DNA of 64,000 nt. Source: a virus. Every line of letters starts with the position of its first letter. The first letter of the stretch is position 1. Under the pieces are notes generated by a model. The model was not told where the DNA came from and searched no databases. It saw only the letters and a program-made list of their open reading frames with translations. The position numbers and the translations under genes were made by a program. The stretch covers positions 103,991 to 167,990 of the IMG/VR virus record IMGVR_UViG_3300032287_002972; one strand, 5' to 3'. Shown piece after piece: positions 1 through 64,000 of this stretch.

Positions 1-18
1 AATTTAAAACGTATTACA

Positions 19-270
19 ATGAACCCACCAAAAGGTTATTACAGAAATTTGATTAGTGATTCTAACATCAGAATTGCGTTTACTCATACACCGATTCATG
101 GGTGTACAATCGTTGACAAATCTAAAACCTTAGAGGAGTTAGAGAAGTCAAATGACCAATATTCACAATACTATATTGACGGTTTGAAGTCGGGTAATAT
201 GGTTACGATTGTGGAGAACAGTGTTCATGATAGGTACTTTAGAACGGGTGAACTTTATTTCAGTAACTAA
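19..270 (+). CDS. hypothetical phage protein
   Basis: ORF followed by a terminator hairpin. Confidence 0.6.
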   Translation: MNPPKGYYRNLISDSNIRIAFTHTPIHGCTIVDKSKTLEELEKSNDQYSQYYIDGLKSGNMVTIVENSVHDRYFRTGELYFSN

Positions 271-276
271 AAAATT

Positions 277-304
277 AGGTGGGGAGAAATCCTCACCTTT
301 TTTA
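277..304 (+). terminator. Rho-independent terminator
   Basis: AGGTGGGGA-GAAA-TCCTCACCT followed by a T-run. Confidence 0.75.
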
Positions 305-315
305 TTGTTGGAAAT

Positions 316-361
316 GAATTTAGTGGGGCAAGGAATGGTTAGGTCGTTGCCCCACTAATTC
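316..361. repeat. intergenic palindrome (TTAGTGGGGCAA...TTGCCCCACTAA), copy 1
   Basis: Inverted repeat; copies at about 1026, 1690, 2471, 6584, 8967 and 10114. Confidence 0.9.
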
Positions 362-413
362 GAAATATGCACACGCTGTGGTAAAAAATGAATTAAAAAT
401 AATATAAAATAAA

Positions 414-445
414 TTTGGTTATATGAAATTATTGTTTTATCTTTG
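414..445 (+). promoter_or_regulatory. Bacteroidota sigma-A-type promoter (-33 TTTG / -7 TATCTTTG)
   Basis: TTTG-N20-TAnnTTTG; related copies before most + strand cassettes (about 1123, 1833, 2610, 6732, 7204, 7776, 9068, 10216, 11134, 11561, 12394, 12910, 13976). Confidence 0.85.
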
Positions 446-465
446 TCTAAACAAAAACAATAACG

Positions 466-690
466 ATGTATAACAAACACATTTGGGAAGGGTGGACTGT
501 TCGAGACTTTATTAACGACCTCGAACCAACATTTAATTTAATCATGGAGGGTCAATCTCACATGAAACCTTTTAACAATGATAATGAACTAAAAGAGTGG
601 TGTAAAGATAACCAACCTTATTACAAAAAACACATTCCCGAAGTTTTCAATTATTTTAAAGGTAAAATAATAAATTACAGAGGTCTTTAA
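466..690 (+). CDS. hypothetical phage protein
   Basis: ORF directly after promoter. Confidence 0.75.
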   Translation: MYNKHIWEGWTVRDFINDLEPTFNLIMEGQSHMKPFNNDNELKEWCKDNQPYYKKHIPEVFNYFKGKIINYRGL

Positions 691-701
691 AACTATTTAA
701 A

Positions 702-977
702 ATGAGTAACCAAAAAATTGTTCGTGATTTATCTAAAGAGTTTATTAGTAAAATAGACAACTACAATATAAGGGGGTGTTTTATTGATTTTAAAAAACCA
801 TTTAAAATATACGTTGAACAAGGTAGTGAAAACGTGAAACACTCTTATGTTGTTTATGGTATGGACGAAAAAGGTCTTTATACAAGTGATTTTGATATTC
901 CATTAAGTGATATTGAAGTTGAAACACTTGGGTATATTCTCGATGTTCTTGAATCAAATGAATTTATTATCGGTTAA
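702..977 (+). CDS. hypothetical phage protein
   Basis: ORF followed by terminator. Confidence 0.7.
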   Translation: MSNQKIVRDLSKEFISKIDNYNIRGCFIDFKKPFKIYVEQGSENVKHSYVVYGMDEKGLYTSDFDIPLSDIEVETLGYILDVLESNEFIIG

Positions 978-1025
978 ACTAAAATCCCCTTACGAAAGTT
1001 TGGGGAATTTTTTTGGGTCAAATCC

Positions 1026-1154
1026 AATTTAGTGGGGCAAGGAATGGTTAGGTCGTTGCCTCACTAATTCGAAATATGCACACGCTGTGGTAAAAAATGA
1101 ATTAAAAATAGTATAAAATAAATTTGGTTATATGAAAACTTTGTTTTATCTTTG
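1026..1154 (+). repeat. palindrome + promoter cassette, copy 2
   Basis: Near-identical to 317-445. Confidence 0.9.
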
Positions 1155-1177
1155 TCTAAACAAAAACAATAACAATT

Positions 1178-1636
1178 ATGGGATTTTTTTCATGGAAAAC
1201 GAGTGATACTAATAAAAGTATCCCAAGTAATTACAGTAACAGAAGTACCTTTACTGTACACTTAATTACAAAAGACCGTCAAATTTTCACTGAATCCGAT
1301 TATGAAGGTTATGGTGTGTTTGGTGGTAAAGATTTTTACGAACTTGTTGCGGAACTGAATGGAATTACAGAAGGAACTACTGACGAAAAAAGAAGTGAAG
1401 GGATTGATATTTGTTTCAAAGATAATCCAAGTGGTGAGTTTAACGGAACATTTGAATATCCAAAATTGGTTGAGGAACTACCAAGTGAATCTCGTTGGGA
1501 AGAACAATGGGAAAGATTACCTTATCCTGAAAATTGTGAACATCAGGGATTTTTTTACGGTGATGAGGAAGAAGAAGAAGAAGAAGAAGAAGAATATGAA
1601 TTTGAGGAAGAAGAAGAAGAATTTGAGGAAAAGTAA
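1178..1636 (+). CDS. conserved phage protein with poly-Glu tail
   Basis: MGFFSW...YEGYGVFGGKDFYEL; GAA repeat tail. Confidence 0.8.
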   Translation: MGFFSWKTSDTNKSIPSNYSNRSTFTVHLITKDRQIFTESDYEGYGVFGGKDFYELVAELNGITEGTTDEKRSEGIDICFKDNPSGEFNGTFEYPKLVEELPSESRWEEQWERLPYPENCEHQGFFYGDEEEEEEEEEEYEFEEEEEEFEEK

Positions 1637-1646
1637 TTAAATTAGT

Positions 1647-1864
1647 CCCGTATCATTTATTTGATACGGGATTTTTTATGATCGAAAATGAATTTAGTGA
1701 GGCAAACAAAACGTATGACATTGCCCCACTAAATTCGGACTTGCTGTTGCACACTATTAATCTTTTGCCTCACTAAATTTGAACTCAGCACACGCTGTGG
1801 TAAAAAATGAATTAAAAATAATATAAAATAAATTTGGTTATATGGAATTATTGTTTTATCTTTG
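1647..1864 (+). repeat. terminator + three-armed palindrome + promoter cassette, copy 3
   Basis: About 140 bp nearly identical to 2429-2570. Confidence 0.9.
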
Positions 1865-1884
1865 ACGAAACAAAAACAGACAAG

Positions 1885-2091
1885 ATGAAAAAACAAAAAG
1901 GTGTTCAAGTATTATCCCCTGACGGGATAACAATCGAGTTTGGGTCTTTCTATTATGAGAATATGAAAGAAGCGAAAAGGGGTTTTGAACGGTGGAAAAA
2001 AAGATTTGAAAATCAGGGTTTTTACAGTTCAAATAACGGTAGAATCCCTTTAGATGAATTAGAAAAACATTGTCAATTTAAACCTATTTAA
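1885..2091 (+). CDS. hypothetical phage protein
   Basis: ATG after promoter (track start 1834 lies inside the promoter). Confidence 0.7.
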   Translation: MKKQKGVQVLSPDGITIEFGSFYYENMKEAKRGFERWKKRFENQGFYSSNNGRIPLDELEKHCQFKPI

Positions 2092-2094
2092 AAA

Positions 2095-2415
2095 ATGGAA
2101 AAGTTTAATCAAGTATGTGTTTGGGAAGGTACTACTGTTGGTGTTGGGTCTGAACAAGAATTTGTTGATTGGTTAAAACAAGTGTTTGGTGTGAGAGGTA
2201 AATATTTGGAAGAGGTGGAAACTTTACCTACACGAAATGAACCAAACACGGGTGGTAGAATTGATTTATTCTTTAGTGTACATGATGATGACATACCTAA
2301 ATTTGCGGTATCGAGGATTCTTTATGGTATTAGGTGGTGGGAAGACGTTTTAGGAAACGGTGGTGGTCAACTGTACGATGATACCGTATTACATAGGTAT
2401 CCTAAGAGTTGGTAA
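2095..2415 (+). CDS. hypothetical phage protein
   Basis: ORF, GGRIDLFF...GIRWWED. Confidence 0.75.
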   Translation: MEKFNQVCVWEGTTVGVGSEQEFVDWLKQVFGVRGKYLEEVETLPTRNEPNTGGRIDLFFSVHDDDIPKFAVSRILYGIRWWEDVLGNGGGQLYDDTVLHRYPKSW

Positions 2416-2428
2416 TTAATCCCAAAAG

Positions 2429-2641
2429 TCCGTATCATTTATTTGATACGGATTTTTTATGATCGAAAATGAATTTAGTGAGGCAAACAAAACGTATGAC
2501 ATTGCCCCACTAAATTCGGACTTGCTGTTGCTCACTATTAATCTTTTGCCCCACTAAATTTGAACTCTGCACGTGCTGTACTACAAAATAAAAAAAAGTA
2601 TAAAATAAATTTGGTATAATGAAAACTTTGTTATATATTTG
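2429..2641 (+). repeat. terminator + three-armed palindrome + promoter cassette, copy 4
   Basis: Duplicate of 1647-1790. Confidence 0.9.
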
Positions 2642-2662
2642 TGGTATCAAAAAACAAACAAG

Positions 2663-2917
2663 ATGAAAGATGGAAAAATCACCTTATTAAAAGGTGAAGG
2701 AGCTCACCAACATACTTTGTATGGTAGGTTTGAGGTCAAAAAAGATTTTACCGATTTTACAGAAGTTGACGTACTCGAATGTCAATTAAGACATGAACTA
2801 CCAAACGGTACATTTGGTGAACACAATACACTAAATGTAGAAAGTGGTGAATGGGTCATGGGTAAACAAGTTGAGTATAATCCTTTGAGTAAAAAGGTTA
2901 CAAGAATTTGGGATTAA
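2663..2917 (+). CDS. His-rich QGD-family partner protein lacking the N-terminal QGD strand
   Basis: Aligns with 36176-36565 (GEGAHQH, ECQLRH, EH...G.W...QVEYNPL...RIWD). Confidence 0.75.
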   Translation: MKDGKITLLKGEGAHQHTLYGRFEVKKDFTDFTEVDVLECQLRHELPNGTFGEHNTLNVESGEWVMGKQVEYNPLSKKVTRIWD

Positions 2918-3006
2918 TCAAAAAAAGACTATCTACCTTTACTATATCTTAAATAATGGTAGATAGTCTTTTTATCTTTTTCATTATATTTATAATAAAA
3001 AGTATA

Positions 3007-3606
3007 ATGAAAAAGATAAGAGAAGTTTTAGCACCAAACCAAAAAATTTTTACAACTAAAGGTGAAGAAACATCGTGGTCATTTTTACATGATGTTGAAT
3101 ACAAAAAATACGGTAAAACCGTGAGAAGAATAATTAAAGTTAAATGTGAATGTGGTAGAATTAAAGATGTTCAATATAACAACATTCGTGGAGGTCATTC
3201 AAAATGTTGTGGTTTTGATCCTTGTCGAATACCATATAATAAACATAGAAGAAATCCTGAAACCACATATAATGTACTTTATTATACATACAAAAAAGGT
3301 GCGTTAAAAAGACATTTACCTTTTGAATTAAGTATAGACCAATTTAAAACATTTTTAGATAAAAATTGTTTTTATTGTGATGAAATACCTTCAAGTGTAT
3401 ATGAAATTAGAAACAGTCAAACAGGTAGAATTAGGGCTGGTTTACCATTAACATATAATGGTATTGATAGAATGGATAATAATATTGGATACACGATGGA
3501 TAATTCCGTAACTTGTTGTATTACTTGTAATAGAATGAAACTGGCGTTAGGTTATCAAGATTTTTTAAATCATGTTGAAAAAATATACAAAAAAATGTAC
3601 AAATAA
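3007..3606 (+). CDS. HNH homing endonuclease
   Basis: CECG, CFYC, GIDRMDNNIGY..DNSVTCCITCN. Confidence 0.85.
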   Translation: MKKIREVLAPNQKIFTTKGEETSWSFLHDVEYKKYGKTVRRIIKVKCECGRIKDVQYNNIRGGHSKCCGFDPCRIPYNKHRRNPETTYNVLYYTYKKGALKRHLPFELSIDQFKTFLDKNCFYCDEIPSSVYEIRNSQTGRIRAGLPLTYNGIDRMDNNIGYTMDNSVTCCITCNRMKLALGYQDFLNHVEKIYKKMYK

Positions 3607-3676
3607 ATTTGAAAATATAAAATTTATATTTGTATATTTGTGTTGTTATTTACTTATTAACTCAAAAAAATTCATA

Positions 3677-4084
3677 ATGAATCCTGAAGTACATTCAAAA
3701 AGTTCAGTAAAAAGATGGGGTGGTAAAATTTCTGATTATTTGGACATACATATTCTTTTAGATAGTCCAAAATCAACAATGAACAATAATAGTTCAAGGT
3801 TACTCACTCACAATACATGGTTTGCGTATCACATTATACCCAAAATATTTGGTTACAATATAACCAATAGTGACGGAAAAAGTGTTGATACTGTTGACGT
3901 GGCGATGTTACACATAGCCGAAGACTTTAGAATGAAATTTGTACCTACCCCACAAGATTATTTAAAACATTTAGATGTTCAACCGTGGATGTGTAATGGT
4001 ATAAAAGATTTAGGTAGTAAAGAAGGAACTGAAATTGTTAAAAACTTAAACCAAAAACTAAAAGATGAAAACTCAAACAGTTGA
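3677..4084 (+). CDS. DUF6915-like protein
   Basis: HSKSSVKRWGG..DY..IH..LD..K, R...H, NSDGK, HIAED. Confidence 0.7.
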   Translation: MNPEVHSKSSVKRWGGKISDYLDIHILLDSPKSTMNNNSSRLLTHNTWFAYHIIPKIFGYNITNSDGKSVDTVDVAMLHIAEDFRMKFVPTPQDYLKHLDVQPWMCNGIKDLGSKEGTEIVKNLNQKLKDENSNS

Positions 4085-4721
4085 ATTAGAAGAAAGTTTA
4101 AAACTATGGAAAAAATCAATGATTGACCATTGTATTATGGATTTTTCATGTGGTGGTGATTCTATGAATGAATTTACTTTTGTATTTTATGATGAAAATA
4201 AAAATGTATTACGTTCTGAAGACATTGAAACCATTGATAAATTTTTTGAAGAAGAAGTTTTTGATAAGGTAGATTTTTATGTAAATTCTGACGGTCACTA
4301 CTTGGGTGAATTTGGAACGGTACATATTGAATTGAATAATGATGGTGATGATTTTGAATATTCAAAAGATTCTTCATCTGAATATTCTGAATCCGTTACC
4401 GAAGAATTTATATTCCAATTAACTGATGATGAGTATGACTTACTTAGTGAAAAAATTTCAGATTTTAATGGTGATACTTCGGGACTTGTTGTAAACTACA
4501 ATTTGGATTGTATTATTACCGATAAAGAAATAATCACTATGAATGATTTTGAAAAGAAAATTATTAACTTTGTTCTTGATGTTGAATTTGAACATGGTTT
4601 TGAGGAGGCTCAAGAAGAAAGTGAAACTTTTGAATGTAATGTTCAAGATGTATTAAACGAAAATAAGACGATAGAACTTATTATAACTAGGTCGTATTAC
4701 GTCACTGTTACTAATGATTAA
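4065..4721 (+). CDS. acidic hypothetical protein (FSCGGDS motif, possibly DUF6878-like)
   Basis: Overlaps the previous gene; GGDS motif. Confidence 0.6.
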   Translation: MKTQTVELEESLKLWKKSMIDHCIMDFSCGGDSMNEFTFVFYDENKNVLRSEDIETIDKFFEEEVFDKVDFYVNSDGHYLGEFGTVHIELNNDGDDFEYSKDSSSEYSESVTEEFIFQLTDDEYDLLSEKISDFNGDTSGLVVNYNLDCIITDKEIITMNDFEKKIINFVLDVEFEHGFEEAQEESETFECNVQDVLNENKTIELIITRSYYVTVTND

Positions 4722-4786
4722 TAAATCTATTTAAGAATCCCTAACTATTTTGTTAGGGATTCAAAAACAAAACAAAAACAAACAAG

Positions 4787-5494
4787 ATGAAAATAGTTAT
4801 TGATAATGTTGAGTTTCCTTTCAATGAAGGTTGTAAACTCCTCAAACTAAAACATGGTTCAAATACTGAAAGTCCTTTTAAAGAGATTGAAGACTTTTGG
4901 AACGAAATTGAACCATTAACATTTAAAGAAATTATTACCACATTTAATAACGTGGAACAAAGGAGAATAGCCTTATCCTATTTAGGTTTAGAAAATCTTT
5001 CAAAAGAAATCAATTCTAAATTGGTTTCAAGTGAAACAATTTCAAAAGAAACTACATGGGTCAATAAAGAAGGTGTTACCGAAACAATTAAGTTTGAAGA
5101 CAAATATGAATTATATTCTGTTGACCCAAAAGAATTAGGGTATCATGAACAACACGTTTGGTATAATGGGAGTATCAATATGGGAAATTACCATTACCTT
5201 AAATTTAAAGATACGTCAACCGATAGAGAATATTTACTTTGGGTGGATTGTGGAAACATAATTAGAACGAAATCCGAAGGAAAAAATAATGATACACATT
5301 TACGCACAATTCATGTTGACGCCATTGACGCCATCGCATGGACAATTCAAACTAATCTAAAAAAGGGTGACATTGAAAAAATTATCCGTCAAGGTGATTG
5401 TATCTTACTGAAAAGAAAAAAAGGTGTTGAAACTGATGTTGTAAGACATTTAACAAGTGACGAATATCGTTCTTTACTTGTATTGGAAAGTTAA
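4787..5494 (+). CDS. DUF6745-like protein with C-terminal RQGD motif
   Basis: NVEQRR, DTSTDREYLLWV, DAIAWT; aligns with the C-terminal half of 36591-37544. Confidence 0.7.
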   Translation: MKIVIDNVEFPFNEGCKLLKLKHGSNTESPFKEIEDFWNEIEPLTFKEIITTFNNVEQRRIALSYLGLENLSKEINSKLVSSETISKETTWVNKEGVTETIKFEDKYELYSVDPKELGYHEQHVWYNGSINMGNYHYLKFKDTSTDREYLLWVDCGNIIRTKSEGKNNDTHLRTIHVDAIDAIAWTIQTNLKKGDIEKIIRQGDCILLKRKKGVETDVVRHLTSDEYRSLLVLES

Positions 5495-5583
5495 ATTTTC
5501 ATTCTTGATTTTTGTTTAAAATCCCTGACTAATTTGTCGGGGATTTTTCTTATCTTTGTTTAAACTTTAAAAAACCAAAACGT

Positions 5584-6474
5584 ATGACAAAAAATGTAGT
5601 ATCCTTATTCGATGGAATGAGTAGTTTACAAATATCCTTGAGAAACTTGGGTATTGAAATTGATAACTATTATGCTTCTGAAATTGAACCCGACCCAATT
5701 AAAGTAACATTATCCAATTTCCCTAAAACAAAATATCTTGGTGATGTTAGATATATTGATACGTCAACCCTATACAATATATGGTTGTTAGGTGCAGGGT
5801 CACCATGTACAGATTTTTCTTTAATGGGTTTGAGAAAAGGTTTATTAGATATTCATACTTTAGATGAATATCTTAGATTGAAACATGAAGGTTTTGATTT
5901 CGGGAATACTCAATCTATTTTGTTCTTTGAGTTTCTAAGAATCTTAAAAGAATTAAACCCAACGTACTTTTTTTTGGAGAACGTGGTATTAAAAGGAGAA
6001 TTTAAAAAGTACGAGAAAATGATTTCTGAATACTTAGGGGTTGAACCAATGATTATAAATAGTTCTTTGGTTTCATCACAAAATAGAGAAAGATGTTATT
6101 GGACAAATATCCCGAATGTAAGTGTTCCAAAAGATAGAAAGATTTATTCTTTTGATGTTATTCCTAATTCAATTAGTTGTGGTGTTAGAGGTGTAATGAA
6201 TAAAGATGAAGGTAAGTATATTCAAAAATTAACCTTTAGAAAAGATGATAAATTTAACTGTTTGGTTACGAATCCCCATTCAACAAATTTAGTTAAGGTT
6301 GGGAATGAGGATATAAGAAAAATAACTATCGAAGAATCTGAAAGAATCCAAACAGTTCCCGTTGGTTATACTAATGTTGAAGGTGTTTCCGATTCAAGTA
6401 AATATAAAATGATTGGTAATGGTTGGACAATTAATGTTATTGACCATTTGTTAGAACCATTAATTAATGAATAG
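5584..6474 (+). CDS. dcm: DNA (cytosine-5) methyltransferase
   Basis: SLFDG, GSPC, ENV, QNRER, GNG motifs. Confidence 0.92.
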   Translation: MTKNVVSLFDGMSSLQISLRNLGIEIDNYYASEIEPDPIKVTLSNFPKTKYLGDVRYIDTSTLYNIWLLGAGSPCTDFSLMGLRKGLLDIHTLDEYLRLKHEGFDFGNTQSILFFEFLRILKELNPTYFFLENVVLKGEFKKYEKMISEYLGVEPMIINSSLVSSQNRERCYWTNIPNVSVPKDRKIYSFDVIPNSISCGVRGVMNKDEGKYIQKLTFRKDDKFNCLVTNPHSTNLVKVGNEDIRKITIEESERIQTVPVGYTNVEGVSDSSKYKMIGNGWTINVIDHLLEPLINE

Positions 6475-6583
6475 TTTACTTTCTATTTGGTTTTGTGTAT
6501 AATTACCATTATTGTGTTATCACAAAATTTATCTTTGGTTTGAGGGTGGAATTTTTTTCACCCTTTTTTTTATACCTGAAAAT

Positions 6584-6682
6584 GAATTTAGTGGGGCAAG
6601 TTGTAACAAATAAATGCTTAATTTGTTACAACACAAATTTAGTGGGGCAAGGATTGGAAACGGGGTTGCCCCACTAAATTCA
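6584..6682. repeat. intergenic palindrome, copy 5 (two forward arms, one reverse)
   Basis: AATTTAGTGGGGCAAG twice plus TTGCCCCACTAAATT. Confidence 0.85.
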
Positions 6683-6792
6683 AAATTTACGCACGGAGTA
6701 AAAAATAATTATAAAAAAAGTATAAAAAACATTTGGTTATATCAAATATTCTTTTTATCTTTGTATTATTAAATAACTAAAACAATAACATC

Positions 6793-7098
6793 ATGGCATT
6801 TTACGGCGACGGGAAACACAATGAGAACATGGAAAAAACAACTCCAGTTTTAAGAGAGTTTATTTTTAATTTAGACCAAAAGGTCACTACATGGATGAGA
6901 ACAGAATTTACGATTGAAGCGGAAACATTGACTGAAGCAAAAGAACTTGCAATTAAGTTTCATTTAGATGGAGAAACAGAAGAAATTGAATGGAAACAAA
7001 TTGAGGGGTGTTATGAAAAATTAGACATAGAAGATAACTTTAATGACCCTACGGAAGAAATTTTCTTTAACGGTCTTATTGTATATTCTAACAAGTAA
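6793..7098 (+). CDS. hypothetical phage protein
   Basis: Promoter-ORF-terminator cassette. Confidence 0.7.
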   Translation: MAFYGDGKHNENMEKTTPVLREFIFNLDQKVTTWMRTEFTIEAETLTEAKELAIKFHLDGETEEIEWKQIEGCYEKLDIEDNFNDPTEEIFFNGLIVYSNK

Positions 7099-7256
7099 TA
7101 AAAAAGGGTGGGAAGAAATTTCCACCTTTTTTTGTTTATGTGTATTACGTCACCAACTTACATTCGTGTATTACCTGAGCGGTAAAAAAAAGTATAAAAA
7201 ATATTTGGTTATATGAAATTATTGTTTTATCTTTGTGGAAACAAAAACGAACAACT

Positions 7257-7481
7257 ATGAGGTATCAAATTAAAAGAGAATGTTGGAACGAAAAAACGTT
7301 CAACGGTTATCAAGACAATCCATATTGGAGAATTGATTTTCAAGATATGGGGTATGTTTTATTAGATGATGGTAGAGTATGGTGTACTAATGGTATGGAA
7401 ATTTCAGACCCTGTTTTAGATGATATTAGGACAATTATTAAGGAATGTAAACTTAATATTGAATCACTAATAAAACTATAA
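7257..7481 (+). CDS. hypothetical phage protein
   Basis: ATG after promoter. Confidence 0.65.
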   Translation: MRYQIKRECWNEKTFNGYQDNPYWRIDFQDMGYVLLDDGRVWCTNGMEISDPVLDDIRTIIKECKLNIESLIKL

Positions 7482-7484
7482 ACA

Positions 7485-7763
7485 ATGAAAAAAACAGAAT
7501 TGATTAATTACATTCAAGGGGTTGTTAAAACGTATGGTGAATTTTCAACCGCTGACGTTGAAGCAGATTCAAGTCCCGTTATTAAATCATTACGGAACAC
7601 ACACTTATTAGCAGAAGTTTTTGGTGAAGAAAAAGTAACGGCGGTTTTATATGTCGATGACAATGATGTTGATGAGGAATATATTAGTTATGATGAGTTA
7701 AGTAAAGATGTGTTGAAAGAAATTTCTTTACTATGTAAACAATGGGAATTACAGGAAAAATAA
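7485..7763 (+). CDS. hypothetical phage protein
   Basis: ORF. Confidence 0.7.
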   Translation: MKKTELINYIQGVVKTYGEFSTADVEADSSPVIKSLRNTHLLAEVFGEEKVTAVLYVDDNDVDEEYISYDELSKDVLKEISLLCKQWELQEK

Positions 7764-7828
7764 ATATAAAAAATGTTTGGTTATTTCAAATATTCTTTTT
7801 ATCTTTGACGAAACAAAAACGGTAAATT

Positions 7829-8023
7829 ATGAAACTAAAGTTTGAAGTAAAATGTAATTGGTGTGATTGGGAAGGTTACGAAGACGATTTGACATTAGAA
7901 GTAGATTTGTCCGATAACTTAATTTCACACGACGTACAGTATAGGAAAGTTTGTCCTGAATGTTTATCAGAGGATCATTTAATGGATATTGAATCTGATG
8001 AATTAACATCTAAAATAGATTAA
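7829..8023 (+). CDS. small Zn-ribbon protein
   Basis: CNWC...CPEC. Confidence 0.65.
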   Translation: MKLKFEVKCNWCDWEGYEDDLTLEVDLSDNLISHDVQYRKVCPECLSEDHLMDIESDELTSKID

Positions 8024-8026
8024 ATT

Positions 8027-8206
8027 GGTAAGGTGGCGGAATGTTTAAACAACCCCGTTCCAGACGGGAAAATAACGTGGTTCGAATCCACTACGGGGTT
8101 AATGTTTAAACTTGGTTAGACGCACCATAATAATAATATTTGGAAGGAGATAAGAATGGCGCTTACCCTAAACCAAATTTTACGGGTTCGAATCCCGTCC
8201 TTACCG
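8027..8206 (+). ncRNA. tRNA-like RNA with no canonical anticodon arm and a D-loop insertion
   Basis: Acceptor GGTAAGG/CCTTACC, split D arm GCGGAA..TTGGTTAGACGC, T arm ACGGGTTCGAATCCCGT. Confidence 0.75.
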
Positions 8207-8396
8207 CGACAGTTAGCGGATTATACTTGGTAGTTCTTGTAAAGTCTGACTATACGTGAGGTGGTTTTTTTAACTTTCCACCAGTAGTGTTCAAAACTAA
8301 AAGTTAATGCAGGTTAATAAAGGGGTAAGGGAAAGTCTAACTATCGAGTACCTTACAACCTACTGTATAAAATGTACATATTTAAAATTGATTATT

Positions 8397-8780
8397 ATGG
8401 AAACCAATTTCAAAATTCCTAAATTTATAAATAATAACAATTCATTTGAAAAGATTGGATATGATGAATATTGTATTACATATCTTAAAGGACTTAAAGT
8501 CCATCAATTAAGGATTGTTGTGAATGGATATTTAACCAAACAATCAATAAACATTATTGATTTTAGTTCAGGATATAAAAACAAAATATTAATTGGTATT
8601 AAAGAATATCTTACAAACGGTAAGGATAGTAAAAATAAAGTCACTAAAAAAGTTACACTGTATTACTTAGAAACTTTTTATTCAAAAAAAATAATTCATA
8701 ATGTTAAATCATTCTTATTACCTATTAATAAAGAAGAGTCAAGAGATAAATTAACTGAATTTGGATTAATCAATTTATAG
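8397..8780 (+). CDS. hypothetical phage protein
   Basis: ORF between two tRNA-like RNAs. Confidence 0.65.
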   Translation: METNFKIPKFINNNNSFEKIGYDEYCITYLKGLKVHQLRIVVNGYLTKQSINIIDFSSGYKNKILIGIKEYLTNGKDSKNKVTKKVTLYYLETFYSKKIIHNVKSFLLPINKEESRDKLTEFGLINL

Positions 8781-8876
8781 TAAGGTGGTGGAATTGGTTA
8801 GACACACCGAAAGGTAGGTACGGTATGGATCCCGATTAAATAATCCTAAATACGGGTTCGAATCCCGTCCTTACTA
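8779..8876 (+). ncRNA. tRNA-like RNA, anticodon arm replaced by an ACC-GAAA-GGT hairpin
   Basis: Acceptor AGTAAGG/CCTTACT, Leu-type D arm, canonical T arm. Confidence 0.75.
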
Positions 8877-8966
8877 CATATTCTCGATTTCTGTTTATAG
8901 TTGTTGTAATTACGTTTTTGGTTTGAGGGTAGGAAGAAAAATCCTACCCTTTTTTTATGCTTAATT

Positions 8967-9013
8967 GAATTTAGTGGGGCAAGGATTGGAACGGAGGTTG
9001 CCCCACTAAATTC
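8967..9013. repeat. intergenic palindrome, copy 6
   Basis: GAATTTAGTGGGGCAA...TTGCCCCACTAAATTC. Confidence 0.85.
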
Positions 9014-9128
9014 AAACTATATTGTTACCTGGTTCAAAAAAATACTTATAAAAAACTATAAAAAACATTTGGTTATATGGGATTTTATTTTTATCTTTGT
9101 TAAGTATTTATAACTAAAAAACTTTGAC

Positions 9129-10052
9129 ATGAATAAACAAATTAGAGAAGACATTAATCGAGTGATTGAACTAAATAAAATTTTAGAATCACAATCAGAA
9201 ATGGGAGAAAGTGGATTTAGTTCTGTTGGGAGACAACTTAGGGGTCTTAATCCTAAAGTCCAAACAATTGCAATTCTTACGGGTGAAAATCCTTGTGCAG
9301 TAAAGTTAACACCACAAGAGAATACTGAACTAAATAGAAAATTAACCGACTATTTAGGGAAGGAATATTACGATTTTATTAACGGTAAACGTATAGGTTA
9401 TAGACCCGTAAAAGGTATGTATGGTTCACCAGAAAATAGTTATATTGTAAATAATATTACTAAAGATGATGCAATGAAAATTGGTAGTGATTTTGAACAA
9501 GAAAGTATTGTCTATGGTGAAAGATATGAAGAAGGTGATGAATATGGAATGAAATTCCAATTAATTGTAAGTCACCCATGTCCTACAACAGAAGATCCCG
9601 TTGGTACTGTATGGGGTGAAACAAAAGTTTTTATTAATGTAAGAAAAAATGCAGATGATTTTTACACCGAAGTTAAGGGTCGTAAATTTTCAATACCTTT
9701 CTTTGGTGCAGATAAGTACGACAAAGATTTAGATACTGATGGAAAAGAACAGAAAGACCAAGACGGAGAAATTAAATTAAAAAAAGTTGGGTATAGTGAT
9801 TATAGTAAAGCCGGTTGGGAAAAAGATAGTGGTAAAATAAAAGATATTGATTTTACTCCCGAACCTATTAATGAAACTTTTGACTATAAGGGAACTGTAT
9901 ATAAACCGAACCAAAATTATAAAAATATCCCTAATGAATTAAACGAACAAATTGATAGGGCTCTACGTGGTAGTTTAAATTCTCCAAATCCTCCAAGTAG
10001 AAAAATAAGAAGGGCGTTTGTTATGACTAAATTAAGAAAGTATAAAGATTAA
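9129..10052 (+). CDS. putative S-adenosylmethionine lyase (T3 SAMase-like) with N-terminal leader
   Basis: ILTGENP, N..L, GMYG.PE.S, FEQESIV, FYTEVKGRKF. Confidence 0.6.
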   Translation: MNKQIREDINRVIELNKILESQSEMGESGFSSVGRQLRGLNPKVQTIAILTGENPCAVKLTPQENTELNRKLTDYLGKEYYDFINGKRIGYRPVKGMYGSPENSYIVNNITKDDAMKIGSDFEQESIVYGERYEEGDEYGMKFQLIVSHPCPTTEDPVGTVWGETKVFINVRKNADDFYTEVKGRKFSIPFFGADKYDKDLDTDGKEQKDQDGEIKLKKVGYSDYSKAGWEKDSGKIKDIDFTPEPINETFDYKGTVYKPNQNYKNIPNELNEQIDRALRGSLNSPNPPSRKIRRAFVMTKLRKYKD

Positions 10053-10113
10053 AATAAAACAAAATAAAAAAAATCCCCGTATTAAAAACACGGGGATTTT
10101 TTTATGCTTAATT

Positions 10114-10160
10114 GAATTTAGTGGGGCAAGGATTGGAACGGGGGTTGCCCCACTAATTTC
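10114..10160. repeat. intergenic palindrome, copy 7
   Basis: Same arms as copy 6. Confidence 0.85.
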
Positions 10161-10269
10161 AAACTACGCAGTTACCTGTATCAAAAAAATACTTATAAAA
10201 AAAATATAAAAAATATTTGGTTATATCAAATATTTGTTTTATCTTTGTCGAAACAAAAAACGATAAACA

Positions 10270-11025
10270 ATGAATTATTTGAATCGACCCAACGCAAAGA
10301 AATTAACGGGACTAAATTATTTAGGTTCTATTAATCTAACAACGAAACACGCTAAGGCGTACGACTACAATGAACTAACCTATTCACTTTATTTGGCACC
10401 CGCTAAAATGAGTGGTTATGAGGTTTGTCCTAAAAGGAATGAGGAGTGTACCTCTTTATGTTTAAACGAATCGGGAATGAATCGTATTGACGTAAAGAAA
10501 AACAGAATCAATGAATCGAGGATTAAAAAAACAAAACTATTTTTTGAAGAAAGGGAATTTTTTGTAAATTGGTTAATCGATGAAATTTCCATTGCGAAAA
10601 GGAAATCTGAAATTGTGGGTTATAAATTTAGTGTTAGGTTAAATAACACGTCGGATATTTCACCCGAATTATTTTACACTATGATTGACGGTAAAAAGAA
10701 AAACATATTGGAAATATTTCCTGATGTTCAATTCTACGATTATACGAAAGTATATAACAGAATTAAACTAACTAAAAAATATCCTAATTACGACCTCACA
10801 TTTTCATTCAGTGGTTATAATTTTGATGAGTGTATTGAATCCTTAAATAATGACGTTCGTGTTGCCGTGGTCTTTAAAAAAGTACCTGAAAAATTTTGGG
10901 GTTATGAAGTCATTGACGGTGACAAATATGACATGAGGTACAAAGATGGAAAAAATGTTATTGTGGGTTTGAAATTTAAAACAGTTAGAAATAAAATTAA
11001 AGAAAATTATAAATTCGTTGTTTAA
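10270..11025 (+). CDS. GP88-like phage protein
   Basis: LYLAP, CP...C...CL, RLNNTSDI, FYDYTK, DGD..D.R, GLK. Confidence 0.75.
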   Translation: MNYLNRPNAKKLTGLNYLGSINLTTKHAKAYDYNELTYSLYLAPAKMSGYEVCPKRNEECTSLCLNESGMNRIDVKKNRINESRIKKTKLFFEEREFFVNWLIDEISIAKRKSEIVGYKFSVRLNNTSDISPELFYTMIDGKKKNILEIFPDVQFYDYTKVYNRIKLTKKYPNYDLTFSFSGYNFDECIESLNNDVRVAVVFKKVPEKFWGYEVIDGDKYDMRYKDGKNVIVGLKFKTVRNKIKENYKFVV

Positions 11026-11186
11026 TCTTTTTGTTTTATTCCGTACCATTTATTTGGTACGGATTTTTTATAATCTAATTTAGATTTAATTTGGTAAGGA
11101 CTGTCATACAACACAAAAAAAATATAAAATATATTTGGTTATATGGATTATTCTTTTTATCTTTGTCTTAATAAAAAAACATAAAC

Positions 11187-11468
11187 ATGAATGAAGTAAC
11201 GAGAGCAAAAGAAGTTTTAAAAAACGCAGGTTATTTTGTGGATAACCTTTGGTGTAATGATGACATTGAATCTTTTTTTACTAATGTATCTAAAGAAGAC
11301 TGTCAAAAAGTATTAAACAGAGCGTTAACCAATGATGCAACAATGGAACAAATTTGGTACGCAATCGAATCTGTTGGTGAAGACATGGGGTTAAAACGTA
11401 CTGACTATGAGGAGGACGACAACACTTGTTCGTACTGTGGAAGAAAGGATTGTGTGAAACATGATTAA
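11187..11468 (+). CDS. hypothetical phage protein
   Basis: ORF with C-terminal CSYC...C..H. Confidence 0.7.
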   Translation: MNEVTRAKEVLKNAGYFVDNLWCNDDIESFFTNVSKEDCQKVLNRALTNDATMEQIWYAIESVGEDMGLKRTDYEEDDNTCSYCGRKDCVKHD

Positions 11469-11613
11469 TTTATTTGGGTAGGATAATTTTCCTACCCTTT
11501 TTTATTGTTCGATTTGAATTTATGTATTACCTACATTACAAAAAATAATTATAAAAAATGTTTGGTTATATGGAAAAGTATGTTTATCTTTGTCTAAACA
11601 AAAAACAATTACT

Positions 11614-11982
11614 ATGAAAAATGAATTTATCCCGTTTCAACAAGCGTTGGAACTAAAAGAATTAGGATTTGATGAACCCTGTTTAGGTAAATTTTACTAT
11701 AATCATTTAGAAATTGGAGGAAATTGGCGTAATGATGATTTTAAAGAAGACCCTGATATTTTTATTTCGGCGCCACTATACCAACAAACATTTAGGTGGT
11801 TTAGGGAAAAACATAGTTTATTTCATTCAATAGACCCACTTGGATATAATATGTGTTTAGGACTTGTAGGTCAATTAGGGAAATTAAAATCTTGTAATGT
11901 ACCTAATTATGGTACTTATGAAGAGGCGGAACTTGAATGTACTAAAGAATTAATCTCAATAGTGAAAACAAAAAAGAACTAA
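11614..11982 (+). CDS. conserved phage protein, EFxxxxxALELKxLxFDEPC family, paralogue 1
   Basis: Paralogous to 11984 and 13580. Confidence 0.8.
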   Translation: MKNEFIPFQQALELKELGFDEPCLGKFYYNHLEIGGNWRNDDFKEDPDIFISAPLYQQTFRWFREKHSLFHSIDPLGYNMCLGLVGQLGKLKSCNVPNYGTYEEAELECTKELISIVKTKKN

Positions 11983-11983
11983 A

Positions 11984-12391
11984 ATGGAAAATGAATTTAT
12001 CCCGTTTCAACAAGCGTTGGAACTAAAAGAATTAGGATTTGATGAACCCTGTTTTGGTAAAATCTATGCTGATGGTGGAAGTGAACAATTATCGTACCCT
12101 TATAAAAATAGTGACCAAATAGGGAAAGTAACAAGTTGTTCCGCACCACTATACCAACAAGTATTTAGATGGTTTCGGGAGAAGTACAATTTGAGAGGAT
12201 TTATAGGGTTTAGACCAAATATAAAACAATTTGATTATCATATCTATGATATGTCTTTGTCAGGTAAGGAATATGTTAAACAAAGAACTTATGAAGAGTT
12301 TCAGAAAGACCCTAAATTCGGAACTTACGAAGAAGCAGAACTCGAATGTACTAAAGAATTAATCTCAATAGTGAAAAATAAATATAAATAA
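11984..12391 (+). CDS. same family, paralogue 2
   Basis: Ends near-identical to paralogue 1. Confidence 0.8.
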   Translation: MENEFIPFQQALELKELGFDEPCFGKIYADGGSEQLSYPYKNSDQIGKVTSCSAPLYQQVFRWFREKYNLRGFIGFRPNIKQFDYHIYDMSLSGKEYVKQRTYEEFQKDPKFGTYEEAELECTKELISIVKNKYK

Positions 12392-12446
12392 TATTTGGTT
12401 ATATGGAAAAGTATGTTTATCTTTGTCTAAACAAAAAATAATAACA

Positions 12447-12857
12447 ATGAGAAGAATTAAAGTTAGATTTTCCTTACAACGTGGGGAGAATTACATGAAG
12501 TGGAAAGTAGTTGATAGTGACGGAACTGTTACTTATTATTCACCATGTGATACACAACTAATCATGCGGGGGTGTACTTTGAAAAACAATACAAAACTAT
12601 CTGAAAAGATTTTCAATGGTACGTCAACTAAGAACATATGTGGTTGGATTTTATGTGAAAGTATTGAGATTAACCATTCCGATTTTATTAAAGAATCGGA
12701 TTTTAAAATCAAATACAACCCTAAAATTGCACCGTACTGGATGTTCTTAGGTGAGAATGTTGACAATAGAGAAATTTCATATATTGTTTCTGTTGACTAC
12801 AAACTATGTATTGACTTAATTCCCGACGCGATGAAATTAGGGGGCTACAAAGGTTAA
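12447..12857 (+). CDS. hypothetical phage protein
   Basis: ORF after promoter. Confidence 0.7.
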   Translation: MRRIKVRFSLQRGENYMKWKVVDSDGTVTYYSPCDTQLIMRGCTLKNNTKLSEKIFNGTSTKNICGWILCESIEINHSDFIKESDFKIKYNPKIAPYWMFLGENVDNREISYIVSVDYKLCIDLIPDAMKLGGYKG

Positions 12858-12973
12858 TATCGGTATCACAAACTTTTATTCAATTATGTAAAAAATAGTT
12901 GAATAAAAGTTTGGAAAATAAAAACATTAACTTTATATTTGTATATTATTTATAACCAAAAAAAATTAGAACA

Positions 12974-13519
12974 ATGGGATTAGACATGTATTTGTACAAA
13001 AAATCGTATGTACAAAATTGGGATCATCATGAACCAAAAGAAAAACATACAATTACTGTTAAACTTGGTGAAAATATCCGAGAGGATATTAAACCAGAAC
13101 GTATTACCTACATAGTTGAAGAAGTTGGGTATTGGAGAAAGTTCAATGCGTTACACTATTGGTTTGTTGAAAATTGTCAAGATGGGGTCGATGATGGAAG
13201 AGAACATTATGTTACAATGAATCAAATGAAAGAATTATTGGACACTCTTAATGAGGTTAAGAACTTATTAGATAAATCTAAATTAGTTTCTAAAGTTTCA
13301 AAAGATTGGCAAGGTAATGAAATTACTGTTGAATGTTTCGAGTGTGAAAACGAAGTTATGGATATTCTACCCCCAATGGAAGGGTTTTTCTTTGGTGGAA
13401 CTGATATAGACCAATACTACAAAAACCAAATTGAAAGAAGTATCGATATTATTCAAGAGTTGATTAATGAAACAGATAACGGAAAAAGTTCTGAATTTCA
13501 TTATCACGCATCATGGTAA
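12974..13519 (+). CDS. conserved phage protein (MGLDMYL / YWRK family)
   Basis: MGLDMYL...YWRKFNALHYWF...GFFFG...YHASW. Confidence 0.8.
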   Translation: MGLDMYLYKKSYVQNWDHHEPKEKHTITVKLGENIREDIKPERITYIVEEVGYWRKFNALHYWFVENCQDGVDDGREHYVTMNQMKELLDTLNEVKNLLDKSKLVSKVSKDWQGNEITVECFECENEVMDILPPMEGFFFGGTDIDQYYKNQIERSIDIIQELINETDNGKSSEFHYHASW

Positions 13520-13579
13520 AATGATTTATGGTACGGTCTTCATTGACCGTACCTTTCTTTAAAAACAAAATAGATTAAT

Positions 13580-13921
13580 ATGGAAAAGGAATTTGTAAGT
13601 TATGAAATAGCGTTAGAACTTAAACAGTTGGATTTTGACGAACCATGTTTAGCGTCTTGGAATTTTCGAACAAAAGATTTTTATTACAACGGTCAACCGT
13701 CAAAATTTAGTAGTGAAGACGTAATACAATTACCATTGTACCAACAAGTGTTTACATGGTTTAGAGAAAAGTACGGTATTTATGGGTCTCCAGAAAAATT
13801 TGACGAAAAAACATGGTGGATCGAATGGGGGGGTTGGAATAGTTCTATTTGTGAAACTTATAAAGAAGCTGAAAACGAATGGTTATTGAAATTGATTGAA
13901 GCCGTAAAAGAATCTATTTGA
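13580..13921 (+). CDS. same family as 11614, paralogue 3
   Basis: ALELKQLDFDEPC, PLYQQVF.WFREK. Confidence 0.8.
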   Translation: MEKEFVSYEIALELKQLDFDEPCLASWNFRTKDFYYNGQPSKFSSEDVIQLPLYQQVFTWFREKYGIYGSPEKFDEKTWWIEWGGWNSSICETYKEAENEWLLKLIEAVKESI

Positions 13922-14044
13922 GATTAAAGAGTGTAGTACAAACTTTCATTCACATAAAAAATAATTGAACAAAAGTTTGGAAATTAAAAATATTAACTTT
14001 ATATTTGTATATTATTTATAACCAAAAAAACAAAACAGGTTAAA

Positions 14045-14353
14045 ATGAAAAAGACAACATTATCTGCTGGTGGGACATCTTATCATGGTGTAAACATTAC
14101 AACAACAGTTCAACAATTAATTGATATTCTTGGTGAACCAACTCATGTTGAAAACACGGGAGAAGACAAAACTAATTTTGATTGGAACTGTATTACAAAT
14201 AATGGTGACGTTGTTACCATTTATGACTGGAAAGAATATAGACCGATTAGTGAAGATGAAGTAATTGAATTTCATATTGGTGGATATACTTTAAGTCCCA
14301 CATTAGATGCACAAAAAGAATTATTAGAAATGATCTCAAATAGATTAAAATGA
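14045..14353 (+). CDS. conserved phage protein
   Basis: DKT..W, TIYDWK, FHIGG. Confidence 0.75.
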   Translation: MKKTTLSAGGTSYHGVNITTTVQQLIDILGEPTHVENTGEDKTNFDWNCITNNGDVVTIYDWKEYRPISEDEVIEFHIGGYTLSPTLDAQKELLEMISNRLK

Positions 14354-14661
14354 TAAATGAACTTAATGACAAAATTACAGAAGAATTTGGTTTAGATTTC
14401 GATCAATTGTTAGATACTAACAATATGATTGAAGACTCTTACAAAAAACATAGAAGAGATTCAACTTTTTGGAAACAAACTATCATTGGAATTAATGTGA
14501 ATAATTATCCACATATTAATAAAGAACTATATGGTTTTTGGGAAACTAATATATATGTTTGGAGTGATGAATATGGTTTCGACAAAAGAGATATTATTAC
14601 TTTAAACAGGGTAGAACCAAAAGAAAGAACTATTATTCAAAAATATTGGGAAGAGGTGTAA
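14350..14661 (+). CDS. hypothetical phage protein
   Basis: ATGA-type overlap with the previous gene. Confidence 0.7.
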   Translation: MINELNDKITEEFGLDFDQLLDTNNMIEDSYKKHRRDSTFWKQTIIGINVNNYPHINKELYGFWETNIYVWSDEYGFDKRDIITLNRVEPKERTIIQKYWEEV

Positions 14662-14668
14662 AAAGATT

Positions 14669-14745
14669 AGTCAGGTGGCTGAATTGGAGACAGAGGCACT
14701 CCGTTAGATGACGGGTGGATACAGGTTCGAATCCTGTCCTGACTA
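14669..14745 (+). ncRNA. tRNA-like RNA with a non-canonical 6-nt loop
   Basis: AGTCAGG/CCTGACT-A, T arm ACAGGTTCGAATCCTGT; central hairpin CCGT-TAGATG-ACGG. Confidence 0.7.
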
Positions 14746-14769
14746 CAAAAACAAACAAAATAAATTAAT

Positions 14770-15111
14770 ATGAGTGGAGGATTTTTTAACTACGACCAAT
14801 CTCGGATACGGAATATAATTGATTCCATTGAAGATTTGATTGAAAATAATGGTAGACCTAAAACAGAACAAGAACTAAAAGATGGTTCTTGGGGTTATGC
14901 TAATTACAAGGAGTATTACGAAATATATCCTGGAGAAAGGTTTTGGCATAGGTATCCTGATGAAGTCATTGAAGAGTTTAAAAAAGGATTAACTTATTTA
15001 AAAATTAGTTATGTCTATGCTAAACGGATCGATTGGTTAGTGTCAGGTGACGATGGTAATGAATCTTTTCTAAAAAGATTAGAAAAAGAATTAAGTGACC
15101 TTGAAAAATAG
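14770..15111 (+). CDS. conserved phage protein (MSGG.F.Y...RIDWL.SGDDG)
   Basis: Motifs as named. Confidence 0.75.
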   Translation: MSGGFFNYDQSRIRNIIDSIEDLIENNGRPKTEQELKDGSWGYANYKEYYEIYPGERFWHRYPDEVIEEFKKGLTYLKISYVYAKRIDWLVSGDDGNESFLKRLEKELSDLEK

Positions 15112-15300
15112 ATTAATATGAATGAAACAAAAATGGTTGAACAACCTGTTGTAACTATCGACAACTTTTATCATGGTGAAAATGTACTTGTAGTACACTC
15201 ACACATTAACTCAAAAGGAAAGATGATATTGAACAAAGTCGAGGCGTCTTTGTTATTATTGGAACTTTACAAGTTTATTAAATCTTAAAAAACAAATAAG

Positions 15301-15522
15301 ATGGAATTTACATTAGAAGAAAAAATGAAGGCAATCTTCAACTCAGGAAATGTTGTTAAGGTTGAAAAAGTAATAAGAACAAAAAGTGGGGGTACGTATT
15401 ACAAATATGTTTGGGACGTTGATGGAACAAAATCAAGAAATTGGTTTGGGTTCGACACTCTCGATGAGTGCGTTGAGGATTGTTTAACATATTTAACTAT
15501 AATTAACTATAAATTAAAATGA
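15301..15522 (+). CDS. hypothetical phage protein
   Basis: ORF. Confidence 0.6.
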   Translation: MEFTLEEKMKAIFNSGNVVKVEKVIRTKSGGTYYKYVWDVDGTKSRNWFGFDTLDECVEDCLTYLTIINYKLK

Positions 15523-15722
15523 ACGAACAATTAATTACCGAATTAATTAAAATCAAATCTGATGCTGGTGTACAATTAACCGATAGGGAACTGGCCATTA
15601 GATGGTGGGGTAGATTATCCACAACTGAACAAGAAGAAGTTCTCAGTAATTCTAATATGGTAATACGTCCAATTGATGATTATGATATAATGTATTGGTT
15701 ATGGTTAAACCAACAAAAATGA
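15519..15722 (+). CDS. hypothetical phage protein
   Basis: ORF. Confidence 0.6.
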   Translation: MNEQLITELIKIKSDAGVQLTDRELAIRWWGRLSTTEQEEVLSNSNMVIRPIDDYDIMYWLWLNQQK

Positions 15723-15897
15723 AAGAAAGAAATTTTATTAACTAAAATAAAAACTTTAAAATTATGATAGTAAAAATTATTTATTTATTGTTTACAATTT
15801 TCATTATATTTGCATTAGGATTTGAAGTTGGTAGAAGTGTTGGTATTCATCAAGTTAAGAAAATAATAGATAAGTGGAGTTAATCGTAAGGTGAAAA

Positions 15898-15918
15898 TCG
15901 AATCCTGTCCTGACTACA
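15898..15918 (+). repeat. isolated 3' end of a tRNA-like element
   Basis: TCGAATCCTGTCCTGACTACA, identical to the 3' ends at 14745 and 16201. Confidence 0.8.
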
Positions 15919-16072
15919 AATAAATAAATAAATAAATGAAAAATTTAAAATCAAAAGAATCTAAGGTTGGAACTTTGTCAACTTGTAAATGTAATTATAT
16001 TTTGACAACGGAACAAGGACATAGAGTGATTAAATGTTTAAAATGTGGTGATGTAAAACCTATTTAATAAAT

Positions 16073-16201
16073 AGTCAGGTGGCGGAATTGGTAGACGCAA
16101 GAAGGAGTAACTTTAGAGTGAGAAGTAATCAGCCTCATTGATGGGTGAAAGTTCCAAGTGCCGGTGATTTGGAGATACAGGTTCGAATCCTGTCCTGACT
16201 A
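16073..16201 (+). ncRNA. tRNA-like RNA with an expanded central region
   Basis: AGTCAGG TGGCGGAATTGGTAGACGC ... ACAGGTTCGAATCCTGT CCTGACT A. Confidence 0.75.
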
Positions 16202-16519
16202 CAAAAACAAAATAGATTAATATGATAAGTGAAATAATACTACTCATTCAGATGTTCATATTAGGTTTTCTACTTGGTATATTGAGTGTCATTAAAAAGA
16301 ATTCAGAAAAAGATTGAATCTTTATGAAAAACAAACGTGTAACTATCGACAAGATAATAGATAACGATGTAAAAAGAAAGATGGTTAAAGAAATAAGGGA
16401 CAGGGGTATCACAAATCATATGTATATTCACAGTCGATTATATTTACCGATCTTAAATCGTCTTAGACAAATGGTCGACTTCAACAGTCTCTTAAAATTT
16501 TAAAACAAATTAGTGCGGC

Positions 16520-16978
16520 ATGAAAAAAATTACAAATGGTGTTTTTACACCAATTATTGAAACCTCAAGTAGAAAGAGTTCTTTTGAATGTTTTATTACT
16601 AACATTGGAAATGAAAATGGTCCTTTGTTGAACTCATTGTTAGAACAATATAAAGAACATATTTATGAACATGAAGAATTGTTCAATCAACTAGCTTACC
16701 TCGAAGAACTTATTATCCAAATTAAAATTCGGGAGAACATGGATGAGATTAAATTATTTATTGTTCGTGATTATATCTACGCAAGAACAACATTCTTTAC
16801 TAAGGAAAAAGAAAGATCCGAAATTAGAACAATCGTAGATAGATTGGATAAGTATCCATATAAAACAATCGAAGATTTAAATAAGGACACTTTCTTTATG
16901 TCTATGGTTTCCAAGAAACTCAAAGCAATGATGGATATCGAAATAGAAAAAAATGTAAAAGTCGTTTCTGAAGTATGA
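16520..16978 (+). CDS. hypothetical protein
   Basis: ORF. Confidence 0.7.
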   Translation: MKKITNGVFTPIIETSSRKSSFECFITNIGNENGPLLNSLLEQYKEHIYEHEELFNQLAYLEELIIQIKIRENMDEIKLFIVRDYIYARTTFFTKEKERSEIRTIVDRLDKYPYKTIEDLNKDTFFMSMVSKKLKAMMDIEIEKNVKVVSEV

Positions 16979-17415
16979 AAAAAAATAATTTTATTAAAAC
17001 AATCAAACCATCACAGTTAACAAACATAGTATGGTTTGTATTACCTTTCGTATCTTTAATTTTCCCTCCACTGGTAGTCCCCGCACTGATATTTGCTTGG
17101 TACAAATTTTTCGACGTGGATACTTGGTCATATAATTTCTATGAGAGAACCATAGAAGAACGTAGAGGTGTGTTCAATGTATCACAAGAAGAAGTTCAGT
17201 ACTATAGGATTAAATCCATAATGGTAGAAGAACCATTGTGGATGAGATTGTTCGGTCTGTGTGTGATTCACATAATAACCTCAGAACAGTTTAAACCACG
17301 TATGACAATCTATGCTGTGTATGACGGAGAATATATTAGAGAAATGATCTCCGGTCTAACCTATGACTGGAGATTGAAAATGAACATTAGAGATCACGAT
17401 ATTTATAATATATAA
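16975..17415 (+). CDS. membrane protein with bacterial PH (bPH_2/YdbS-like) domain
   Basis: Two N-terminal TM segments, then Y...ERRGVF....EV.YYRIKSI...PLW.RLFGL. Confidence 0.75.
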   Translation: MKKNNFIKTIKPSQLTNIVWFVLPFVSLIFPPLVVPALIFAWYKFFDVDTWSYNFYERTIEERRGVFNVSQEEVQYYRIKSIMVEEPLWMRLFGLCVIHIITSEQFKPRMTIYAVYDGEYIREMISGLTYDWRLKMNIRDHDIYNI

Positions 17416-17423
17416 TATATTAC

Positions 17424-18005
17424 ATGAGTAAAGACATTAGAAAAATAATCGATAAGGTCAGGAACTTTACAATTAATGAAAGTGAAAAAACACTTGAGGA
17501 TTTTTATGTGGAAAATAATATTGACCCCGAAGAATTATCCTACTTAGGTAAGGGTGACTTCGGGGTCGCCTATTCCACAAATGATGGTCGTGTCCTGAAA
17601 CGGACAACCAGTAAAAGTGAATTTAGTGCGGCAAAGGAAATGGAACAATCCGATTCCCCCGTTTTAAATTCATTTGTAAAAATATATAAAACAGAAATCA
17701 TTAAAGGTGAAATGTATATTCTTCAGGAAGAACTCATAGAAGATTCCCACATAGAAAATCTTTACTATGAACTAAAATCTTATTTAGATGACCAAGGTTT
17801 ACCCATACAATATCTTCACTATCTAGATACCGATGATCTAGAAATCTCAGATGAACTACAAAAATTTATGGATGATATCGATGATATAAATAGAGCATAC
17901 CGATACCTAGGAATAGAAGCGTCAGATATTAGACCCGAAAATTTAGGTTACTCCGAAGATGGGAAACTTAAAGCGTTCGATATAGATAACAATCAAAGAA
18001 ACTAA
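17424..18005 (+). CDS. Ser/Thr protein kinase-like protein
   Basis: LGKGDFGVAY, VLK, DIRPEN, AFD. Confidence 0.8.
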   Translation: MSKDIRKIIDKVRNFTINESEKTLEDFYVENNIDPEELSYLGKGDFGVAYSTNDGRVLKRTTSKSEFSAAKEMEQSDSPVLNSFVKIYKTEIIKGEMYILQEELIEDSHIENLYYELKSYLDDQGLPIQYLHYLDTDDLEISDELQKFMDDIDDINRAYRYLGIEASDIRPENLGYSEDGKLKAFDIDNNQRN

Positions 18006-18154
18006 TCTATTTTAAATCGGAGATTTATTTATTTACCCCCCTTAGATAGACTTTTCATATTAATCTATTCTATTGTCCCACTCGGTCCATGTATCACAAC
18101 CATACATGTATGACAGGTTATATTATATATATAACATATATATAATTATATCTA

Positions 18155-18176
18155 TAATGTTCCACGTGGAACATTA
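18155..18176. promoter_or_regulatory. parS-type palindrome TGTTCCACGTGGAACA at the strand-convergence region
   Basis: Perfect 22-bp palindrome whose 16-bp core matches the parS consensus. Confidence 0.7.
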
Positions 18177-18509
18177 ATTTAATATAACAGTTTAAAAATT
18201 ATAGAGTTATATCGATGAGTGGGACATGGGACAATCTCCAGTGTACTGGACCCAGTGTAATAGTAGTGTTATTATTTCCTGATCCATGTATTCCCAGACG
18301 GAAAAACGAACCATATATACGAATATAAAATCACAATTTGTAATACGACAATACTTCCTATTTTTTAACCCAAAAAAACCACATTATATACTGTTTTTAC
18401 CCCTACGTATGACACAATATTTTTGGTTTAAAAAACCATTAGGGGTGTCTCTTTTCTTCCGAGTAGAGAACCCCAACATAATGTTTTTATGTATGACAGT
18501 AAGGTGATA

Positions 18510-19250
18510 TTATTTATTTAAAGTTAGTCTAATCTTTTTTTTACCTTTAGTTAATTCACTAATTTTTCTTCTTGTTTCTTCAGAATGTTTTTTACCTTTA
18601 GCAGATTCACTTAATTTTCTCTTATGTTCTTCTGAAAATATTTTACCTTTAGCAGCTTCACTCATTCTTCTTTTTGTTTCATCAGACATATTCTGTTTTG
18701 CTTCACTCATTCTTCTTTTCGTTTCTTCGGATATGTTCTGTTTAATTTCACACATCTTTTTTCTTGTTTCTTCAGAATGTTTTTTACCTATAAGGGACAA
18801 ACTTATATTTCTCTTATGTTCTTCTGAATGTAATTTACCTTTACGAGATTCACTCATGTTTCTCTTATGTTCTTCAGAAAATGGTTTACGAGAGTTAGAC
18901 TCCTTTTTACTTTCAGGTATGAGTCCAAATATTCTTCCAAACACTTTCCTATCCTCAATAGATTTTCTATTGTTAACAGATTTTATTATCTTATTAATTT
19001 CAAGAACATTTATATTTTCAGTTTCACTTAGAATGGTTTCAGGTATCCCCATTATAAAACATGAAGTATATAGATACATGTCTCTACATTCAACATGTAA
19101 ACTATTATAGGATTTTATTCCAATGTTATGATATTCTTTATATTCTACATCGAAAATATCTTTAATAATTCGTTTAGAAATACTTAATGAAATCACATAT
19201 TCATCCATTGTGGTATTAGATGAAAAATTCATACAATTTAATCCTTTCAT
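18510..19250 (-). CDS. NUMOD3-repeat DNA-binding protein
   Basis: About 6 repeats of (H)SEE(H/T)(K/R)R(K/N)(M/I)SE..KGK. Confidence 0.8.
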
Positions 19251-19453
19251 ATTAATGTGTTTTGTTTTATTTTGAAATGAAATTCTATTTGACTATATAG
19301 TTGGACACGTAATCTATCACGTGATTCAATAAAAAAATGAACACCTATTTGATTACGTACTTCATTATATAAATGAACACCTATTTGATTACGTACTTCA
19401 TTATATAATATATTAATTATTTGGTTACGTATTTGGTCACTAATTATCTTCAT
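19247..19453 (-). CDS. QVxx array protein
   Basis: array member. Confidence 0.7.
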
Positions 19454-19632
19454 ATGTTTTGTTTTACTTTAGTATATAGAGGTACGCGTACATCCATATG
19501 TATTTTAAGTTGTACATCATCATACACTTGGTCACGTACTCTACCAATCACTTGTCTTACAGCTTTTCTAAATAAATTTTCTAATATAGTTTCTTCTAAA
19601 CTATGGTTTATTTTTTCACTTATTGGTCTCAT
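19450..19632 (-). CDS. QVxx array protein
   Basis: array member. Confidence 0.7.
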   Translation of the reverse strand: MRPISEKINHSLEETILENLFRKAVRQVIGRVRDQVYDDVQLKIHMDVRVPLYTKVKQNI

Positions 19633-19649
19633 GTTAATATATTGTTTGG

Positions 19650-19853
19650 TTAATCATTTGAGGTTGATATATATATGTTATTACATAAATCATTATTTAC
19701 TTTAGATGTTACTTGGGTGCGTATTTCATTATATAATTGAACATTTATTTGTTTATGTAATTTAAAATTTACCTCTTGATGTATCCGATTATTTGTTTGG
19801 CCATATAATTTATTACTTATATGTCTACATATTTGTTTATGTGTCTTATTCAT
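19650..19853 (-). CDS. QVxx array protein
   Basis: array member. Confidence 0.7.
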   Translation of the reverse strand: MNKTHKQICRHISNKLYGQTNNRIHQEVNFKLHKQINVQLYNEIRTQVTSKVNNDLCNNIYISTSND

Positions 19854-19960
19854 ACATATTGTTTTAGTTGAAGGGTTATTCGTATAGTTACTTGACTATA
19901 TACGTTATTATGTAATTGAACATTTATTTGTTTACATACTTGATTACTTTCTGATTTCAT
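19850..19960 (-). CDS. QVxx array protein, 36 aa internally deleted copy of 20129-20311
   Basis: MKSESNQVCKQINVQLHNNVYSQVTIRITLQLKQYV, translated by hand. Confidence 0.65.
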   Translation of the reverse strand: MKSESNQVCKQINVQLHNNVYSQVTIRITLQLKQYV

Positions 19961-20132
19961 GAATAATATTATGTTTTAATTGAACATTTACCTCATCACT
20001 TATTTGTGCCCATAATTTATTACTTATTTGAAGATGTAGATGAACAATTACGTTATCAAATACATGTTTATTTAATTGACCACGTATTTGATTTAATAGT
20101 TGGTCACGTACTTGGTTATTTAGTGATTTCAT
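19944..20132 (-). CDS. QVxx array protein
   Basis: array member. Confidence 0.7.
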   Translation of the reverse strand: MKSLNNQVRDQLLNQIRGQLNKHVFDNVIVHLHLQISNKLWAQISDEVNVQLKHNIIHEIRK

Positions 20133-20311
20133 ATTAATCTATTTTGTTTTAGTTGAAGGGTTATTCGTATAGTTATTTGACTATATACGTTATTATGTAA
20201 TTGAACATTTATTTGTTTACGTACATTTATATGTACGTTAGACCTTACTCTCGCATTATTATGAACTTTTTCATTTATTTGTTTACATACTTGATTACTT
20301 ACTGATTTCAT
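20129..20311 (-). CDS. QVxx array protein
   Basis: array member. Confidence 0.7.
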   Translation of the reverse strand: MKSVSNQVCKQINEKVHNNARVRSNVHINVRKQINVQLHNNVYSQITIRITLQLKQNRLI

Positions 20312-20526
20312 ATTTTTTCCCTGAATTTAAATTCTATTTGATTACATACTTGACCATGTATTCGGTCACGACCAACGGGAAGTTTTTCCAGTATTTTATT
20401 ATATAATTTAGTACTTACTCTCGAAGGGATTTTTTTATACATTTCAATATAAAATATTTTAATAAAAAATAGAAAATATATTTTGTAATATACTTGTTTC
20501 ATGTGTTTTCTTATAGTTGTTCCCAT
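20308..20526 (-). CDS. QVxx array protein (start probably later)
   Basis: array member. Confidence 0.6.
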   Translation of the reverse strand: MGTTIRKHMKQVYYKIYFLFFIKIFYIEMYKKIPSRVSTKLYNKILEKLPVGRDRIHGQVCNQIEFKFREKI

Positions 20527-20735
20527 ACTTTATTACTTATTTGTAACCATATTTGACCCCATACTTGGCCACTTACTCGATTAGATACTTGACCACCTAC
20601 TTGTTCATATAATCCGTTATCTACATTATTATTTACTTGTTTATGTAGTTTCTTACGTATTTGATTAGATACCTGTTCATATACTTGGTTATCTACCGGT
20701 CCCATATTAATCTGTTTTGTTTTATTTGTTCCCAT
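20511..20735 (-). CDS. QVxx array protein (start probably later)
   Basis: array member. Confidence 0.65.
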   Translation of the reverse strand: MGTNKTKQINMGPVDNQVYEQVSNQIRKKLHKQVNNNVDNGLYEQVGGQVSNRVSGQVWGQIWLQISNKVWEQL

Positions 20736-20866
20736 ATTTGATTACTAACTCTAATACTTACTCCATCACGTACATCATTATTTACCTGTTTATATAATAG
20801 ATTATGTACTTGATGATTTAATTTAAAACATACTTGTTCATATATTTGGTTTCTTACTTTTTTCAT
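20693..20866 (-). CDS. QVxx array protein (57 aa, not in track)
   Basis: MKKVRNQIYEQV... Confidence 0.65.
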   Translation of the reverse strand: MKKVRNQIYEQVCFKLNHQVHNLLYKQVNNDVRDGVSIRVSNQIWEQIKQNRLIWDR

Positions 20867-21111
20867 ATTACTTTGTTTTGTTTATGTGGATTCGACAATT
20901 GTCTATGTAATTGGTCACTTAATTGTATCCATACTTGTCTATTTACTTGACCCCATATTTGTATTTGTAATTGGTTAGTTACTTGACCCCATATTTGTAT
21001 TTGTACTTGATGACGTACATTAGTATTTACTTGGTCATCAAGTACAAGACCAATTTGATTACGCATCTGAATACGTACTCGTTCATCAATTTTTTTACTT
21101 ACTGATTTCAT
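20863..21111 (-). CDS. QVxx array protein
   Basis: array member. Confidence 0.7.
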   Translation of the reverse strand: MKSVSKKIDERVRIQMRNQIGLVLDDQVNTNVRHQVQIQIWGQVTNQLQIQIWGQVNRQVWIQLSDQLHRQLSNPHKQNKVI

Positions 21112-21304
21112 ATGTTTCTACACTTACTTGGTCATATAATTTATCACTTATCTGATTACTTACTTGGTTATATATTTGTTCAAATGTTTCACCATTTACT
21201 TGATTACCTACTTCAGTATATACTTCACCATATACTTGAATATGAAATCTATTATTTACTTTATCCCATACTTGATTACATATTTTGTTATTTACTGTTT
21301 CCAT
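21095..21304 (-). CDS. QVxx array protein
   Basis: array member. Confidence 0.7.
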   Translation of the reverse strand: METVNNKICNQVWDKVNNRFHIQVYGEVYTEVGNQVNGETFEQIYNQVSNQISDKLYDQVSVETYEISK

Positions 21305-21504
21305 ATGTTTCGTTTTAATTGATTACTTGTTTGCGCACGTATTTGATTAAAAATCTCATAACCTATGTGGCCCATTATTTGTATCCATAATTGTTTATGG
21401 ATATGGTCATATACTTGTTTATCTAATCGACCACGTATATTATATGATACTATCTCACTTATATGAGAACTTACTGACCCCATTTTATTTTCTACTAAGT
21501 TCAT
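21292..21504 (-). CDS. QVxx array protein
   Basis: array member. Confidence 0.7.
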   Translation of the reverse strand: MNLVENKMGSVSSHISEIVSYNIRGRLDKQVYDHIHKQLWIQIMGHIGYEIFNQIRAQTSNQLKRNIWKQ

Positions 21505-21510
21505 ATTAAT

Positions 21511-21693
21511 CTACAATTGTTTTAACAATTCACTGTACATTTTATTCCATATTTGGTTAATTAGATGAAGACGTACTTGATTACCCACTTGATCAGATAC
21601 TTGAACACTTATTTTATCACGTACTTCAATATATGCCTGAACAACTATTTGGTTATGTATTTGTTTAGTCATTTTATTACTTACTGTTTTCAT
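21511..21693 (-). CDS. QVxx array protein
   Basis: array member. Confidence 0.7.
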   Translation of the reverse strand: MKTVSNKMTKQIHNQIVVQAYIEVRDKISVQVSDQVGNQVRLHLINQIWNKMYSELLKQL

Positions 21694-21901
21694 ATGTTTT
21701 TAGGTTTCTTACTTGATTTCTTACTTGGTACTTTAATTCACTATAATTTTGACCATATACTTGATTATCTACCGGTTCTCTAATTTGTTTACTTACTTGA
21801 CTATATATTTGGATACTCACTTGGTCCCATGCTCGATTATTCATTTTTAACCTCAATTGAGTATGTATTTCTTTACGTATTTTTTTTCTTACCGATTTCA
21901 T
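21677..21901 (-). CDS. QVxx array protein
   Basis: array member. Confidence 0.7.
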   Translation of the reverse strand: MKSVRKKIRKEIHTQLRLKMNNRAWDQVSIQIYSQVSKQIREPVDNQVYGQNYSELKYQVRNQVRNLKTYENSK

Positions 21902-22092
21902 ATCTTTCCAAATATTTGATTACTCATTTGTCCCCTTATTTGACTACTTACTTGATTATATACTTGAATAGTAATCTGATTACTTACTTTATCAACTACT
22001 TGGTCACATATTTTATTATTTACGTGACTATATATTTGGATAGTTAAATAATCACGTAATTGTGTCTGTTGATTAAACAATCTAATATTCAT
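21898..22092 (-). CDS. QVxx array protein
   Basis: array member. Confidence 0.7.
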   Translation of the reverse strand: MNIRLFNQQTQLRDYLTIQIYSHVNNKICDQVVDKVSNQITIQVYNQVSSQIRGQMSNQIFGKI

Positions 22093-22274
22093 ATGTTTAT
22101 TTTAGTTTGAAAACCTATTTGTCTACCACGTTCTTGCTCATATAGTTTATCATATACTTGGTCATATATTTTTTTATTTACTTGGTTAAATATTTGGTGA
22201 TATATTTTTTTATTTACTTGACTATATATTTGGATAATTAGTCCATCACGTAGTTGTGTCTGTCCCAGTTTCAT
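22089..22274 (-). CDS. QVxx array protein
   Basis: array member. Confidence 0.7.
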   Translation of the reverse strand: MKLGQTQLRDGLIIQIYSQVNKKIYHQIFNQVNKKIYDQVYDKLYEQERGRQIGFQTKINI

Positions 22275-22435
22275 AACGTTATGTTTTGTTCTATTTGGGA
22301 ATATAATTGATTACGTAATTGAATCCATATTTGTGAACGTAAATTAATATGAAAAGGTTCACTTAACTTATCCTGTATTTTATCATATACATGATAATAT
22401 ATGTGGTAATTAATATCTTTACTTACTTTTTTCAT
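22271..22435 (-). CDS. QVxx array protein (54 aa, not in track)
   Basis: MKKVSKDINY...EQNITL. Confidence 0.65.
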   Translation of the reverse strand: MKKVSKDINYHIYYHVYDKIQDKLSEPFHINLRSQIWIQLRNQLYSQIEQNITL

Positions 22436-22634
22436 AATGATTTATTCGTTCACTTACAATTTCATGTACTGGGTCGACAAATTGAATATCAACTTGTTCA
22501 TTTACTTTTTCGTACACTTCTCCAACGACTATGTTACATATATTAAACGGTACTTCAACTATCATTTGTGCATACATTTGGTCAAATACCCCACGAGATA
22601 TTTTATGATATACTTGTCCATCAATCGATTTCAT
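22419..22634 (-). CDS. QVxx array protein
   Basis: close paralogue of 28155. Confidence 0.7.
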   Translation of the reverse strand: MKSIDGQVYHKISRGVFDQMYAQMIVEVPFNICNIVVGEVYEKVNEQVDIQFVDPVHEIVSERINHYEKSK

Positions 22635-22849
22635 AATGTGTTCTGTTTTATTTCCTTATGTATTTGTACTTGTTCACGTACATTAGAAGATATTTGTACT
22701 TGAACTTGGTCACATATCTCATCATATATTTGGGTTTTTATTTGTTTAAATAATTGAATGTCCAATTGATTAAAAAACACCTCATCATTTAAACGTAAAC
22801 GTATATCAATACGAATTTGTTTACATATTTTATCTTTTACTGATTCCAT
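22631..22849 (-). CDS. QVxx array protein
   Basis: close paralogue of 28395. Confidence 0.7.
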   Translation of the reverse strand: MESVKDKICKQIRIDIRLRLNDEVFFNQLDIQLFKQIKTQIYDEICDQVQVQISSNVREQVQIHKEIKQNTL

Positions 22850-22854
22850 ATGTT

Positions 22855-23106
22855 TTAATTGAATATATAGTTGAGAAACCTATCAATTAAATCCCAAATT
22901 GGTGTCTTTTTTTTCCTTTGAAGTTCTACTTGAATAATAACTGGACTATTCATTTTACCACATACTTGACTCCATACTTGGCTACTCATTATCCTAACTA
23001 TATCATAACGTATATGGTTATATATGTGTCCATGTACTCGTTTATATAATTTATCACGTACTTGATTATCTACATGTTCAAGTATTTGTCCTCTTACTGA
23101 TTTCAT
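22855..23106 (-). CDS. QVxx array protein
   Basis: array member. Confidence 0.7.
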   Translation of the reverse strand: MKSVRGQILEHVDNQVRDKLYKRVHGHIYNHIRYDIVRIMSSQVWSQVCGKMNSPVIIQVELQRKKKTPIWDLIDRFLNYIFN

Positions 23107-23297
23107 ATCGTTTGTTTTATGTGAATATGTACTTGTTCAGATACTTGAGTTTCAACATTATCATATAACCCTTTACTTACTTGTTCACCTACTTGATAAT
23201 ATATATCATTATTCATTTTACTCCATACTTGGTTTTGTAATTGATTATGTACTTGATTACGTACTTGGTCATTTACAATATTTTTTACTTGTTTCAT
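23103..23297 (-). CDS. QVxx array protein
   Basis: array member. Confidence 0.7.
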   Translation of the reverse strand: MKQVKNIVNDQVRNQVHNQLQNQVWSKMNNDIYYQVGEQVSKGLYDNVETQVSEQVHIHIKQTI

Positions 23298-23539
23298 ATG
23301 TTTTCTTTAAATTGAGATTCCACATTTTCTAAAACTATATAAAATTGACCATATACCAACCCACTAATATATTTAAATATTTCAGAGTCTCTGAAATATA
23401 GATCACGTATAGAATATGTATGATGACCTATTTGGGGATATGATCTACTATTTATTAGACGAATTAATTCTTTATCTAATCGTTTGGTTATTTGTTCAGA
23501 TACTCCCTTCATATGTTTCTTTAACTTGCACTTCCACAT
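23294..23539 (-). CDS. QVxx array protein (divergent)
   Basis: array member. Confidence 0.6.
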   Translation of the reverse strand: MWKCKLKKHMKGVSEQITKRLDKELIRLINSRSYPQIGHHTYSIRDLYFRDSEIFKYISGLVYGQFYIVLENVESQFKENI

Positions 23540-23684
23540 TGTTTAATCGATTAATTACCATATCACTAATATGATTGTATAGTTTAATACGTGATTTATT
23601 ATACGCTTCTCTATGTGGTCCATATACTTCCTTACGTACAATTTTATATAATACAATACGTATTTCTTCACTAACTCGTTTCAT
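23496..23684 (-). CDS. QVxx array protein
   Basis: array member. Confidence 0.65.
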   Translation of the reverse strand: MKRVSEEIRIVLYKIVRKEVYGPHREAYNKSRIKLYNHISDMVINRLNNVEVQVKETYEGSI

Positions 23685-23851
23685 ATGTTTTGTTTTAGTT
23701 GTTTAGTTACTTGTTCACGTAATTGATTATCAATTTGACCCCATACTATATTATACATTTGATAACGTACTTCGTCACTTACTGTGCAATATATTCGACC
23801 ATTTATTTGTCCACATAATCTTTCATATACTTCATGATTTATTATCCTCAT
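23681..23851 (-). CDS. QVxx array protein (56 aa, not in track)
   Basis: MRIINHEVYE...KQLKQNI. Confidence 0.65.
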   Translation of the reverse strand: MRIINHEVYERLCGQINGRIYCTVSDEVRYQMYNIVWGQIDNQLREQVTKQLKQNI

Positions 23852-24060
23852 AGTACAATGTAGTCTTTTAGTTGATTATTTATTTGTTCCTGTATTTTAA
23901 GAATCGTACCTACAAATATTTGTTCATTTACTATTTCATATATTTCACTAGACACTTGCTCACTTAATCGGTAACGTACTTGTTCCTTTGTTTGCTCACG
24001 TAATTTACCATGTAATTTATAATATACTTGTTTACTTACTTGTTCACGTACTATCCTCAT
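23848..24060 (-). CDS. QVxx array protein
   Basis: array member. Confidence 0.7.
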   Translation of the reverse strand: MRIVREQVSKQVYYKLHGKLREQTKEQVRYRLSEQVSSEIYEIVNEQIFVGTILKIQEQINNQLKDYIVL

Positions 24061-24257
24061 AATGACATGTTTTGTTTTAGTTGATTAGTTATGTGTTTAT
24101 ACAATTCATCAAATATATCATCACGTAATTGATAGTGTATTTGATTAAGTACTTGTTCACTTGTAAAAATATGTACCTGTAGATATATTTTATCAGGTAC
24201 TTTTTTATACACTTGTTTACATACTTGGTTACTTACTTGAGTGTATATTGTCCTCAT
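24057..24257 (-). CDS. QVxx array protein
   Basis: array member. Confidence 0.7.
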   Translation of the reverse strand: MRTIYTQVSNQVCKQVYKKVPDKIYLQVHIFTSEQVLNQIHYQLRDDIFDELYKHITNQLKQNMSL

Positions 24258-24454
24258 GGTATAACGTTTTCTTCTACTTGGAAACTCATTTGTCTATATA
24301 CTTGTTGACTTACTTGTTCATTTACTCGACTACTTACTTGTTCATTTACTTGTTCATTTACTCGGTTACTTACTTGTTCATTTACTTGTTCACGTAATTG
24401 GTCACGCACTTGTGAACATACTTGGTTACTTACTTGAGTGTATATTAATTTCAT
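24254..24454 (-). CDS. QVxx array protein (purest tetrad repeat)
   Basis: QVSN QVCS QVRD QLRE QVNE QVSN RVNE QVNE QVSS... Confidence 0.75.
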   Translation of the reverse strand: MKLIYTQVSNQVCSQVRDQLREQVNEQVSNRVNEQVNEQVSSRVNEQVSQQVYRQMSFQVEENVIP

Positions 24455-24510
24455 AATACTACGTATTGTTTTAGTTGATTACTTACTTGTTCATTTACTT
24501 GGTCACGTAA
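24451..24510 (-). pseudogene. 3' remnant of an array gene (RDQVNEQVSNQLKQYVVL*)
   Basis: No start codon; matches the 3' end of 24698-24886. Confidence 0.6.
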
Positions 24511-24701
24511 ACGTTTTGTTCTACTTTGAAACTCAGTTGTCCATATACTGGTTGACTTACTTGTTCCCATATTTCATTATTTACTTTTTCCCATACTTCA
24601 TCATGTACTTGTTCATTTACTTGTTCACGTACTTTTCCATATACTTCTTCACGTACTTGTTTACATACTTGGTTACTTACTTGAGTGTATATTAATTTCA
24701 T
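24495..24701 (-). CDS. QVxx array protein
   Basis: array member. Confidence 0.7.
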   Translation of the reverse strand: MKLIYTQVSNQVCKQVREEVYGKVREQVNEQVHDEVWEKVNNEIWEQVSQPVYGQLSFKVEQNVYVTK

Positions 24702-24886
24702 AATACTACGTATTGTTTTAGTTGATTACTTATTTGTTCATTTACTTTTCCATATACTTGTTCACGTACTTGTGCGTGGTAATATAACCGAGATGGTTTA
24801 CGTACTTGTTCACGCACTTTGATATATAATTGTTCATGTACTTGATCATATATTTGTCTACGTATTTGTTCACGTACTATTCTCAT
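24698..24886 (-). CDS. QVxx array protein
   Basis: array member. Confidence 0.7.
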   Translation of the reverse strand: MRIVREQIRRQIYDQVHEQLYIKVREQVRKPSRLYYHAQVREQVYGKVNEQISNQLKQYVVL

Positions 24887-25125
24887 AACGATATGTTTTG
24901 TTTTAGTTGATTACCTATTTGTTCCTGTACTTGATCACGTATTGGACCCCATATATTATCATATAATTGTTTATGTATATGAATACGTATTTGGGTATGT
25001 ACTTGTTCACGTAACTTACGATGTAATTTATAATATATTTTAGACCATATTTCAGTCTGTACTTGGTTACATGATTGATGATATATTATCCACATAATAA
25101 AATGTTTTGTTTTAGTTGAAAACAT
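24883..25125 (-). CDS. QVxx array protein
   Basis: array member. Confidence 0.65.
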   Translation of the reverse strand: MFSTKTKHFIMWIIYHQSCNQVQTEIWSKIYYKLHRKLREQVHTQIRIHIHKQLYDNIWGPIRDQVQEQIGNQLKQNISL

Positions 25126-25292
25126 ATTTGTTCAAGTATTTGTTCACGTATTTGAACAAATACTTCATCACATACTTTGTCATTTACTTGTTCATATACT
25201 TGACCTGATATTTGTTTACCTAATTGGTTACGTGCTTGATCCCATATTTTATTAGTTACTTGTTTACTTATTTGAACGTATACTGATTTCAT
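25086..25292 (-). CDS. QVxx array protein
   Basis: array member. Confidence 0.7.
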   Translation of the reverse strand: MKSVYVQISKQVTNKIWDQARNQLGKQISGQVYEQVNDKVCDEVFVQIREQILEQICFQLKQNILLCG

Positions 25293-25489
25293 AATGTAAT
25301 GTTTTGTTTTAGTTGATTACTTACTTGTTCATTTACTTGGAAATATAAATGTTCACGTACTTGTTCATTCACTTCGTCACGTAATTGTTCACATACCTGA
25401 GACCATACCTGAGACCATACCTCAACATCTATTTGGTTACGTACTTTAATACGTATCTTTTCATTTACTTCTTTATATACTAATTTCAT
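25289..25489 (-). CDS. QVxx array protein
   Basis: array member. Confidence 0.7.
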   Translation of the reverse strand: MKLVYKEVNEKIRIKVRNQIDVEVWSQVWSQVCEQLRDEVNEQVREHLYFQVNEQVSNQLKQNITL

Positions 25490-25710
25490 ATTGAAATGTT
25501 TTCATTTATTTGGGTACATATTTGTTCACGTACCATTCTCGTAATTGTTGGGGTACTTAATCGCCTAAACACTTGATCCCATAGTAAAAAATGACGTACA
25601 TTATTATTTACTTGTTCACGTAATTCACTATGTAATTTATAATATACTACACGATATATTTGAGCACTTGCACTTGTTTGATTAAGTAAATGGTTACTTA
25701 CTGATTTCAT
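25486..25710 (-). CDS. QVxx array protein
   Basis: array member. Confidence 0.7.
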   Translation of the reverse strand: MKSVSNHLLNQTSASAQIYRVVYYKLHSELREQVNNNVRHFLLWDQVFRRLSTPTITRMVREQICTQINENISI

Positions 25711-25955
25711 ATTGTGATGTTTTGTTTTAGTTGACGTGTCATTTTTTTAGATATACGAACCAATACTTGGTCATATATTTGATTACATACTGAGACATAT
25801 GTTTTGTTAGGTAATTGGGTAGAGTTTCTCTTACCTATTTTACCATATACTTGTCTACGTACTTGGACTTGTAATTGAGTATGTATTTGTTCATTTACTT
25901 GATTATACACATGTCTACGTACTTCGTCACGTACTTGAATATATACTGTTTTCAT
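25707..25955 (-). CDS. QVxx array protein
   Basis: start MKTVYIQV at the ATGA overlap. Confidence 0.65.
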   Translation of the reverse strand: MKTVYIQVRDEVRRHVYNQVNEQIHTQLQVQVRRQVYGKIGKRNSTQLPNKTYVSVCNQIYDQVLVRISKKMTRQLKQNITI

Positions 25956-26140
25956 ATTGAAACGTTTTCTTTTATTTGGAGTGTCATTTGTCCACTTACT
26001 TGATTCCATATTCTTTCAAGTATATGATCACATACATGTCCACGTACTTCATACCACATTTGTTTACGTATTTCTTCATGTAGTTGTTCCTCCACTCGAT
26101 TAAATAGTTGTTTACGTACTTGCATAGATATTGACTTCAT
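25952..26140 (-). CDS. QVxx array protein
   Basis: array member. Confidence 0.7.
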   Translation of the reverse strand: MKSISMQVRKQLFNRVEEQLHEEIRKQMWYEVRGHVCDHILERIWNQVSGQMTLQIKENVSI

Positions 26141-26144
26141 ATAT

Positions 26145-26327
26145 TTAAATGTTTTGTTTTATTTGGAGTGTCATTTGTCTATATACCTGACCCAATATTA
26201 TATTACGTAAGTGAACAGTTACTTTCTCACTCGCTTGATTAAGTAAATGGTTACTTATTTGGGCATATAATTGATTATGTACTTGTTTATGTACTTGTTT
26301 AAATACTTGGTTATGTATTTGTTTCAT
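26145..26327 (-). CDS. QVxx array protein
   Basis: array member. Confidence 0.7.
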   Translation of the reverse strand: MKQIHNQVFKQVHKQVHNQLYAQISNHLLNQASEKVTVHLRNIILGQVYRQMTLQIKQNI

Positions 26328-26497
26328 ATTGAGATATTTTCTTTTAGTTTAACACTAATTTGTCTACGTACTTGAGTATGTATAGTTTGTACTTGAATAC
26401 TGACATGATTAAATACTTTAGTACTTACATGGTTAAATACTTGATTACTTAGACCCAAATATACAACTTCGAATTTTTGATTACACATCGAATTCAT
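26324..26497 (-). CDS. QVxx array protein (57 aa, not in track)
   Basis: MNSMCNQKF...LKENISI. Confidence 0.6.
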   Translation of the reverse strand: MNSMCNQKFEVVYLGLSNQVFNHVSTKVFNHVSIQVQTIHTQVRRQISVKLKENISI

Positions 26498-26506
26498 ATT
26501 GATGAC

Positions 26507-26689
26507 TTATTTGATTTCGTAATTATATAAAACCTTTATAATCGTTTGATCACGACCTACTGGGTATTTTACATTATCGTACAATTGGTTAAGTACTATG
26601 TTTATTACGGTACCATGCACTTGACCATATGCTGGATTATATATTTTATGGAATATCTGAGTACGAATTTGTTCATGCACTAATTTCAT
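26507..26689 (-). CDS. QVxx array protein
   Basis: array member. Confidence 0.65.
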   Translation of the reverse strand: MKLVHEQIRTQIFHKIYNPAYGQVHGTVINIVLNQLYDNVKYPVGRDQTIIKVLYNYEIK

Positions 26690-26865
26690 AATAATAGGTT
26701 ATGTTTGGTTTGAAAACTTATTTGTCCACCACGTACTTGTTCATATAGTTGGTCATATATTTGATTCCTTACTTCCCCACTTAATTGGTTACGTACATGG
26801 TAATTCACAATATCACGTAATTGTTTATGTATATGAATACGTATTTGGGTATGTACTGGTCTCAT
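26686..26865 (-). CDS. QVxx array protein (59 aa, not in track)
   Basis: MRPVHTQIRIH... Confidence 0.65.
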   Translation of the reverse strand: MRPVHTQIRIHIHKQLRDIVNYHVRNQLSGEVRNQIYDQLYEQVRGGQISFQTKHNLLL

Positions 26866-27062
26866 ATAATTATATGGTTATGAACATGTCTAAGTAATTG
26901 ACTAAACACTTGAAAATGTATATAGTCACGCACATCACCATATACATTATTATATAATTGAATATGTACTTGTTTAGATATTTGACAACGTAATTTATAA
27001 TGTATATTATTACGTAATCGATCATTTATATGAGTACGTATTTGGTTATTAACCCTTTTCAT
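26862..27062 (-). CDS. QVxx array protein
   Basis: array member. Confidence 0.7.
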   Translation of the reverse strand: MKRVNNQIRTHINDRLRNNIHYKLRCQISKQVHIQLYNNVYGDVRDYIHFQVFSQLLRHVHNHIII

Positions 27063-27274
27063 ATCAGTATCTTTTTTATGTGGAAAACTAATCCTATTTC
27101 TCTACGTACTTGGCCACGTACTTGAAATAAAAAAAAACTACGACGGTAATCACTTACATGGTCACTCACTCGGTTACGTACTTCTTCACTCACTTCGCCA
27201 CGTAATTGCTCACGTAACCGGTTACGTAACTGGTTAAGTATTTGTTCATTTACTTGTGTGTATGTTGATTTCAT
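27059..27274 (-). CDS. QVxx array protein
   Basis: array member. Confidence 0.7.
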   Translation of the reverse strand: MKSTYTQVNEQILNQLRNRLREQLRGEVSEEVRNRVSDHVSDYRRSFFLFQVRGQVRREIGLVFHIKKILI

Positions 27275-27468
27275 GATATTTCTTCTGATACTTGATAACG
27301 TACTTTATCGTACATTTGTCGAAATATTTGAGTATATACTTGAAAACGTATTTGCTTAATTATTTCTACATGTATTGGTATATTTGTACACGCACTCAAT
27401 TCACCATATATTTTATTATTTACTTGGTTACATACATGAGTACGTATTTGTTTATCGACCGATATCAT
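27271..27468 (-). CDS. QVxx array protein
   Basis: array member. Confidence 0.7.
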   Translation of the reverse strand: MISVDKQIRTHVCNQVNNKIYGELSACTNIPIHVEIIKQIRFQVYTQIFRQMYDKVRYQVSEEIS

Positions 27469-27469
27469 A

Positions 27470-27700
27470 TCAGTATGTTTTTTTTATGTGAAAAACTAAA
27501 CCTTTTACGTATTGATAACGTACTTTATCGTACACTTGTTCACGTATTTGAAAAGATACTTGAAAACGTATTTGAAAAGATACTTGAAAACGTACTTCGC
27601 TAAGTATTTTGTTATATATTTGACTCTCTACTTGATTATACAGTTTGTCACGTATATCAAAACCAATATCATAAGTAATTTTATCACTTACTGATTTCAT
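27470..27700 (-). CDS. QVxx array protein
   Basis: internal RFQVSFQI duplication. Confidence 0.7.
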   Translation of the reverse strand: MKSVSDKITYDIGFDIRDKLYNQVESQIYNKILSEVRFQVSFQIRFQVSFQIREQVYDKVRYQYVKGLVFHIKKTY

Positions 27701-27855
27701 AATATGTTTCGTTTTACTTCGAGATATACTTGTTGAAATATTTTGTCATATACTTTATGATATACTTCGTCACGTAATTTATTACGTAATTTACCATATA
27801 CTATACCAACACGGTATTCTATTTGAGTATTAATATGATTACCAACCTGTTTCAT
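27697..27855 (-). CDS. QVxx array protein (52 aa, not in track)
   Basis: MKQVGNHINTQ... Confidence 0.65.
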   Translation of the reverse strand: MKQVGNHINTQIEYRVGIVYGKLRNKLRDEVYHKVYDKIFQQVYLEVKRNIL

Positions 27856-28013
27856 AATATCTCCTGTTTTATTTGAGAATATATTAAATTACGGATTTCA
27901 TTCCATATTTTAAAACGTAATTTAATATGTAATTGTTCACTTAACTTATCATGTACTTTACCATACATGTGAGAATCTAATCGAGTGTTAATATAATCAC
28001 TTACTGATTTCAT
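27852..28013 (-). CDS. QVxx array protein (53 aa, not in track)
   Basis: MKSVSDYINTRLD... Confidence 0.65.
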   Translation of the reverse strand: MKSVSDYINTRLDSHMYGKVHDKLSEQLHIKLRFKIWNEIRNLIYSQIKQEIL

Positions 28014-28171
28014 AACGTGTTTTGTTTTATTTGTTTATAAATTTGTATTTGTACTTGATTCCATATTTGATCACGTACCTTGTTATTCACTTGGTGAATT
28101 AACTTATCATGTTTTAAAACATATAAAAAACCATCTAATCGAGTGTTAATGTGATTACTTAATTTTTTCAT
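28010..28171 (-). CDS. QVxx array protein (53 aa, not in track)
   Basis: MKKLSNHINTRLD...KQNTL. Confidence 0.65.
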   Translation of the reverse strand: MKKLSNHINTRLDGFLYVLKHDKLIHQVNNKVRDQIWNQVQIQIYKQIKQNTL

Positions 28172-28373
28172 ATTGATTTATATATTTTTCCATTACGATT
28201 TCACGTACAGGATCAACCAATTGAATATCCACTTGTTCATTTACATTATCGTACAGTTGTTCAACTACTTGGTTACATATTTTAAAATGTATTTGTAATA
28301 TCATTCGTACATACATTTCGTCATATACCCTACCGGATATTTTATCGTACACTTGTTTGTCAACCGATTTCAT
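28155..28373 (-). CDS. QVxx array protein
   Basis: array member. Confidence 0.7.
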   Translation of the reverse strand: MKSVDKQVYDKISGRVYDEMYVRMILQIHFKICNQVVEQLYDNVNEQVDIQLVDPVREIVMEKYINQYEKIK

Positions 28374-28394
28374 AATAAGTTTTGTTTTAGTCGA

Positions 28395-28625
28395 TTACCT
28401 AATGATACGTAATAAGTCAGGAACACGTAATTGAATACTCGTTTTATATGTGTTGTTTTTTATTTCCCTATATATCTGTACTTGCACTTGATTACGCATC
28501 TCATGATATATTTTGGTTTTTATTTGTTTAAATGGTTGAACATCAAATTGATTAAAAAAAACATCATCATGTAAACGTATATCGTGACGAATTTGTTTAT
28601 AAATCTTATCTTTTACAGGATTCAT
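28395..28625 (-). CDS. QVxx array protein (frameshifted C-terminus)
   Basis: array member. Confidence 0.65.
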   Translation of the reverse strand: MNPVKDKIYKQIRHDIRLHDDVFFNQFDVQPFKQIKTKIYHEMRNQVQVQIYREIKNNTYKTSIQLRVPDLLRIIR

Positions 28626-28821
28626 ATGTTTCTGTTTGTTTTATTACTTCAATATATACTTGAGCATGTAATTGACTAAATACTTGTAGACGTATCTGTT
28701 CATGAACTATATTACCCATATACATATATACTTTCTGACTCACTCGATTATATATTTTCTCGTCCCCTATGTTACGTACTTTATATACTCGACGTGAAAT
28801 TCTATCTTTTACCGAATTCAT
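28606..28821 (-). CDS. QVxx array protein
   Basis: array member. Confidence 0.7.
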   Translation of the reverse strand: MNSVKDRISRRVYKVRNIGDEKIYNRVSQKVYMYMGNIVHEQIRLQVFSQLHAQVYIEVIKQTETYESCKR

Positions 28822-29023
28822 GTGTACGTCTTTTATTACGTAATAAAGAAGAAATTACCTGAATATATATTGTAATCTCCACTTGACGAAGCATTAAAAC
28901 ACGTATTTGGTTCTCTACTTGATATTCTATTGAACTATCCACTTGTCTCCGTATTTGGTTATACAGTTTGTCACGTATATGAAAACGGATTTTATTACCA
29001 ATGTTATCACTTAGTGCTTTCAT
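28802..29023 (-). CDS. QVxx array protein
   Basis: array member. Confidence 0.7.
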   Translation of the reverse strand: MKALSDNIGNKIRFHIRDKLYNQIRRQVDSSIEYQVENQIRVLMLRQVEITIYIQVISSLLRNKRRTHEFGKR

Positions 29024-29232
29024 ATTGAAATGTTTTGTTCTACGTTCCTAAATACTTGTCTATATGTTTGTAGACGAGATTCTCTTTCTATTTCTTCATT
29101 CATATGGTCAAACAATTCTTGTGATATTTCGTCACCAACACTATCCTGTATTTGATTTAAGAATTTATCACGTACTTGATAACTTATTTGGTGACTTAGT
29201 TTTACATAATTTTTTTTACATACTGATTTCAT
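29020..29232 (-). CDS. QVxx array protein
   Basis: array member. Confidence 0.7.
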   Translation of the reverse strand: MKSVCKKNYVKLSHQISYQVRDKFLNQIQDSVGDEISQELFDHMNEEIERESRLQTYRQVFRNVEQNISI

Positions 29233-29417
29233 ATGGATATATTTTGTTTTAGTGGTAAAGTCATTTGACTAAATAGTTGATTATCTATTATACTATATAG
29301 TTTTTCAGACACATTATTACTTACTTGTCGAGATACATTACCCTGTATTTCTTCAATCATTTGATCCCATACTTTTTGTATTGGTGATTCAAGAGTTTTT
29401 TTATTCACTCCATTCAT
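29229..29417 (-). CDS. QVxx array protein
   Basis: array member. Confidence 0.7.
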   Translation of the reverse strand: MNGVNKKTLESPIQKVWDQMIEEIQGNVSRQVSNNVSEKLYSIIDNQLFSQMTLPLKQNISI

Positions 29418-29419
29418 AT

Positions 29420-29506
29420 CTATCCGTTTCGTCTTATTTGAGAATTTACTTGGGTGATTACTTGGTCATGTATTTTTCTTAATGGTTTACTATATGTTGA
29501 TTTCAT
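29420..29506 (-). pseudogene. truncated array member (28 aa)
   Basis: MKSTYSKPLRKIHDQVITQVNSQIRRNG*. Confidence 0.5.
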
Positions 29507-29745
29507 AAAAAAAATCTATAAGACGATAAATCAGTTACACATACTTGGTTCAGTACTTGACGAAACACTTGTTCATATACTTGACCCGACATTTCTTCAC
29601 CTACTTGTTTACGTACTTGTTCACTTACTTCAAGTTTTACTTTATCACATATTTGGTTACTTACTTGATTAGTTACTCTACGACCTATTCTATTTTTTAT
29701 TTTAAGATTTACTAATTTCATATGTTTTGTTTTGTCTGATTCCAT
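29503..29745 (-). CDS. QVxx array protein
   Basis: array member. Confidence 0.65.
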   Translation of the reverse strand: MESDKTKHMKLVNLKIKNRIGRRVTNQVSNQICDKVKLEVSEQVRKQVGEEMSGQVYEQVFRQVLNQVCVTDLSSYRFFL

Positions 29746-29906
29746 ACTTGTTCACTCACTTGTTCGAACACCTCACGATATATTTGACCGTATGACTGTG
29801 TAACTACTTTCTCACATGCACGTATACGTACTTCATAATACATGTCATTATGTAATATTTTATGTAATGGATTAATAACTTGGTCACTCACTGGTTTCAT
29901 ATACAT
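29718..29906 (-). CDS. QVxx array protein
   Basis: array member. Confidence 0.7.
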   Translation of the reverse strand: MYMKPVSDQVINPLHKILHNDMYYEVRIRACEKVVTQSYGQIYREVFEQVSEQVWNQTKQNI

Positions 29907-30111
29907 AAAAATATGTGTTTAATTTTAATTGGTTAGTTACTTGTTCCTGTACTTGGTCATTTATTTCATCATATACTTTTCTAATTACTTGAAAATTTAC
30001 ATCAACATCTATATGGTCATGTAGTTTTTCGTTTAGTTTATCAAGTACTTTCTCACTAATTTCTTTATTTGCTAAATTCATATAAATTTTTTTTATGGTC
30101 ACGTACTTCAT
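29884..30111 (-). CDS. QVxx array protein
   Basis: array member. Confidence 0.65.
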   Translation of the reverse strand: MKYVTIKKIYMNLANKEISEKVLDKLNEKLHDHIDVDVNFQVIRKVYDEINDQVQEQVTNQLKLNTYFYVYETSE

Positions 30112-30316
30112 TACTTACCTTAAAAAATATTTGACCCCACACTTGGTCAAGTATTTTATTACGTACCTGATTATGTACTTGGTCATATAATTGAATACAT
30201 ACTTGTTCAGATGTTTGAACCTCTACCTTACATATATAATCACGTACTTTTTCATATACTTGGACACGTACATGTTTACATACTTCGTTATGTAGTTGGT
30301 GACTTAATGGTTTCAT
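30065..30316 (-). CDS. QVxx array protein
   Basis: array member. Confidence 0.7.
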   Translation of the reverse strand: MKPLSHQLHNEVCKHVRVQVYEKVRDYICKVEVQTSEQVCIQLYDQVHNQVRNKILDQVWGQIFFKVSNEVRDHKKNLYEFSK

Positions 30317-30608
30317 ATATGTATGTTTTACTTATTTGGGATCGTAATTGATTACGTAAATGTTCATATATATTAGTACGTGGTCCCATATATATGTTAT
30401 CACGTAAATTATTATTTACTCGACCACATACTTTAGTGAACACTTCATCATGTAATTGGTTACGTACATCAATATGCGTTGTATAACCTATTTCTTTCCA
30501 TAATTGTTCATATACTCGATTAATTATGTGATAATATGTTTGTTCAGATATTCGATCACGTACCGATTTCATATGATTGGTTATGTATTTGAATACGTAG
30601 ATTATCAC
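30288..30608 (-). CDS. QVxx array protein (start probably MKSVRDR)
   Basis: array member. Confidence 0.65.
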   Translation of the reverse strand: MIIYVFKYITNHMKSVRDRISEQTYYHIINRVYEQLWKEIGYTTHIDVRNQLHDEVFTKVCGRVNNNLRDNIYMGPRTNIYEHLRNQLRSQISKTYIYETIKSPTT

Positions 30609-30741
30609 GTATTTGTTGATGTGTTTCTAAACTATACCTTCGATGTAATCTATTCCATACTAAATAATCCATTTTGAAAAATATTTTATTAAGTACCTGT
30701 TCACGTACTTTAGTATTTATTCGATCACGTACCGATTTCAT
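30556..30741 (-). CDS. QVxx array protein
   Basis: array member. Confidence 0.7.
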   Translation of the reverse strand: MKSVRDRINTKVREQVLNKIFFKMDYLVWNRLHRRYSLETHQQIRDNLRIQIHNQSYEIGT

Positions 30742-30959
30742 ATCGATTGGTTTTTATACATCTTACGTACATCATACCATAATCGATTAGTTATTTGGTC
30801 ATATACTTGATTATACACTTCATTACATATTCGAACTCGGATTCGACTATTCACTTGATTCCATACATTAGTACGTAATTCTTTACCTAATGATTCTTCT
30901 AATGTATCAACAATTTCATCACGTACTCGATTATACATCAATAGACTTACTGATTTCAT
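30738..30959 (-). CDS. QVxx array protein
   Basis: first gene after the internal promoter. Confidence 0.75.
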   Translation of the reverse strand: MKSVSLLMYNRVRDEIVDTLEESLGKELRTNVWNQVNSRIRVRICNEVYNQVYDQITNRLWYDVRKMYKNQSI

Positions 30960-30984
30960 ATTAAAATGTTTTTTTTTATTATCA

Positions 30985-31016
30985 CAAATGTAATAATAAA
31001 ATCTTAATTATCCAAA
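30985..31016 (-). promoter_or_regulatory. Bacteroidota-type promoter inside the array
   Basis: minus strand TTTG-N20-TACATTTG. Confidence 0.75.
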
Positions 31017-31032
31017 CTTATTTTTTTTAATT

Positions 31033-31263
31033 TTACAAATGATGTATTGATATGTTTTGTAGTATATTAGTATGTAATTGAACTTCAGTTTGTTTAATTA
31101 AAATTTGGTTTAGTTTGTCATATACTTTTCTACGTACTTGGTCGTCTATTTGAATATCCGATAGAGTACGTGAGTGTTCATCCATGTTTTCGGTCAATTG
31201 GTCATTCAATCGTTCCCATATTTTACTAACATGTTTAAGTAGTTGTTCGTTCACTGTTTTCAT
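31033..31263 (-). CDS. QVxx array protein
   Basis: array member. Confidence 0.7.
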   Translation of the reverse strand: MKTVNEQLLKHVSKIWERLNDQLTENMDEHSRTLSDIQIDDQVRRKVYDKLNQILIKQTEVQLHTNILQNISIHHL

Positions 31264-31480
31264 TTGATATACTTTGTTTTACAATAGATATTTGTCCCCA
31301 TATTTGTTTACGTATTCTATCACGTATTCTGTCGTATAGTTGATCTTCCACTTTGTCATTTATTTGGTCATATAACCTATCACGTATTTGTCTAAATATA
31401 TTATCATGTAGTTTAATATCGACCCGTTTATCTATTCGATTATACACTTGGTCGTATATTACTTTACTCACCGATTTCAT
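31235..31480 (-). CDS. QVxx array protein
   Basis: array member. Confidence 0.7.
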   Translation of the reverse strand: MKSVSKVIYDQVYNRIDKRVDIKLHDNIFRQIRDRLYDQINDKVEDQLYDRIRDRIRKQIWGQISIVKQSISNENSERTTT

Positions 31481-31653
31481 AATTTTATGTTTTCCTTTAC
31501 AGTGTTACTTATTCTGTCAGTTGATCGAAACCACATTTTTTTCGATACTTGATTCCACACATGAGTATATAATTGATTAGCCAATTTATTATATACGTCA
31601 TTAGTTAGTTTATCAATTATCATATCACTTATTTTAATATTTACTCGTTTCAT
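31477..31653 (-). CDS. QVxx array protein (58 aa, not in track; near-duplicate of the 31853 gene)
   Basis: MKRVNIKISDMIIDKLTN...ENIKL. Confidence 0.7.
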   Translation of the reverse strand: MKRVNIKISDMIIDKLTNDVYNKLANQLYTHVWNQVSKKMWFRSTDRISNTVKENIKL

Positions 31654-31856
31654 AATGTTACCCTTTCTTCTATTTCCATTTGTTCTTCTAATGGTATCAT
31701 TAATTGGTCAGATATTTGTAATAGTACTTCACGCTCAATTTGTTCTTCTACTTGAATACGTACTTTGTAATGTACCGAATTATGTACTAAGTTACGAAAT
31801 TTATAACGTATTTGGTCACGAATATTAAGCATAACTTCACTAGACGCCATTTTCAT
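31650..31856 (-). CDS. QVxx array protein
   Basis: array member. Confidence 0.7.
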   Translation of the reverse strand: MKMASSEVMLNIRDQIRYKFRNLVHNSVHYKVRIQVEEQIEREVLLQISDQLMIPLEEQMEIEERVTL

Positions 31857-32065
31857 AATTTTATATTTTCATTTACAGTATTACTTATTCTGTCAGATGG
31901 TCGAAACCACATTTTATTCGATACTTGATTCCACACATGAGTATTTATTTGATTAACCAATTTATTATATACACCATTAGTTAGTTTATCAATTATCATA
32001 TCACTTATTTTAATCTTTACTCGTTCCATAATGATAAATCTAATTGAGTAATTATTTGACCCCAT
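31853..32065 (-). CDS. QVxx array protein
   Basis: array member. Confidence 0.65.
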   Translation of the reverse strand: MGSNNYSIRFIIMERVKIKISDMIIDKLTNGVYNKLVNQINTHVWNQVSNKMWFRPSDRISNTVNENIKL

Positions 32066-32217
32066 ATTTGGTCAGTTATTTGAACACGTACTCGATTTTC
32101 TGTCTCCTTCCATATTTGGTCATATACTTGGACATTCATTACATTATATGCACGTTTAGTTATTTCTCTACGTTCAGGTATTCGTTTATATATTATTTCA
32201 TTTGATACTGATTTCAT
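32017..32217 (-). CDS. QVxx array protein
   Basis: array member. Confidence 0.7.
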   Translation of the reverse strand: MKSVSNEIIYKRIPERREITKRAYNVMNVQVYDQIWKETENRVRVQITDQIWGQIITQLDLSLWNE

Positions 32218-32414
32218 AATGGTAAATTTAGTTTTATTTGAAAAACCCCTAGGTCATGTACATTTCTCCGTAATTGATTATGCGTTCCATTAAACACTTC
32301 CATAACCAAATCACTACTAAATTTATTACTTACATGGTCAAACATACCAATACATACTTTACAATATATATGTTGATATGTTTTATCTCTTACTCGTATT
32401 TTTCTTATTTTCAT
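32214..32414 (-). CDS. QVxx array protein
   Basis: array member. Confidence 0.65.
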   Translation of the reverse strand: MKIRKIRVRDKTYQHIYCKVCIGMFDHVSNKFSSDLVMEVFNGTHNQLRRNVHDLGVFQIKLNLPL

Positions 32415-32617
32415 AGTGATATGTTTCGGGTTACTTGTTGAAATAATTGTTCACTTACCTGACCCCATATAACCTCATTTAATCTTTTACGAACATCCTT
32501 AAGTACTTGACTACTCACTTCATCATACACTCTTTGTTTAAACCTTAGATTATTCCACATTTTCAAATGTATTTCTTCTTGTGTTTTATTTTTTTTTTTC
32601 GTTTCATATTGATCCAT
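32411..32617 (-). CDS. QVxx array protein
   Basis: array member. Confidence 0.65.
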   Translation of the reverse strand: MDQYETKKKNKTQEEIHLKMWNNLRFKQRVYDEVSSQVLKDVRKRLNEVIWGQVSEQLFQQVTRNISL

Positions 32618-32801
32618 TTTGTTTAAAATGAGTTTTCATTTGATGATACATTTGACCTCTTAGTTGGCTAATTCCTCTAACCATTAATTCGTTACGAATT
32701 CGATTATATGTTTCATCACCTATTTGAGTTTCGACTTCAAACAAGAATTGATTTAGTGTTTTGGAACACTTACTAAATATTTTATTCCTTACTCTTTTCA
32801 T
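32604..32801 (-). CDS. QVxx array protein
   Basis: array member. Confidence 0.65.
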   Translation of the reverse strand: MKRVRNKIFSKCSKTLNQFLFEVETQIGDETYNRIRNELMVRGISQLRGQMYHQMKTHFKQNGSI

Positions 32802-32817
32802 GTGTGTCGTTTATTCT

Positions 32818-33009
32818 CTATCTGGAACGTATTTGTATAAGTATGTTACCATAAACTTGATTATGTATTTTAAACCATAATTCAGCAAATAAAGTACCAC
32901 GTACTTGATGATATATTCGTTCACTTAAATGTTTTACTGTTTTATTATGTGACCAATTATACATTTTATAGTGTATTTGTTCATACATTTCTCTACTTAC
33001 AGATTTCAT
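32818..33009 (-). CDS. QVxx array protein
   Basis: array member. Confidence 0.65.
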   Translation of the reverse strand: MKSVSREMYEQIHYKMYNWSHNKTVKHLSERIYHQVRGTLFAELWFKIHNQVYGNILIQIRSR

Positions 33010-33194
33010 ATTTTTATATTTTCAATTAATATATTTCGTAACCCAATAATATGTTCGTGAGTTATTGGAACCACTATATTACTACGTACATGTGCCCATA
33101 CAGCATAACTTAATTTATCGTACACAGTTTTGTGTGCGTCATAAGAATAACATACTTTAACTCGATTATATATTTGTTCTTCAACTGACTTCAT
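33006..33194 (-). CDS. QVxx array protein
   Basis: array member. Confidence 0.65.
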   Translation of the reverse strand: MKSVEEQIYNRVKVCYSYDAHKTVYDKLSYAVWAHVRSNIVVPITHEHIIGLRNILIENIKI

Positions 33195-33379
33195 AATTTT
33201 ATGTTTTCCGCTACAATACCTACCATTTGAATCATTACTTGGTCAAATATTTTTTTCTCTGTTTGGTGACACATATCATTATATACATGTCTATTTATTT
33301 TACCGTATATTTTATTACACATTTTAGATGCACAATAATCATATACTTTTTTTTTAATTAAATATTTCGTATCATTCAT
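33191..33379 (-). CDS. QVxx array protein
   Basis: array member. Confidence 0.65.
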   Translation of the reverse strand: MNDTKYLIKKKVYDYCASKMCNKIYGKINRHVYNDMCHQTEKKIFDQVMIQMVGIVAENIKL

Positions 33380-33573
33380 AATTTAATGTTACTTTTTACT
33401 CGGTTAAAAAATCTACTATGTACTTGATTTGATATTTTACTACCTACTCGTTCATCTACTTGGTCAAATACATTACCACTAATTTTTCCATATACTTGTT
33501 CATGTACTTCGTCATATAATAGAAACCACACTTTATGTACTTGAATACCTAATCTAACACTTACTTGTTTCAT
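33376..33573 (-). CDS. QVxx array protein
   Basis: array member. Confidence 0.7.
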   Translation of the reverse strand: MKQVSVRLGIQVHKVWFLLYDEVHEQVYGKISGNVFDQVDERVGSKISNQVHSRFFNRVKSNIKL

Positions 33574-33770
33574 TATTTTATATTGTTTTTTATATCAATT
33601 GTAATATTAGGGACATTATTGTCAAATAAAACAATGAGTGTATGGAAATATATCTGACCATTTACACCACATAACAATGTGGTGCTCATTTTATTACGAG
33701 AACCACCACTAAAGAACCCTAATTTTTCATTCACTTGAGATTCAATATTTTTCATACTTTCAGATTCCAT
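33573..33770 (-). CDS. array protein (divergent)
   Basis: array member. Confidence 0.6.
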   Translation of the reverse strand: MESESMKNIESQVNEKLGFFSGGSRNKMSTTLLCGVNGQIYFHTLIVLFDNNVPNITIDIKNNIK

Positions 33771-33940
33771 TTTATTTGACGAAATATTTGGTTGTGTAAT
33801 TGGTTATTTATACATATAGTAATATTATTTTCTACATGTATACATACAACAAAAGGCACATGTTTGTTTACAATTGAAATGAGTGGTTTCTGTACTTCAC
33901 TCCATATGATTCTTTGAGGTACTTCTAAAGATGTTATCAT
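33752..33940 (-). CDS. array protein (divergent)
   Basis: first gene after promoter. Confidence 0.6.
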   Translation of the reverse strand: MITSLEVPQRIIWSEVQKPLISIVNKHVPFVVCIHVENNITICINNQLHNQIFRQIKWNLKV

Positions 33941-33963
33941 GATATATTATCGTTTTGTTAAGA

Positions 33964-33995
33964 CAAAGATAGGTCGAATGTTTCACATAACCAAA
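33964..33995 (-). promoter_or_regulatory. Bacteroidota-type promoter inside the array
   Basis: minus strand TTTG-N20-TATCTTTG. Confidence 0.8.
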
Positions 33996-34013
33996 TTAAT
34001 AACTTGAACCTTA

Positions 34014-34214
34014 TCATTTTTTTTGTTGTTCATTCTTAATTTGGTCAAGTATGGGTCTATATAATTGTTCACTTACTTGGGTATTCACGTAAATATGTAC
34101 ATCAGAAACTAACTTACCTTGTATCCTTATAGAGACACTATTAAACAAATCCTCATATATTTTGTGACGTATAGAACTAATATCTTTACGTAGTGATTCG
34201 TTAAAGTTCTTCAT
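34014..34214 (-). CDS. array protein
   Basis: array member. Confidence 0.65.
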   Translation of the reverse strand: MKNFNESLRKDISSIRHKIYEDLFNSVSIRIQGKLVSDVHIYVNTQVSEQLYRPILDQIKNEQQKK

Positions 34215-34282
34215 AATGTTTTATTTACAACCATATTAATAATAACTTGGTTACGTATTTGATTATACAATAAATGATATGA

Positions 34283-34471
34283 CTAATCTTCTTTTTCATA
34301 TTCTTTATATAATGAAACAAGAGATAAATTATAATTCCTATTAGGGATAAATAATTTAGTCTGAATAGTGTCTCTTACATGATAATTAACATTAGAACAT
34401 ATCGCTTTACTGTGAATATACATTATTTTATTCACCAAAATGTCGCTAATTATTTTTTGAAAATTATTCAT
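34283..34471 (-). CDS. array protein (divergent)
   Basis: array member. Confidence 0.6.
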   Translation of the reverse strand: MNNFQKIISDILVNKIMYIHSKAICSNVNYHVRDTIQTKLFIPNRNYNLSLVSLYKEYEKED

Positions 34472-34476
34472 ATTAT

Positions 34477-34713
34477 TTATGGTTTAATATTTTTTAACGA
34501 ATAAATATTTTCACTTTCAACCTTATTTGGGTAAATATTATTCACATCTTTCCATACTGTGTCCATATGTATACTCACGTCAATCATTACATCATTACAA
34601 ACTTTTTCTCTAGATAATAAAATAATATCAGATAGAAATTTATGCATCTTGTTATCAATAACCTTCTCAATCTTTTTCATTTTTTTATCAATCTTGTTTA
34701 TAACACTTTTCAT
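34477..34713 (-). CDS. array protein (divergent)
   Basis: array member. Confidence 0.6.
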   Translation of the reverse strand: MKSVINKIDKKMKKIEKVIDNKMHKFLSDIILLSREKVCNDVMIDVSIHMDTVWKDVNNIYPNKVESENIYSLKNIKP

Positions 34714-34898
34714 GGTTTAACATTTTGTTTTACTTGAACATATGATTTATCACTAACCTGTTCAAATACTTCTCCATGAATATCATCATATATTTGTGTA
34801 TGTAATTTATCAGAAAATTTCTTATCTAATAATTTATGTATATGTCTATACACACTTTTAATTAACCGATTACGTATTTTAGTTCTCAAATTCTTCAT
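34710..34898 (-). CDS. array protein
   Basis: array member. Confidence 0.65.
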   Translation of the reverse strand: MKNLRTKIRNRLIKSVYRHIHKLLDKKFSDKLHTQIYDDIHGEVFEQVSDKSYVQVKQNVKP

Positions 34899-35089
34899 CG
34901 TTCATATTTTTTTCTAAATTTAATATCATAATAAACTCTATTCTTAGTTAAATTGGATATGCTATTAATCACAGTTTTATTATTCACTTTATTATAGATT
35001 TTACTACCCACAGTTTCAAAAAATTCTGCATGGTTAGGTTTAATTTTAAGTCCGATGATATCTGATATTTTAATTCTTATATTATTCAT
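34895..35089 (-). CDS. array protein (divergent)
   Basis: array member. Confidence 0.6.
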   Translation of the reverse strand: MNNIRIKISDIIGLKIKPNHAEFFETVGSKIYNKVNNKTVINSISNLTKNRVYYDIKFRKKYER

Positions 35090-35093
35090 AATG

Positions 35094-35321
35094 TTATTTT
35101 TTTTTTAATAGATTTAATTTATTTGTTTTTAAGAAATAAAAAACATGTAAAATTAACACTATTGTATTAACAACAATTATCGGAAATTCTTGTTTATAAA
35201 GACCATAAAATACCCAAACAACACACGCCATCGCGTTAATAAATCTTATCTTGTTCTCACCTTTTGGGATAAAAGAAATTATTGTTAATGAAGTTGCTAA
35301 CCAACCAATGTAATTAATCAT
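35094..35321 (-). CDS. small 3-TM membrane protein (PQ-loop/YgjV-like)
   Basis: IGWLA..L.IISF, R.IN...C.VWV.YG, P.IV.N. Confidence 0.65.
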   Translation of the reverse strand: MINYIGWLATSLTIISFIPKGENKIRFINAMACVVWVFYGLYKQEFPIIVVNTIVLILHVFYFLKTNKLNLLKKK

Positions 35322-35328
35322 AATTAAT

Positions 35329-35778
35329 TTATATACTGTTAAAAAAATCATTGTTTTTAAAAATCAAGACAATAAAATCTAAGACAGAATCATCTAAAGG
35401 TTTATAGATATCACCTTGTATTGTCTGAAATAATAATATAACACATTCCTTGTCCCCCATTTCAGATAGAACATCGTATGGAACAGTTTCAATACCTTTT
35501 CTTTTTAAAATAACATTTATATCGAAAGAACACTTTGGTTGAATGTAATTTACAGGTATGTCAAGTTTCATCTTAAACAACTGATCACATTTCTCATAGT
35601 CCTCAATTTTTTCAAACTCTTTGATTAATACAGATAACCCTGAATTATATGTAATCATATTAAATTTACTAACACCATCGGTTATATATTTATAGTACAT
35701 ATATTCCACATTATCCATTTCTTTAGATAATGTTAAGTACATTGAATTATTTGTAAATAGTTCATCCATGAAACTCAT
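35329..35778 (-). CDS. hypothetical protein (EDYEKC UVR-like motif)
   Basis: ORF. Confidence 0.65.
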   Translation of the reverse strand: MSFMDELFTNNSMYLTLSKEMDNVEYMYYKYITDGVSKFNMITYNSGLSVLIKEFEKIEDYEKCDQLFKMKLDIPVNYIQPKCSFDINVILKRKGIETVPYDVLSEMGDKECVILLFQTIQGDIYKPLDDSVLDFIVLIFKNNDFFNSI

Positions 35779-36109
35779 TGTTTTCCTTTTTTTTCTTGTA
35801 ATATTGTCGTTGTCTCTCCAATATTTTTTCTCTATTATTTTGATAATATTTTTTTTGTGTATCCTTTTTTTTACTTTTCTTTAAAATAATACTCTCTTTG
35901 TTTTTCTCATAATACTCTTTTTGTCTTTCCAAGAATTTTTCCTTATTCTCCAAATAATATAAACGTCTTTTGTTTTTCAATTTCTCTTTAGAATATTGAG
36001 ACATATTATGATAATACTCTAACCTATCTTTCTTGTGTTTTTCCTTCTCCTCCTCATTCATACTGAGATATCTTTCTCTAAAGTATTGTTTTCTTTCTTC
36101 AGTTTTCAT
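35762..36109 (-). CDS. basic helical repeat protein (YYxxNKE repeats)
   Basis: Low-complexity K/E/Y repeats. Confidence 0.65.
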   Translation of the reverse strand: MKTEERKQYFRERYLSMNEEEKEKHKKDRLEYYHNMSQYSKEKLKNKRRLYYLENKEKFLERQKEYYEKNKESIILKKSKKKDTQKKYYQNNREKILERQRQYYKKKKENNEFHG

Positions 36110-36175
36110 ATTAATCTATTTAAAATAAAAAAAGGGACATATAAAAATTATATGTCCCATGTAAGAAGAAAGATA

Positions 36176-36565
36176 TTAATCAATCACTCTCTTCTTAACA
36201 TTTTCCAAGGGGTCGAACCTTGTTTGAATGTCCACGTAGTATTTACCCGGTGGTACAATCGTGTGACGGTGGTCCTTCTTTGTTGTCACAACAGGTTTAT
36301 CCAATGTGATTCCAAGACCTTGTAACTCGGACTGTAAAGAGTGATTTAAAATACACTCCTCATGTGCTTCGATTACGAAACCACCGTTATCGTACTCGTA
36401 GATATCGTAGTTACCGAACAGAGCGTGGAAGCTACCAGATCTCTCTGACGCTGCAATGTACTGCTTTGTAACTTTTTTAATACCTTTGGGGAGTTCCTTC
36501 ACTTTGAAGAACTGAACATCACCCTGATGAAAACTAACGTTTTCGAACTTTAATTTGTTTTTCAT
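36176..36565 (-). CDS. HQGDV-motif His-rich protein (DUF6745 partner)
   Basis: HQGDV, SERSGSFH, LNH, DH, PPGKY, Q..FDP. Confidence 0.75.
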   Translation of the reverse strand: MKNKLKFENVSFHQGDVQFFKVKELPKGIKKVTKQYIAASERSGSFHALFGNYDIYEYDNGGFVIEAHEECILNHSLQSELQGLGITLDKPVVTTKKDHRHTIVPPGKYYVDIQTRFDPLENVKKRVID

Positions 36566-36590
36566 GAAAAACGGTTTTATATATAAATAT

Positions 36591-37544
36591 TTAGTTTGCT
36601 GAATACCAAGTATAATCTACAGAATCAGGTACATTACTTGGTCTGTGCCATTTAGCACATTCAATAGCATCTGTAAATGTTGGACATGTATCAATCAGAT
36701 ATACTGACTTCGTACTTGGACAAGTAAACTCAATCCAAGCGTATGGTTGATCTAACTCTCCTTTACTATTCTGTAAGAATGAATACTTTGTTTTACTTCT
36801 ATAAATTCTAATCGTCTCTTCGTAACCATTTTCGTGTTTAACATTCTTCTCATCAACAATTTCAGCGTCCAACATTTCTAATAAACCTTGATTACCAAAA
36901 TTCTCTTTAATGATTGTGATGATAGCCGCTCTGATATCCTCATTTGTATTTTTATGGAAACAAATCTTAGCGTTAATCAAAGAATCACATTCGTTAAAAA
37001 TATCTTCTTCGATAAATCTACCATTAACATAATGTTGTCCATAACCATCATCAAATTGAATAGCGTGTCCTGTGGTACAGTGAAGGTCGTTATTAGCGTT
37101 TCTAGAAATCTTGTTTGGATATTTAGACACTAAACAAACTTTATCCATTTGGATTTGAAGATATGAATTAGAAACACACTCACTAATCAGATTAAAATTT
37201 TCTCTGTGTTCTTCCATGAAATCGAAGTTATCAAGAAAATATTCATAAAAAGATAACCACGAAGTGTCGTCAGCGTTTATGTAAGCCGAAAACGGTTCAT
37301 ATACTCTCTTTTCATTACCTAATAACCTGTTAATCTCAACTTGACAAGCCATAGGACTATCTAACAAAAACACTTCAGGTTCATCTAATTCACAGAACTT
37401 ATACAATTTCTTCATTGCAATTTCTGTTTTCTTTTGGTCATGGTTTTTGTAAAACTCATAATTGAAAATTTTAGATAACCACTTTTCCCTTTGGGAATCT
37501 AATTTACCTTCTTGTTCTGGTGTTAATTTCTCAATTTTAGACAT
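36591..37544 (-). CDS. DUF6745-family protein without the central repeat insert
   Basis: IEKLTPEQE, DSP, WLSFYEYF, LHC..G.AI.F.DG, NEDIR, CPST. Confidence 0.75.
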   Translation of the reverse strand: MSKIEKLTPEQEGKLDSQREKWLSKIFNYEFYKNHDQKKTEIAMKKLYKFCELDEPEVFLLDSPMACQVEINRLLGNEKRVYEPFSAYINADDTSWLSFYEYFLDNFDFMEEHRENFNLISECVSNSYLQIQMDKVCLVSKYPNKISRNANNDLHCTTGHAIQFDDGYGQHYVNGRFIEEDIFNECDSLINAKICFHKNTNEDIRAAIITIIKENFGNQGLLEMLDAEIVDEKNVKHENGYEETIRIYRSKTKYSFLQNSKGELDQPYAWIEFTCPSTKSVYLIDTCPTFTDAIECAKWHRPSNVPDSVDYTWYSAN

Positions 37545-37704
37545 GATTTTTTTTATTTAGTTATAAAATCTAACGACACAAAGATACAAATAAAAAACGA
37601 AAAAAAAAATATTTTATACAATTTTATTATTTTTTTTATCTGTACCCTCTTGTTTCATATTTCGATGTAAAGATAAGTTATCTTTTTCATATTTCAAAAT
37701 TTTT

Positions 37705-37899
37705 TTATAAAATTTTTAAAATAATTATATCTCTTAATAATTTTGTAGTTCTAATCCATACAGACATGTAAATTTGAGAACTAACATTTTCAGTTACCAA
37801 TTTATCAACATTAAAATCTAATAATCTTTTACATTTAATTCTAGATAAACTTTGTATTGATTTAATTCTATTTCCTATTTCTTTTTCTATATTTTTCAT
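37705..37899 (-). CDS. small hypothetical protein (possible distant array relative)
   Basis: size and MKNI start. Confidence 0.55.
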   Translation of the reverse strand: MKNIEKEIGNRIKSIQSLSRIKCKRLLDFNVDKLVTENVSSQIYMSVWIRTTKLLRDIIILKIL

Positions 37900-37904
37900 T
37901 AACG

Positions 37905-38153
37905 TTAGATTATTAAATTACCCATACTTGTGAATGTCATTTTATGGTCATCAACATCGATTACACCTAATTTTTTTTTCAGATTATCTTTACACATATT
38001 ATCTGAATGTGTTTTTTGTTTTTTTGATATAAACAATTTCTCATCTGCTTCATCAAATAATTTTTCAGATAGGTTTTCCATTGTGACTTTAATTAAATCG
38101 TTTCTTAATTTTTTAGTTATTTTAAAAAATACTTGATACTTTATGTTTTCCAT
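37905..38153 (-). CDS. small hypothetical protein
   Basis: ORF. Confidence 0.55.
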   Translation of the reverse strand: MENIKYQVFFKITKKLRNDLIKVTMENLSEKLFDEADEKLFISKKQKTHSDNMCKDNLKKKLGVIDVDDHKMTFTSMGNLII

Positions 38154-38160
38154 TTTATTT

Positions 38161-38343
38161 TTATTTTTTTATGTTCGTTAATAGTTCATGAACAATTATT
38201 AAAAAATCTGTTTCATAGTACATGTTAATAAAATTAAAAAAAATACCATCATCTTTATCGGATAAATTATCATTAATTTTTTTAAACATTTCTGTTTCAA
38301 TTTTATTAACACTATTAATTATGACAGATTCTTTATTTTCCAT
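38161..38343 (-). CDS. small hypothetical protein
   Basis: ORF. Confidence 0.5.
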   Translation of the reverse strand: MENKESVIINSVNKIETEMFKKINDNLSDKDDGIFFNFINMYYETDFLIIVHELLTNIKK

Positions 38344-38674
38344 CGATACGTGTTTTAACTAATAATTCATATAGGTCTTCAGGTGTTATTAATTCGTAAT
38401 GAACGTTATCTAAGATAACATGACCATCTTTATATTTTTTACCAAATTCTAATTCCCATATATAATAATCTATCCAACTATTTTGTTCATCATCTTTTGT
38501 TAATATCTGAAGTATTTTTATTAATTGACTATACAGGTTATTATTATCATATCCAGACACATAATCATTTGGTAATAATTTTTTAAACGCTTTAGAACAT
38601 TCCGAATCAATTTCATATTGTTTTTGAATCATTTTAATCGATTCAATAAATAATTCCTTTGTTATATTTTCCAT
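38333..38674 (-). CDS. conserved phage protein (WI.Y..WEL.FG)
   Basis: motif. Confidence 0.7.
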   Translation of the reverse strand: MENITKELFIESIKMIQKQYEIDSECSKAFKKLLPNDYVSGYDNNNLYSQLIKILQILTKDDEQNSWIDYYIWELEFGKKYKDGHVILDNVHYELITPEDLYELLVKTRIDGK

Positions 38675-38689
38675 AATATTATTTTTTAA

Positions 38690-39247
38690 TTAATAAATTT
38701 CTAAATGTGGATTAACTAAATTTTCTACTTTTGTTAATTCATCGTAAATCTCTTGAGTAAACCTACCATATACTCTTAAAGTACCATATTTAGTCTTTAT
38801 ATCGTGTATCATTATCCCACCAGTTAATAATTGTTTAACATGAGATAAATGAATATTTCTAATTCTAACAATTGAATTATCTTCACCAAAAAGATGTAAT
38901 AAATTTAATACAAATCTTGGTATCCACCAAGGTTTTGATTTCTTATCAACGAACATAATAAAATTCTCCAAATAATCGTATAGGTCTGTATTTTCATTAA
39001 AAATATTCCAACTTATACCAAGATAATGATATTTGTGATCTCTATGATTCGAGAAACAATTTAAAACATCTTTAAAATTTATTTCACTCAAATAAACCAT
39101 TTTATTTTTGGGTGAATCTGTTATACTATATTTTTTACGAAATTTCATAGAAGAAATTGTAAAAGAAATATAATGTTTAATATAATGAAACATTATATAA
39201 CCAATTAAAAACATAGGGTACGACATTATTAAAAAAAATATTATCAT
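38690..39247 (-). CDS. hypothetical protein with N-terminal TM
   Basis: IKTKYGTLRVY motif. Confidence 0.65.
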   Translation of the reverse strand: MIIFFLIMSYPMFLIGYIMFHYIKHYISFTISSMKFRKKYSITDSPKNKMVYLSEINFKDVLNCFSNHRDHKYHYLGISWNIFNENTDLYDYLENFIMFVDKKSKPWWIPRFVLNLLHLFGEDNSIVRIRNIHLSHVKQLLTGGIMIHDIKTKYGTLRVYGRFTQEIYDELTKVENLVNPHLEIY

Positions 39248-39253
39248 ATTAAT

Positions 39254-39547
39254 TTATTTTAAATTATCTGAAATTAATTTTACCAAAACATCACCATGAC
39301 AAGATTGTGGATGACACCAACAACCAAGTACTTTATCTTTAAGTTCATGAAGGTCATTCATTAAATGTTTTCCATCCCCATTGGTTATCCATTCTTCATA
39401 TGACTTAACCGCCTCGTCCCTACTTCCAACTATATGTTTAGCCATAGTTTTCCCATCTTTTATGTGTGAAAATGGATTACCCCATTTACTTGGTCTACCA
39501 ATATAAACGTCATATAATTCCTTTTTACAATGAACAACTTTGGTCAT
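39254..39547 (-). CDS. DUF4326-family protein
   Basis: YIGRPSKWGNPF, LGCWCHP..CHGDVL. Confidence 0.85.
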   Translation of the reverse strand: MTKVVHCKKELYDVYIGRPSKWGNPFSHIKDGKTMAKHIVGSRDEAVKSYEEWITNGDGKHLMNDLHELKDKVLGCWCHPQSCHGDVLVKLISDNLK

Positions 39548-39548
39548 G

Positions 39549-40031
39549 TTATAATATTTTTGTTATTTTTTCAATCACATTTTCATCCCAAACACATCCA
39601 GACTCAACATCCCATGTACTAATCCAAATATTATATAATGTACTTGAGATAAATGGATTAATTTCTATACCACCTTTAGTTTCACAAAATCTACCCCATT
39701 CTATTAAAGTAAAACAAGTATTAACTATATGTCCTAAAGGTTTATTATATTCAGAAGTAAAATCTCTTAATACTTTACTGTTGTCTATTTTTAGAATTTT
39801 ACTTTCATCAAGTTTTATTTCGAAAATATTATCACATTCCCATCCAGGCATATTTGATCTGACCCAATCTATCCAACTGGTTCCAATACCATACCATAAA
39901 CCAGATGGTTTAAAACCATTTTCTTGTTTTGAGAGTGGTGTTGGTATAAAATTAATTTCACTTTCTTTAGACATTATAATCCTTGAATTAGAATAATTTT
40001 TTGAAATGAAATTATAATCTTTCTGATTCAT
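39549..40031 (-). CDS. conserved phage protein (KP.GLWY...WDV.SGC.W)
   Basis: motif. Confidence 0.7.
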   Translation of the reverse strand: MNQKDYNFISKNYSNSRIIMSKESEINFIPTPLSKQENGFKPSGLWYGIGTSWIDWVRSNMPGWECDNIFEIKLDESKILKIDNSKVLRDFTSEYNKPLGHIVNTCFTLIEWGRFCETKGGIEINPFISSTLYNIWISTWDVESGCVWDENVIEKITKIL

Positions 40032-40098
40032 AATCTTTCTCTCTTTTTTTGTTTACGGAAATATTTTTTAAAAAAATTAGAAATTTTAGAAATTATTT

Positions 40099-40821
40099 TC
40101 ATGATACTACCCCTAAAGATATTTTTTCATCTTGATAAATAAGATACTCACCACTTGTTCCTAATGTATCAATGTAATAATACCTACCACCAGTTGTTTG
40201 TCCTTTGATATCAATTTTATTTTGTGTGGTGTGTCCCACAACCTGAATATATTCTTTTCTAAAAGAATCGTAATTAGATTCTTGTAATGACTTTGGTCTT
40301 ATCCATATAGGTGAAGACTCTACACTATCACCATACGGATCCCATCCGATAAATTTAAATGATTTTAAATTATTTTTAAATAAATCATTAACAATGATAT
40401 CAACTGATTCGTTAATATCCATGTCATATTTTTTTACCCAATATTCAAACCATTTATTACTAATACCTGCATGACTTATCAATATGTTATCTATTTTATG
40501 ACACATCGATAAGTGTTCCATTGTTTCATTCAGTTTTTCCTGAATAACAAAATGATGTTGTCTCTGATGACCACTATATGTTTCGTTCACACCAGGTAAA
40601 TAATGGAAATCATGATTCCCTGTTAATAATACTACCTCAAAATCAGAAGTCTTTTTTAGTGCAACTAATTCTTGGTAATTATATAATTGTTCTGTGAAAC
40701 TAATACTTTCATGAGTATCAAAATAATCACCAACAAAAACAACTTTATCAGGTTGTTCGTTTTTAATGATTTCTCTCCATACACCACGACCGTGTATGTC
40801 ACCAATGATAATTGTTTTCAT
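40099..40821 (-). CDS. calcineurin-like metallophosphoesterase
   Basis: GDIHG, GDYFD, GNHD, HAG, GHT. Confidence 0.9.
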   Translation of the reverse strand: MKTIIIGDIHGRGVWREIIKNEQPDKVVFVGDYFDTHESISFTEQLYNYQELVALKKTSDFEVVLLTGNHDFHYLPGVNETYSGHQRQHHFVIQEKLNETMEHLSMCHKIDNILISHAGISNKWFEYWVKKYDMDINESVDIIVNDLFKNNLKSFKFIGWDPYGDSVESSPIWIRPKSLQESNYDSFRKEYIQVVGHTTQNKIDIKGQTTGGRYYYIDTLGTSGEYLIYQDEKISLGVVS

Positions 40822-40882
40822 TTTAATATTTTAATATTTTAATATAGTACAAATATATGAATAATAAACGATAAAACCAATT

Positions 40883-41947
40883 TTAAACGTATTTTTTATT
40901 TACCGTATCAAATATCCTCTTCATTCTATTAATATCATCATCGTTTATATTATATAAGTCACTACTATCATCCGTAGATATTAAATTATATTCTTTAACG
41001 TAATGTTTTTCTTTAGATATATCTTTTAACATAGATTGACAGTTGTCATAATATTCAAAATCTGTACTAACTTTTTGTGGTACTATTTTTAAATAATATG
41101 TAGATTTTTCACGTAAAATACAATCGTAAAAAATATCATCATTTTGTTTAAGAACTTTTAAAATAAAACAATATAGAAGAAATTCTTTACTAAATTGTTC
41201 ATTAGATTCACCATAATAATATATATTATTTTTCATCACATATGAAATCATGGTTTGGAATGAATTATATATGTCTTCATTTTTTAATGATTTAACTATA
41301 TAATTCTCAATACTCATATTATTTCTAAACATATAAAACAACACATCTAAAAAATAATAATCATATCCAGGTGAAATACTAGATAATAAATTATCTTCTG
41401 TTTTCCAATCTATTAAATTAAATACACAATAATAAATTCCATCTTTAATAACTAAATCATCCCATCTATCTACCATATCTGATAATTCAAGAGAACTATC
41501 TTCATCATCATATTCTTCACTACTTAAAATAAGTACGGGAATATACTTTTGTCCCAAATTGTCTGCCGCAACAACTCTATGTCGACCTTCTTGTTGGTTT
41601 TCAACATAATTTAAATACGGCATGTCAAATTTAACACCCTCCTTCATCTTTTCCATAATCCGTTGTACTTTCCAATCGATAATGTATCTAAATTGATCAG
41701 AATAACTAGTGTTTTGTAGTTTTGAACATTCTTGTAAGTATTTCTCTTTAGTCATCCATTTAATTTCACCTTCCCAATACTCATATTTTTTTGGTAGTTC
41801 ATTATTTTTCCCAAACAATACTTTATCATAATCAGGAATAGATGAAACGGTTTTAAAAAAACCATAACTATTATCTTCGTTTAGGTTTTTTAAACTTTCA
41901 TTTAAATTTTTAACTAAATCAATCTGTTCTCTTATTTGTTTCGACAT
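40883..41947 (-). CDS. ParB/Srx-like N-terminal domain protein
   Basis: EGRHRVVAA..LG...IPV. Confidence 0.6.
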   Translation of the reverse strand: MSKQIREQIDLVKNLNESLKNLNEDNSYGFFKTVSSIPDYDKVLFGKNNELPKKYEYWEGEIKWMTKEKYLQECSKLQNTSYSDQFRYIIDWKVQRIMEKMKEGVKFDMPYLNYVENQQEGRHRVVAADNLGQKYIPVLILSSEEYDDEDSSLELSDMVDRWDDLVIKDGIYYCVFNLIDWKTEDNLLSSISPGYDYYFLDVLFYMFRNNMSIENYIVKSLKNEDIYNSFQTMISYVMKNNIYYYGESNEQFSKEFLLYCFILKVLKQNDDIFYDCILREKSTYYLKIVPQKVSTDFEYYDNCQSMLKDISKEKHYVKEYNLISTDDSSDLYNINDDDINRMKRIFDTVNKKYV

Positions 41948-42115
41948 GGTTATCTTTTTTTTGATTTAAAAACCTTAACCAAAAAGTTTTCACACATATC
42001 GTATCTGGTTAATCTAATATCTCTTCTGATTTCAAACAATCCATTAAGATTTCTTGAGTCTACACGATTATTCATTTTTTCTAACATTTTAAAAGGTGAT
42101 TTTATCATAAATACT

Positions 42116-42949
42116 TTATTTTAATCTTTTTAAAACATCACTCATTCTAGAATACATTTCAGCACCAATTGGTATAGATGATAATGTCATAATAAAATTA
42201 TTGATGTATGAATAAACATAAATAATCTCACCAGATGTTTTTGTTGCGGTACTATTAATATAGACCAATATTGAAATGATAATAAAAGAATATTTTAAAA
42301 CGTTTATCCAAAACCAATTTTTTCCCGATAATGTTGATGAAAATATAATCAATCTTCTACTACGATAGAAAAAGTTTTTTATTCCATCAATATCCGAATT
42401 ACTAATAGTATTAACTCTATTTTCTGAATGATTGTTCATTACGGAAGTAGATTGAGATATTTTTTTGTAAAATATCTTTACTATAAAATAAACAGGAATA
42501 TAACAAAACACCATAATAAATCCAACTGTTTTGTTTTGTGAAAATACGAACGAAACACTACCTATCATAGTAATAATTGTTGCCAAATAATAATGTGCAT
42601 AATTCTCAAGTAAATTTATCACTTGACTAGCTAAATCAACTCTAGCAATTTTAGTTGAAGAATCTTCATTACTTTTTGATATGAAATTGATTACAATATC
42701 GTTATATATCTTTGTATATACTTTAGTATCATATACCATTCTTTTATAAAGAAAGACAATGTATCCAACATATATCCCAATTAATACCAATAGTGGTGAA
42801 TAATTTTTATTAATTATTCCATCAATGGTTTTACCCAAAAAAAATGGTTGAAGTAAAACTAATATTTCAACTAACCCCATAAAGATATATATGGTTATTA
42901 ATTGGAATTTATATTTTTTGTAAAGTTTTTTTAGTAAGTTGTTGTTCAT
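42116..42949 (-). CDS. ABC-transporter six-TM domain protein (no ATPase)
   Basis: PFFLGKTIDG, R.VYDTKVY, multiple TM helices. Confidence 0.7.
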   Translation of the reverse strand: MNNNLLKKLYKKYKFQLITIYIFMGLVEILVLLQPFFLGKTIDGIINKNYSPLLVLIGIYVGYIVFLYKRMVYDTKVYTKIYNDIVINFISKSNEDSSTKIARVDLASQVINLLENYAHYYLATIITMIGSVSFVFSQNKTVGFIMVFCYIPVYFIVKIFYKKISQSTSVMNNHSENRVNTISNSDIDGIKNFFYRSRRLIIFSSTLSGKNWFWINVLKYSFIIISILVYINSTATKTSGEIIYVYSYINNFIMTLSSIPIGAEMYSRMSDVLKRLK

Positions 42950-42958
42950 TATTTTTTT

Positions 42959-43213
42959 TTAAAAATTATCAAAACACCATATTGGGGTTTTCTCCCCCAC
43001 ATAAGCGTCTTTCATATTGAAATAAAAATATTCTATTGCATCCTCGTAATCCATATCATTCATTAGTATTTCAATACATTTTGATACAGAATAAATAAGT
43101 CTCATGTCATTTTCATCAACACCTATTATGGCATCATCAAAACCATCTACTTTAAGAAAATACTCGCTTGGATATGCATCAAATATTGCATTAACATAGG
43201 GAATGTCATTCAT
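42959..43213 (-). CDS. conserved phage protein (DGFDDAIIG...YVGEKTP)
   Basis: motif. Confidence 0.75.
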   Translation of the reverse strand: MNDIPYVNAIFDAYPSEYFLKVDGFDDAIIGVDENDMRLIYSVSKCIEILMNDMDYEDAIEYFYFNMKDAYVGEKTPIWCFDNF

Positions 43214-43277
43214 AATAAATTATTTTTTTTAAAAATACTATGTTATATCGGAAATATCAACTTCTCTTTTCAGAATT

Positions 43278-44657
43278 TTAATTCCCCATGTATTTTTTAT
43301 ATAACTCATTTGCTTTGTTTGTTGTTGAATTTTCTATTCTCACCAGTACATAGTAAAAAATAGATTCAACAGTTTCTTCAAACTGTTCAACAGTCCTAAA
43401 ATTACCAATATTTGTTATATTTAATTTATCAGATATATTCAAATTTTTTATATCAAATAAGTCTTCTACATGACTTTTATCTAAGGCATAAAAATACTTT
43501 AATATGTTTCTATCTTTATCGAATATGATACCCTTAATAACACTATAAAGTCTTTGTAAACATTCGTATAGAACCTTTTGTACTTGAGCAGATTCTAATG
43601 CGTTATTATATGTTACACCATCTATCTCTATCCAACCTTCAAGGTCTTCATATTGATTGTCAAATTCCTCAAACGCCTCATTTATAAGGTATAAATATAA
43701 ATCTTTTTTGTACTCATCCAAATCTTTAACAGTTTGTTTTCCATATTTCTTTACTTTTACATAATCTTCTATGGATGTTGCCTTATTTTTACGTATGTCT
43801 TTTCTTAACAAATCTAATATGAATCTTGAGTGTTTACTACTGTCTGATTGAATATTAAAAATCTGATTTTTTATGTGTTTAGGTAATTGATCCAAATATA
43901 AACTATCCTTTTTAAAGAATTTATCCTTAAATTCTTTAAAATCATCATCGAAATTTTCAAAACCGTTCATGTCATCAATATATTGTGTGATTGTTTTATA
44001 TAAATCATCATCATTATACATTACCAAATATGCTATTTGTTTGAAAGGATATGTATGATATACATATTTACTAATTAATGTGTCATCTAAATCTGTAGTA
44101 TAGGTATCCTTATATTCAATAGGATTTCTTTGACTATAGAAATTCTGTAATTTATCATATAGAAATATTGGAATATCAACTTTCTTACATAATAATACGA
44201 TTTTTTTCACAAAGTTATTTGGATTTTCCCCTACGTATATATGAACTTCTAAAATATACTTTATAGCATTAGGTATACTAGGCATATCTGTTATTATTCT
44301 GTCCTCTTGTTCTAAACTGTCTATTGAGTTAACATAACTACTTTTATCTTGTTTATCACTTTTTGGTAAGTTCCAATAATCAACAGGAGTAATTGCATAT
44401 CTTTGTTTAAGTTTCCTACCATCCAAAACTATTTTACCATATGTTTTTTTATATCCACTACTCCTACTTCGTGTTGTTGAAAGATAGTAAAATTTTTTTT
44501 TGTTAATTTTATAATCAGTATCACTACCCATTGATGCGACGGTATTTAATCTATTGTTTTCTATTACTTCTAATATGTATTTTGGGTCTATATAATGATA
44601 TAAAATGTCGGAAGAACCTTCATTAATTAAATTTTCTAAAATAGTTATTAAGTTCAT
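43278..44657 (-). CDS. putative ADP-ribosyltransferase-fold protein
   Basis: LYHY...LSTTR...EQEDR (H-S-ExE) in the N-terminal half. Confidence 0.5.
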   Translation of the reverse strand: MNLITILENLINEGSSDILYHYIDPKYILEVIENNRLNTVASMGSDTDYKINKKKFYYLSTTRSRSSGYKKTYGKIVLDGRKLKQRYAITPVDYWNLPKSDKQDKSSYVNSIDSLEQEDRIITDMPSIPNAIKYILEVHIYVGENPNNFVKKIVLLCKKVDIPIFLYDKLQNFYSQRNPIEYKDTYTTDLDDTLISKYVYHTYPFKQIAYLVMYNDDDLYKTITQYIDDMNGFENFDDDFKEFKDKFFKKDSLYLDQLPKHIKNQIFNIQSDSSKHSRFILDLLRKDIRKNKATSIEDYVKVKKYGKQTVKDLDEYKKDLYLYLINEAFEEFDNQYEDLEGWIEIDGVTYNNALESAQVQKVLYECLQRLYSVIKGIIFDKDRNILKYFYALDKSHVEDLFDIKNLNISDKLNITNIGNFRTVEQFEETVESIFYYVLVRIENSTTNKANELYKKYMGN

Positions 44658-44730
44658 AAATTAGTTTATTATAAATATTGTAAGATATATAATGTGTATT
44701 TCTAAAGGATACAGACGAAATAATATATTT

Positions 44731-44946
44731 TTAATACACCTTCTCCCCACATTTCAAAGGTGTACCGTCAGTATTTAACACCTGAATCGTACCATGTCTA
44801 TTATATTTGTAAATAAAACCATTTTCACAAACTATAGTGTAATCCCAATGTGTACCAATCTCATATGGGTCTTTCTGAGATTCACAATATACCCCTAAGA
44901 ATACAAATACAATTGATATTAATATTAAAAATAACATACTTTTCAT
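44731..44946 (-). CDS. small membrane or secreted protein
   Basis: N-terminal hydrophobic helix. Confidence 0.6.
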   Translation of the reverse strand: MKSMLFLILISIVFVFLGVYCESQKDPYEIGTHWDYTIVCENGFIYKYNRHGTIQVLNTDGTPLKCGEKVY

Positions 44947-44960
44947 GACACATAATTTTT

Positions 44961-45362
44961 TTACAATAAAATTTCAAATCTTCCTCTCATCTTTTCTATT
45001 GTTTCTTTTGGACAATCATGTACGTTCTCACCTCCATGTCTATTCTCCACAATAATAGAAAACACTTGATATCCATAAGTTTTAGCCAAATCAAAATAGG
45101 GTTTCATTTCCCATTCTTGTGTGAATGTATTAGATACCACAATTCTATCAACATTAACTTGTTCACCATTAGTGTTCATCCAAGCCGAAGTTTGTGCCTG
45201 ACAATAATTATGTGCTAATTTGATTTTAGAACTGTCAAATTTATATTCACCATTTTCCATAAAATATTGGTCTGCCTCAATGTGAACACCACCCAATAAT
45301 TTTGACAATGTGCTTTTACCACTCCCTGGTAGTCCTCTTAATAAGAAAAGTGTTTTACTCAT
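44961..45362 (-). CDS. P-loop kinase (AAA_33 / polynucleotide kinase-like)
   Basis: RGLPGSGKST, VSNTFT..WE, NVH..P. Confidence 0.85.
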   Translation of the reverse strand: MSKTLFLLRGLPGSGKSTLSKLLGGVHIEADQYFMENGEYKFDSSKIKLAHNYCQAQTSAWMNTNGEQVNVDRIVVSNTFTQEWEMKPYFDLAKTYGYQVFSIIVENRHGGENVHDCPKETIEKMRGRFEILL

Positions 45363-45363
45363 T

Positions 45364-45567
45364 CTAACGATATTTAAATGGATTGCCTTTCAAAATTTCT
45401 ATCAGTGCTCCCATAAAACCATATAAACCCATAACAATTAATGAAATTATTAAAGTTAAATAACTTAAAGGGTTGTAAGGATTTAAACGATGTCTTTCGT
45501 ATCCTCTTTCATTTATTATTTTCTGTGTTATTCCTAAAAATAATAAAATTTTTCTAAATTTTTTCAT
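45364..45567 (-). CDS. small membrane protein
   Basis: RLNPYNPLSY + TM. Confidence 0.55.
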   Translation of the reverse strand: MKKFRKILLFLGITQKIINERGYERHRLNPYNPLSYLTLIISLIVMGLYGFMGALIEILKGNPFKYR

Positions 45568-45607
45568 CGTTATTTTTTTTATACACAAATATAAGAAAAT
45601 AAAATTA

Positions 45608-46156
45608 CTATACAAGTTCTTTCTCTAATCTTTTCAAAACGTCATGACCCGTATGACCATCAAAAGGGAATAATGCCTTTGATGTTTCAGGAACTTTAAA
45701 ACCATTCCATCTGTCTGCAGGATAATGATTGGATATTTGACCACTTGGTAGTTTTGCTACAACAATAAACCAACCTCCGTCAAAACAAGGTTTACCATCA
45801 TTATGATTCCAACTCTTATGTACACTGTACTTGGTGTTATGTGTTACCATGTTCACGTCATGGAATTCTTCATCACCTTTTTGTTTTGACCACTCATTAA
45901 ACAATAAAGCATTGTAAACTGATCTAAAATCGTACAACTCCTTAAAAGTGTGATAACCATCAGAGGTGTTTTCAGTTACTTTATGATGATCCTCTTCCAA
46001 TTCAAATTGTCGAAGTATTTGAATTTCCCCTATTAATTGATTTTCTATTTTTATTGTTTCAATATCAGAGTTTTTAAATACTCCGTTTTTACGAATTTCA
46101 ATTACTTCTTGTAACTGTTTCTTTTTATCTTCAAGTTTTTGTTTCAAATTTTCCAT
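45608..46156 (-). CDS. conserved phage protein (SDGYHTF.ELY...FDGHT)
   Basis: motifs. Confidence 0.75.
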   Translation of the reverse strand: MENLKQKLEDKKKQLQEVIEIRKNGVFKNSDIETIKIENQLIGEIQILRQFELEEDHHKVTENTSDGYHTFKELYDFRSVYNALLFNEWSKQKGDEEFHDVNMVTHNTKYSVHKSWNHNDGKPCFDGGWFIVVAKLPSGQISNHYPADRWNGFKVPETSKALFPFDGHTGHDVLKRLEKELV

Positions 46157-46212
46157 ATTTTTTTTATACACAAATATATAACAAAGTTTTTATAATTCCA
46201 AATACATTTTTG

Positions 46213-46291
46213 TGGTCAGGGCCGGACTCGAACCGGATAAGTAACCATTTTACTGGACTCGGAAACCATTCCTCATTACACCCACCTGACC
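46213..46291 (-). ncRNA. tRNA-like RNA
   Basis: GGTCAGG/CCTGACC-A, CCGGTTCGAGTCCGG T arm; atypical D and anticodon region. Confidence 0.6.
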
Positions 46292-46294
46292 ATT

Positions 46295-46514
46295 TCCCCA
46301 CCATGAGATTACTGGTGAGTAGATTTTAACGGTTTTGTTTTCTTAAAAACTCTAACCATTAGTGTCTTACCACATGAAATCTAAAATCACACTACTAGGA
46401 GGGATTGTGTTTTCCCTTTATTCCTAAGAGACCGGCGTTTAAGGATGTCCAGTCCAATATCCTACCAAGTTTAAATGAGACATTGGCAAGTCTGCTGAGT
46501 ACCTCTTACTCATT
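46295..46514 (-). ncRNA. putative structured RNA
   Basis: No ORF, raised GC, several hairpins. Confidence 0.4.
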
Positions 46515-46515
46515 G

Positions 46516-46693
46516 TAGTCAGAATAGGGTTCGAACCTATACATACTATAGTATCAACCTGACGTATCCACGCCAGTTAAGGAATTGAACCTTAATATAG
46601 TATCCCACTTTGGGTAAATCGGATTTGCACCGAAGCGTCTACCAATCAGGAATATCAACTTTATCAGTGTTGCCCTTGTTCCGCCATCTGACT
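46516..46693 (-). ncRNA. tRNA-like RNA with a D-loop insertion and extra T-loop hairpins
   Basis: AGTCAGA/TCTGACT-A; GCGGAA..TTGGTAGACGC; ATAGGTTCGAACCCTAT. Confidence 0.7.
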
Positions 46694-46756
46694 GTATTAA
46701 GATTTCTAAAACCCATCTTTTACAAGGTAAGTAAACTCCATCTTATGTTTTTTGCG

Positions 46757-46858
46757 ATGTCAGAATGGGATTTGAACCCATACGAAGTATCTTAATTACA
46801 GGCTCTTTTCACGATACTACCAAGCCATGTGTGTGTCTACCAATTCCACCATCTGACA
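46757..46858 (-). ncRNA. tRNA-like RNA with an expanded centre
   Basis: TGTCAGA/TCTGACA; GTGGAATTGGTAGACAC; ATGGGTTCAAATCCCAT. Confidence 0.7.
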
Positions 46859-46864
46859 ATTTTG

Positions 46865-47203
46865 TCAGTTCGTAATTAAAAAGAACATTACCGCCGAAAG
46901 TAAATCCTGAAAAGACTTATAAGTTTCTCCATCAAAATTATATCTTTTCTTTTTTGGGTTATATAGTATTTCTCTTTCTTTTCCATTGAATGCCATAATT
47001 ACATTATCACATTCAGGAACCACAAAAGTTAACATATAACCAACACAAATAATAAAGTCTTTCTGTTTACTAACAATGACATATTCATCTTTTTTTTGGT
47101 CAGGAATAAACATTACCGTATTATTCACAACACAGTTAATTTGTTCTTGACCATAAGAAACGAAAGAACAAAATAAGATTAAAACTGAAAAAATTATTTT
47201 CAT
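46865..47203 (-). CDS. secreted hypothetical protein
   Basis: Signal peptide ending SYG-Q. Confidence 0.65.
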   Translation of the reverse strand: MKIIFSVLILFCSFVSYGQEQINCVVNNTVMFIPDQKKDEYVIVSKQKDFIICVGYMLTFVVPECDNVIMAFNGKEREILYNPKKKRYNFDGETYKSFQDLLSAVMFFLITN

Positions 47204-47379
47204 ACGTTTTTTTCTAATTGTGATTCTGAAAAGATATGTAACATCCCATTATCATCTAATTCAGCCACAACTCTAACATCACCATTTGTTGTCCTAAAAA
47301 CAGAAACAACAGTACCAGGGAATTTATAACCTTTCGGTTTATGTATCTTATCCCCTACTTCAAATTTTAATTTATTCAT
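47200..47379 (-). CDS. small SH3/KOW-like protein
   Basis: FEVGDKI.K..GY.F.GTVV; start MNKLK. Confidence 0.65.
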   Translation of the reverse strand: MNKLKFEVGDKIHKPKGYKFPGTVVSVFRTTNGDVRVVAELDDNGMLHIFSESQLEKNV

Positions 47380-47422
47380 ACTTTTGAAATTTTTTACTGT
47401 AAAATATTGATATAATTTTTTT

Positions 47423-47720
47423 AGGTTGTAGAAGTGAGAAGTTGAATAGACAAAATAAAAAATAATGTTAAAATTAAAGACCCAACTTACTTCAAAGACA
47501 AAAACAAAAACCAAGACTTTTTTTATCACATAATTATCGATATACGTAACCTATGTGATGTTTGAGTTCTATCTCAGTTTTATGTTTGTAAATTGGCGAT
47601 ATGGTTTTTACATTTTAGTAAATTGTCAAGGTAATATATTACCATTTTTTTATAAATTACTCCCCACCTCCACATAAAAGTTTTAATATTTAAACTCTTG
47701 TAAAAATATTAAACTAACCT
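47423..47720 (-). ncRNA. putative structured RNA downstream of the 306-aa gene
   Basis: 15-bp long-range stem with 4 G.U pairs (47659-47673 with 47428-47442). Confidence 0.5.
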
Positions 47721-47721
47721 A

Positions 47722-48642
47722 TTATTCTTCTTTAAGAAAACTTAAATATTGGTCAATGACTGGTTTAAATCTTGGGTCAACCGAAATTCTTAACGCTGAC
47801 ACCCTACCAATTTCATTTTGAATTTCAGCATTAAATTCCATATTAGCTTTCCTATAATCATTTTGCCATTCATTAATTAAATTAACATAATCTCTTGTTA
47901 ATTTTTTGTTCTCATCATTAATCTTACCTTGAGTGTTAGCATTTTCATTAGCAATTCGAGCATTTTCAATTGTAACCAAATTCTTCACCTTAGCTTTGAA
48001 ATAATTTACTCTTTGTTCATGCTCTCTATGAATAGAAGAAAACTCTTTATGTAAATCACCTAATTGGTCGATATTATGGTGTATCGAAACATTGAGAGGG
48101 GTTTTCTTATCTTTTTCTATTTCGATCCATTCTAATGTTTTTAACTTAGGTAGTTCATTTCTTAGTTTATCTAACTTCCCTCCTTTATGGATAAATTGTC
48201 CATAATGAGAAGCGTATGCCTCAGATTCTAAATATTCGTTATGTTCATCTACTGTAAGTTGTTCCCAACCCCAATCTTCGTCAACAGATTCTCTTTCAAT
48301 GAAATATTCTAAATTTGGTTCTTCAGGTTTAGGAACATTATAAACAAATTTTCTATTTTTTAATTCTTCAATTAAATTTGATTTTGCTTGGATATTCTCC
48401 ATAAGGAAAGCCTGAGTAGCATGTAACGTGGCCTTTTTATGGAGTAATTCCCCAATATTTTCAGGTATAGGAAATCCTTGTGTTTCTACATACACACCAG
48501 TTGGTAACGTCAATGTTTTTTCACAATTGTTGATAGTTTCAATTTTTGATTGAATATCTCTTGATTCCTGAAAACACAAGTTACTTATTGATTGTGCTTG
48601 AGATAAAGATAACCCTTTTGTAGATAGAGAATTTTTTTTCAT
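47722..48642 (-). CDS. conserved coiled-coil phage protein
   Basis: GLSLSQAQSISNL, EA.A.H.GQFIH; long helical segments. Confidence 0.75.
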   Translation of the reverse strand: MKKNSLSTKGLSLSQAQSISNLCFQESRDIQSKIETINNCEKTLTLPTGVYVETQGFPIPENIGELLHKKATLHATQAFLMENIQAKSNLIEELKNRKFVYNVPKPEEPNLEYFIERESVDEDWGWEQLTVDEHNEYLESEAYASHYGQFIHKGGKLDKLRNELPKLKTLEWIEIEKDKKTPLNVSIHHNIDQLGDLHKEFSSIHREHEQRVNYFKAKVKNLVTIENARIANENANTQGKINDENKKLTRDYVNLINEWQNDYRKANMEFNAEIQNEIGRVSALRISVDPRFKPVIDQYLSFLKEE

Positions 48643-48721
48643 AATTTATGTTTTTTTTACGTTACAAAGATAGTCATTATTTATTAATAAACCAAAAAAA
48701 ATATTAAAAAAAATTTATTTA

Positions 48722-49150
48722 TTATTCGTTATCCAATGTTTTTGTTGTGTGTGGTATATACCATCTAATACAATCTTGTGGTAATTTATTGATGTGTTTA
48801 TAATTATTTATATATCCCATCATATTTGACGCCCCAATAGGGTTAGCTGAATGGATAAATACTTTACACACCGGTTTTCCATTCATCCATTGTTCAACCA
48901 ACCATTTTGTACAATCCATTCCAGTTTTTTCTAAAATGTTTTCGTATTCTATTTTATATTCCTTATGGTTTTTTTTCCATTCTATAAGTGCCGTCTCACC
49001 TAAATCGTGATCTAATGAGATAACATCAATATTTTCTAATCCAATTTCATTTATTTTAGAAATGAAATCGTCATAATTTCTAACAACAACCCAATCCATA
49101 ACTTCATTAGGTGTTCTTATATCATCAAGATAAATATTCTTTTTTTCCAT
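48722..49150 (-). CDS. cyclic-phosphate-processing receiver domain protein
   Basis: YLDDIR.P, ISLDHDLG, TG.D, HSANP.G. Confidence 0.8.
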   Translation of the reverse strand: MEKKNIYLDDIRTPNEVMDWVVVRNYDDFISKINEIGLENIDVISLDHDLGETALIEWKKNHKEYKIEYENILEKTGMDCTKWLVEQWMNGKPVCKVFIHSANPIGASNMMGYINNYKHINKLPQDCIRWYIPHTTKTLDNE

Positions 49151-49177
49151 TTGTTTTATTTTTAAATATTTAAAAAA

Positions 49178-49447
49178 TTAATTACCCATACCCATCAATA
49201 TATGAGGAGCATATACTGTAGGTTTCAATAATACATTATAGTATTTACATGCTTGTCCAATTCCATTACCTGAAAAATCAACAAAAACATATTTTTCATT
49301 AAATGATGTGATTTTACCATATTCGTATGGAACGTATAAATTACGCCACTCATCCTTATACATAACTTCTTTCCCTATAAATGTTTCATCAATACTTTCG
49401 GGAAAGATTCTTTTTGGTGTTAATCCTTCATAATCAAAATTATTCAT
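49178..49447 (-). CDS. hypothetical protein
   Basis: ORF. Confidence 0.65.
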   Translation of the reverse strand: MNNFDYEGLTPKRIFPESIDETFIGKEVMYKDEWRNLYVPYEYGKITSFNEKYVFVDFSGNGIGQACKYYNVLLKPTVYAPHILMGMGN

Positions 49448-49458
49448 ACTTAATTTAT

Positions 49459-49929
49459 TTAAAAAGGTAAATCATGAAGAGAATTATAAATCTCATCTAA
49501 ATCATCCCGATGTTTTTTATTTTTTTTACTATATGTTTTTTTAGCAATAATTGCATAATTCACATTCTGTATTTTTATTTTTCTATTTAAAAAAGTAAAA
49601 TTAGAATGTTCTAATTCTTCATCACCAACTTTAAAACAACACACTTTAACATCATTAATCTTCGCACCGACTCTTTGAATTTCTTTACCATTCATATCCG
49701 TAACGGTATCTGATGTCATTTCATCTAAAGCACCAATAGATAAAAACTCTTTAAAATTTTCGTTCATCGAGAGAAATATATCAACATCGTTTATTTTTCT
49801 TGATATTAATCCGACTGCATTTAACGCAATTGAACCACCAAATACAACATGTGGTACTTTTTCTAATATCCTATCAATAGATTCAATTAACTCTTCTGAC
49901 AAGATATATTTGTTTTCTAAGTTATTCAT
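49459..49929 (-). CDS. Pol-beta-fold nucleotidyltransferase
   Basis: FGGSIAL...R...DVDI; C-terminal KH..DL. Confidence 0.7.
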   Translation of the reverse strand: MNNLENKYILSEELIESIDRILEKVPHVVFGGSIALNAVGLISRKINDVDIFLSMNENFKEFLSIGALDEMTSDTVTDMNGKEIQRVGAKINDVKVCCFKVGDEELEHSNFTFLNRKIKIQNVNYAIIAKKTYSKKNKKHRDDLDEIYNSLHDLPF

Positions 49930-49954
49930 AATGTTTTTTTTTGTTGTTTAGTAA

Positions 49955-50227
49955 TTAAAATCTATCTGCTATTTTTCTGATGATTTCTTGTTCTTCATCA
50001 GTGAGTTTCCATCCATTATTATGTAATTTTTTTAATACAAAATTAAATTCGTCATCCCTGTCATCATCTTGAATCATTTTTTTACCTTTTAATTGCTCTA
50101 AAATGGATTCATCTTTTTTTAATAAATCAATAAAGTATTCCATTTTTTTAGGTCTACTTTTTAATTCATCCAAAAACTCTTCAAAATCTATCTCCGCTTC
50201 GGCTTCGACCGTCATGCTTATATACAT
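49955..50227 (-). CDS. hypothetical protein
   Basis: ORF. Confidence 0.65.
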   Translation of the reverse strand: MYISMTVEAEAEIDFEEFLDELKSRPKKMEYFIDLLKKDESILEQLKGKKMIQDDDRDDEFNFVLKKLHNNGWKLTDEEQEIIRKIADRF

Positions 50228-50237
50228 AATTTTACTT

Positions 50238-51317
50238 TTAGTTTGATAAAGGAATGTTTATTTTACTATGTGATTGATATCCTTCGATAAAGAAATCTTT
50301 TACTGAACAACTATTCAAAAATTCATCAATACCCTCATTTAAATTAATTTTATCGGACATAATTAATTTTGGTAACGGAAATGAATCTCTTGTTAGTTGT
50401 TCCTTAACTCCATCAATTTGATTAGAATATATATGACAATCACCCAAATTACCAATCAATTCATCCGGAACCATATTAACCATTTTAGCAATTATTTCTA
50501 ATAATAAACCATAAGATGCAACATTAAAAGGAGTACCCAATGGTACATCTTGACTTCGGGCATTGAACATTAAAGAGATTGATCTGGTCGGTATATTTGA
50601 GTCATCCAAATCTTTAAAGGTAATCTTTTCTAAAAATCTTTCAACTTTTTTACCTTGCATAAATAAAAGAATTCTCTCATATAAACTTAATTCTCTTGTA
50701 TAAACTTGAAATCCATAATGACAAGGTGGTAGAACCATATTGTCTAACTCACCTACATTCCAAGCGTTAACAATTAATCGTCTTGAATCAGGGTTTGTTC
50801 TAAGGTCGTTGATGAGGTTTTGTATTTGGTCTATAAGTTCTATATTTTCAATCTTAAATGGAGGTATTAATCTTTCATCCCAAACCTCGTCAACTTTTTT
50901 CCATCTTCTCCATTGCTTACCATATATTCTACCCAAGTCTCCCCATACTTCAGCAAATCCATTGTCGGTTTTGATTTTATTAATAAATTCATCCTGAGTG
51001 AGGACATCTATTCCCTGATTAATTTGGAAATTGTGTCTTAGTTTATATAATTTGTACGCATCTCCATTCCAAATGTGACAATCATTATCAAGAAGATACT
51101 TAATATTAGTGTCCCCTTTTAAAAACCATAAAAGTTCAACAAGAATACCTTTAAAGTACATTTTTTTAGTGGTGAGAAGTGGAAATCCTTCACTCATTTT
51201 ATGTCGGATTTGTTTACCAAATAAACTTATAACTTCACCATTACGTGTTTTTTTCTTTGTACCATTCTCTAAAATGTCTTTTAAAAGATTTTGGTAATCT
51301 AAATCTAATTTATTCAT
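50238..51317 (-). CDS. thyA: thymidylate synthase
   Basis: FPLLTTK, YGKQWR, DSRR, LPPCH, RSQD..LG.PFN, DCHIYSNQ. Confidence 0.97.
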   Translation of the reverse strand: MNKLDLDYQNLLKDILENGTKKKTRNGEVISLFGKQIRHKMSEGFPLLTTKKMYFKGILVELLWFLKGDTNIKYLLDNDCHIWNGDAYKLYKLRHNFQINQGIDVLTQDEFINKIKTDNGFAEVWGDLGRIYGKQWRRWKKVDEVWDERLIPPFKIENIELIDQIQNLINDLRTNPDSRRLIVNAWNVGELDNMVLPPCHYGFQVYTRELSLYERILLFMQGKKVERFLEKITFKDLDDSNIPTRSISLMFNARSQDVPLGTPFNVASYGLLLEIIAKMVNMVPDELIGNLGDCHIYSNQIDGVKEQLTRDSFPLPKLIMSDKINLNEGIDEFLNSCSVKDFFIEGYQSHSKINIPLSN

Positions 51318-51328
51318 CTTTTGTTATT

Positions 51329-52465
51329 TTAATGTGAATCTCCTACATTGTGTTTCTCACTATATATCAAATAGTCAGGATTAATTACTTTAGCAACTTT
51401 TTGTCTGCTTCCAACAACCGTTTTTATCACAACACCTTCATGTGGTACTTTGGTGTTATTTATAAAATTATTAAGTACAAATTTATTTTTCATTTCCTCT
51501 AAATAAAGTCCTTTGTACAATACTTCAACGTAAGGTAGATTTAAACAATCCTCAACAACATATTTACATGCAGTTAAATTTAAATACTTTTTATCTATTT
51601 CGATGTCGAAAATACAAATCTGTATATCATCCAATCCGTACTCATAATTTTTCTGTATTCCTTTCCCGTAGATTTCACCATAGATTATAACCCCACTACC
51701 TATGTTGTCTATATCACCATTCGGTATATTATTTTTAACAAAATACCATAATTTATTCTTAATATCATATTTTTTTTCAATATCGTACCAAACATTAGTA
51801 TCATAGAAACCCTGTGTATCAGAACCCTTTTCTACGTTATGAGAACCTACAACAAATTCATACTCGTCCCAACCTAAATTAAAACCAAAGAACCTTTTAA
51901 TTTTATTCCATAGTGATAATTTACTTTTCTTAACGATTCCGTATCTTGCGTTCGTTCCATGAATTTTTCTGGTGATTTCCACATAATCATTTTCATCAAA
52001 CATGTTCGGAACATTTTTGATGTTAGGGAATTTATAATAAATTAAAAAATTAGGATTCTCATGGTATCTCCTTCTTTTTCCGTTAGATAACCTAACCATT
52101 TTAACTTGAGGTTCGTACTTAAATATTTTAAGCACATCCATTAAATCTTCCCCATCTTTTCTTTTATTCTGTGGAATTAAATCAATTGGCATTAATAAAC
52201 ATTCGCTATAAACACCCCTTAACTTAACCGTCCTAACCCTTTCTTTATTTCTTAGATAATTGGTAACACCCAATTTTTCAGAAATTTCAATAGGGATAAT
52301 AGCGTCAGTAGTTGCACAAATAACCATGTCACCAATAACAAAAGAACCTTTTTTTACAACACAATTCCATCCGTTTACGATGACTAATTCTATGTTGTCA
52401 GAATCAATTATCGGTTTTGTATCATTTACGATAGATACAAAACAAACACTGTTTTCATTTTTCAT
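51329..52465 (-). CDS. RNA ligase (Rnl2/DRB0094 family, N-terminal OB domain)
   Basis: KIHGTN, YGEIYG, FDI, EGVV, KVINPDYL. Confidence 0.88.
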   Translation of the reverse strand: MKNENSVCFVSIVNDTKPIIDSDNIELVIVNGWNCVVKKGSFVIGDMVICATTDAIIPIEISEKLGVTNYLRNKERVRTVKLRGVYSECLLMPIDLIPQNKRKDGEDLMDVLKIFKYEPQVKMVRLSNGKRRRYHENPNFLIYYKFPNIKNVPNMFDENDYVEITRKIHGTNARYGIVKKSKLSLWNKIKRFFGFNLGWDEYEFVVGSHNVEKGSDTQGFYDTNVWYDIEKKYDIKNKLWYFVKNNIPNGDIDNIGSGVIIYGEIYGKGIQKNYEYGLDDIQICIFDIEIDKKYLNLTACKYVVEDCLNLPYVEVLYKGLYLEEMKNKFVLNNFINNTKVPHEGVVIKTVVGSRQKVAKVINPDYLIYSEKHNVGDSH

Positions 52466-53156
52466 AAGTTAATAAATTTTTATTGTCAAAGATACGATTT
52501 TTTGAGATATTAAAATACTTTTCGTCATTTTCTATACCAAAAAATTTTCTACCATATTTCATACATGCAATTGCAGTTGTTCCACTACCTAAAAATGGGT
52601 CAATTATAATATATTCTTCTGGTAATATACCAATAATGTTTTCCATTATTTGTAATGGCATTTGACACGGGTGTTCTGTTTTTTCTTTACTCACGTTTTT
52701 AACTTGATTCACATTCCACCAATCGTACAACTTAGCCATCTTCCCCTCTTCAATCCGTTTCATTATTCTCTTATCTTTTAGATTTTTATATTCTTGACCC
52801 ACTTTTTTAAAATCAGGTTTAACACCAAAAAACGCTATTTGTCTATGTTGTCTTGCGGTGTTCGAATTATAAACCCATGGAACTATCTTTTGTGGTATCT
52901 CATTAATTTTAAAAGCGTATTTAAATAAATTTTCAGCATAGTGAATTATAACCTGTTTATTGTTCCCAAATATGGTATATAACCAATCATAGTATTCAGT
53001 TTCCTTCATATTATCACTATATGTTTCATAATGATAACCAATGTTGAACGGAGGGTCACTAACAAAAATACATTTCGAATAATCTAAATTTAGATTATTT
53101 AAAACTTCTAAATTATCCCCGTGATAAATTTTTATATTACCAATACTATATTCCAT
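52455..53156 (-). CDS. DNA N6-A/N4-C methyltransferase (beta class)
   Basis: DPPF before DPFLGSGTT; HP.QMP. Confidence 0.9.
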   Translation of the reverse strand: MEYSIGNIKIYHGDNLEVLNNLNLDYSKCIFVSDPPFNIGYHYETYSDNMKETEYYDWLYTIFGNNKQVIIHYAENLFKYAFKINEIPQKIVPWVYNSNTARQHRQIAFFGVKPDFKKVGQEYKNLKDKRIMKRIEEGKMAKLYDWWNVNQVKNVSKEKTEHPCQMPLQIMENIIGILPEEYIIIDPFLGSGTTAIACMKYGRKFFGIENDEKYFNISKNRIFDNKNLLTYEK

Positions 53157-53292
53157 AAAATAATATTTTTTAAAAAAGGTGCTCGTACTTTCCGAGCCGT
53201 CATATTCATCCGCTAACGCAATCTATTGTAAAGAAATGTTCAAAAGAACCAATAAACCCTGCGGTCTGCAAATAATTCTTTAAACCGTTGGT

Positions 53293-53640
53293 TTATTTAT
53301 TTTTCTTAATGTCTTCTAATTTCTTTAGAAAAATCTCTTCCTTATTATTAAACATCTTTTTTTTCTGAATAAATTGTTTTGTATCTATAAGAACATCATC
53401 ATAATTTGATACCCCACTATGTGTTACCCCAATATGTGTTAGACCACTATAATTAAAATAATTAGTTGGTGGTATAAAATATGGTGTATTTATTTCATTC
53501 ATAGTTACTGCAGTAATTTGACATGTTGATGTGTAAGTTGGTGGTAAGTTTGGATAAACAACACCTAATTCATTTGTGTTATTTGATTTCCTTGAAAATA
53601 TTTCTCTAATATGTTTAATCATTTTTGATAACTTTTTCAT
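53293..53640 (-). CDS. hypothetical protein
   Basis: ORF. Confidence 0.55.
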   Translation of the reverse strand: MKKLSKMIKHIREIFSRKSNNTNELGVVYPNLPPTYTSTCQITAVTMNEINTPYFIPPTNYFNYSGLTHIGVTHSGVSNYDDVLIDTKQFIQKKKMFNNKEEIFLKKLEDIKKNK

Positions 53641-54365
53641 ATATTTGTTTTTATTGGGATATGTTTTTGTTTGTTAACATCAGATGTGGATTCAAACTTT
53701 TTAATTTCACGTATAATTATATCGTACATTTCATTAGTAAACGGTAAATCATATGCATTTGTTTTATTATCGTTTGATAACCATCCTAAAACTTCTTTTG
53801 TTCGTTTTTCAATCGAAATTGCCCATTTTTTATTTTCTTTTTTATTGATCACATAAATTAATTTAAAAGATGGATAATATCTATCCCAATGTACTTTTTG
53901 TGTGGAACACCATTTTGTGTTATAACCATAAACTTTAGATGCTTCAAATGTGAGTGGAATTAATATTAACCAAAATTCAGTATCATATAATTTTACCACA
54001 TCTTTTTCAACCTGTTTAATCTGCACTTGGTGGTCGGCCTTTTCAACCGATTCGATAATATCATTAAAATTCCTATATAAACCAATATCAGTTTTATCTA
54101 TTCGATTATTTCTGATATGATTTTCAAATTCAATCAACTGAATTAAGTTTTCTGCACCAAATAAATATAACCCTATCTTTTTGTAAAAAGATTCATAATC
54201 GTTTTTTAAAATGAATTCATCTTTTAAAACCTTTAAAAGAAGGTCCATATACTTATATGTGTTTGTGGGTTCACAAGCTGCAATAATATCGATAAGGGAA
54301 ACATCTAATTTAGGATTTTGTTTTTTTAGTTTTTCCAGTCTGTTCATAAAAGAAATTAAATCCAT
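53637..54365 (-). CDS. conserved phage protein (PLT.EAS..YG..TKWC)
   Basis: motif. Confidence 0.7.
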   Translation of the reverse strand: MDLISFMNRLEKLKKQNPKLDVSLIDIIAACEPTNTYKYMDLLLKVLKDEFILKNDYESFYKKIGLYLFGAENLIQLIEFENHIRNNRIDKTDIGLYRNFNDIIESVEKADHQVQIKQVEKDVVKLYDTEFWLILIPLTFEASKVYGYNTKWCSTQKVHWDRYYPSFKLIYVINKKENKKWAISIEKRTKEVLGWLSNDNKTNAYDLPFTNEMYDIIIREIKKFESTSDVNKQKHIPIKTNI

Positions 54366-54411
54366 TTAAATAATCCACAAATATAAAACATATTTTCGAA
54401 TAAACAAAATA

Positions 54412-55149
54412 TTAATCCCAATATCCAATATCTTTTTTAAAAAAATCTTTATTATTCCTATTAATAAAGTTTATTATAACTAGTTTAATCATATTAAAAT
54501 AACCCATTTTTTTAAATCTTCTATCGTCTTGACCAACATAGTGATTAAATAATATAAATTTTTGTGGACTATATTGTTTACTTAAACAAAAATCTTCTGA
54601 GTTTTTAATTGTTTCATCAAAACCCCCTAAAGAATTGAAAACGTTTCTATCTGTTAAAAAAAACGTACCTATCGCAAATGGGGTTTTTAAACTCAAAAAT
54701 CTATTAATTAAATTAAATAATTTAAATACTATAACAGTTTTTATTGATCCGTTATCAGACTTCACCTTACAAGTTAAAAGTTCACATTTTTTATTAATAA
54801 TTTCATTCAGTGCATATTGAATTGTGTTTTTATCATATAAAACACTATCACCATCTATGAATAAAACATATTTTGTTGTTGATATTTTAACTCCATTATT
54901 TCTTCCAACACTAACAGAACCTCCGTTAATTATTTCTATATCTATTTTTTCTGAATAAACTTTGGAGAGTAATTTTACCTTTTGTCTTGTTTTATCTGTA
55001 CTATGGTTATCGGATACGATAACTCTAGTACCATTGATACCATTTTGATTATAAATGGAACTAAGTGTATTTGTGATATATTTTTCTTCATTAAATGTCG
55101 GAATAATTATTGTTAAATTTTTACTTATAATGTATTTTGAATTCTCCAT
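54412..55149 (-). CDS. family 2 glycosyltransferase
   Basis: IIIPTFNEE, DNHSTD, GRN.G, FIDGD, GGFDE, EDF. Confidence 0.9.
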   Translation of the reverse strand: MENSKYIISKNLTIIIPTFNEEKYITNTLSSIYNQNGINGTRVIVSDNHSTDKTRQKVKLLSKVYSEKIDIEIINGGSVSVGRNNGVKISTTKYVLFIDGDSVLYDKNTIQYALNEIINKKCELLTCKVKSDNGSIKTVIVFKLFNLINRFLSLKTPFAIGTFFLTDRNVFNSLGGFDETIKNSEDFCLSKQYSPQKFILFNHYVGQDDRRFKKMGYFNMIKLVIINFINRNNKDFFKKDIGYWD

Positions 55150-55813
55150 CTTGGTATATTATATATGAATTATTTTCAACCCAATCTCCACAATTCAAAT
55201 AGTTAACATCATCTATCATTTTATTTTCGGGGTGATGAATGTGTCCACAAATAACAACATCACAATTCCTTTTTTTTGCCTGATGAACTAATTGTTTTTC
55301 AAAAGAAGTCATAAACTTTATCGCTTCTTTTACTTTATTTTTTAAAAATTTAGATAGTGATCTTTTTAACCCTAGTTTTTTTAGTTTTCTATCTATATAT
55401 ATCGCAAAGTCATAACCAATAGAACCTAATACACCTAACCATTTTAATTTAACCACACCATCATAAAGGTCACCATGTGTTATGAATATATTTTTATAAA
55501 CAAATTCATCATGTATCTCTATATTACCTAAATTAACATCTAAAAATTGTCTTAAAAATTCATCATGATTTCCTGTAATATATATAACTTTAACACCATT
55601 CTTAGAGTATGAAAGAATTTTTCTAACAACATTAGTATATGTTTGTTGCCAATAAAATCTTTTTTTTAATAACCAACCATCTATAATATCACCAACCAAG
55701 AATAAATACTCTGGTTGGTGGTCTTTTAAAACTTCTATTAATTTTTCAGCACCAATACCTCTGGCACCTAAATGTACATCTGAAATAAATAACGCTTCTA
55801 CCTTAATTCCCAT
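55121..55813 (-). CDS. LpxH-like UDP-2,3-diacylglucosamine hydrolase / metallophosphoesterase
   Basis: SDVHLG, GDIIDGW, GNHD, HGD, GHIH, NCGDWVE. Confidence 0.8.
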   Translation of the reverse strand: MGIKVEALFISDVHLGARGIGAEKLIEVLKDHQPEYLFLVGDIIDGWLLKKRFYWQQTYTNVVRKILSYSKNGVKVIYITGNHDEFLRQFLDVNLGNIEIHDEFVYKNIFITHGDLYDGVVKLKWLGVLGSIGYDFAIYIDRKLKKLGLKRSLSKFLKNKVKEAIKFMTSFEKQLVHQAKKRNCDVVICGHIHHPENKMIDDVNYLNCGDWVENNSYIIYQDGEFKIHYK

Positions 55814-55840
55814 TCACATAAATATATGAAAAGGTATTAT

Positions 55841-56302
55841 TTATTTTCCATTATAATCCTTTTCGGATGTGATAACATCATTTTGTTGTGAATACGTTTT
55901 AATAATATTAGAAATAACGACATTCTTCCACCATGGAATAGAATGTTCACTTTCAGGGTTATAACCCCCTTCAACCAAATACGAAATAATTGTATTTGGT
56001 TCTAATGTTAGGAAACCATGTGCCTTTGTATTAGGAATGTAGACTGCCTCATCTTTAGTTAAATGTTCATATTCAACTTCACCTGTTTCTAAATCTAAAG
56101 CGAAATCAATAATCTCACCCTGAATAACTTTTACGTATTTTTTTTGTGACGGATTAGTTTGGTAATGTAATCCTCTAAACGTAAATTCTTTTTCATTAAT
56201 ACTTATAGAACATTGTGTCCAATCGACTGATAGTGTTTTTAAATCAATAGGGGTATATGAACCCCTATTATCTACAAATGTAAGATGTTTAAATTTTTCC
56301 AT
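55841..56302 (-). CDS. rfbC: dTDP-4-dehydrorhamnose 3,5-epimerase
   Basis: DNRG, RGLHYQ, Q.K.V, AHGFLTL. Confidence 0.85.
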   Translation of the reverse strand: MEKFKHLTFVDNRGSYTPIDLKTLSVDWTQCSISINEKEFTFRGLHYQTNPSQKKYVKVIQGEIIDFALDLETGEVEYEHLTKDEAVYIPNTKAHGFLTLEPNTIISYLVEGGYNPESEHSIPWWKNVVISNIIKTYSQQNDVITSEKDYNGK

Positions 56303-56304
56303 AA

Positions 56305-58239
56305 TTAATATTGTGATATTTTCCCTATTTTAGTAACATTTTCACTATTAAAAGTTTCGTGAGCGCTTATAATACCATAAAACGAAACTTTTTCTCCAAT
56401 TTTATTAATAACAATTCTGTTATTAAAGTATTTTTTATCTATTTCTCCAAATTTGTATAAAATATTACCATTAGAATCAACTAAATCATGAATGATTGTT
56501 TCACCATATTTTGTATTTATTGTTCTAACACCTGTTATCGTTAGTTCTAAAAACACTTTAGAACCGATAGTCCCCACATGTTTACTATTGGCAATTTTTT
56601 TAACAACTTTAATCTTTTTATTTTCCCAAGCATCATAATCATTAATGAAACCTAATGTTGTTTTTGCTCGAGTATATGCAACATACTTTAAATTATTCTC
56701 TTGTTCAATTTCCCAAGACAAAAAAGCGTTTTTAGATGGTAATAATTCAGGATGTAAAATAAAAACTCTTTCAGATTCTAGCCCTTTTGATTTATGTATT
56801 GTACTTAAAGAAATACCTTGTTTATTATCATCTGAAAATATGTTTTCTATTTTTTTGATAACAATAATGGGATCATCAATTTCATCACTTAACCCTTCAA
56901 TAATATCTACTTTTTCATTAAATAAAATAACATTGTTTTGTTCTAACGCTTCTTGTCTGTTCATACTGTTATTAACCATAACTTTATCAATTAAATTTTC
57001 TTTTTCTTGATGTAGTCTGGCAAAAACGTTTTCCATATTAAATTCTTCATTCTTTCTTTCACATTTATTTATCATGTTTATTAAAGATAAACCAATATCA
57101 GAACCAATAATATATGATTTCTTACCTTTTGATAATAAATGGATACAAAAAGAAACTAATGGAAAGGTATTTCTACATAAAACCATATCCCCATCTTCTA
57201 TGTCTAAATGTGAAAAATCATGAATAACTTTTCCTTTTTTATTTTTTGGATGTGGTAAAATTTCGGAATTAATGTCTTTAACCATGTTAACAATTTCAGG
57301 TGAACATCGATATGTTTCTGATAAGGGTAACTCAATAGTGTTTGGGATTTCTCTTAATTTATTATAAGATTCAGCGTCCGCACCTGCAAAGGCATAAATC
57401 GCTTGTTTAGGATCACCAACGGCAATAAATCTACCTGTTTCTGGTTTTATAGCTTCTTGCATTAATAATCTTTGACAAGTATTCAAGTCTTGACACTCAT
57501 CAATAAAAACAAAATCATATTTAGGGACATTTAATTTTAACACATTTGGTAGAAATATCATGTCTGTATAATCTATCATATCCATGTAATTCATACCCAT
57601 TTTAGTTAAATAAAACGCAATTTCACATTGTTTATCTTCTGTTATAACTGAATGTACATTTGATAAAAATTTTAATTCACTAACACCAACAGAAAATGTA
57701 TTGAAATCAATATAATGAAGTCTACCTAAATTCGATAACTTTAATACATCACTCTTAAATGTAATGTCAAACAAATTTTTATCGTTTATTAAATTTTTTA
57801 TTTCATAAAAATACCCGATATTTATTTGGTCAAAACTATATTTAGTTTTTAATATTGAATAGTCTTTAGTTTTTAAACAGGTAATGATATCCTGATATAA
57901 TAACCTATACTTATTCTGATTAATTTCTGGATTAACTACCGAAGTTAAAATTGTGTAACCAAAAGAATGTACTGTCCTAACCTCTATACATTTGTTTAAC
58001 GGAACTCTCTTTTTTAATTCGTCACTTATGTTTTTATTAAAAGCCAAAAATAGTACAGAATTATCTTTAGGGATAATTTCAAGAGCCTTTATTAATGTTG
58101 TTGTTTTACCACTACCAGCAACCGCAGAAATTAATCCATTTTTTTTATCTTTTGTGATAAACTTAAAAATTTCTTTCTGATATTTACTAGGTGTAAATTT
58201 TTTAACAACTTTTTTTGTTTCCGTTATTTCAGTATTCAT
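56305..58239 (-). CDS. UvrD/Rep-family SF1 helicase
   Basis: AGSGKT, DECQD, GDPKQAIY, YRC, TIHKSKGLE, YVAYTRAK. Confidence 0.92.
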   Translation of the reverse strand: MNTEITETKKVVKKFTPSKYQKEIFKFITKDKKNGLISAVAGSGKTTTLIKALEIIPKDNSVLFLAFNKNISDELKKRVPLNKCIEVRTVHSFGYTILTSVVNPEINQNKYRLLYQDIITCLKTKDYSILKTKYSFDQINIGYFYEIKNLINDKNLFDITFKSDVLKLSNLGRLHYIDFNTFSVGVSELKFLSNVHSVITEDKQCEIAFYLTKMGMNYMDMIDYTDMIFLPNVLKLNVPKYDFVFIDECQDLNTCQRLLMQEAIKPETGRFIAVGDPKQAIYAFAGADAESYNKLREIPNTIELPLSETYRCSPEIVNMVKDINSEILPHPKNKKGKVIHDFSHLDIEDGDMVLCRNTFPLVSFCIHLLSKGKKSYIIGSDIGLSLINMINKCERKNEEFNMENVFARLHQEKENLIDKVMVNNSMNRQEALEQNNVILFNEKVDIIEGLSDEIDDPIIVIKKIENIFSDDNKQGISLSTIHKSKGLESERVFILHPELLPSKNAFLSWEIEQENNLKYVAYTRAKTTLGFINDYDAWENKKIKVVKKIANSKHVGTIGSKVFLELTITGVRTINTKYGETIIHDLVDSNGNILYKFGEIDKKYFNNRIVINKIGEKVSFYGIISAHETFNSENVTKIGKISQY

Positions 58240-58294
58240 ATGATGATGTTAAGTTACAAAAATAAATAAAAAAAATTAAATAACCAAATAATTG

Positions 58295-58813
58295 TTAAAA
58301 TATTTCTCTTAATCTTTCTCGTTTGATTACTTGTTTTAATAATTTAACATAATCTTCAGATTCAGCATAGTTACAGGATAAATATGTGAAGTAGTCATCC
58401 TCTGTTTTAATCCGATGAAGATAAGTCGCTTGTAAAAAAGCGTAATCATAAACAGATTCAGTCCAATTAAAATAATAAGCATATCCGTATAGTAAAGAAT
58501 CTGATGTGGTAACTCTACTAGTTGATCTTTTCATACCAAATAAGTTGTTATTACTAACAAATATTTCACTTCTAAAATGACCAGATTCAACAATACTTTG
58601 TGCCATAACAATATGTGGATACCTTAAGTTTGTTCTTTTTAATAAATTGATAAGTTTTTCTTTGGAAAAATCTCTTTCATGGTGAATAATTTCAATATTA
58701 TTAATCTCCTTCGTAAAGAAAAAATCAGAATAACGAGCACCAAAAAAGAAACTAATTATCATTAGAATATGTAAAAGGAATAATATAATAAATTTACGAA
58801 TTTTAAAATACAT
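58295..58813 (-). CDS. GH73 glucosaminidase with N-terminal TM (endolysin-like)
   Basis: AQSIVESG, NNLFGMK, YAES..Y. Confidence 0.85.
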   Translation of the reverse strand: MYFKIRKFIILFLLHILMIISFFFGARYSDFFFTKEINNIEIIHHERDFSKEKLINLLKRTNLRYPHIVMAQSIVESGHFRSEIFVSNNNLFGMKRSTSRVTTSDSLLYGYAYYFNWTESVYDYAFLQATYLHRIKTEDDYFTYLSCNYAESEDYVKLLKQVIKRERLREIF

Positions 58814-58841
58814 AATTATAAGTTTTATATAAATACCCTAC

Positions 58842-59390
58842 TTATACCGATAAGTAGAGTCTATTGAAATTATATGAGGCAACTGCGTTGTTTTTAGCGA
58901 TATCACCGTATCTATTCATTACATGGTTATAAACAACTTGATGATTTTCATTAATTACTTCAGATAATATTTCACTAAATCCATAATTTGATTCATCAAC
59001 TATTTCTTGATTAACATTATGAACACCACAAATATATGCCTCTCCGACTTCTGAAATAAACATACCAGAATAAAATCCTTTTAATTTAAATTTTTCAACA
59101 AACTTATCTGCGTTACACCATATGTAAACTGAATTATTTTTTTTAATTAAAGTAGGTACAAAACTATGGTCAATAATATAACCACCATTATCTTTAAATA
59201 AATTCATATTAAATAAACCAAAGGGCGAACCATGACCCATCATCATAACTCGGTCATATTCTTCCATTTTTTCAATCAATTCTATTTTAGAAACACCACC
59301 ATCAATAACTTTTTTTTCAGGTATTGATTTGTAAATTTTTTCTAAAAAAGTCGTTGTGTTATCCTTTGGATGTACAATTAAAGTTCTCAT
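58842..59390 (-). CDS. conserved phage protein (GHGSP.GL...WCNAD)
   Basis: His/Cys motif, possibly caspase-like fold. Confidence 0.65.
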   Translation of the reverse strand: MRTLIVHPKDNTTTFLEKIYKSIPEKKVIDGGVSKIELIEKMEEYDRVMMMGHGSPFGLFNMNLFKDNGGYIIDHSFVPTLIKKNNSVYIWCNADKFVEKFKLKGFYSGMFISEVGEAYICGVHNVNQEIVDESNYGFSEILSEVINENHQVVYNHVMNRYGDIAKNNAVASYNFNRLYLSV

Positions 59391-59665
59391 GAATTTAAGA
59401 TATTAAAATGTTAACAATATTTCTTTACTTTCTAAAAATATCTAAAACAAAAAAGATAAAACTAAAAACACCTGCAATAAAAAATGGTGCCATGACCCAC
59501 CACCAAGATAATGTGATTGACCCGTTTAATTTTAATGTCGTAAACAGTATAATTGTAAAAATAAAAAATTTTACACTGTTTTTTGAAATCTCTATTTTTT
59601 CCATATTTTTTTTTGAATTGCAAAGATATAGAAAAAAAATTAATTATCCAACTTAATTTATTTTT

Positions 59666-59956
59666 TTACCAATTAGTGTCAAATTCGGTTTCATTATCCC
59701 ATTTGTCCATTTCATCTATTTCATCAGATATGTGACTTTCAATTAATGATTCTAAAACCATAATTTCATTTACCCATTCTGGTAAACCTACATCGTTATT
59801 TGACTCAAAATGTACTACTTGAAATAAATCTTCATCCAATGAATTATTATAATCATCAGAAACATAATATGATACATAAACATCAAATTCCTGATCTGTA
59901 TTATCATCATATACAGTTATTACTTTTGTTTGTAACCCTTTTTTGTTGTTATTCAT
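59666..59956 (-). CDS. acidic hypothetical protein
   Basis: ORF. Confidence 0.6.
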   Translation of the reverse strand: MNNNKKGLQTKVITVYDDNTDQEFDVYVSYYVSDDYNNSLDEDLFQVVHFESNNDVGLPEWVNEIMVLESLIESHISDEIDEMDKWDNETEFDTNW

Positions 59957-60252
59957 CTCTTTGTATTTTATTATTTAATATATATCTTATTTTATAAAAA
60001 AAATGAAAATGGATATAATATACTTTGAAATAAAATTATCATTATAAAAAATAATAAACAAAACATAGATAATATTACTAATGCAATGAAAAATATTAGT
60101 TTAATTATAAAATTACGGTTCGTAAATGATACAAATAAAAATTTTAAAATATTATTAATCATAATTAAAGATTTCTATATAAAAAAGAAAACCCTCAAAT
60201 ATAAAATTTGAAGGGTTTTCCAAACATAATTATTCAAACAACCAACTATATT

Positions 60253-60489
60253 TTAATAACGAAAAACTTCGTTTGTTTTAGTATTTATAACCATAATTTT
60301 ACGTGTAATTGGATCTTCACCAATCATTATATCAGGTATACTTTCAGTACTGTTTCCAACTAAAAAATCTTCACCGGTACCAATATCAACTGTTTCAGTA
60401 TCAGAAAAATCATCAGATTCCATTTCATTTATTGTATTTTTTACAATTTTTTCAATGTCATTCAAATTTAATTTTATTATTTTTTTCAT
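60253..60489 (-). CDS. small protein with MKKIIKL..NDIEKIVK..INE leader
   Basis: leader motif. Confidence 0.65.
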   Translation of the reverse strand: MKKIIKLNLNDIEKIVKNTINEMESDDFSDTETVDIGTGEDFLVGNSTESIPDIMIGEDPITRKIMVINTKTNEVFRY

Positions 60490-60507
60490 TTTATTATTTG
60501 ATTATAA

Positions 60508-61767
60508 TTATCTTGATTTATTTTTCAATTCTTTAATTACTGAATTAACTAAAAAATTAATTTTCTTATTTTCATTGATTTCTTCAGGACTTGAACTCAT
60601 CATATGTACATCTAAAGTGACTGTTTCTAAAATTTTCTCTTCTGGTACTTCAAGTATTTTGGATTTTAACTCTTGAATACAATCTACAAGACCATTAACT
60701 ATATCGTTATTATTAAATAACGGTTTATTTTCATCATATTCTGTAACATTTACTGTTACCATAGAACTATCTCTAAATATTTTTTTGTAATTACCGACAC
60801 TATAATCATTAAGTTTTTTTACTCTAAAAGAAACATTAATGGACGATTCCCAAGTATAATTATTCTCATCGTCCATAGTTCCCTTTAATGTAAAATCTAA
60901 CCTAACACCAGCTGAAAAATTAAGTTCTCGAAGCCCTACCTTATTTAATTTATATTTCTTAGTAAGACCTTCATATGTATTTGTGAATATCCTATCAATA
61001 TCCCAATTTTTATATTTCTGATTATATTGTCTTGCCTCTTCTGTTGTTCTATCTAATTCATCTTTAACATCGATATCGCCATCTAATCTTGATAATGTTG
61101 TATCAAAAAGTTCTTCTAAACTACCATAAGGTCTGACTGAATGTACATTAATTAAAACATCATCATTTTCTGTCCTACCTTCATATTCATCTAAATTTTT
61201 TTCTTCAAATTTATAAAATGGTATTCCTCTTTTTATTGATTCTTTTAAAAAATCTGTATCATTAATTAAATAATTCCTTAATAATGCGAATATATTTTTT
61301 TTATTAGATAATTCTATACTCTGTTTTTTTCCTGAAGGTGCATATGATGTACCAAGATCAACACTTCTTGGTTTATCTGTTAGTCTAAAAATACTCCCTG
61401 GTGTTAATTTAGCCTTTGGAGTACTACATTTAACAACACTCATTGTTAAACCTCGTTCTTCGAATTCTTTTAAAAGAGTTTGTAGTTCTTCATTACTTCT
61501 GACTTTATCTTCAAAATCCTCACAATCAGAAAACATTATTATAGGCACACCATTTATTTCCCACGCATCTGGAACTCCCTCTATTTCACCTCGTCTATTC
61601 TTGAATGTTGTTTGGTTATCTTTAGAGAATAATGCCTTAAATTTTTTAACTCTATCTTTGTTTTTATCGTCTCTAACCCCTCTTGTAACCCTTGCCATTT
61701 CATCGACATCAGTACTCAAAGATTCTTTAATGATATTTTTTAAATAATATTTTACTTTTTTATCCAT
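60508..61767 (-). CDS. hypothetical, probably virion-associated protein
   Basis: IIKE leader, upstream TATTTATA. Confidence 0.7.
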   Translation of the reverse strand: MDKKVKYYLKNIIKESLSTDVDEMARVTRGVRDDKNKDRVKKFKALFSKDNQTTFKNRRGEIEGVPDAWEINGVPIIMFSDCEDFEDKVRSNEELQTLLKEFEERGLTMSVVKCSTPKAKLTPGSIFRLTDKPRSVDLGTSYAPSGKKQSIELSNKKNIFALLRNYLINDTDFLKESIKRGIPFYKFEEKNLDEYEGRTENDDVLINVHSVRPYGSLEELFDTTLSRLDGDIDVKDELDRTTEEARQYNQKYKNWDIDRIFTNTYEGLTKKYKLNKVGLRELNFSAGVRLDFTLKGTMDDENNYTWESSINVSFRVKKLNDYSVGNYKKIFRDSSMVTVNVTEYDENKPLFNNNDIVNGLVDCIQELKSKILEVPEEKILETVTLDVHMMSSSPEEINENKKINFLVNSVIKELKNKSR

Positions 61768-61819
61768 TTTTAATTTATATTTTAAACTTATATATAAATA
61801 TCAGTTAAATTTAATTTAT

Positions 61820-62047
61820 TCATGAATTGTTTACCATATATCTTATTTTTTCACCTAATTCCATATCATTTGGTGTGTCTTTAACAATTTTTTTTGGTAT
61901 CGTTAGTGTTTCCTCATTTTTTTCACCATTATAACATGGTTGACATAATTGACCCATACCTTCAACATAACCATACCTTAAATGGATATTGGTTTCAAAA
62001 TCATATGGTGTAATATTTCCACACATTACACAAGTATCTTTTGCCAT
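61820..62047 (-). CDS. small Zn-finger protein
   Basis: CVMCG...YVEGMGQLC..CY. Confidence 0.7.
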   Translation of the reverse strand: MAKDTCVMCGNITPYDFETNIHLRYGYVEGMGQLCQPCYNGEKNEETLTIPKKIVKDTPNDMELGEKIRYMVNNS

Positions 62048-62096
62048 AACTTTTTTTTTATAAAAATACAAAAATAGTTGAAAAAAAACAAGTGTT

Positions 62097-63530
62097 TTAT
62101 ACCATCGTTTCAGTTCCTGTGTTCTTTGATATAATGGGTGTTGCAACCCTATTAACATCCATCGCTAATTTATTTAAAATTCTTTCATAGTTGGGGGCAG
62201 TTGCGTATCTGTTCCCACTTTTATTTACAAAATTAGTCAATAGGTCCTTTGCTGATCTCCCTTTACCTAAATAATTTTTTGCTATTAAATCATAGTACGC
62301 GTTAATCCCTAATTGTACATCATTATGAAATATATTTTCACCAGTATCAACATTACCAACATTAAATGGATTTTTGGTACGGATTGGTCTACTATTTAAA
62401 TTCCCATTTTTAATACCCCCTTCAAGTACTAATTGACTTAAAGCTAATTCAGGTGCAACATATTTTTTATATTTATCAAAAGCACCTTTAGCACCTCTCG
62501 CCATCATTTCACCAGTGATACCTAATGGGTTTGGTGTATTTTTACTTATAAAAGCATCACATATTTCAATATAAGTTTCATAACCTTCATTTGTATTTAA
62601 ATCTAAATCAGTAAACCCTTCACCACTTATTTGTATGTCAATAAAAGATTTTAATTCTTCTGGTTTCACACCTCTTGCTCTTAATAACTCAATTAATTTG
62701 TTTAACATTTCTGGCGATGCAGAAATATCCGTTGAAGTTGATGAACTTGTTCCACCATATTGTAAATGAAAATGTCCTCCAGTAGATGCGGATGAAGGGG
62801 TTTTATATTCATCTATAAATGAAAATTTAGAATCTTTTGATTTGTATTTATTTAATATTGTTGTGAAATCATTTGAAGATTCTGTATTGTGTGGGTTTAA
62901 TGTTATGTCTATCGCGTTACCTTCAGTATGTTTACTTTTATATCCTAATCGTTTATGAAAATTATCATTTCCTGAAGTTATGGTAACTTTAACATTAGGA
63001 TTTGATTTTTTAAAATCATTTAATATATTGCTAACAATTGTACTTATCTCGTTTGTGATGTTTCCACCGCTAGTAATTTCTGAACCCTTTTCGGTATAAC
63101 CTAAAGTATCTAACGTTGTTCTTAATTTGTTTGCATCCTCATTTAATTTATTTAAATGATCCGATGTGAATTTCTGTACAACCTCACCTGTTTCTGGTCC
63201 AAATAATCCGTCGATTCCGTATTTTGGTAATTGATAACCTAATAATGTTAAACCAATCTGCATAGATTCAACTGATTTTTGATAACCCATTTCACCTGAT
63301 GATTGTTGTTTTAAACCACCAGAATTTGCTGCGTCCTCAATTGTTTTAAAAAAATCTGAAACATCGGGGCTAACAAAATCTGCCTTCTTTGGATCATCTG
63401 TAGATTTATCAACATCTGATTTTACTCCAATTTTATTTAGAATATTATCAATAAAACTTTCATTGATTATTTTATTACCATAAGTAATTTCATGTATCCT
63501 ATGTAATTCTTCTTTAAGACTTTTTTTCAT
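62097..63530 (-). CDS. multi-domain peptidoglycan hydrolase (PG-binding + M15 peptidase + lysozyme-like)
   Basis: IDGLFGPET; SKH..G.AID...HFH; LSQLVLEG..NPFNVG..YATAPNY. Confidence 0.8.
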   Translation of the reverse strand: MKKSLKEELHRIHEITYGNKIINESFIDNILNKIGVKSDVDKSTDDPKKADFVSPDVSDFFKTIEDAANSGGLKQQSSGEMGYQKSVESMQIGLTLLGYQLPKYGIDGLFGPETGEVVQKFTSDHLNKLNEDANKLRTTLDTLGYTEKGSEITSGGNITNEISTIVSNILNDFKKSNPNVKVTITSGNDNFHKRLGYKSKHTEGNAIDITLNPHNTESSNDFTTILNKYKSKDSKFSFIDEYKTPSSASTGGHFHLQYGGTSSSTSTDISASPEMLNKLIELLRARGVKPEELKSFIDIQISGEGFTDLDLNTNEGYETYIEICDAFISKNTPNPLGITGEMMARGAKGAFDKYKKYVAPELALSQLVLEGGIKNGNLNSRPIRTKNPFNVGNVDTGENIFHNDVQLGINAYYDLIAKNYLGKGRSAKDLLTNFVNKSGNRYATAPNYERILNKLAMDVNRVATPIISKNTGTETMV

Positions 63531-63663
63531 ATCCTGACAAATATTTAAATGTTTTTTTAAAATATATGTAAAATTAATAATTTTACATATATAAATATAA
63601 AATTATTAATTTTTATTTACCAATAAAAAAATTGTTGGTATTTATTATATATAAAAAATAACA

Positions 63664-64000
63664 ATGGTAATATATGGTGTTGATGTAACAGGATCACTTT
63701 TTGTTTCAGGTTCTTCAAAATTTGACGGTAATATGTTTATAACTGGTTCACAAAACATATCAGGATCGTTAAATGTTTTAGGTTCTATTTTATTAAATGG
63801 TGAGCCATTTACTGGAAATCAGGGTCCACAAGGAAATCAAGGACCAACTGGTCTTCAAGGAACCAATGGAACCGTAGGTACACAAGGAAATCAAGGACCA
63901 ACTGGTCTTCAAGGATTCCAAGGTAGACAAGGAAATCAAGGACCAACTGGTCTTCAAGGAACCAATGGAACCGTAGGTACACAAGGAAATCAAGGACCAA
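63664..64000 (+). CDS. collagen-like (Gly-X-Y) fibre protein, 5' part (runs off the window)
   Basis: MVIYGVDVTGSL...GNQGPQGNQGPTGLQGTNGTVGTQG; not in the ORF track. Confidence 0.85.
   Translation, partial: MVIYGVDVTGSLFVSGSSKFDGNMFITGSQNISGSLNVLGSILLNGEPFTGNQGPQGNQGPTGLQGTNGTVGTQGNQGPTGLQGFQGRQGNQGPTGLQGTNGTVGTQGNQGP

Follow-up and report, generated by a model that had tools for sequence, protein, structure and literature searches.

A tandem array of tetrad-repeat mini-genes near a repeat-less DUF6745 gene in an uncultured phage

Introduction

Why would a phage carry dozens of small repeat genes close to a gene that lacks the repeat found inside many of its relatives? The question is raised by a window of 64,000 nt (the whole stretch of DNA analysed here; IMG/VR record IMGVR_UViG_3300032287_002972, positions 103,991-167,990 of a 168-kb record) that derives from a large, uncultured phage. 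A preliminary description had noted about 80 repeat variants near a DUF6745-like gene and its HQGDV partner, and had proposed that the central repeat of the DUF6745 protein was externalised beside a repeat-less scaffold. The variants would then dock onto this scaffold in trans, serve as its recombination donors, or act as decoys of a host protein of the same type. Bacterial and prophage sequences often encode DUF6745 proteins, and no mention of the family was found in the literature searched.

The array

The array lies at 19247-35089 on the minus strand, as are all features described below. According to the ORF list and the periodicity, it consists of 78 ATG-started ORFs of 52-100 aa (median 66), in keeping with the number first estimated. 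The encoded mini-proteins follow a strict four-residue periodicity of the x-x-Q-V type: Gln recurs at lags 4, 8, 12 and 16 at 3.4-4.1 times expectation, and other lags are depleted. In alignment A3, an N-cap, M-K-S-V-S/K, opens each of them; x-x-Q-[V/I/L] tetrads follow, ∼10-14 in number and degenerate, and the end is often a Q-L-K-Q-N-I-x-L type C-cap; strict x-x-Q-[VIL] tetrads hold only 21% of the residues. Most mini-proteins are basic (mean net charge +3.5; positive in 63/78), and at 40 of the 77 junctions neighbouring genes share a 4-bp ATGA overlap.

When the family profile was searched against the whole 168-kb record, no members were found outside the array, except for two weak matches (E 4e-4 and 1e-3) to small ORFs of 64 and 82 aa at 37705-38153, upstream of the DUF6745-like gene, which may be degenerate members of the family. 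The all-against-all comparison gave a median identity of 28% among members and recorded past duplications: the three-gene block at 27852-28625 matches an older copy of itself at 22271-22849, with 54-62% aa identity between corresponding genes, and the youngest pair, 31477-31653 and 31853-32065, is 83% identical at the aa level with one member in between.

Are these ORFs genes in their own right? Over 52 orthologue pairs with the related locus L022 the pooled dN/dS is 0.62, with several pairs above 1, compared with 0.10-0.12 for neighbouring genes. The free tetrad positions changed in 14-18% of cases versus 8-11% for Q and V (p 0.0015), and array members persist in relatives at 84-98% identity. 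These mini-genes are real, and weakly constrained. The same comparison reveals that the array (dS 0.115, 91% nt identity) is younger than the region of the DUF6745-like gene (dS 0.30, 82% nt identity); therefore, the two are not tightly co-inherited. The DNA at the junctions between mini-genes is poorly conserved, so that no recombination signal is evident.

The DUF6745-like core and its empty insertion site

The gene at 36591-37544, hereafter the core, encodes 317 aa and was assigned from its PF20530 match, its homologues and its predicted fold. The Pfam match lies just below the curated cut-off of 27 bits (25.4 bits, E 9.7e-6, model positions 28-138 of 206). A search found 89 homologues; among 71 that are linked to the core protein with E values as low as 1e-207, PF20530 is recognised in 36 (E ≤ 1e-3; best value 2.3e-67). 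The AF2 model (pLDDT 93.8) has no match among solved structures, and its fold is that of recognised family members: the best structural match in BFVD is a “DUF6745 domain-containing protein” from Microcystis phage LMM01 (E 6.5e-15, probability 1.0), and PF20530 is found in the closest clusters of the ESM Atlas (TM 0.68-0.69). The translation and the homologue alignment place all elements of the family architecture in the core, i.e., the N-terminal LTxEQ...W helices, the DSP motif and the W-L-S-F-Y helix, together with the core-region motifs R-N-x-x-N-x-L-H and D-G-Y...Y-V-N-G. The gene is a divergent DUF6745 protein, as had been suspected.

Homologues do carry long tetrad tracts, as the preliminary description had stated, in the stretch that separates the DSP motif from the WLSFYEYF helix. 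These are of the QVxx, QLxS, SELx or NVxx type, and many homologues have from 17 to more than 60 tetrads at this site. In the window, the site holds instead a non-repetitive linker of 31 residues (codons 65-95; 37260-37352), in line with the ∼30 first described, which forms a loop in the AF2 model. The repeat is common in DUF6745 but not universal: other accepted members, such as P0088 and the 269-aa gene of L094, are also without it.

Where present, the insert changes fast, and near-identical cores differ in tetrad number. Homologues P0019 and P0020 (454 and 354 aa), or P0024 and L067 (550 and 598 aa), have identical or near-identical cores, and repeat number varies on such cores in L077, L078 and L081 as well. 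The insert of P0019 was modelled, with low confidence (pLDDT 47-66), as a helical hairpin that would emerge from the insertion site.

Relation of the array to the DUF6745 insert

Is the array related to this insert, or does it only resemble it in composition? Array profile A3 gave 3039 matches among 1.84 billion proteins. Of the best 148, 13 lie outside DUF6745. The other 135 belong to the family and align with the array through their central repeat, and profiles made from the N-terminal or core parts of the window's DUF6745 protein recognise them too; the residue-shuffled DUF6745 controls gave 0/130. The mini-proteins share the four-residue register of the insert as well as its residue preferences: at the two free tetrad positions, the preferences of array and insert are correlated when the registers are aligned (r 0.4-0.57), and the correlation vanishes (r ∼0) when they are shifted. 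In addition, a search begun with nothing but the repeat led back to a DUF6745 gene (L094). On these sequence comparisons, a chance resemblance is excluded, because the shuffled controls gave no match and because matches in related loci lie almost exclusively on the DUF6745 strand.

A challenge to this relationship would be convergence of low-complexity helical sequence, with the adjacency being a coincidence. The low share of strict tetrads, the 13 matches outside the family and the occurrence of QVxx tracts beyond DUF6745, in one further protein family at least (P0262, P0284, P0367), speak in its favour. It is strongly disfavoured, and the least credible explanation of all, given the 135 DUF6745 proteins among the best 148 matches, the register-specific preferences, the return of the repeat search to a DUF6745 gene, and the agreement of repeat flavours by lineage in several clades, which is described below.

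Recurrence of the split layout

The layout of mini-genes beside a repeat-less core recurs in about seven DUF6745 lineages, and the flavour of the mini-gene repeat (QV, SEL, QL) is that of the in-gene repeat of the same lineage. QV arrays are found in the QV clade, and SEL arrays adjoin repeat-less genes of the SEL clade (L026, L028, L039-41, L055, L074); EL-type mini-genes adjoin P0072, a weak QL-type array is present in L021, and QV mini-genes adjoin canonical repeat-less DUF6745 genes in L094, the locus from the repeat-based search, and in L096. The same split arose in several DUF6745 lineages, each with its own repeat flavour. Arrays of very distant lineages have the M-K-x-V start in common; the SEL-type mini-proteins are acidic and those of the window basic, and therefore no single physical property is shared.

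Do the array and the internal repeat replace each other? Locus by locus, there are 26 repeat-less cores with an array and 7 without, as opposed to 9 repeat-bearing cores without an array and none with one. By lineage, with the lineages delimited by hand, arrays accompany 7 of 12 repeat-less versus 0 of 9 repeat-bearing lineages (one-sided Fisher p 0.007). Phylogenetically independent pairs number only 4-5, and in this underpowered set the array state follows the overall trend in about 2 and runs counter to it in none (sign test not significant). The repeat-less L019, L032, L045 and L079 have no array within 10 kb, and all 28 cores of the clade of the window are empty. Array content differs greatly between phages with 75-80% identical cores, and the array is upstream of the core gene in L004, L006 and L007 and downstream elsewhere. 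The externalisation first proposed thus gains support from the 135 matches, the register preferences, the seven lineages and this complementarity; neither a likeness in composition only nor arrays independent of the DUF6745 and HQGDV genes came to light.

The partner gene and the intervening genes

The partner gene (36176-36565, 129 aa) bears the HQGDV motif anticipated for it and belongs to no known family: it has no match in Pfam or PHROG, and its ESM Atlas matches are viral hypothetical clusters only. In most relatives it is found after the DUF6745 gene, and it is conserved behind repeat-less and repeat-bearing genes alike (59-81% identity). Just after it, a pattern scan found a terminator-like hairpin at 36134-36158 (11-bp stem and T run; consensus match only) that would close a two-gene unit of DUF6745 and partner.

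Three further genes in the ORF list, at 35094-36109, precede the array: they encode a 115-aa K/E/Y-rich protein, a 149-aa protein and an 85-aa membrane protein. They have no family match in Pfam or PHROG and nothing ties them to the system of core and array; those of 115 and 149 aa are also present in L022. The terminator and these unrelated genes separate the core-partner pair from the array, an observation that runs against a library of docking modules.

Predicted docking of a mini-protein on the core

Of the three mechanisms first suggested for the array, only docking in trans found support, and it stays a prediction. The complex model of the core and one mini-protein, i.e., one of the 78 array members, scored 0.74 (0.73-0.78 in three runs) and the best control 0.00; among 80 solved complexes 58 score this high, and among 110 mismatched pairs 2 do, a calibration only roughly valid with user alignments. 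At least 94% of contacts are common to the runs, and the partner has a pLDDT of at least 82. The predicted interface joins the first 16 residues of the mini-protein to core residues 47-53, 80-103 and 129-136, linker residues 80-92 among them, and conservation at its residues barely exceeds that at the remaining ones (0.40 vs 0.32, p 0.07). Since the core has no solved relative, the result does not stem from a solved complex learned by the tool, although the packing of in-cis DUF6745 repeats may have been learned. The model supports, rather than proves, that the mini-protein docks around the insertion site.

Comparison with known systems

The nearest relatives of the system are the repeat-bearing DUF6745 proteins (PF20530; phrog_31813), such as P0019, gp174 of Microcystis phage Ma-LMM01 and gp38 of the Mycobacterium prophage prophiGD102-1, all annotated as hypothetical. 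They share with the window the N-terminal helical domain (LTPEQE...W), the DSP motif, the WLSFYEYF helix and the core; their inserts share the tetrad register and residue preferences of the mini-proteins, and those of the same subfamily also have the HQGDV partner gene. They differ in that their repeats follow a very regular pattern and change mostly in number, whereas in the window the repeat is outside the core gene, as 78 separate and far more diversified genes. Cyanobacterial DUF6745-LRR fusions (ESM Atlas cluster, 72 members, 682 aa) combine the same core fold (TM 0.69) with a repeat-type protein-binding module, which fits the idea of a core carrying exchangeable recognition repeats; unlike the window, they are bacterial, have the leucine-rich repeat in cis and are without mini-genes.

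In lamprey VLR, Borrelia vlsE and Neisseria pilE/pilS, silent fragment cassettes are copied into an expression site. The window resembles these systems in having an incomplete gene, from which the central repeat modules are missing, beside many diverged copies of the module. In contrast, all 78 of its units are complete ATG-to-stop ORFs under selection, no filled scaffold is seen, and diversity would come from non-covalent assembly and not from DNA rearrangement.

The only repeat protein of such general design with a tested role is gp54 of mycobacteriophage Tweety (grouped with Che8 gp57 and PMC gp51), which tunes counter-defence against Phrann gp29/gp30 through the number of its tetrapeptide repeats (PMC2884959; PMC9262239). 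In this phage accessory protein, unique N- and C-terminal parts flank four-residue repeats with two constant and two variable positions, and copy number varies between near-identical genes, as it does in repeat-bearing DUF6745 homologues but not in the repeat-less gene of the window. Its repeat is of the A-A-x-x type, and it has neither a mini-gene array nor an HQGDV partner. Homology between gp54 (L093 645-1769) and DUF6745 is ruled out (hhalign probability against the DUF6745 alignment 0.1%), and gp54 has no match in Pfam. By analogy, its likeness to the window system would be functional and not homologous. No DUF6745 phage was found with infection data on neutralising host or prophage defence.

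Explanations for the array

What, then, is the array? We consider it somewhat probable that it is a library of free-standing, diversified helical modules made of tetrad repeats, the same module that is the internal insert of many DUF6745 proteins, with both gene fission and binding in trans being part of this reading. The in-gene repeat would have been lost from the core gene and survived as separate genes; duplication, both in tandem and in blocks, would have multiplied these before they diverged, i.e., fission followed by birth-and-death evolution. Each mini-protein would use its conserved M-K-x-V start and its helical body to bind non-covalently to the conserved N-terminal/central face of the core, around the old insertion loop. 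As many mini-proteins would bind one core in this manner, one core and its HQGDV partner could form many alternative complexes with different exposed surfaces. Several observations weigh against this reading: the array is younger than the core region, a terminator and three genes lie between them, some repeat-less cores have no array within 10 kb, the predicted interface is barely better conserved than the rest, and the mini-proteins of the window and those of the SEL type differ in charge.

Or, do the mini-proteins act without the core? They might be homologous to the insert and yet compete for, block or mimic the target of the repeat, as decoys or inhibitors, possibly of DUF6745-type proteins of the host or of rival phages, or they might self-assemble. 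The different divergence histories of array and core region with respect to L022, the terminator and three genes that lie between them, the variable position of the array relative to the core, the repeat-less cores without a nearby array, and the abundance of DUF6745 in bacterial and prophage sequence all suit this alternative, which we hold to be unlikely though far from negligible. It must contend with the complex model, which puts the mini-protein on the conserved surface of the core with controls at 0.00, with the M-K-x-V start common to very distant lineages, and with the occurrence of arrays only beside repeat-less and never beside repeat-bearing cores, which is not required of a freely acting decoy. 

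Much less probable is that unstable 12-bp repeat DNA gave rise to the array as a by-product with no function, or that the array is a selfishly expanding element, with ORFs open by chance or by recent origin. The weak constraint, with several pairs of dN/dS above 1, the divergence to a median identity of 28% and the great differences in content between phages with similar cores are what it would lead one to expect; it is opposed by the 78 uninterrupted frames, all on the same strand, whose starts are conserved and whose junctions are coupled, the pooled dN/dS below 1, the better preservation of frame positions, the persistence of members in relatives and the independent origin of the same layout in several lineages. 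The donor role raised at the outset is disfavoured and, to our judgement, very improbable: an incomplete gene with dozens of related units close by, and an in-gene repeat whose length shifts quickly between near-identical genes, would suit a cassette bank copied by recombination into the empty site, with filled scaffolds in individual phage genomes. However, every unit is a complete ORF with ATG and stop, usually with the ATGA overlap, and is constrained as an individual gene with orthologues in relatives; an array accompanies a repeat-bearing core in none of 9 loci, the 28 cores of the clade are all empty, and the junction DNA gives no evident recombination signal.

Returning to the library of modules, what might its complexes do? 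Most speculatively, and by analogy with the repeat number of Tweety gp54, they may act in host take-over or counter-defence, with repeat variation tuning the recognition of a variable host target. In its fullest form, which we put forward as possible but doubtful, phages would have repeatedly turned a fast-changing internal repeat into a library of interchangeable subunits, in which one core and its partner would bind any of up to 78 mini-proteins via the M-K-x-V anchor for the combinatorial recognition of variable host targets, e.g., defence systems. If this is true, the system would be a non-covalent, protein-level counterpart of cassette-based receptor diversity.

The mini-gene array

The array occupies 19247-35089 on the minus strand and consists of 78 ATG-started open reading frames of 52-100 codons (median 66 amino acids), with ATGA overlaps at 40 of the 77 junctions. 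Since the frame shifts between successive members at the ATGA overlaps and each member has a conserved start of its own, neither a variant genetic code nor one giant reading frame can explain the array. A typical member begins with M-K-S-V-(S/K), continues with roughly twelve degenerate x-x-Q-[V/I/L] tetrads, and frequently ends in Q-L-K-Q-N-I-x-L. The periodicity is pronounced, as glutamine recurs at lags of 4, 8, 12 and 16 residues at 3.4-4.1 times expectation, with the other lags depleted, and V/I/L at the same lags at ∼2.2 times expectation. The proteins are mainly basic (mean net charge +3.5) and strongly diverged, their median pairwise identity being 28%; one young pair (83% identity) and one older three-gene block are duplications. 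When the family profile was run against the 168-kb record, the only matches beyond the array were two weak ones at 37705-38153.

Shine-Dalgarno motifs are scarce, an SD-like 4-mer being found in the 20 nt upstream of the start in 4 of the 78 mini-genes, and the leaders are A-rich. Because of this, the K-Q-N-I C-cap may partly serve the initiation of the next gene, so that its conservation may in part reflect an initiation region rather than protein function. Such leaders would be in keeping with a host that can dispense with SD pairing, for example a member of the Bacteroidota. In the junction DNA, no conserved stretch able to act as a recombination site was found.

With regard to the setting, the window is the final 64 kb of an IMG/VR record with an estimated completeness of ∼50%. 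Its G+C content is ∼28%, and the coding strand switches near 18 kb. The neighbors include a UvrD-type helicase, a thymidylate synthase, an RNA ligase, a C5 DNA methylase, a DUF4326 protein and a NUMOD3 protein, which is typical of a replication and accessory region of a large lytic phage. The NUMOD3 protein (246 aa, 18510-19250, minus strand) comes directly after the array and carries four NUMOD3 motifs (E 9e-19); its matches to homing-endonuclease PHROGs are confined to this DNA-binding part, and a nuclease domain was not detected. At 14669-14746 (plus strand), ARAGORN calls one tRNA-like gene with no identity assigned; its anticodon loop is read as four bases (agat). The region has no excess of promoter-like sites (139 observed vs 161 expected).

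The DUF6745 core and its partner

Upstream of the array lies a gene (36591-37544, minus strand) whose 317-aa product, here called the core, matches the Pfam family DUF6745 with E 9.7e-6 and 25.4 bits, below the cut-off of 27; the family is matched by 36 of 71 homologues of the core, the best at 2.3e-67. The AF2 model is confident (pLDDT 93.8). Its nearest structure in BFVD is the DUF6745 protein of Microcystis phage LMM01 (E 6.5e-15), and in the ESM Atlas the nearest are DUF6745 proteins (TM 0.68-0.69), a cyanobacterial fusion with leucine-rich repeats among them. Against solved structures, Foldseek returned no match at E ≤ 0.001, and the best result of a wide VIA search (Z 5.1) was a generic beta-meander covering the C-terminal domain only; the fold comparison gave no hint of function. 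The core gene found no match, as DNA or protein, in the phage GenBank collection, and neither did scans of IMG/VR with two single proteins, P0042 and P0032. A 25-sequence alignment contained no segment of sufficient conservation to serve as a query.

The HQGDV protein (129 aa, 36176-36565, minus strand) has its gene after that of the DUF6745 protein in most relatives, repeat-bearing and repeat-less alike. It belongs to no Pfam or PHROG family, and the ESM Atlas gives viral hypothetical clusters only. A strong terminator-like hairpin (36158-36134, minus strand) stands after its gene. The next gene (35762-36109, minus strand) encodes a 115-aa protein rich in K, E and Y, with a recurring motif of the R-x-x-Y-Y-x-x-N-K-E-K type and without a family match; it is found in several relatives at varying positions.

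In the cultured Microcystis phage Ma-LMM01 (L095), the DUF6745 gene is gp174 (2407-3543), which is surrounded by genes of replication and repair, namely those for a DNA polymerase (gp178), a uracil-DNA glycosylase (gp173) and a clamp loader (gp169). The transcriptome paper on this phage does not name gp174 and classes its neighbors as “middle”; since 162 genes of the phage share that class, this is uninformative for gp174.

A repeat within the gene, and its likeness to the array

The preliminary description stated that many homologues carry a long tetrad tract between the DSP and WLSFYEYF motifs, and this is the case: homologues of 430-600 aa have QVxx, QLxS, SELx or NVxx repeats there. The core of the window has 31 non-repetitive residues at this site (37260-37352), as had been described. 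Cores that are nearly identical can be tens of tetrads apart, as in P0019 (454 aa) vs P0020 (354 aa) and P0024 (550 aa) vs the protein of L067 (598 aa), so that the length of the in-gene repeat is hypervariable. The AF2 model of P0019 shows the repeat as a long helical hairpin that exits the core at the insertion loop, predicted with low confidence (pLDDT 47-66).

Are the array members related to this repeat, or do they share only its composition? The array profile, run exhaustively against 1.84 billion representative proteins, gave 3039 matches; 135 of the 148 strongest are matched as well by profiles made from non-repeat parts of the window's DUF6745 protein. With shuffled residues, none of 130 DUF6745 proteins was matched. 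Moreover, the free tetrad positions of the array and of the DUF6745 repeats both prefer R/W/Y/S and then D/N/E in the same register, with a correlation of r 0.4-0.57 in register and ∼0 out of register. The similarity, which had been proposed from the sequence, thus exceeds composition.

Tetrad tracts are not exclusive to DUF6745, as 13 of the best 148 matches lie outside it. P0262, P0284 and P0367 form a separate small family of ∼260-290 aa that starts M-E-T-L...G-Y-K-Y-L and bears the same QVxx tract inserted within the protein, so that the tetrad module also occurs outside DUF6745 cores. Cyanobacterial proteins of ∼680 aa (an ESM Atlas cluster), in which the DUF6745 core is fused to leucine-rich repeats, are a further case of this core bearing a repeat-type binding module.

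Arrays accompany repeat-less cores

Close relatives, with cores 74-80% identical, are all repeat-less and all have arrays on the same strand, upstream or downstream. Scans of IMG/VR and JGI metagenome contigs with a broader alignment added 70 loci. In a tree of the cores, computed without the insert columns, three clades are well supported; their in-gene repeats are of the QV, QL and SEL types, respectively, and the flavor of the arrays tracks the clade: the QV clade has QV arrays, and in the SEL clade locus L026 has ∼22 SEL mini-genes between its repeat-less core and the HQGDV partner. In L026 (11491-15454), adjacent mini-genes overlap by 8-14 nt, so that the last codons of one gene and the M-K-N-I-R-E with which its successor starts lie in the same DNA. 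Further SEL mini-genes flank the core on both sides in L028 and in L039-41, L055, L065, L071, L073 and L074; P0072 is adjoined by EL-type mini-genes, and L021 has a weak QL-type array. The canonical repeat-less P0088 is followed by ∼14 mini-genes starting M-(K/T)-S-V-K. Matches to the array profile lie almost solely on the DUF6745 strand.

Where the context was usable, 26 loci were repeat-less with an array, 7 repeat-less without one, 9 repeat-bearing without one and none repeat-bearing with one. By lineages, delimited by hand, arrays occur in 7 of 12 repeat-less vs 0 of 9 repeat-bearing ones (p 0.007); phylogenetically independent contrasts number only 4-5, none in the wrong direction, which is too few for significance. 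The expected co-occurrence of repeat-less DUF6745 genes and arrays is supported.

A reverse test began from the repeat alone, by seeking short proteins that resemble the repeat of P0024. It led to a 109-aa protein on L094, a contig of 47% G+C with a canonical repeat-less DUF6745 gene (269 aa) and, within 3.4 kb, five or more QV mini-genes of great regularity. This repeat-led search, which was non-exhaustive, found no array apart from a DUF6745 gene. An alignment of SEL mini-genes searched back against IMG/VR recovered the source contigs only, and a word-indexed search with the array alignment recovered orthologues from close relatives only.

Evolution of the mini-genes

Phages with cores 75-80% identical share no clear one-to-one orthologues in their arrays, which indicates fast turnover. 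For this reason dN/dS was determined against the closer relative L022, in which the proximal array is collinear with that of the window at ∼91% nucleotide identity. Over 52 orthologue pairs, the pooled dN is 0.070 and dS 0.115, a ratio of 0.62, while the HQGDV gene and a 149-aa gene have ratios of 0.10-0.12. Substitutions affect 14-18% of free positions vs 8% of Q and 11% of V (p 0.0015). Together, the ratio and this bias mark the members as proteins under weak constraint, in which the frame is kept and the faces vary.

Measured against L022, the array is more recent than the core region (dS 0.115 vs 0.30; nucleotide identity 91% vs 82%), the block of DUF6745, partner, p115 and p149 being 82% identical to L022 with dS from 0.30 to above 1. 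The distal array (∼19247-27500) is rearranged. This mosaic divergence suggests recent swapping of array segments between phages.

A proposed route from one repeat to many genes

How could a repeat within a gene give rise to an array? The hairpin would have been lost from the core gene and would have persisted as separate genes; these would have multiplied by tandem and block duplication and then diverged, and their products would re-attach in trans to a conserved surface of the core. On a tentative rooting of the tree, fission is more parsimonious than fusion because the repeat-bearing forms are basal and widespread and the array-bearing forms nested.

Docking in trans, one of three roles first proposed for the array, is supported by a controlled complex prediction for one member (25289-25489), in which an alignment of cores (A5) was combined with one of array members (A3). 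The complex scored 0.74 (runs 0.73-0.78) vs 0.00 in all three controls; of 80 solved complexes, 58 attain this mark, and of 110 mismatched pairs 2 do so, a calibration that is approximate for user-made alignments. The runs share at least 94% of contacts, and the partner pLDDT is at least 82. On the core, the predicted interface comprises the conserved L-Y-x-F-C-x-L segment (47-53), residues 80-103 with the old insertion loop and the WLSFY helix, and residues 129-136, the I-Q strand. On the mini-protein, the surest predicted contacts are made by the first 16 residues, and arrays from very distant lineages have the M-K-x-V start as well. The model supports binding of this member to the core. It may, nevertheless, echo cis packing learned from repeat-bearing relatives, and conservation at the predicted interface exceeds that of the remaining residues only slightly (p 0.07). 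If re-attachment does occur, one core-partner pair would be able to carry many different exposed helices.

The other two proposed roles fare differently. Were the array a store of cassettes recombined into the core gene, scaffolds filled from it would be expected, and none is found among the 28 cores of the window's clade; the units are, in addition, complete and selected open reading frames, so that the role of donor is disfavored. A further rival to docking is that the mini-proteins may serve as decoys of a host DUF6745-type protein. As for known systems, repeat variation in Tweety gp54 tunes counter-defense (PMC9262239, PMC2884959); gp54 is not homologous to DUF6745, and the likeness is one of analogy only, in the variation of a repeat.

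Outlook

The DUF6745 family is widespread in phages and prophages. Its members in cultured phages are annotated as hypothetical, and a literature search found no paper mentioning DUF6745 or PF20530. The split form physically parts the core from the repeat, which opens the family to experiment, as core and mini-proteins can be made separately, assayed for binding, exchanged and deleted.

The split layout appears to have evolved several times, and it would be a clean natural case in which a gene splits and the detached part is then massively amplified in tandem: 17-60 tetrads within one gene would have become 78 genes, which span 16 kb or ∼10% of the 168-kb assembly. Mini-gene arrays that annotation pipelines call hypothetical or overlook would likewise be accounted for. 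If the docking model is true, these phages have an undescribed viral route to many variants of one complex, a variety that needs neither DNA rearrangement nor mutagenic reverse transcription.
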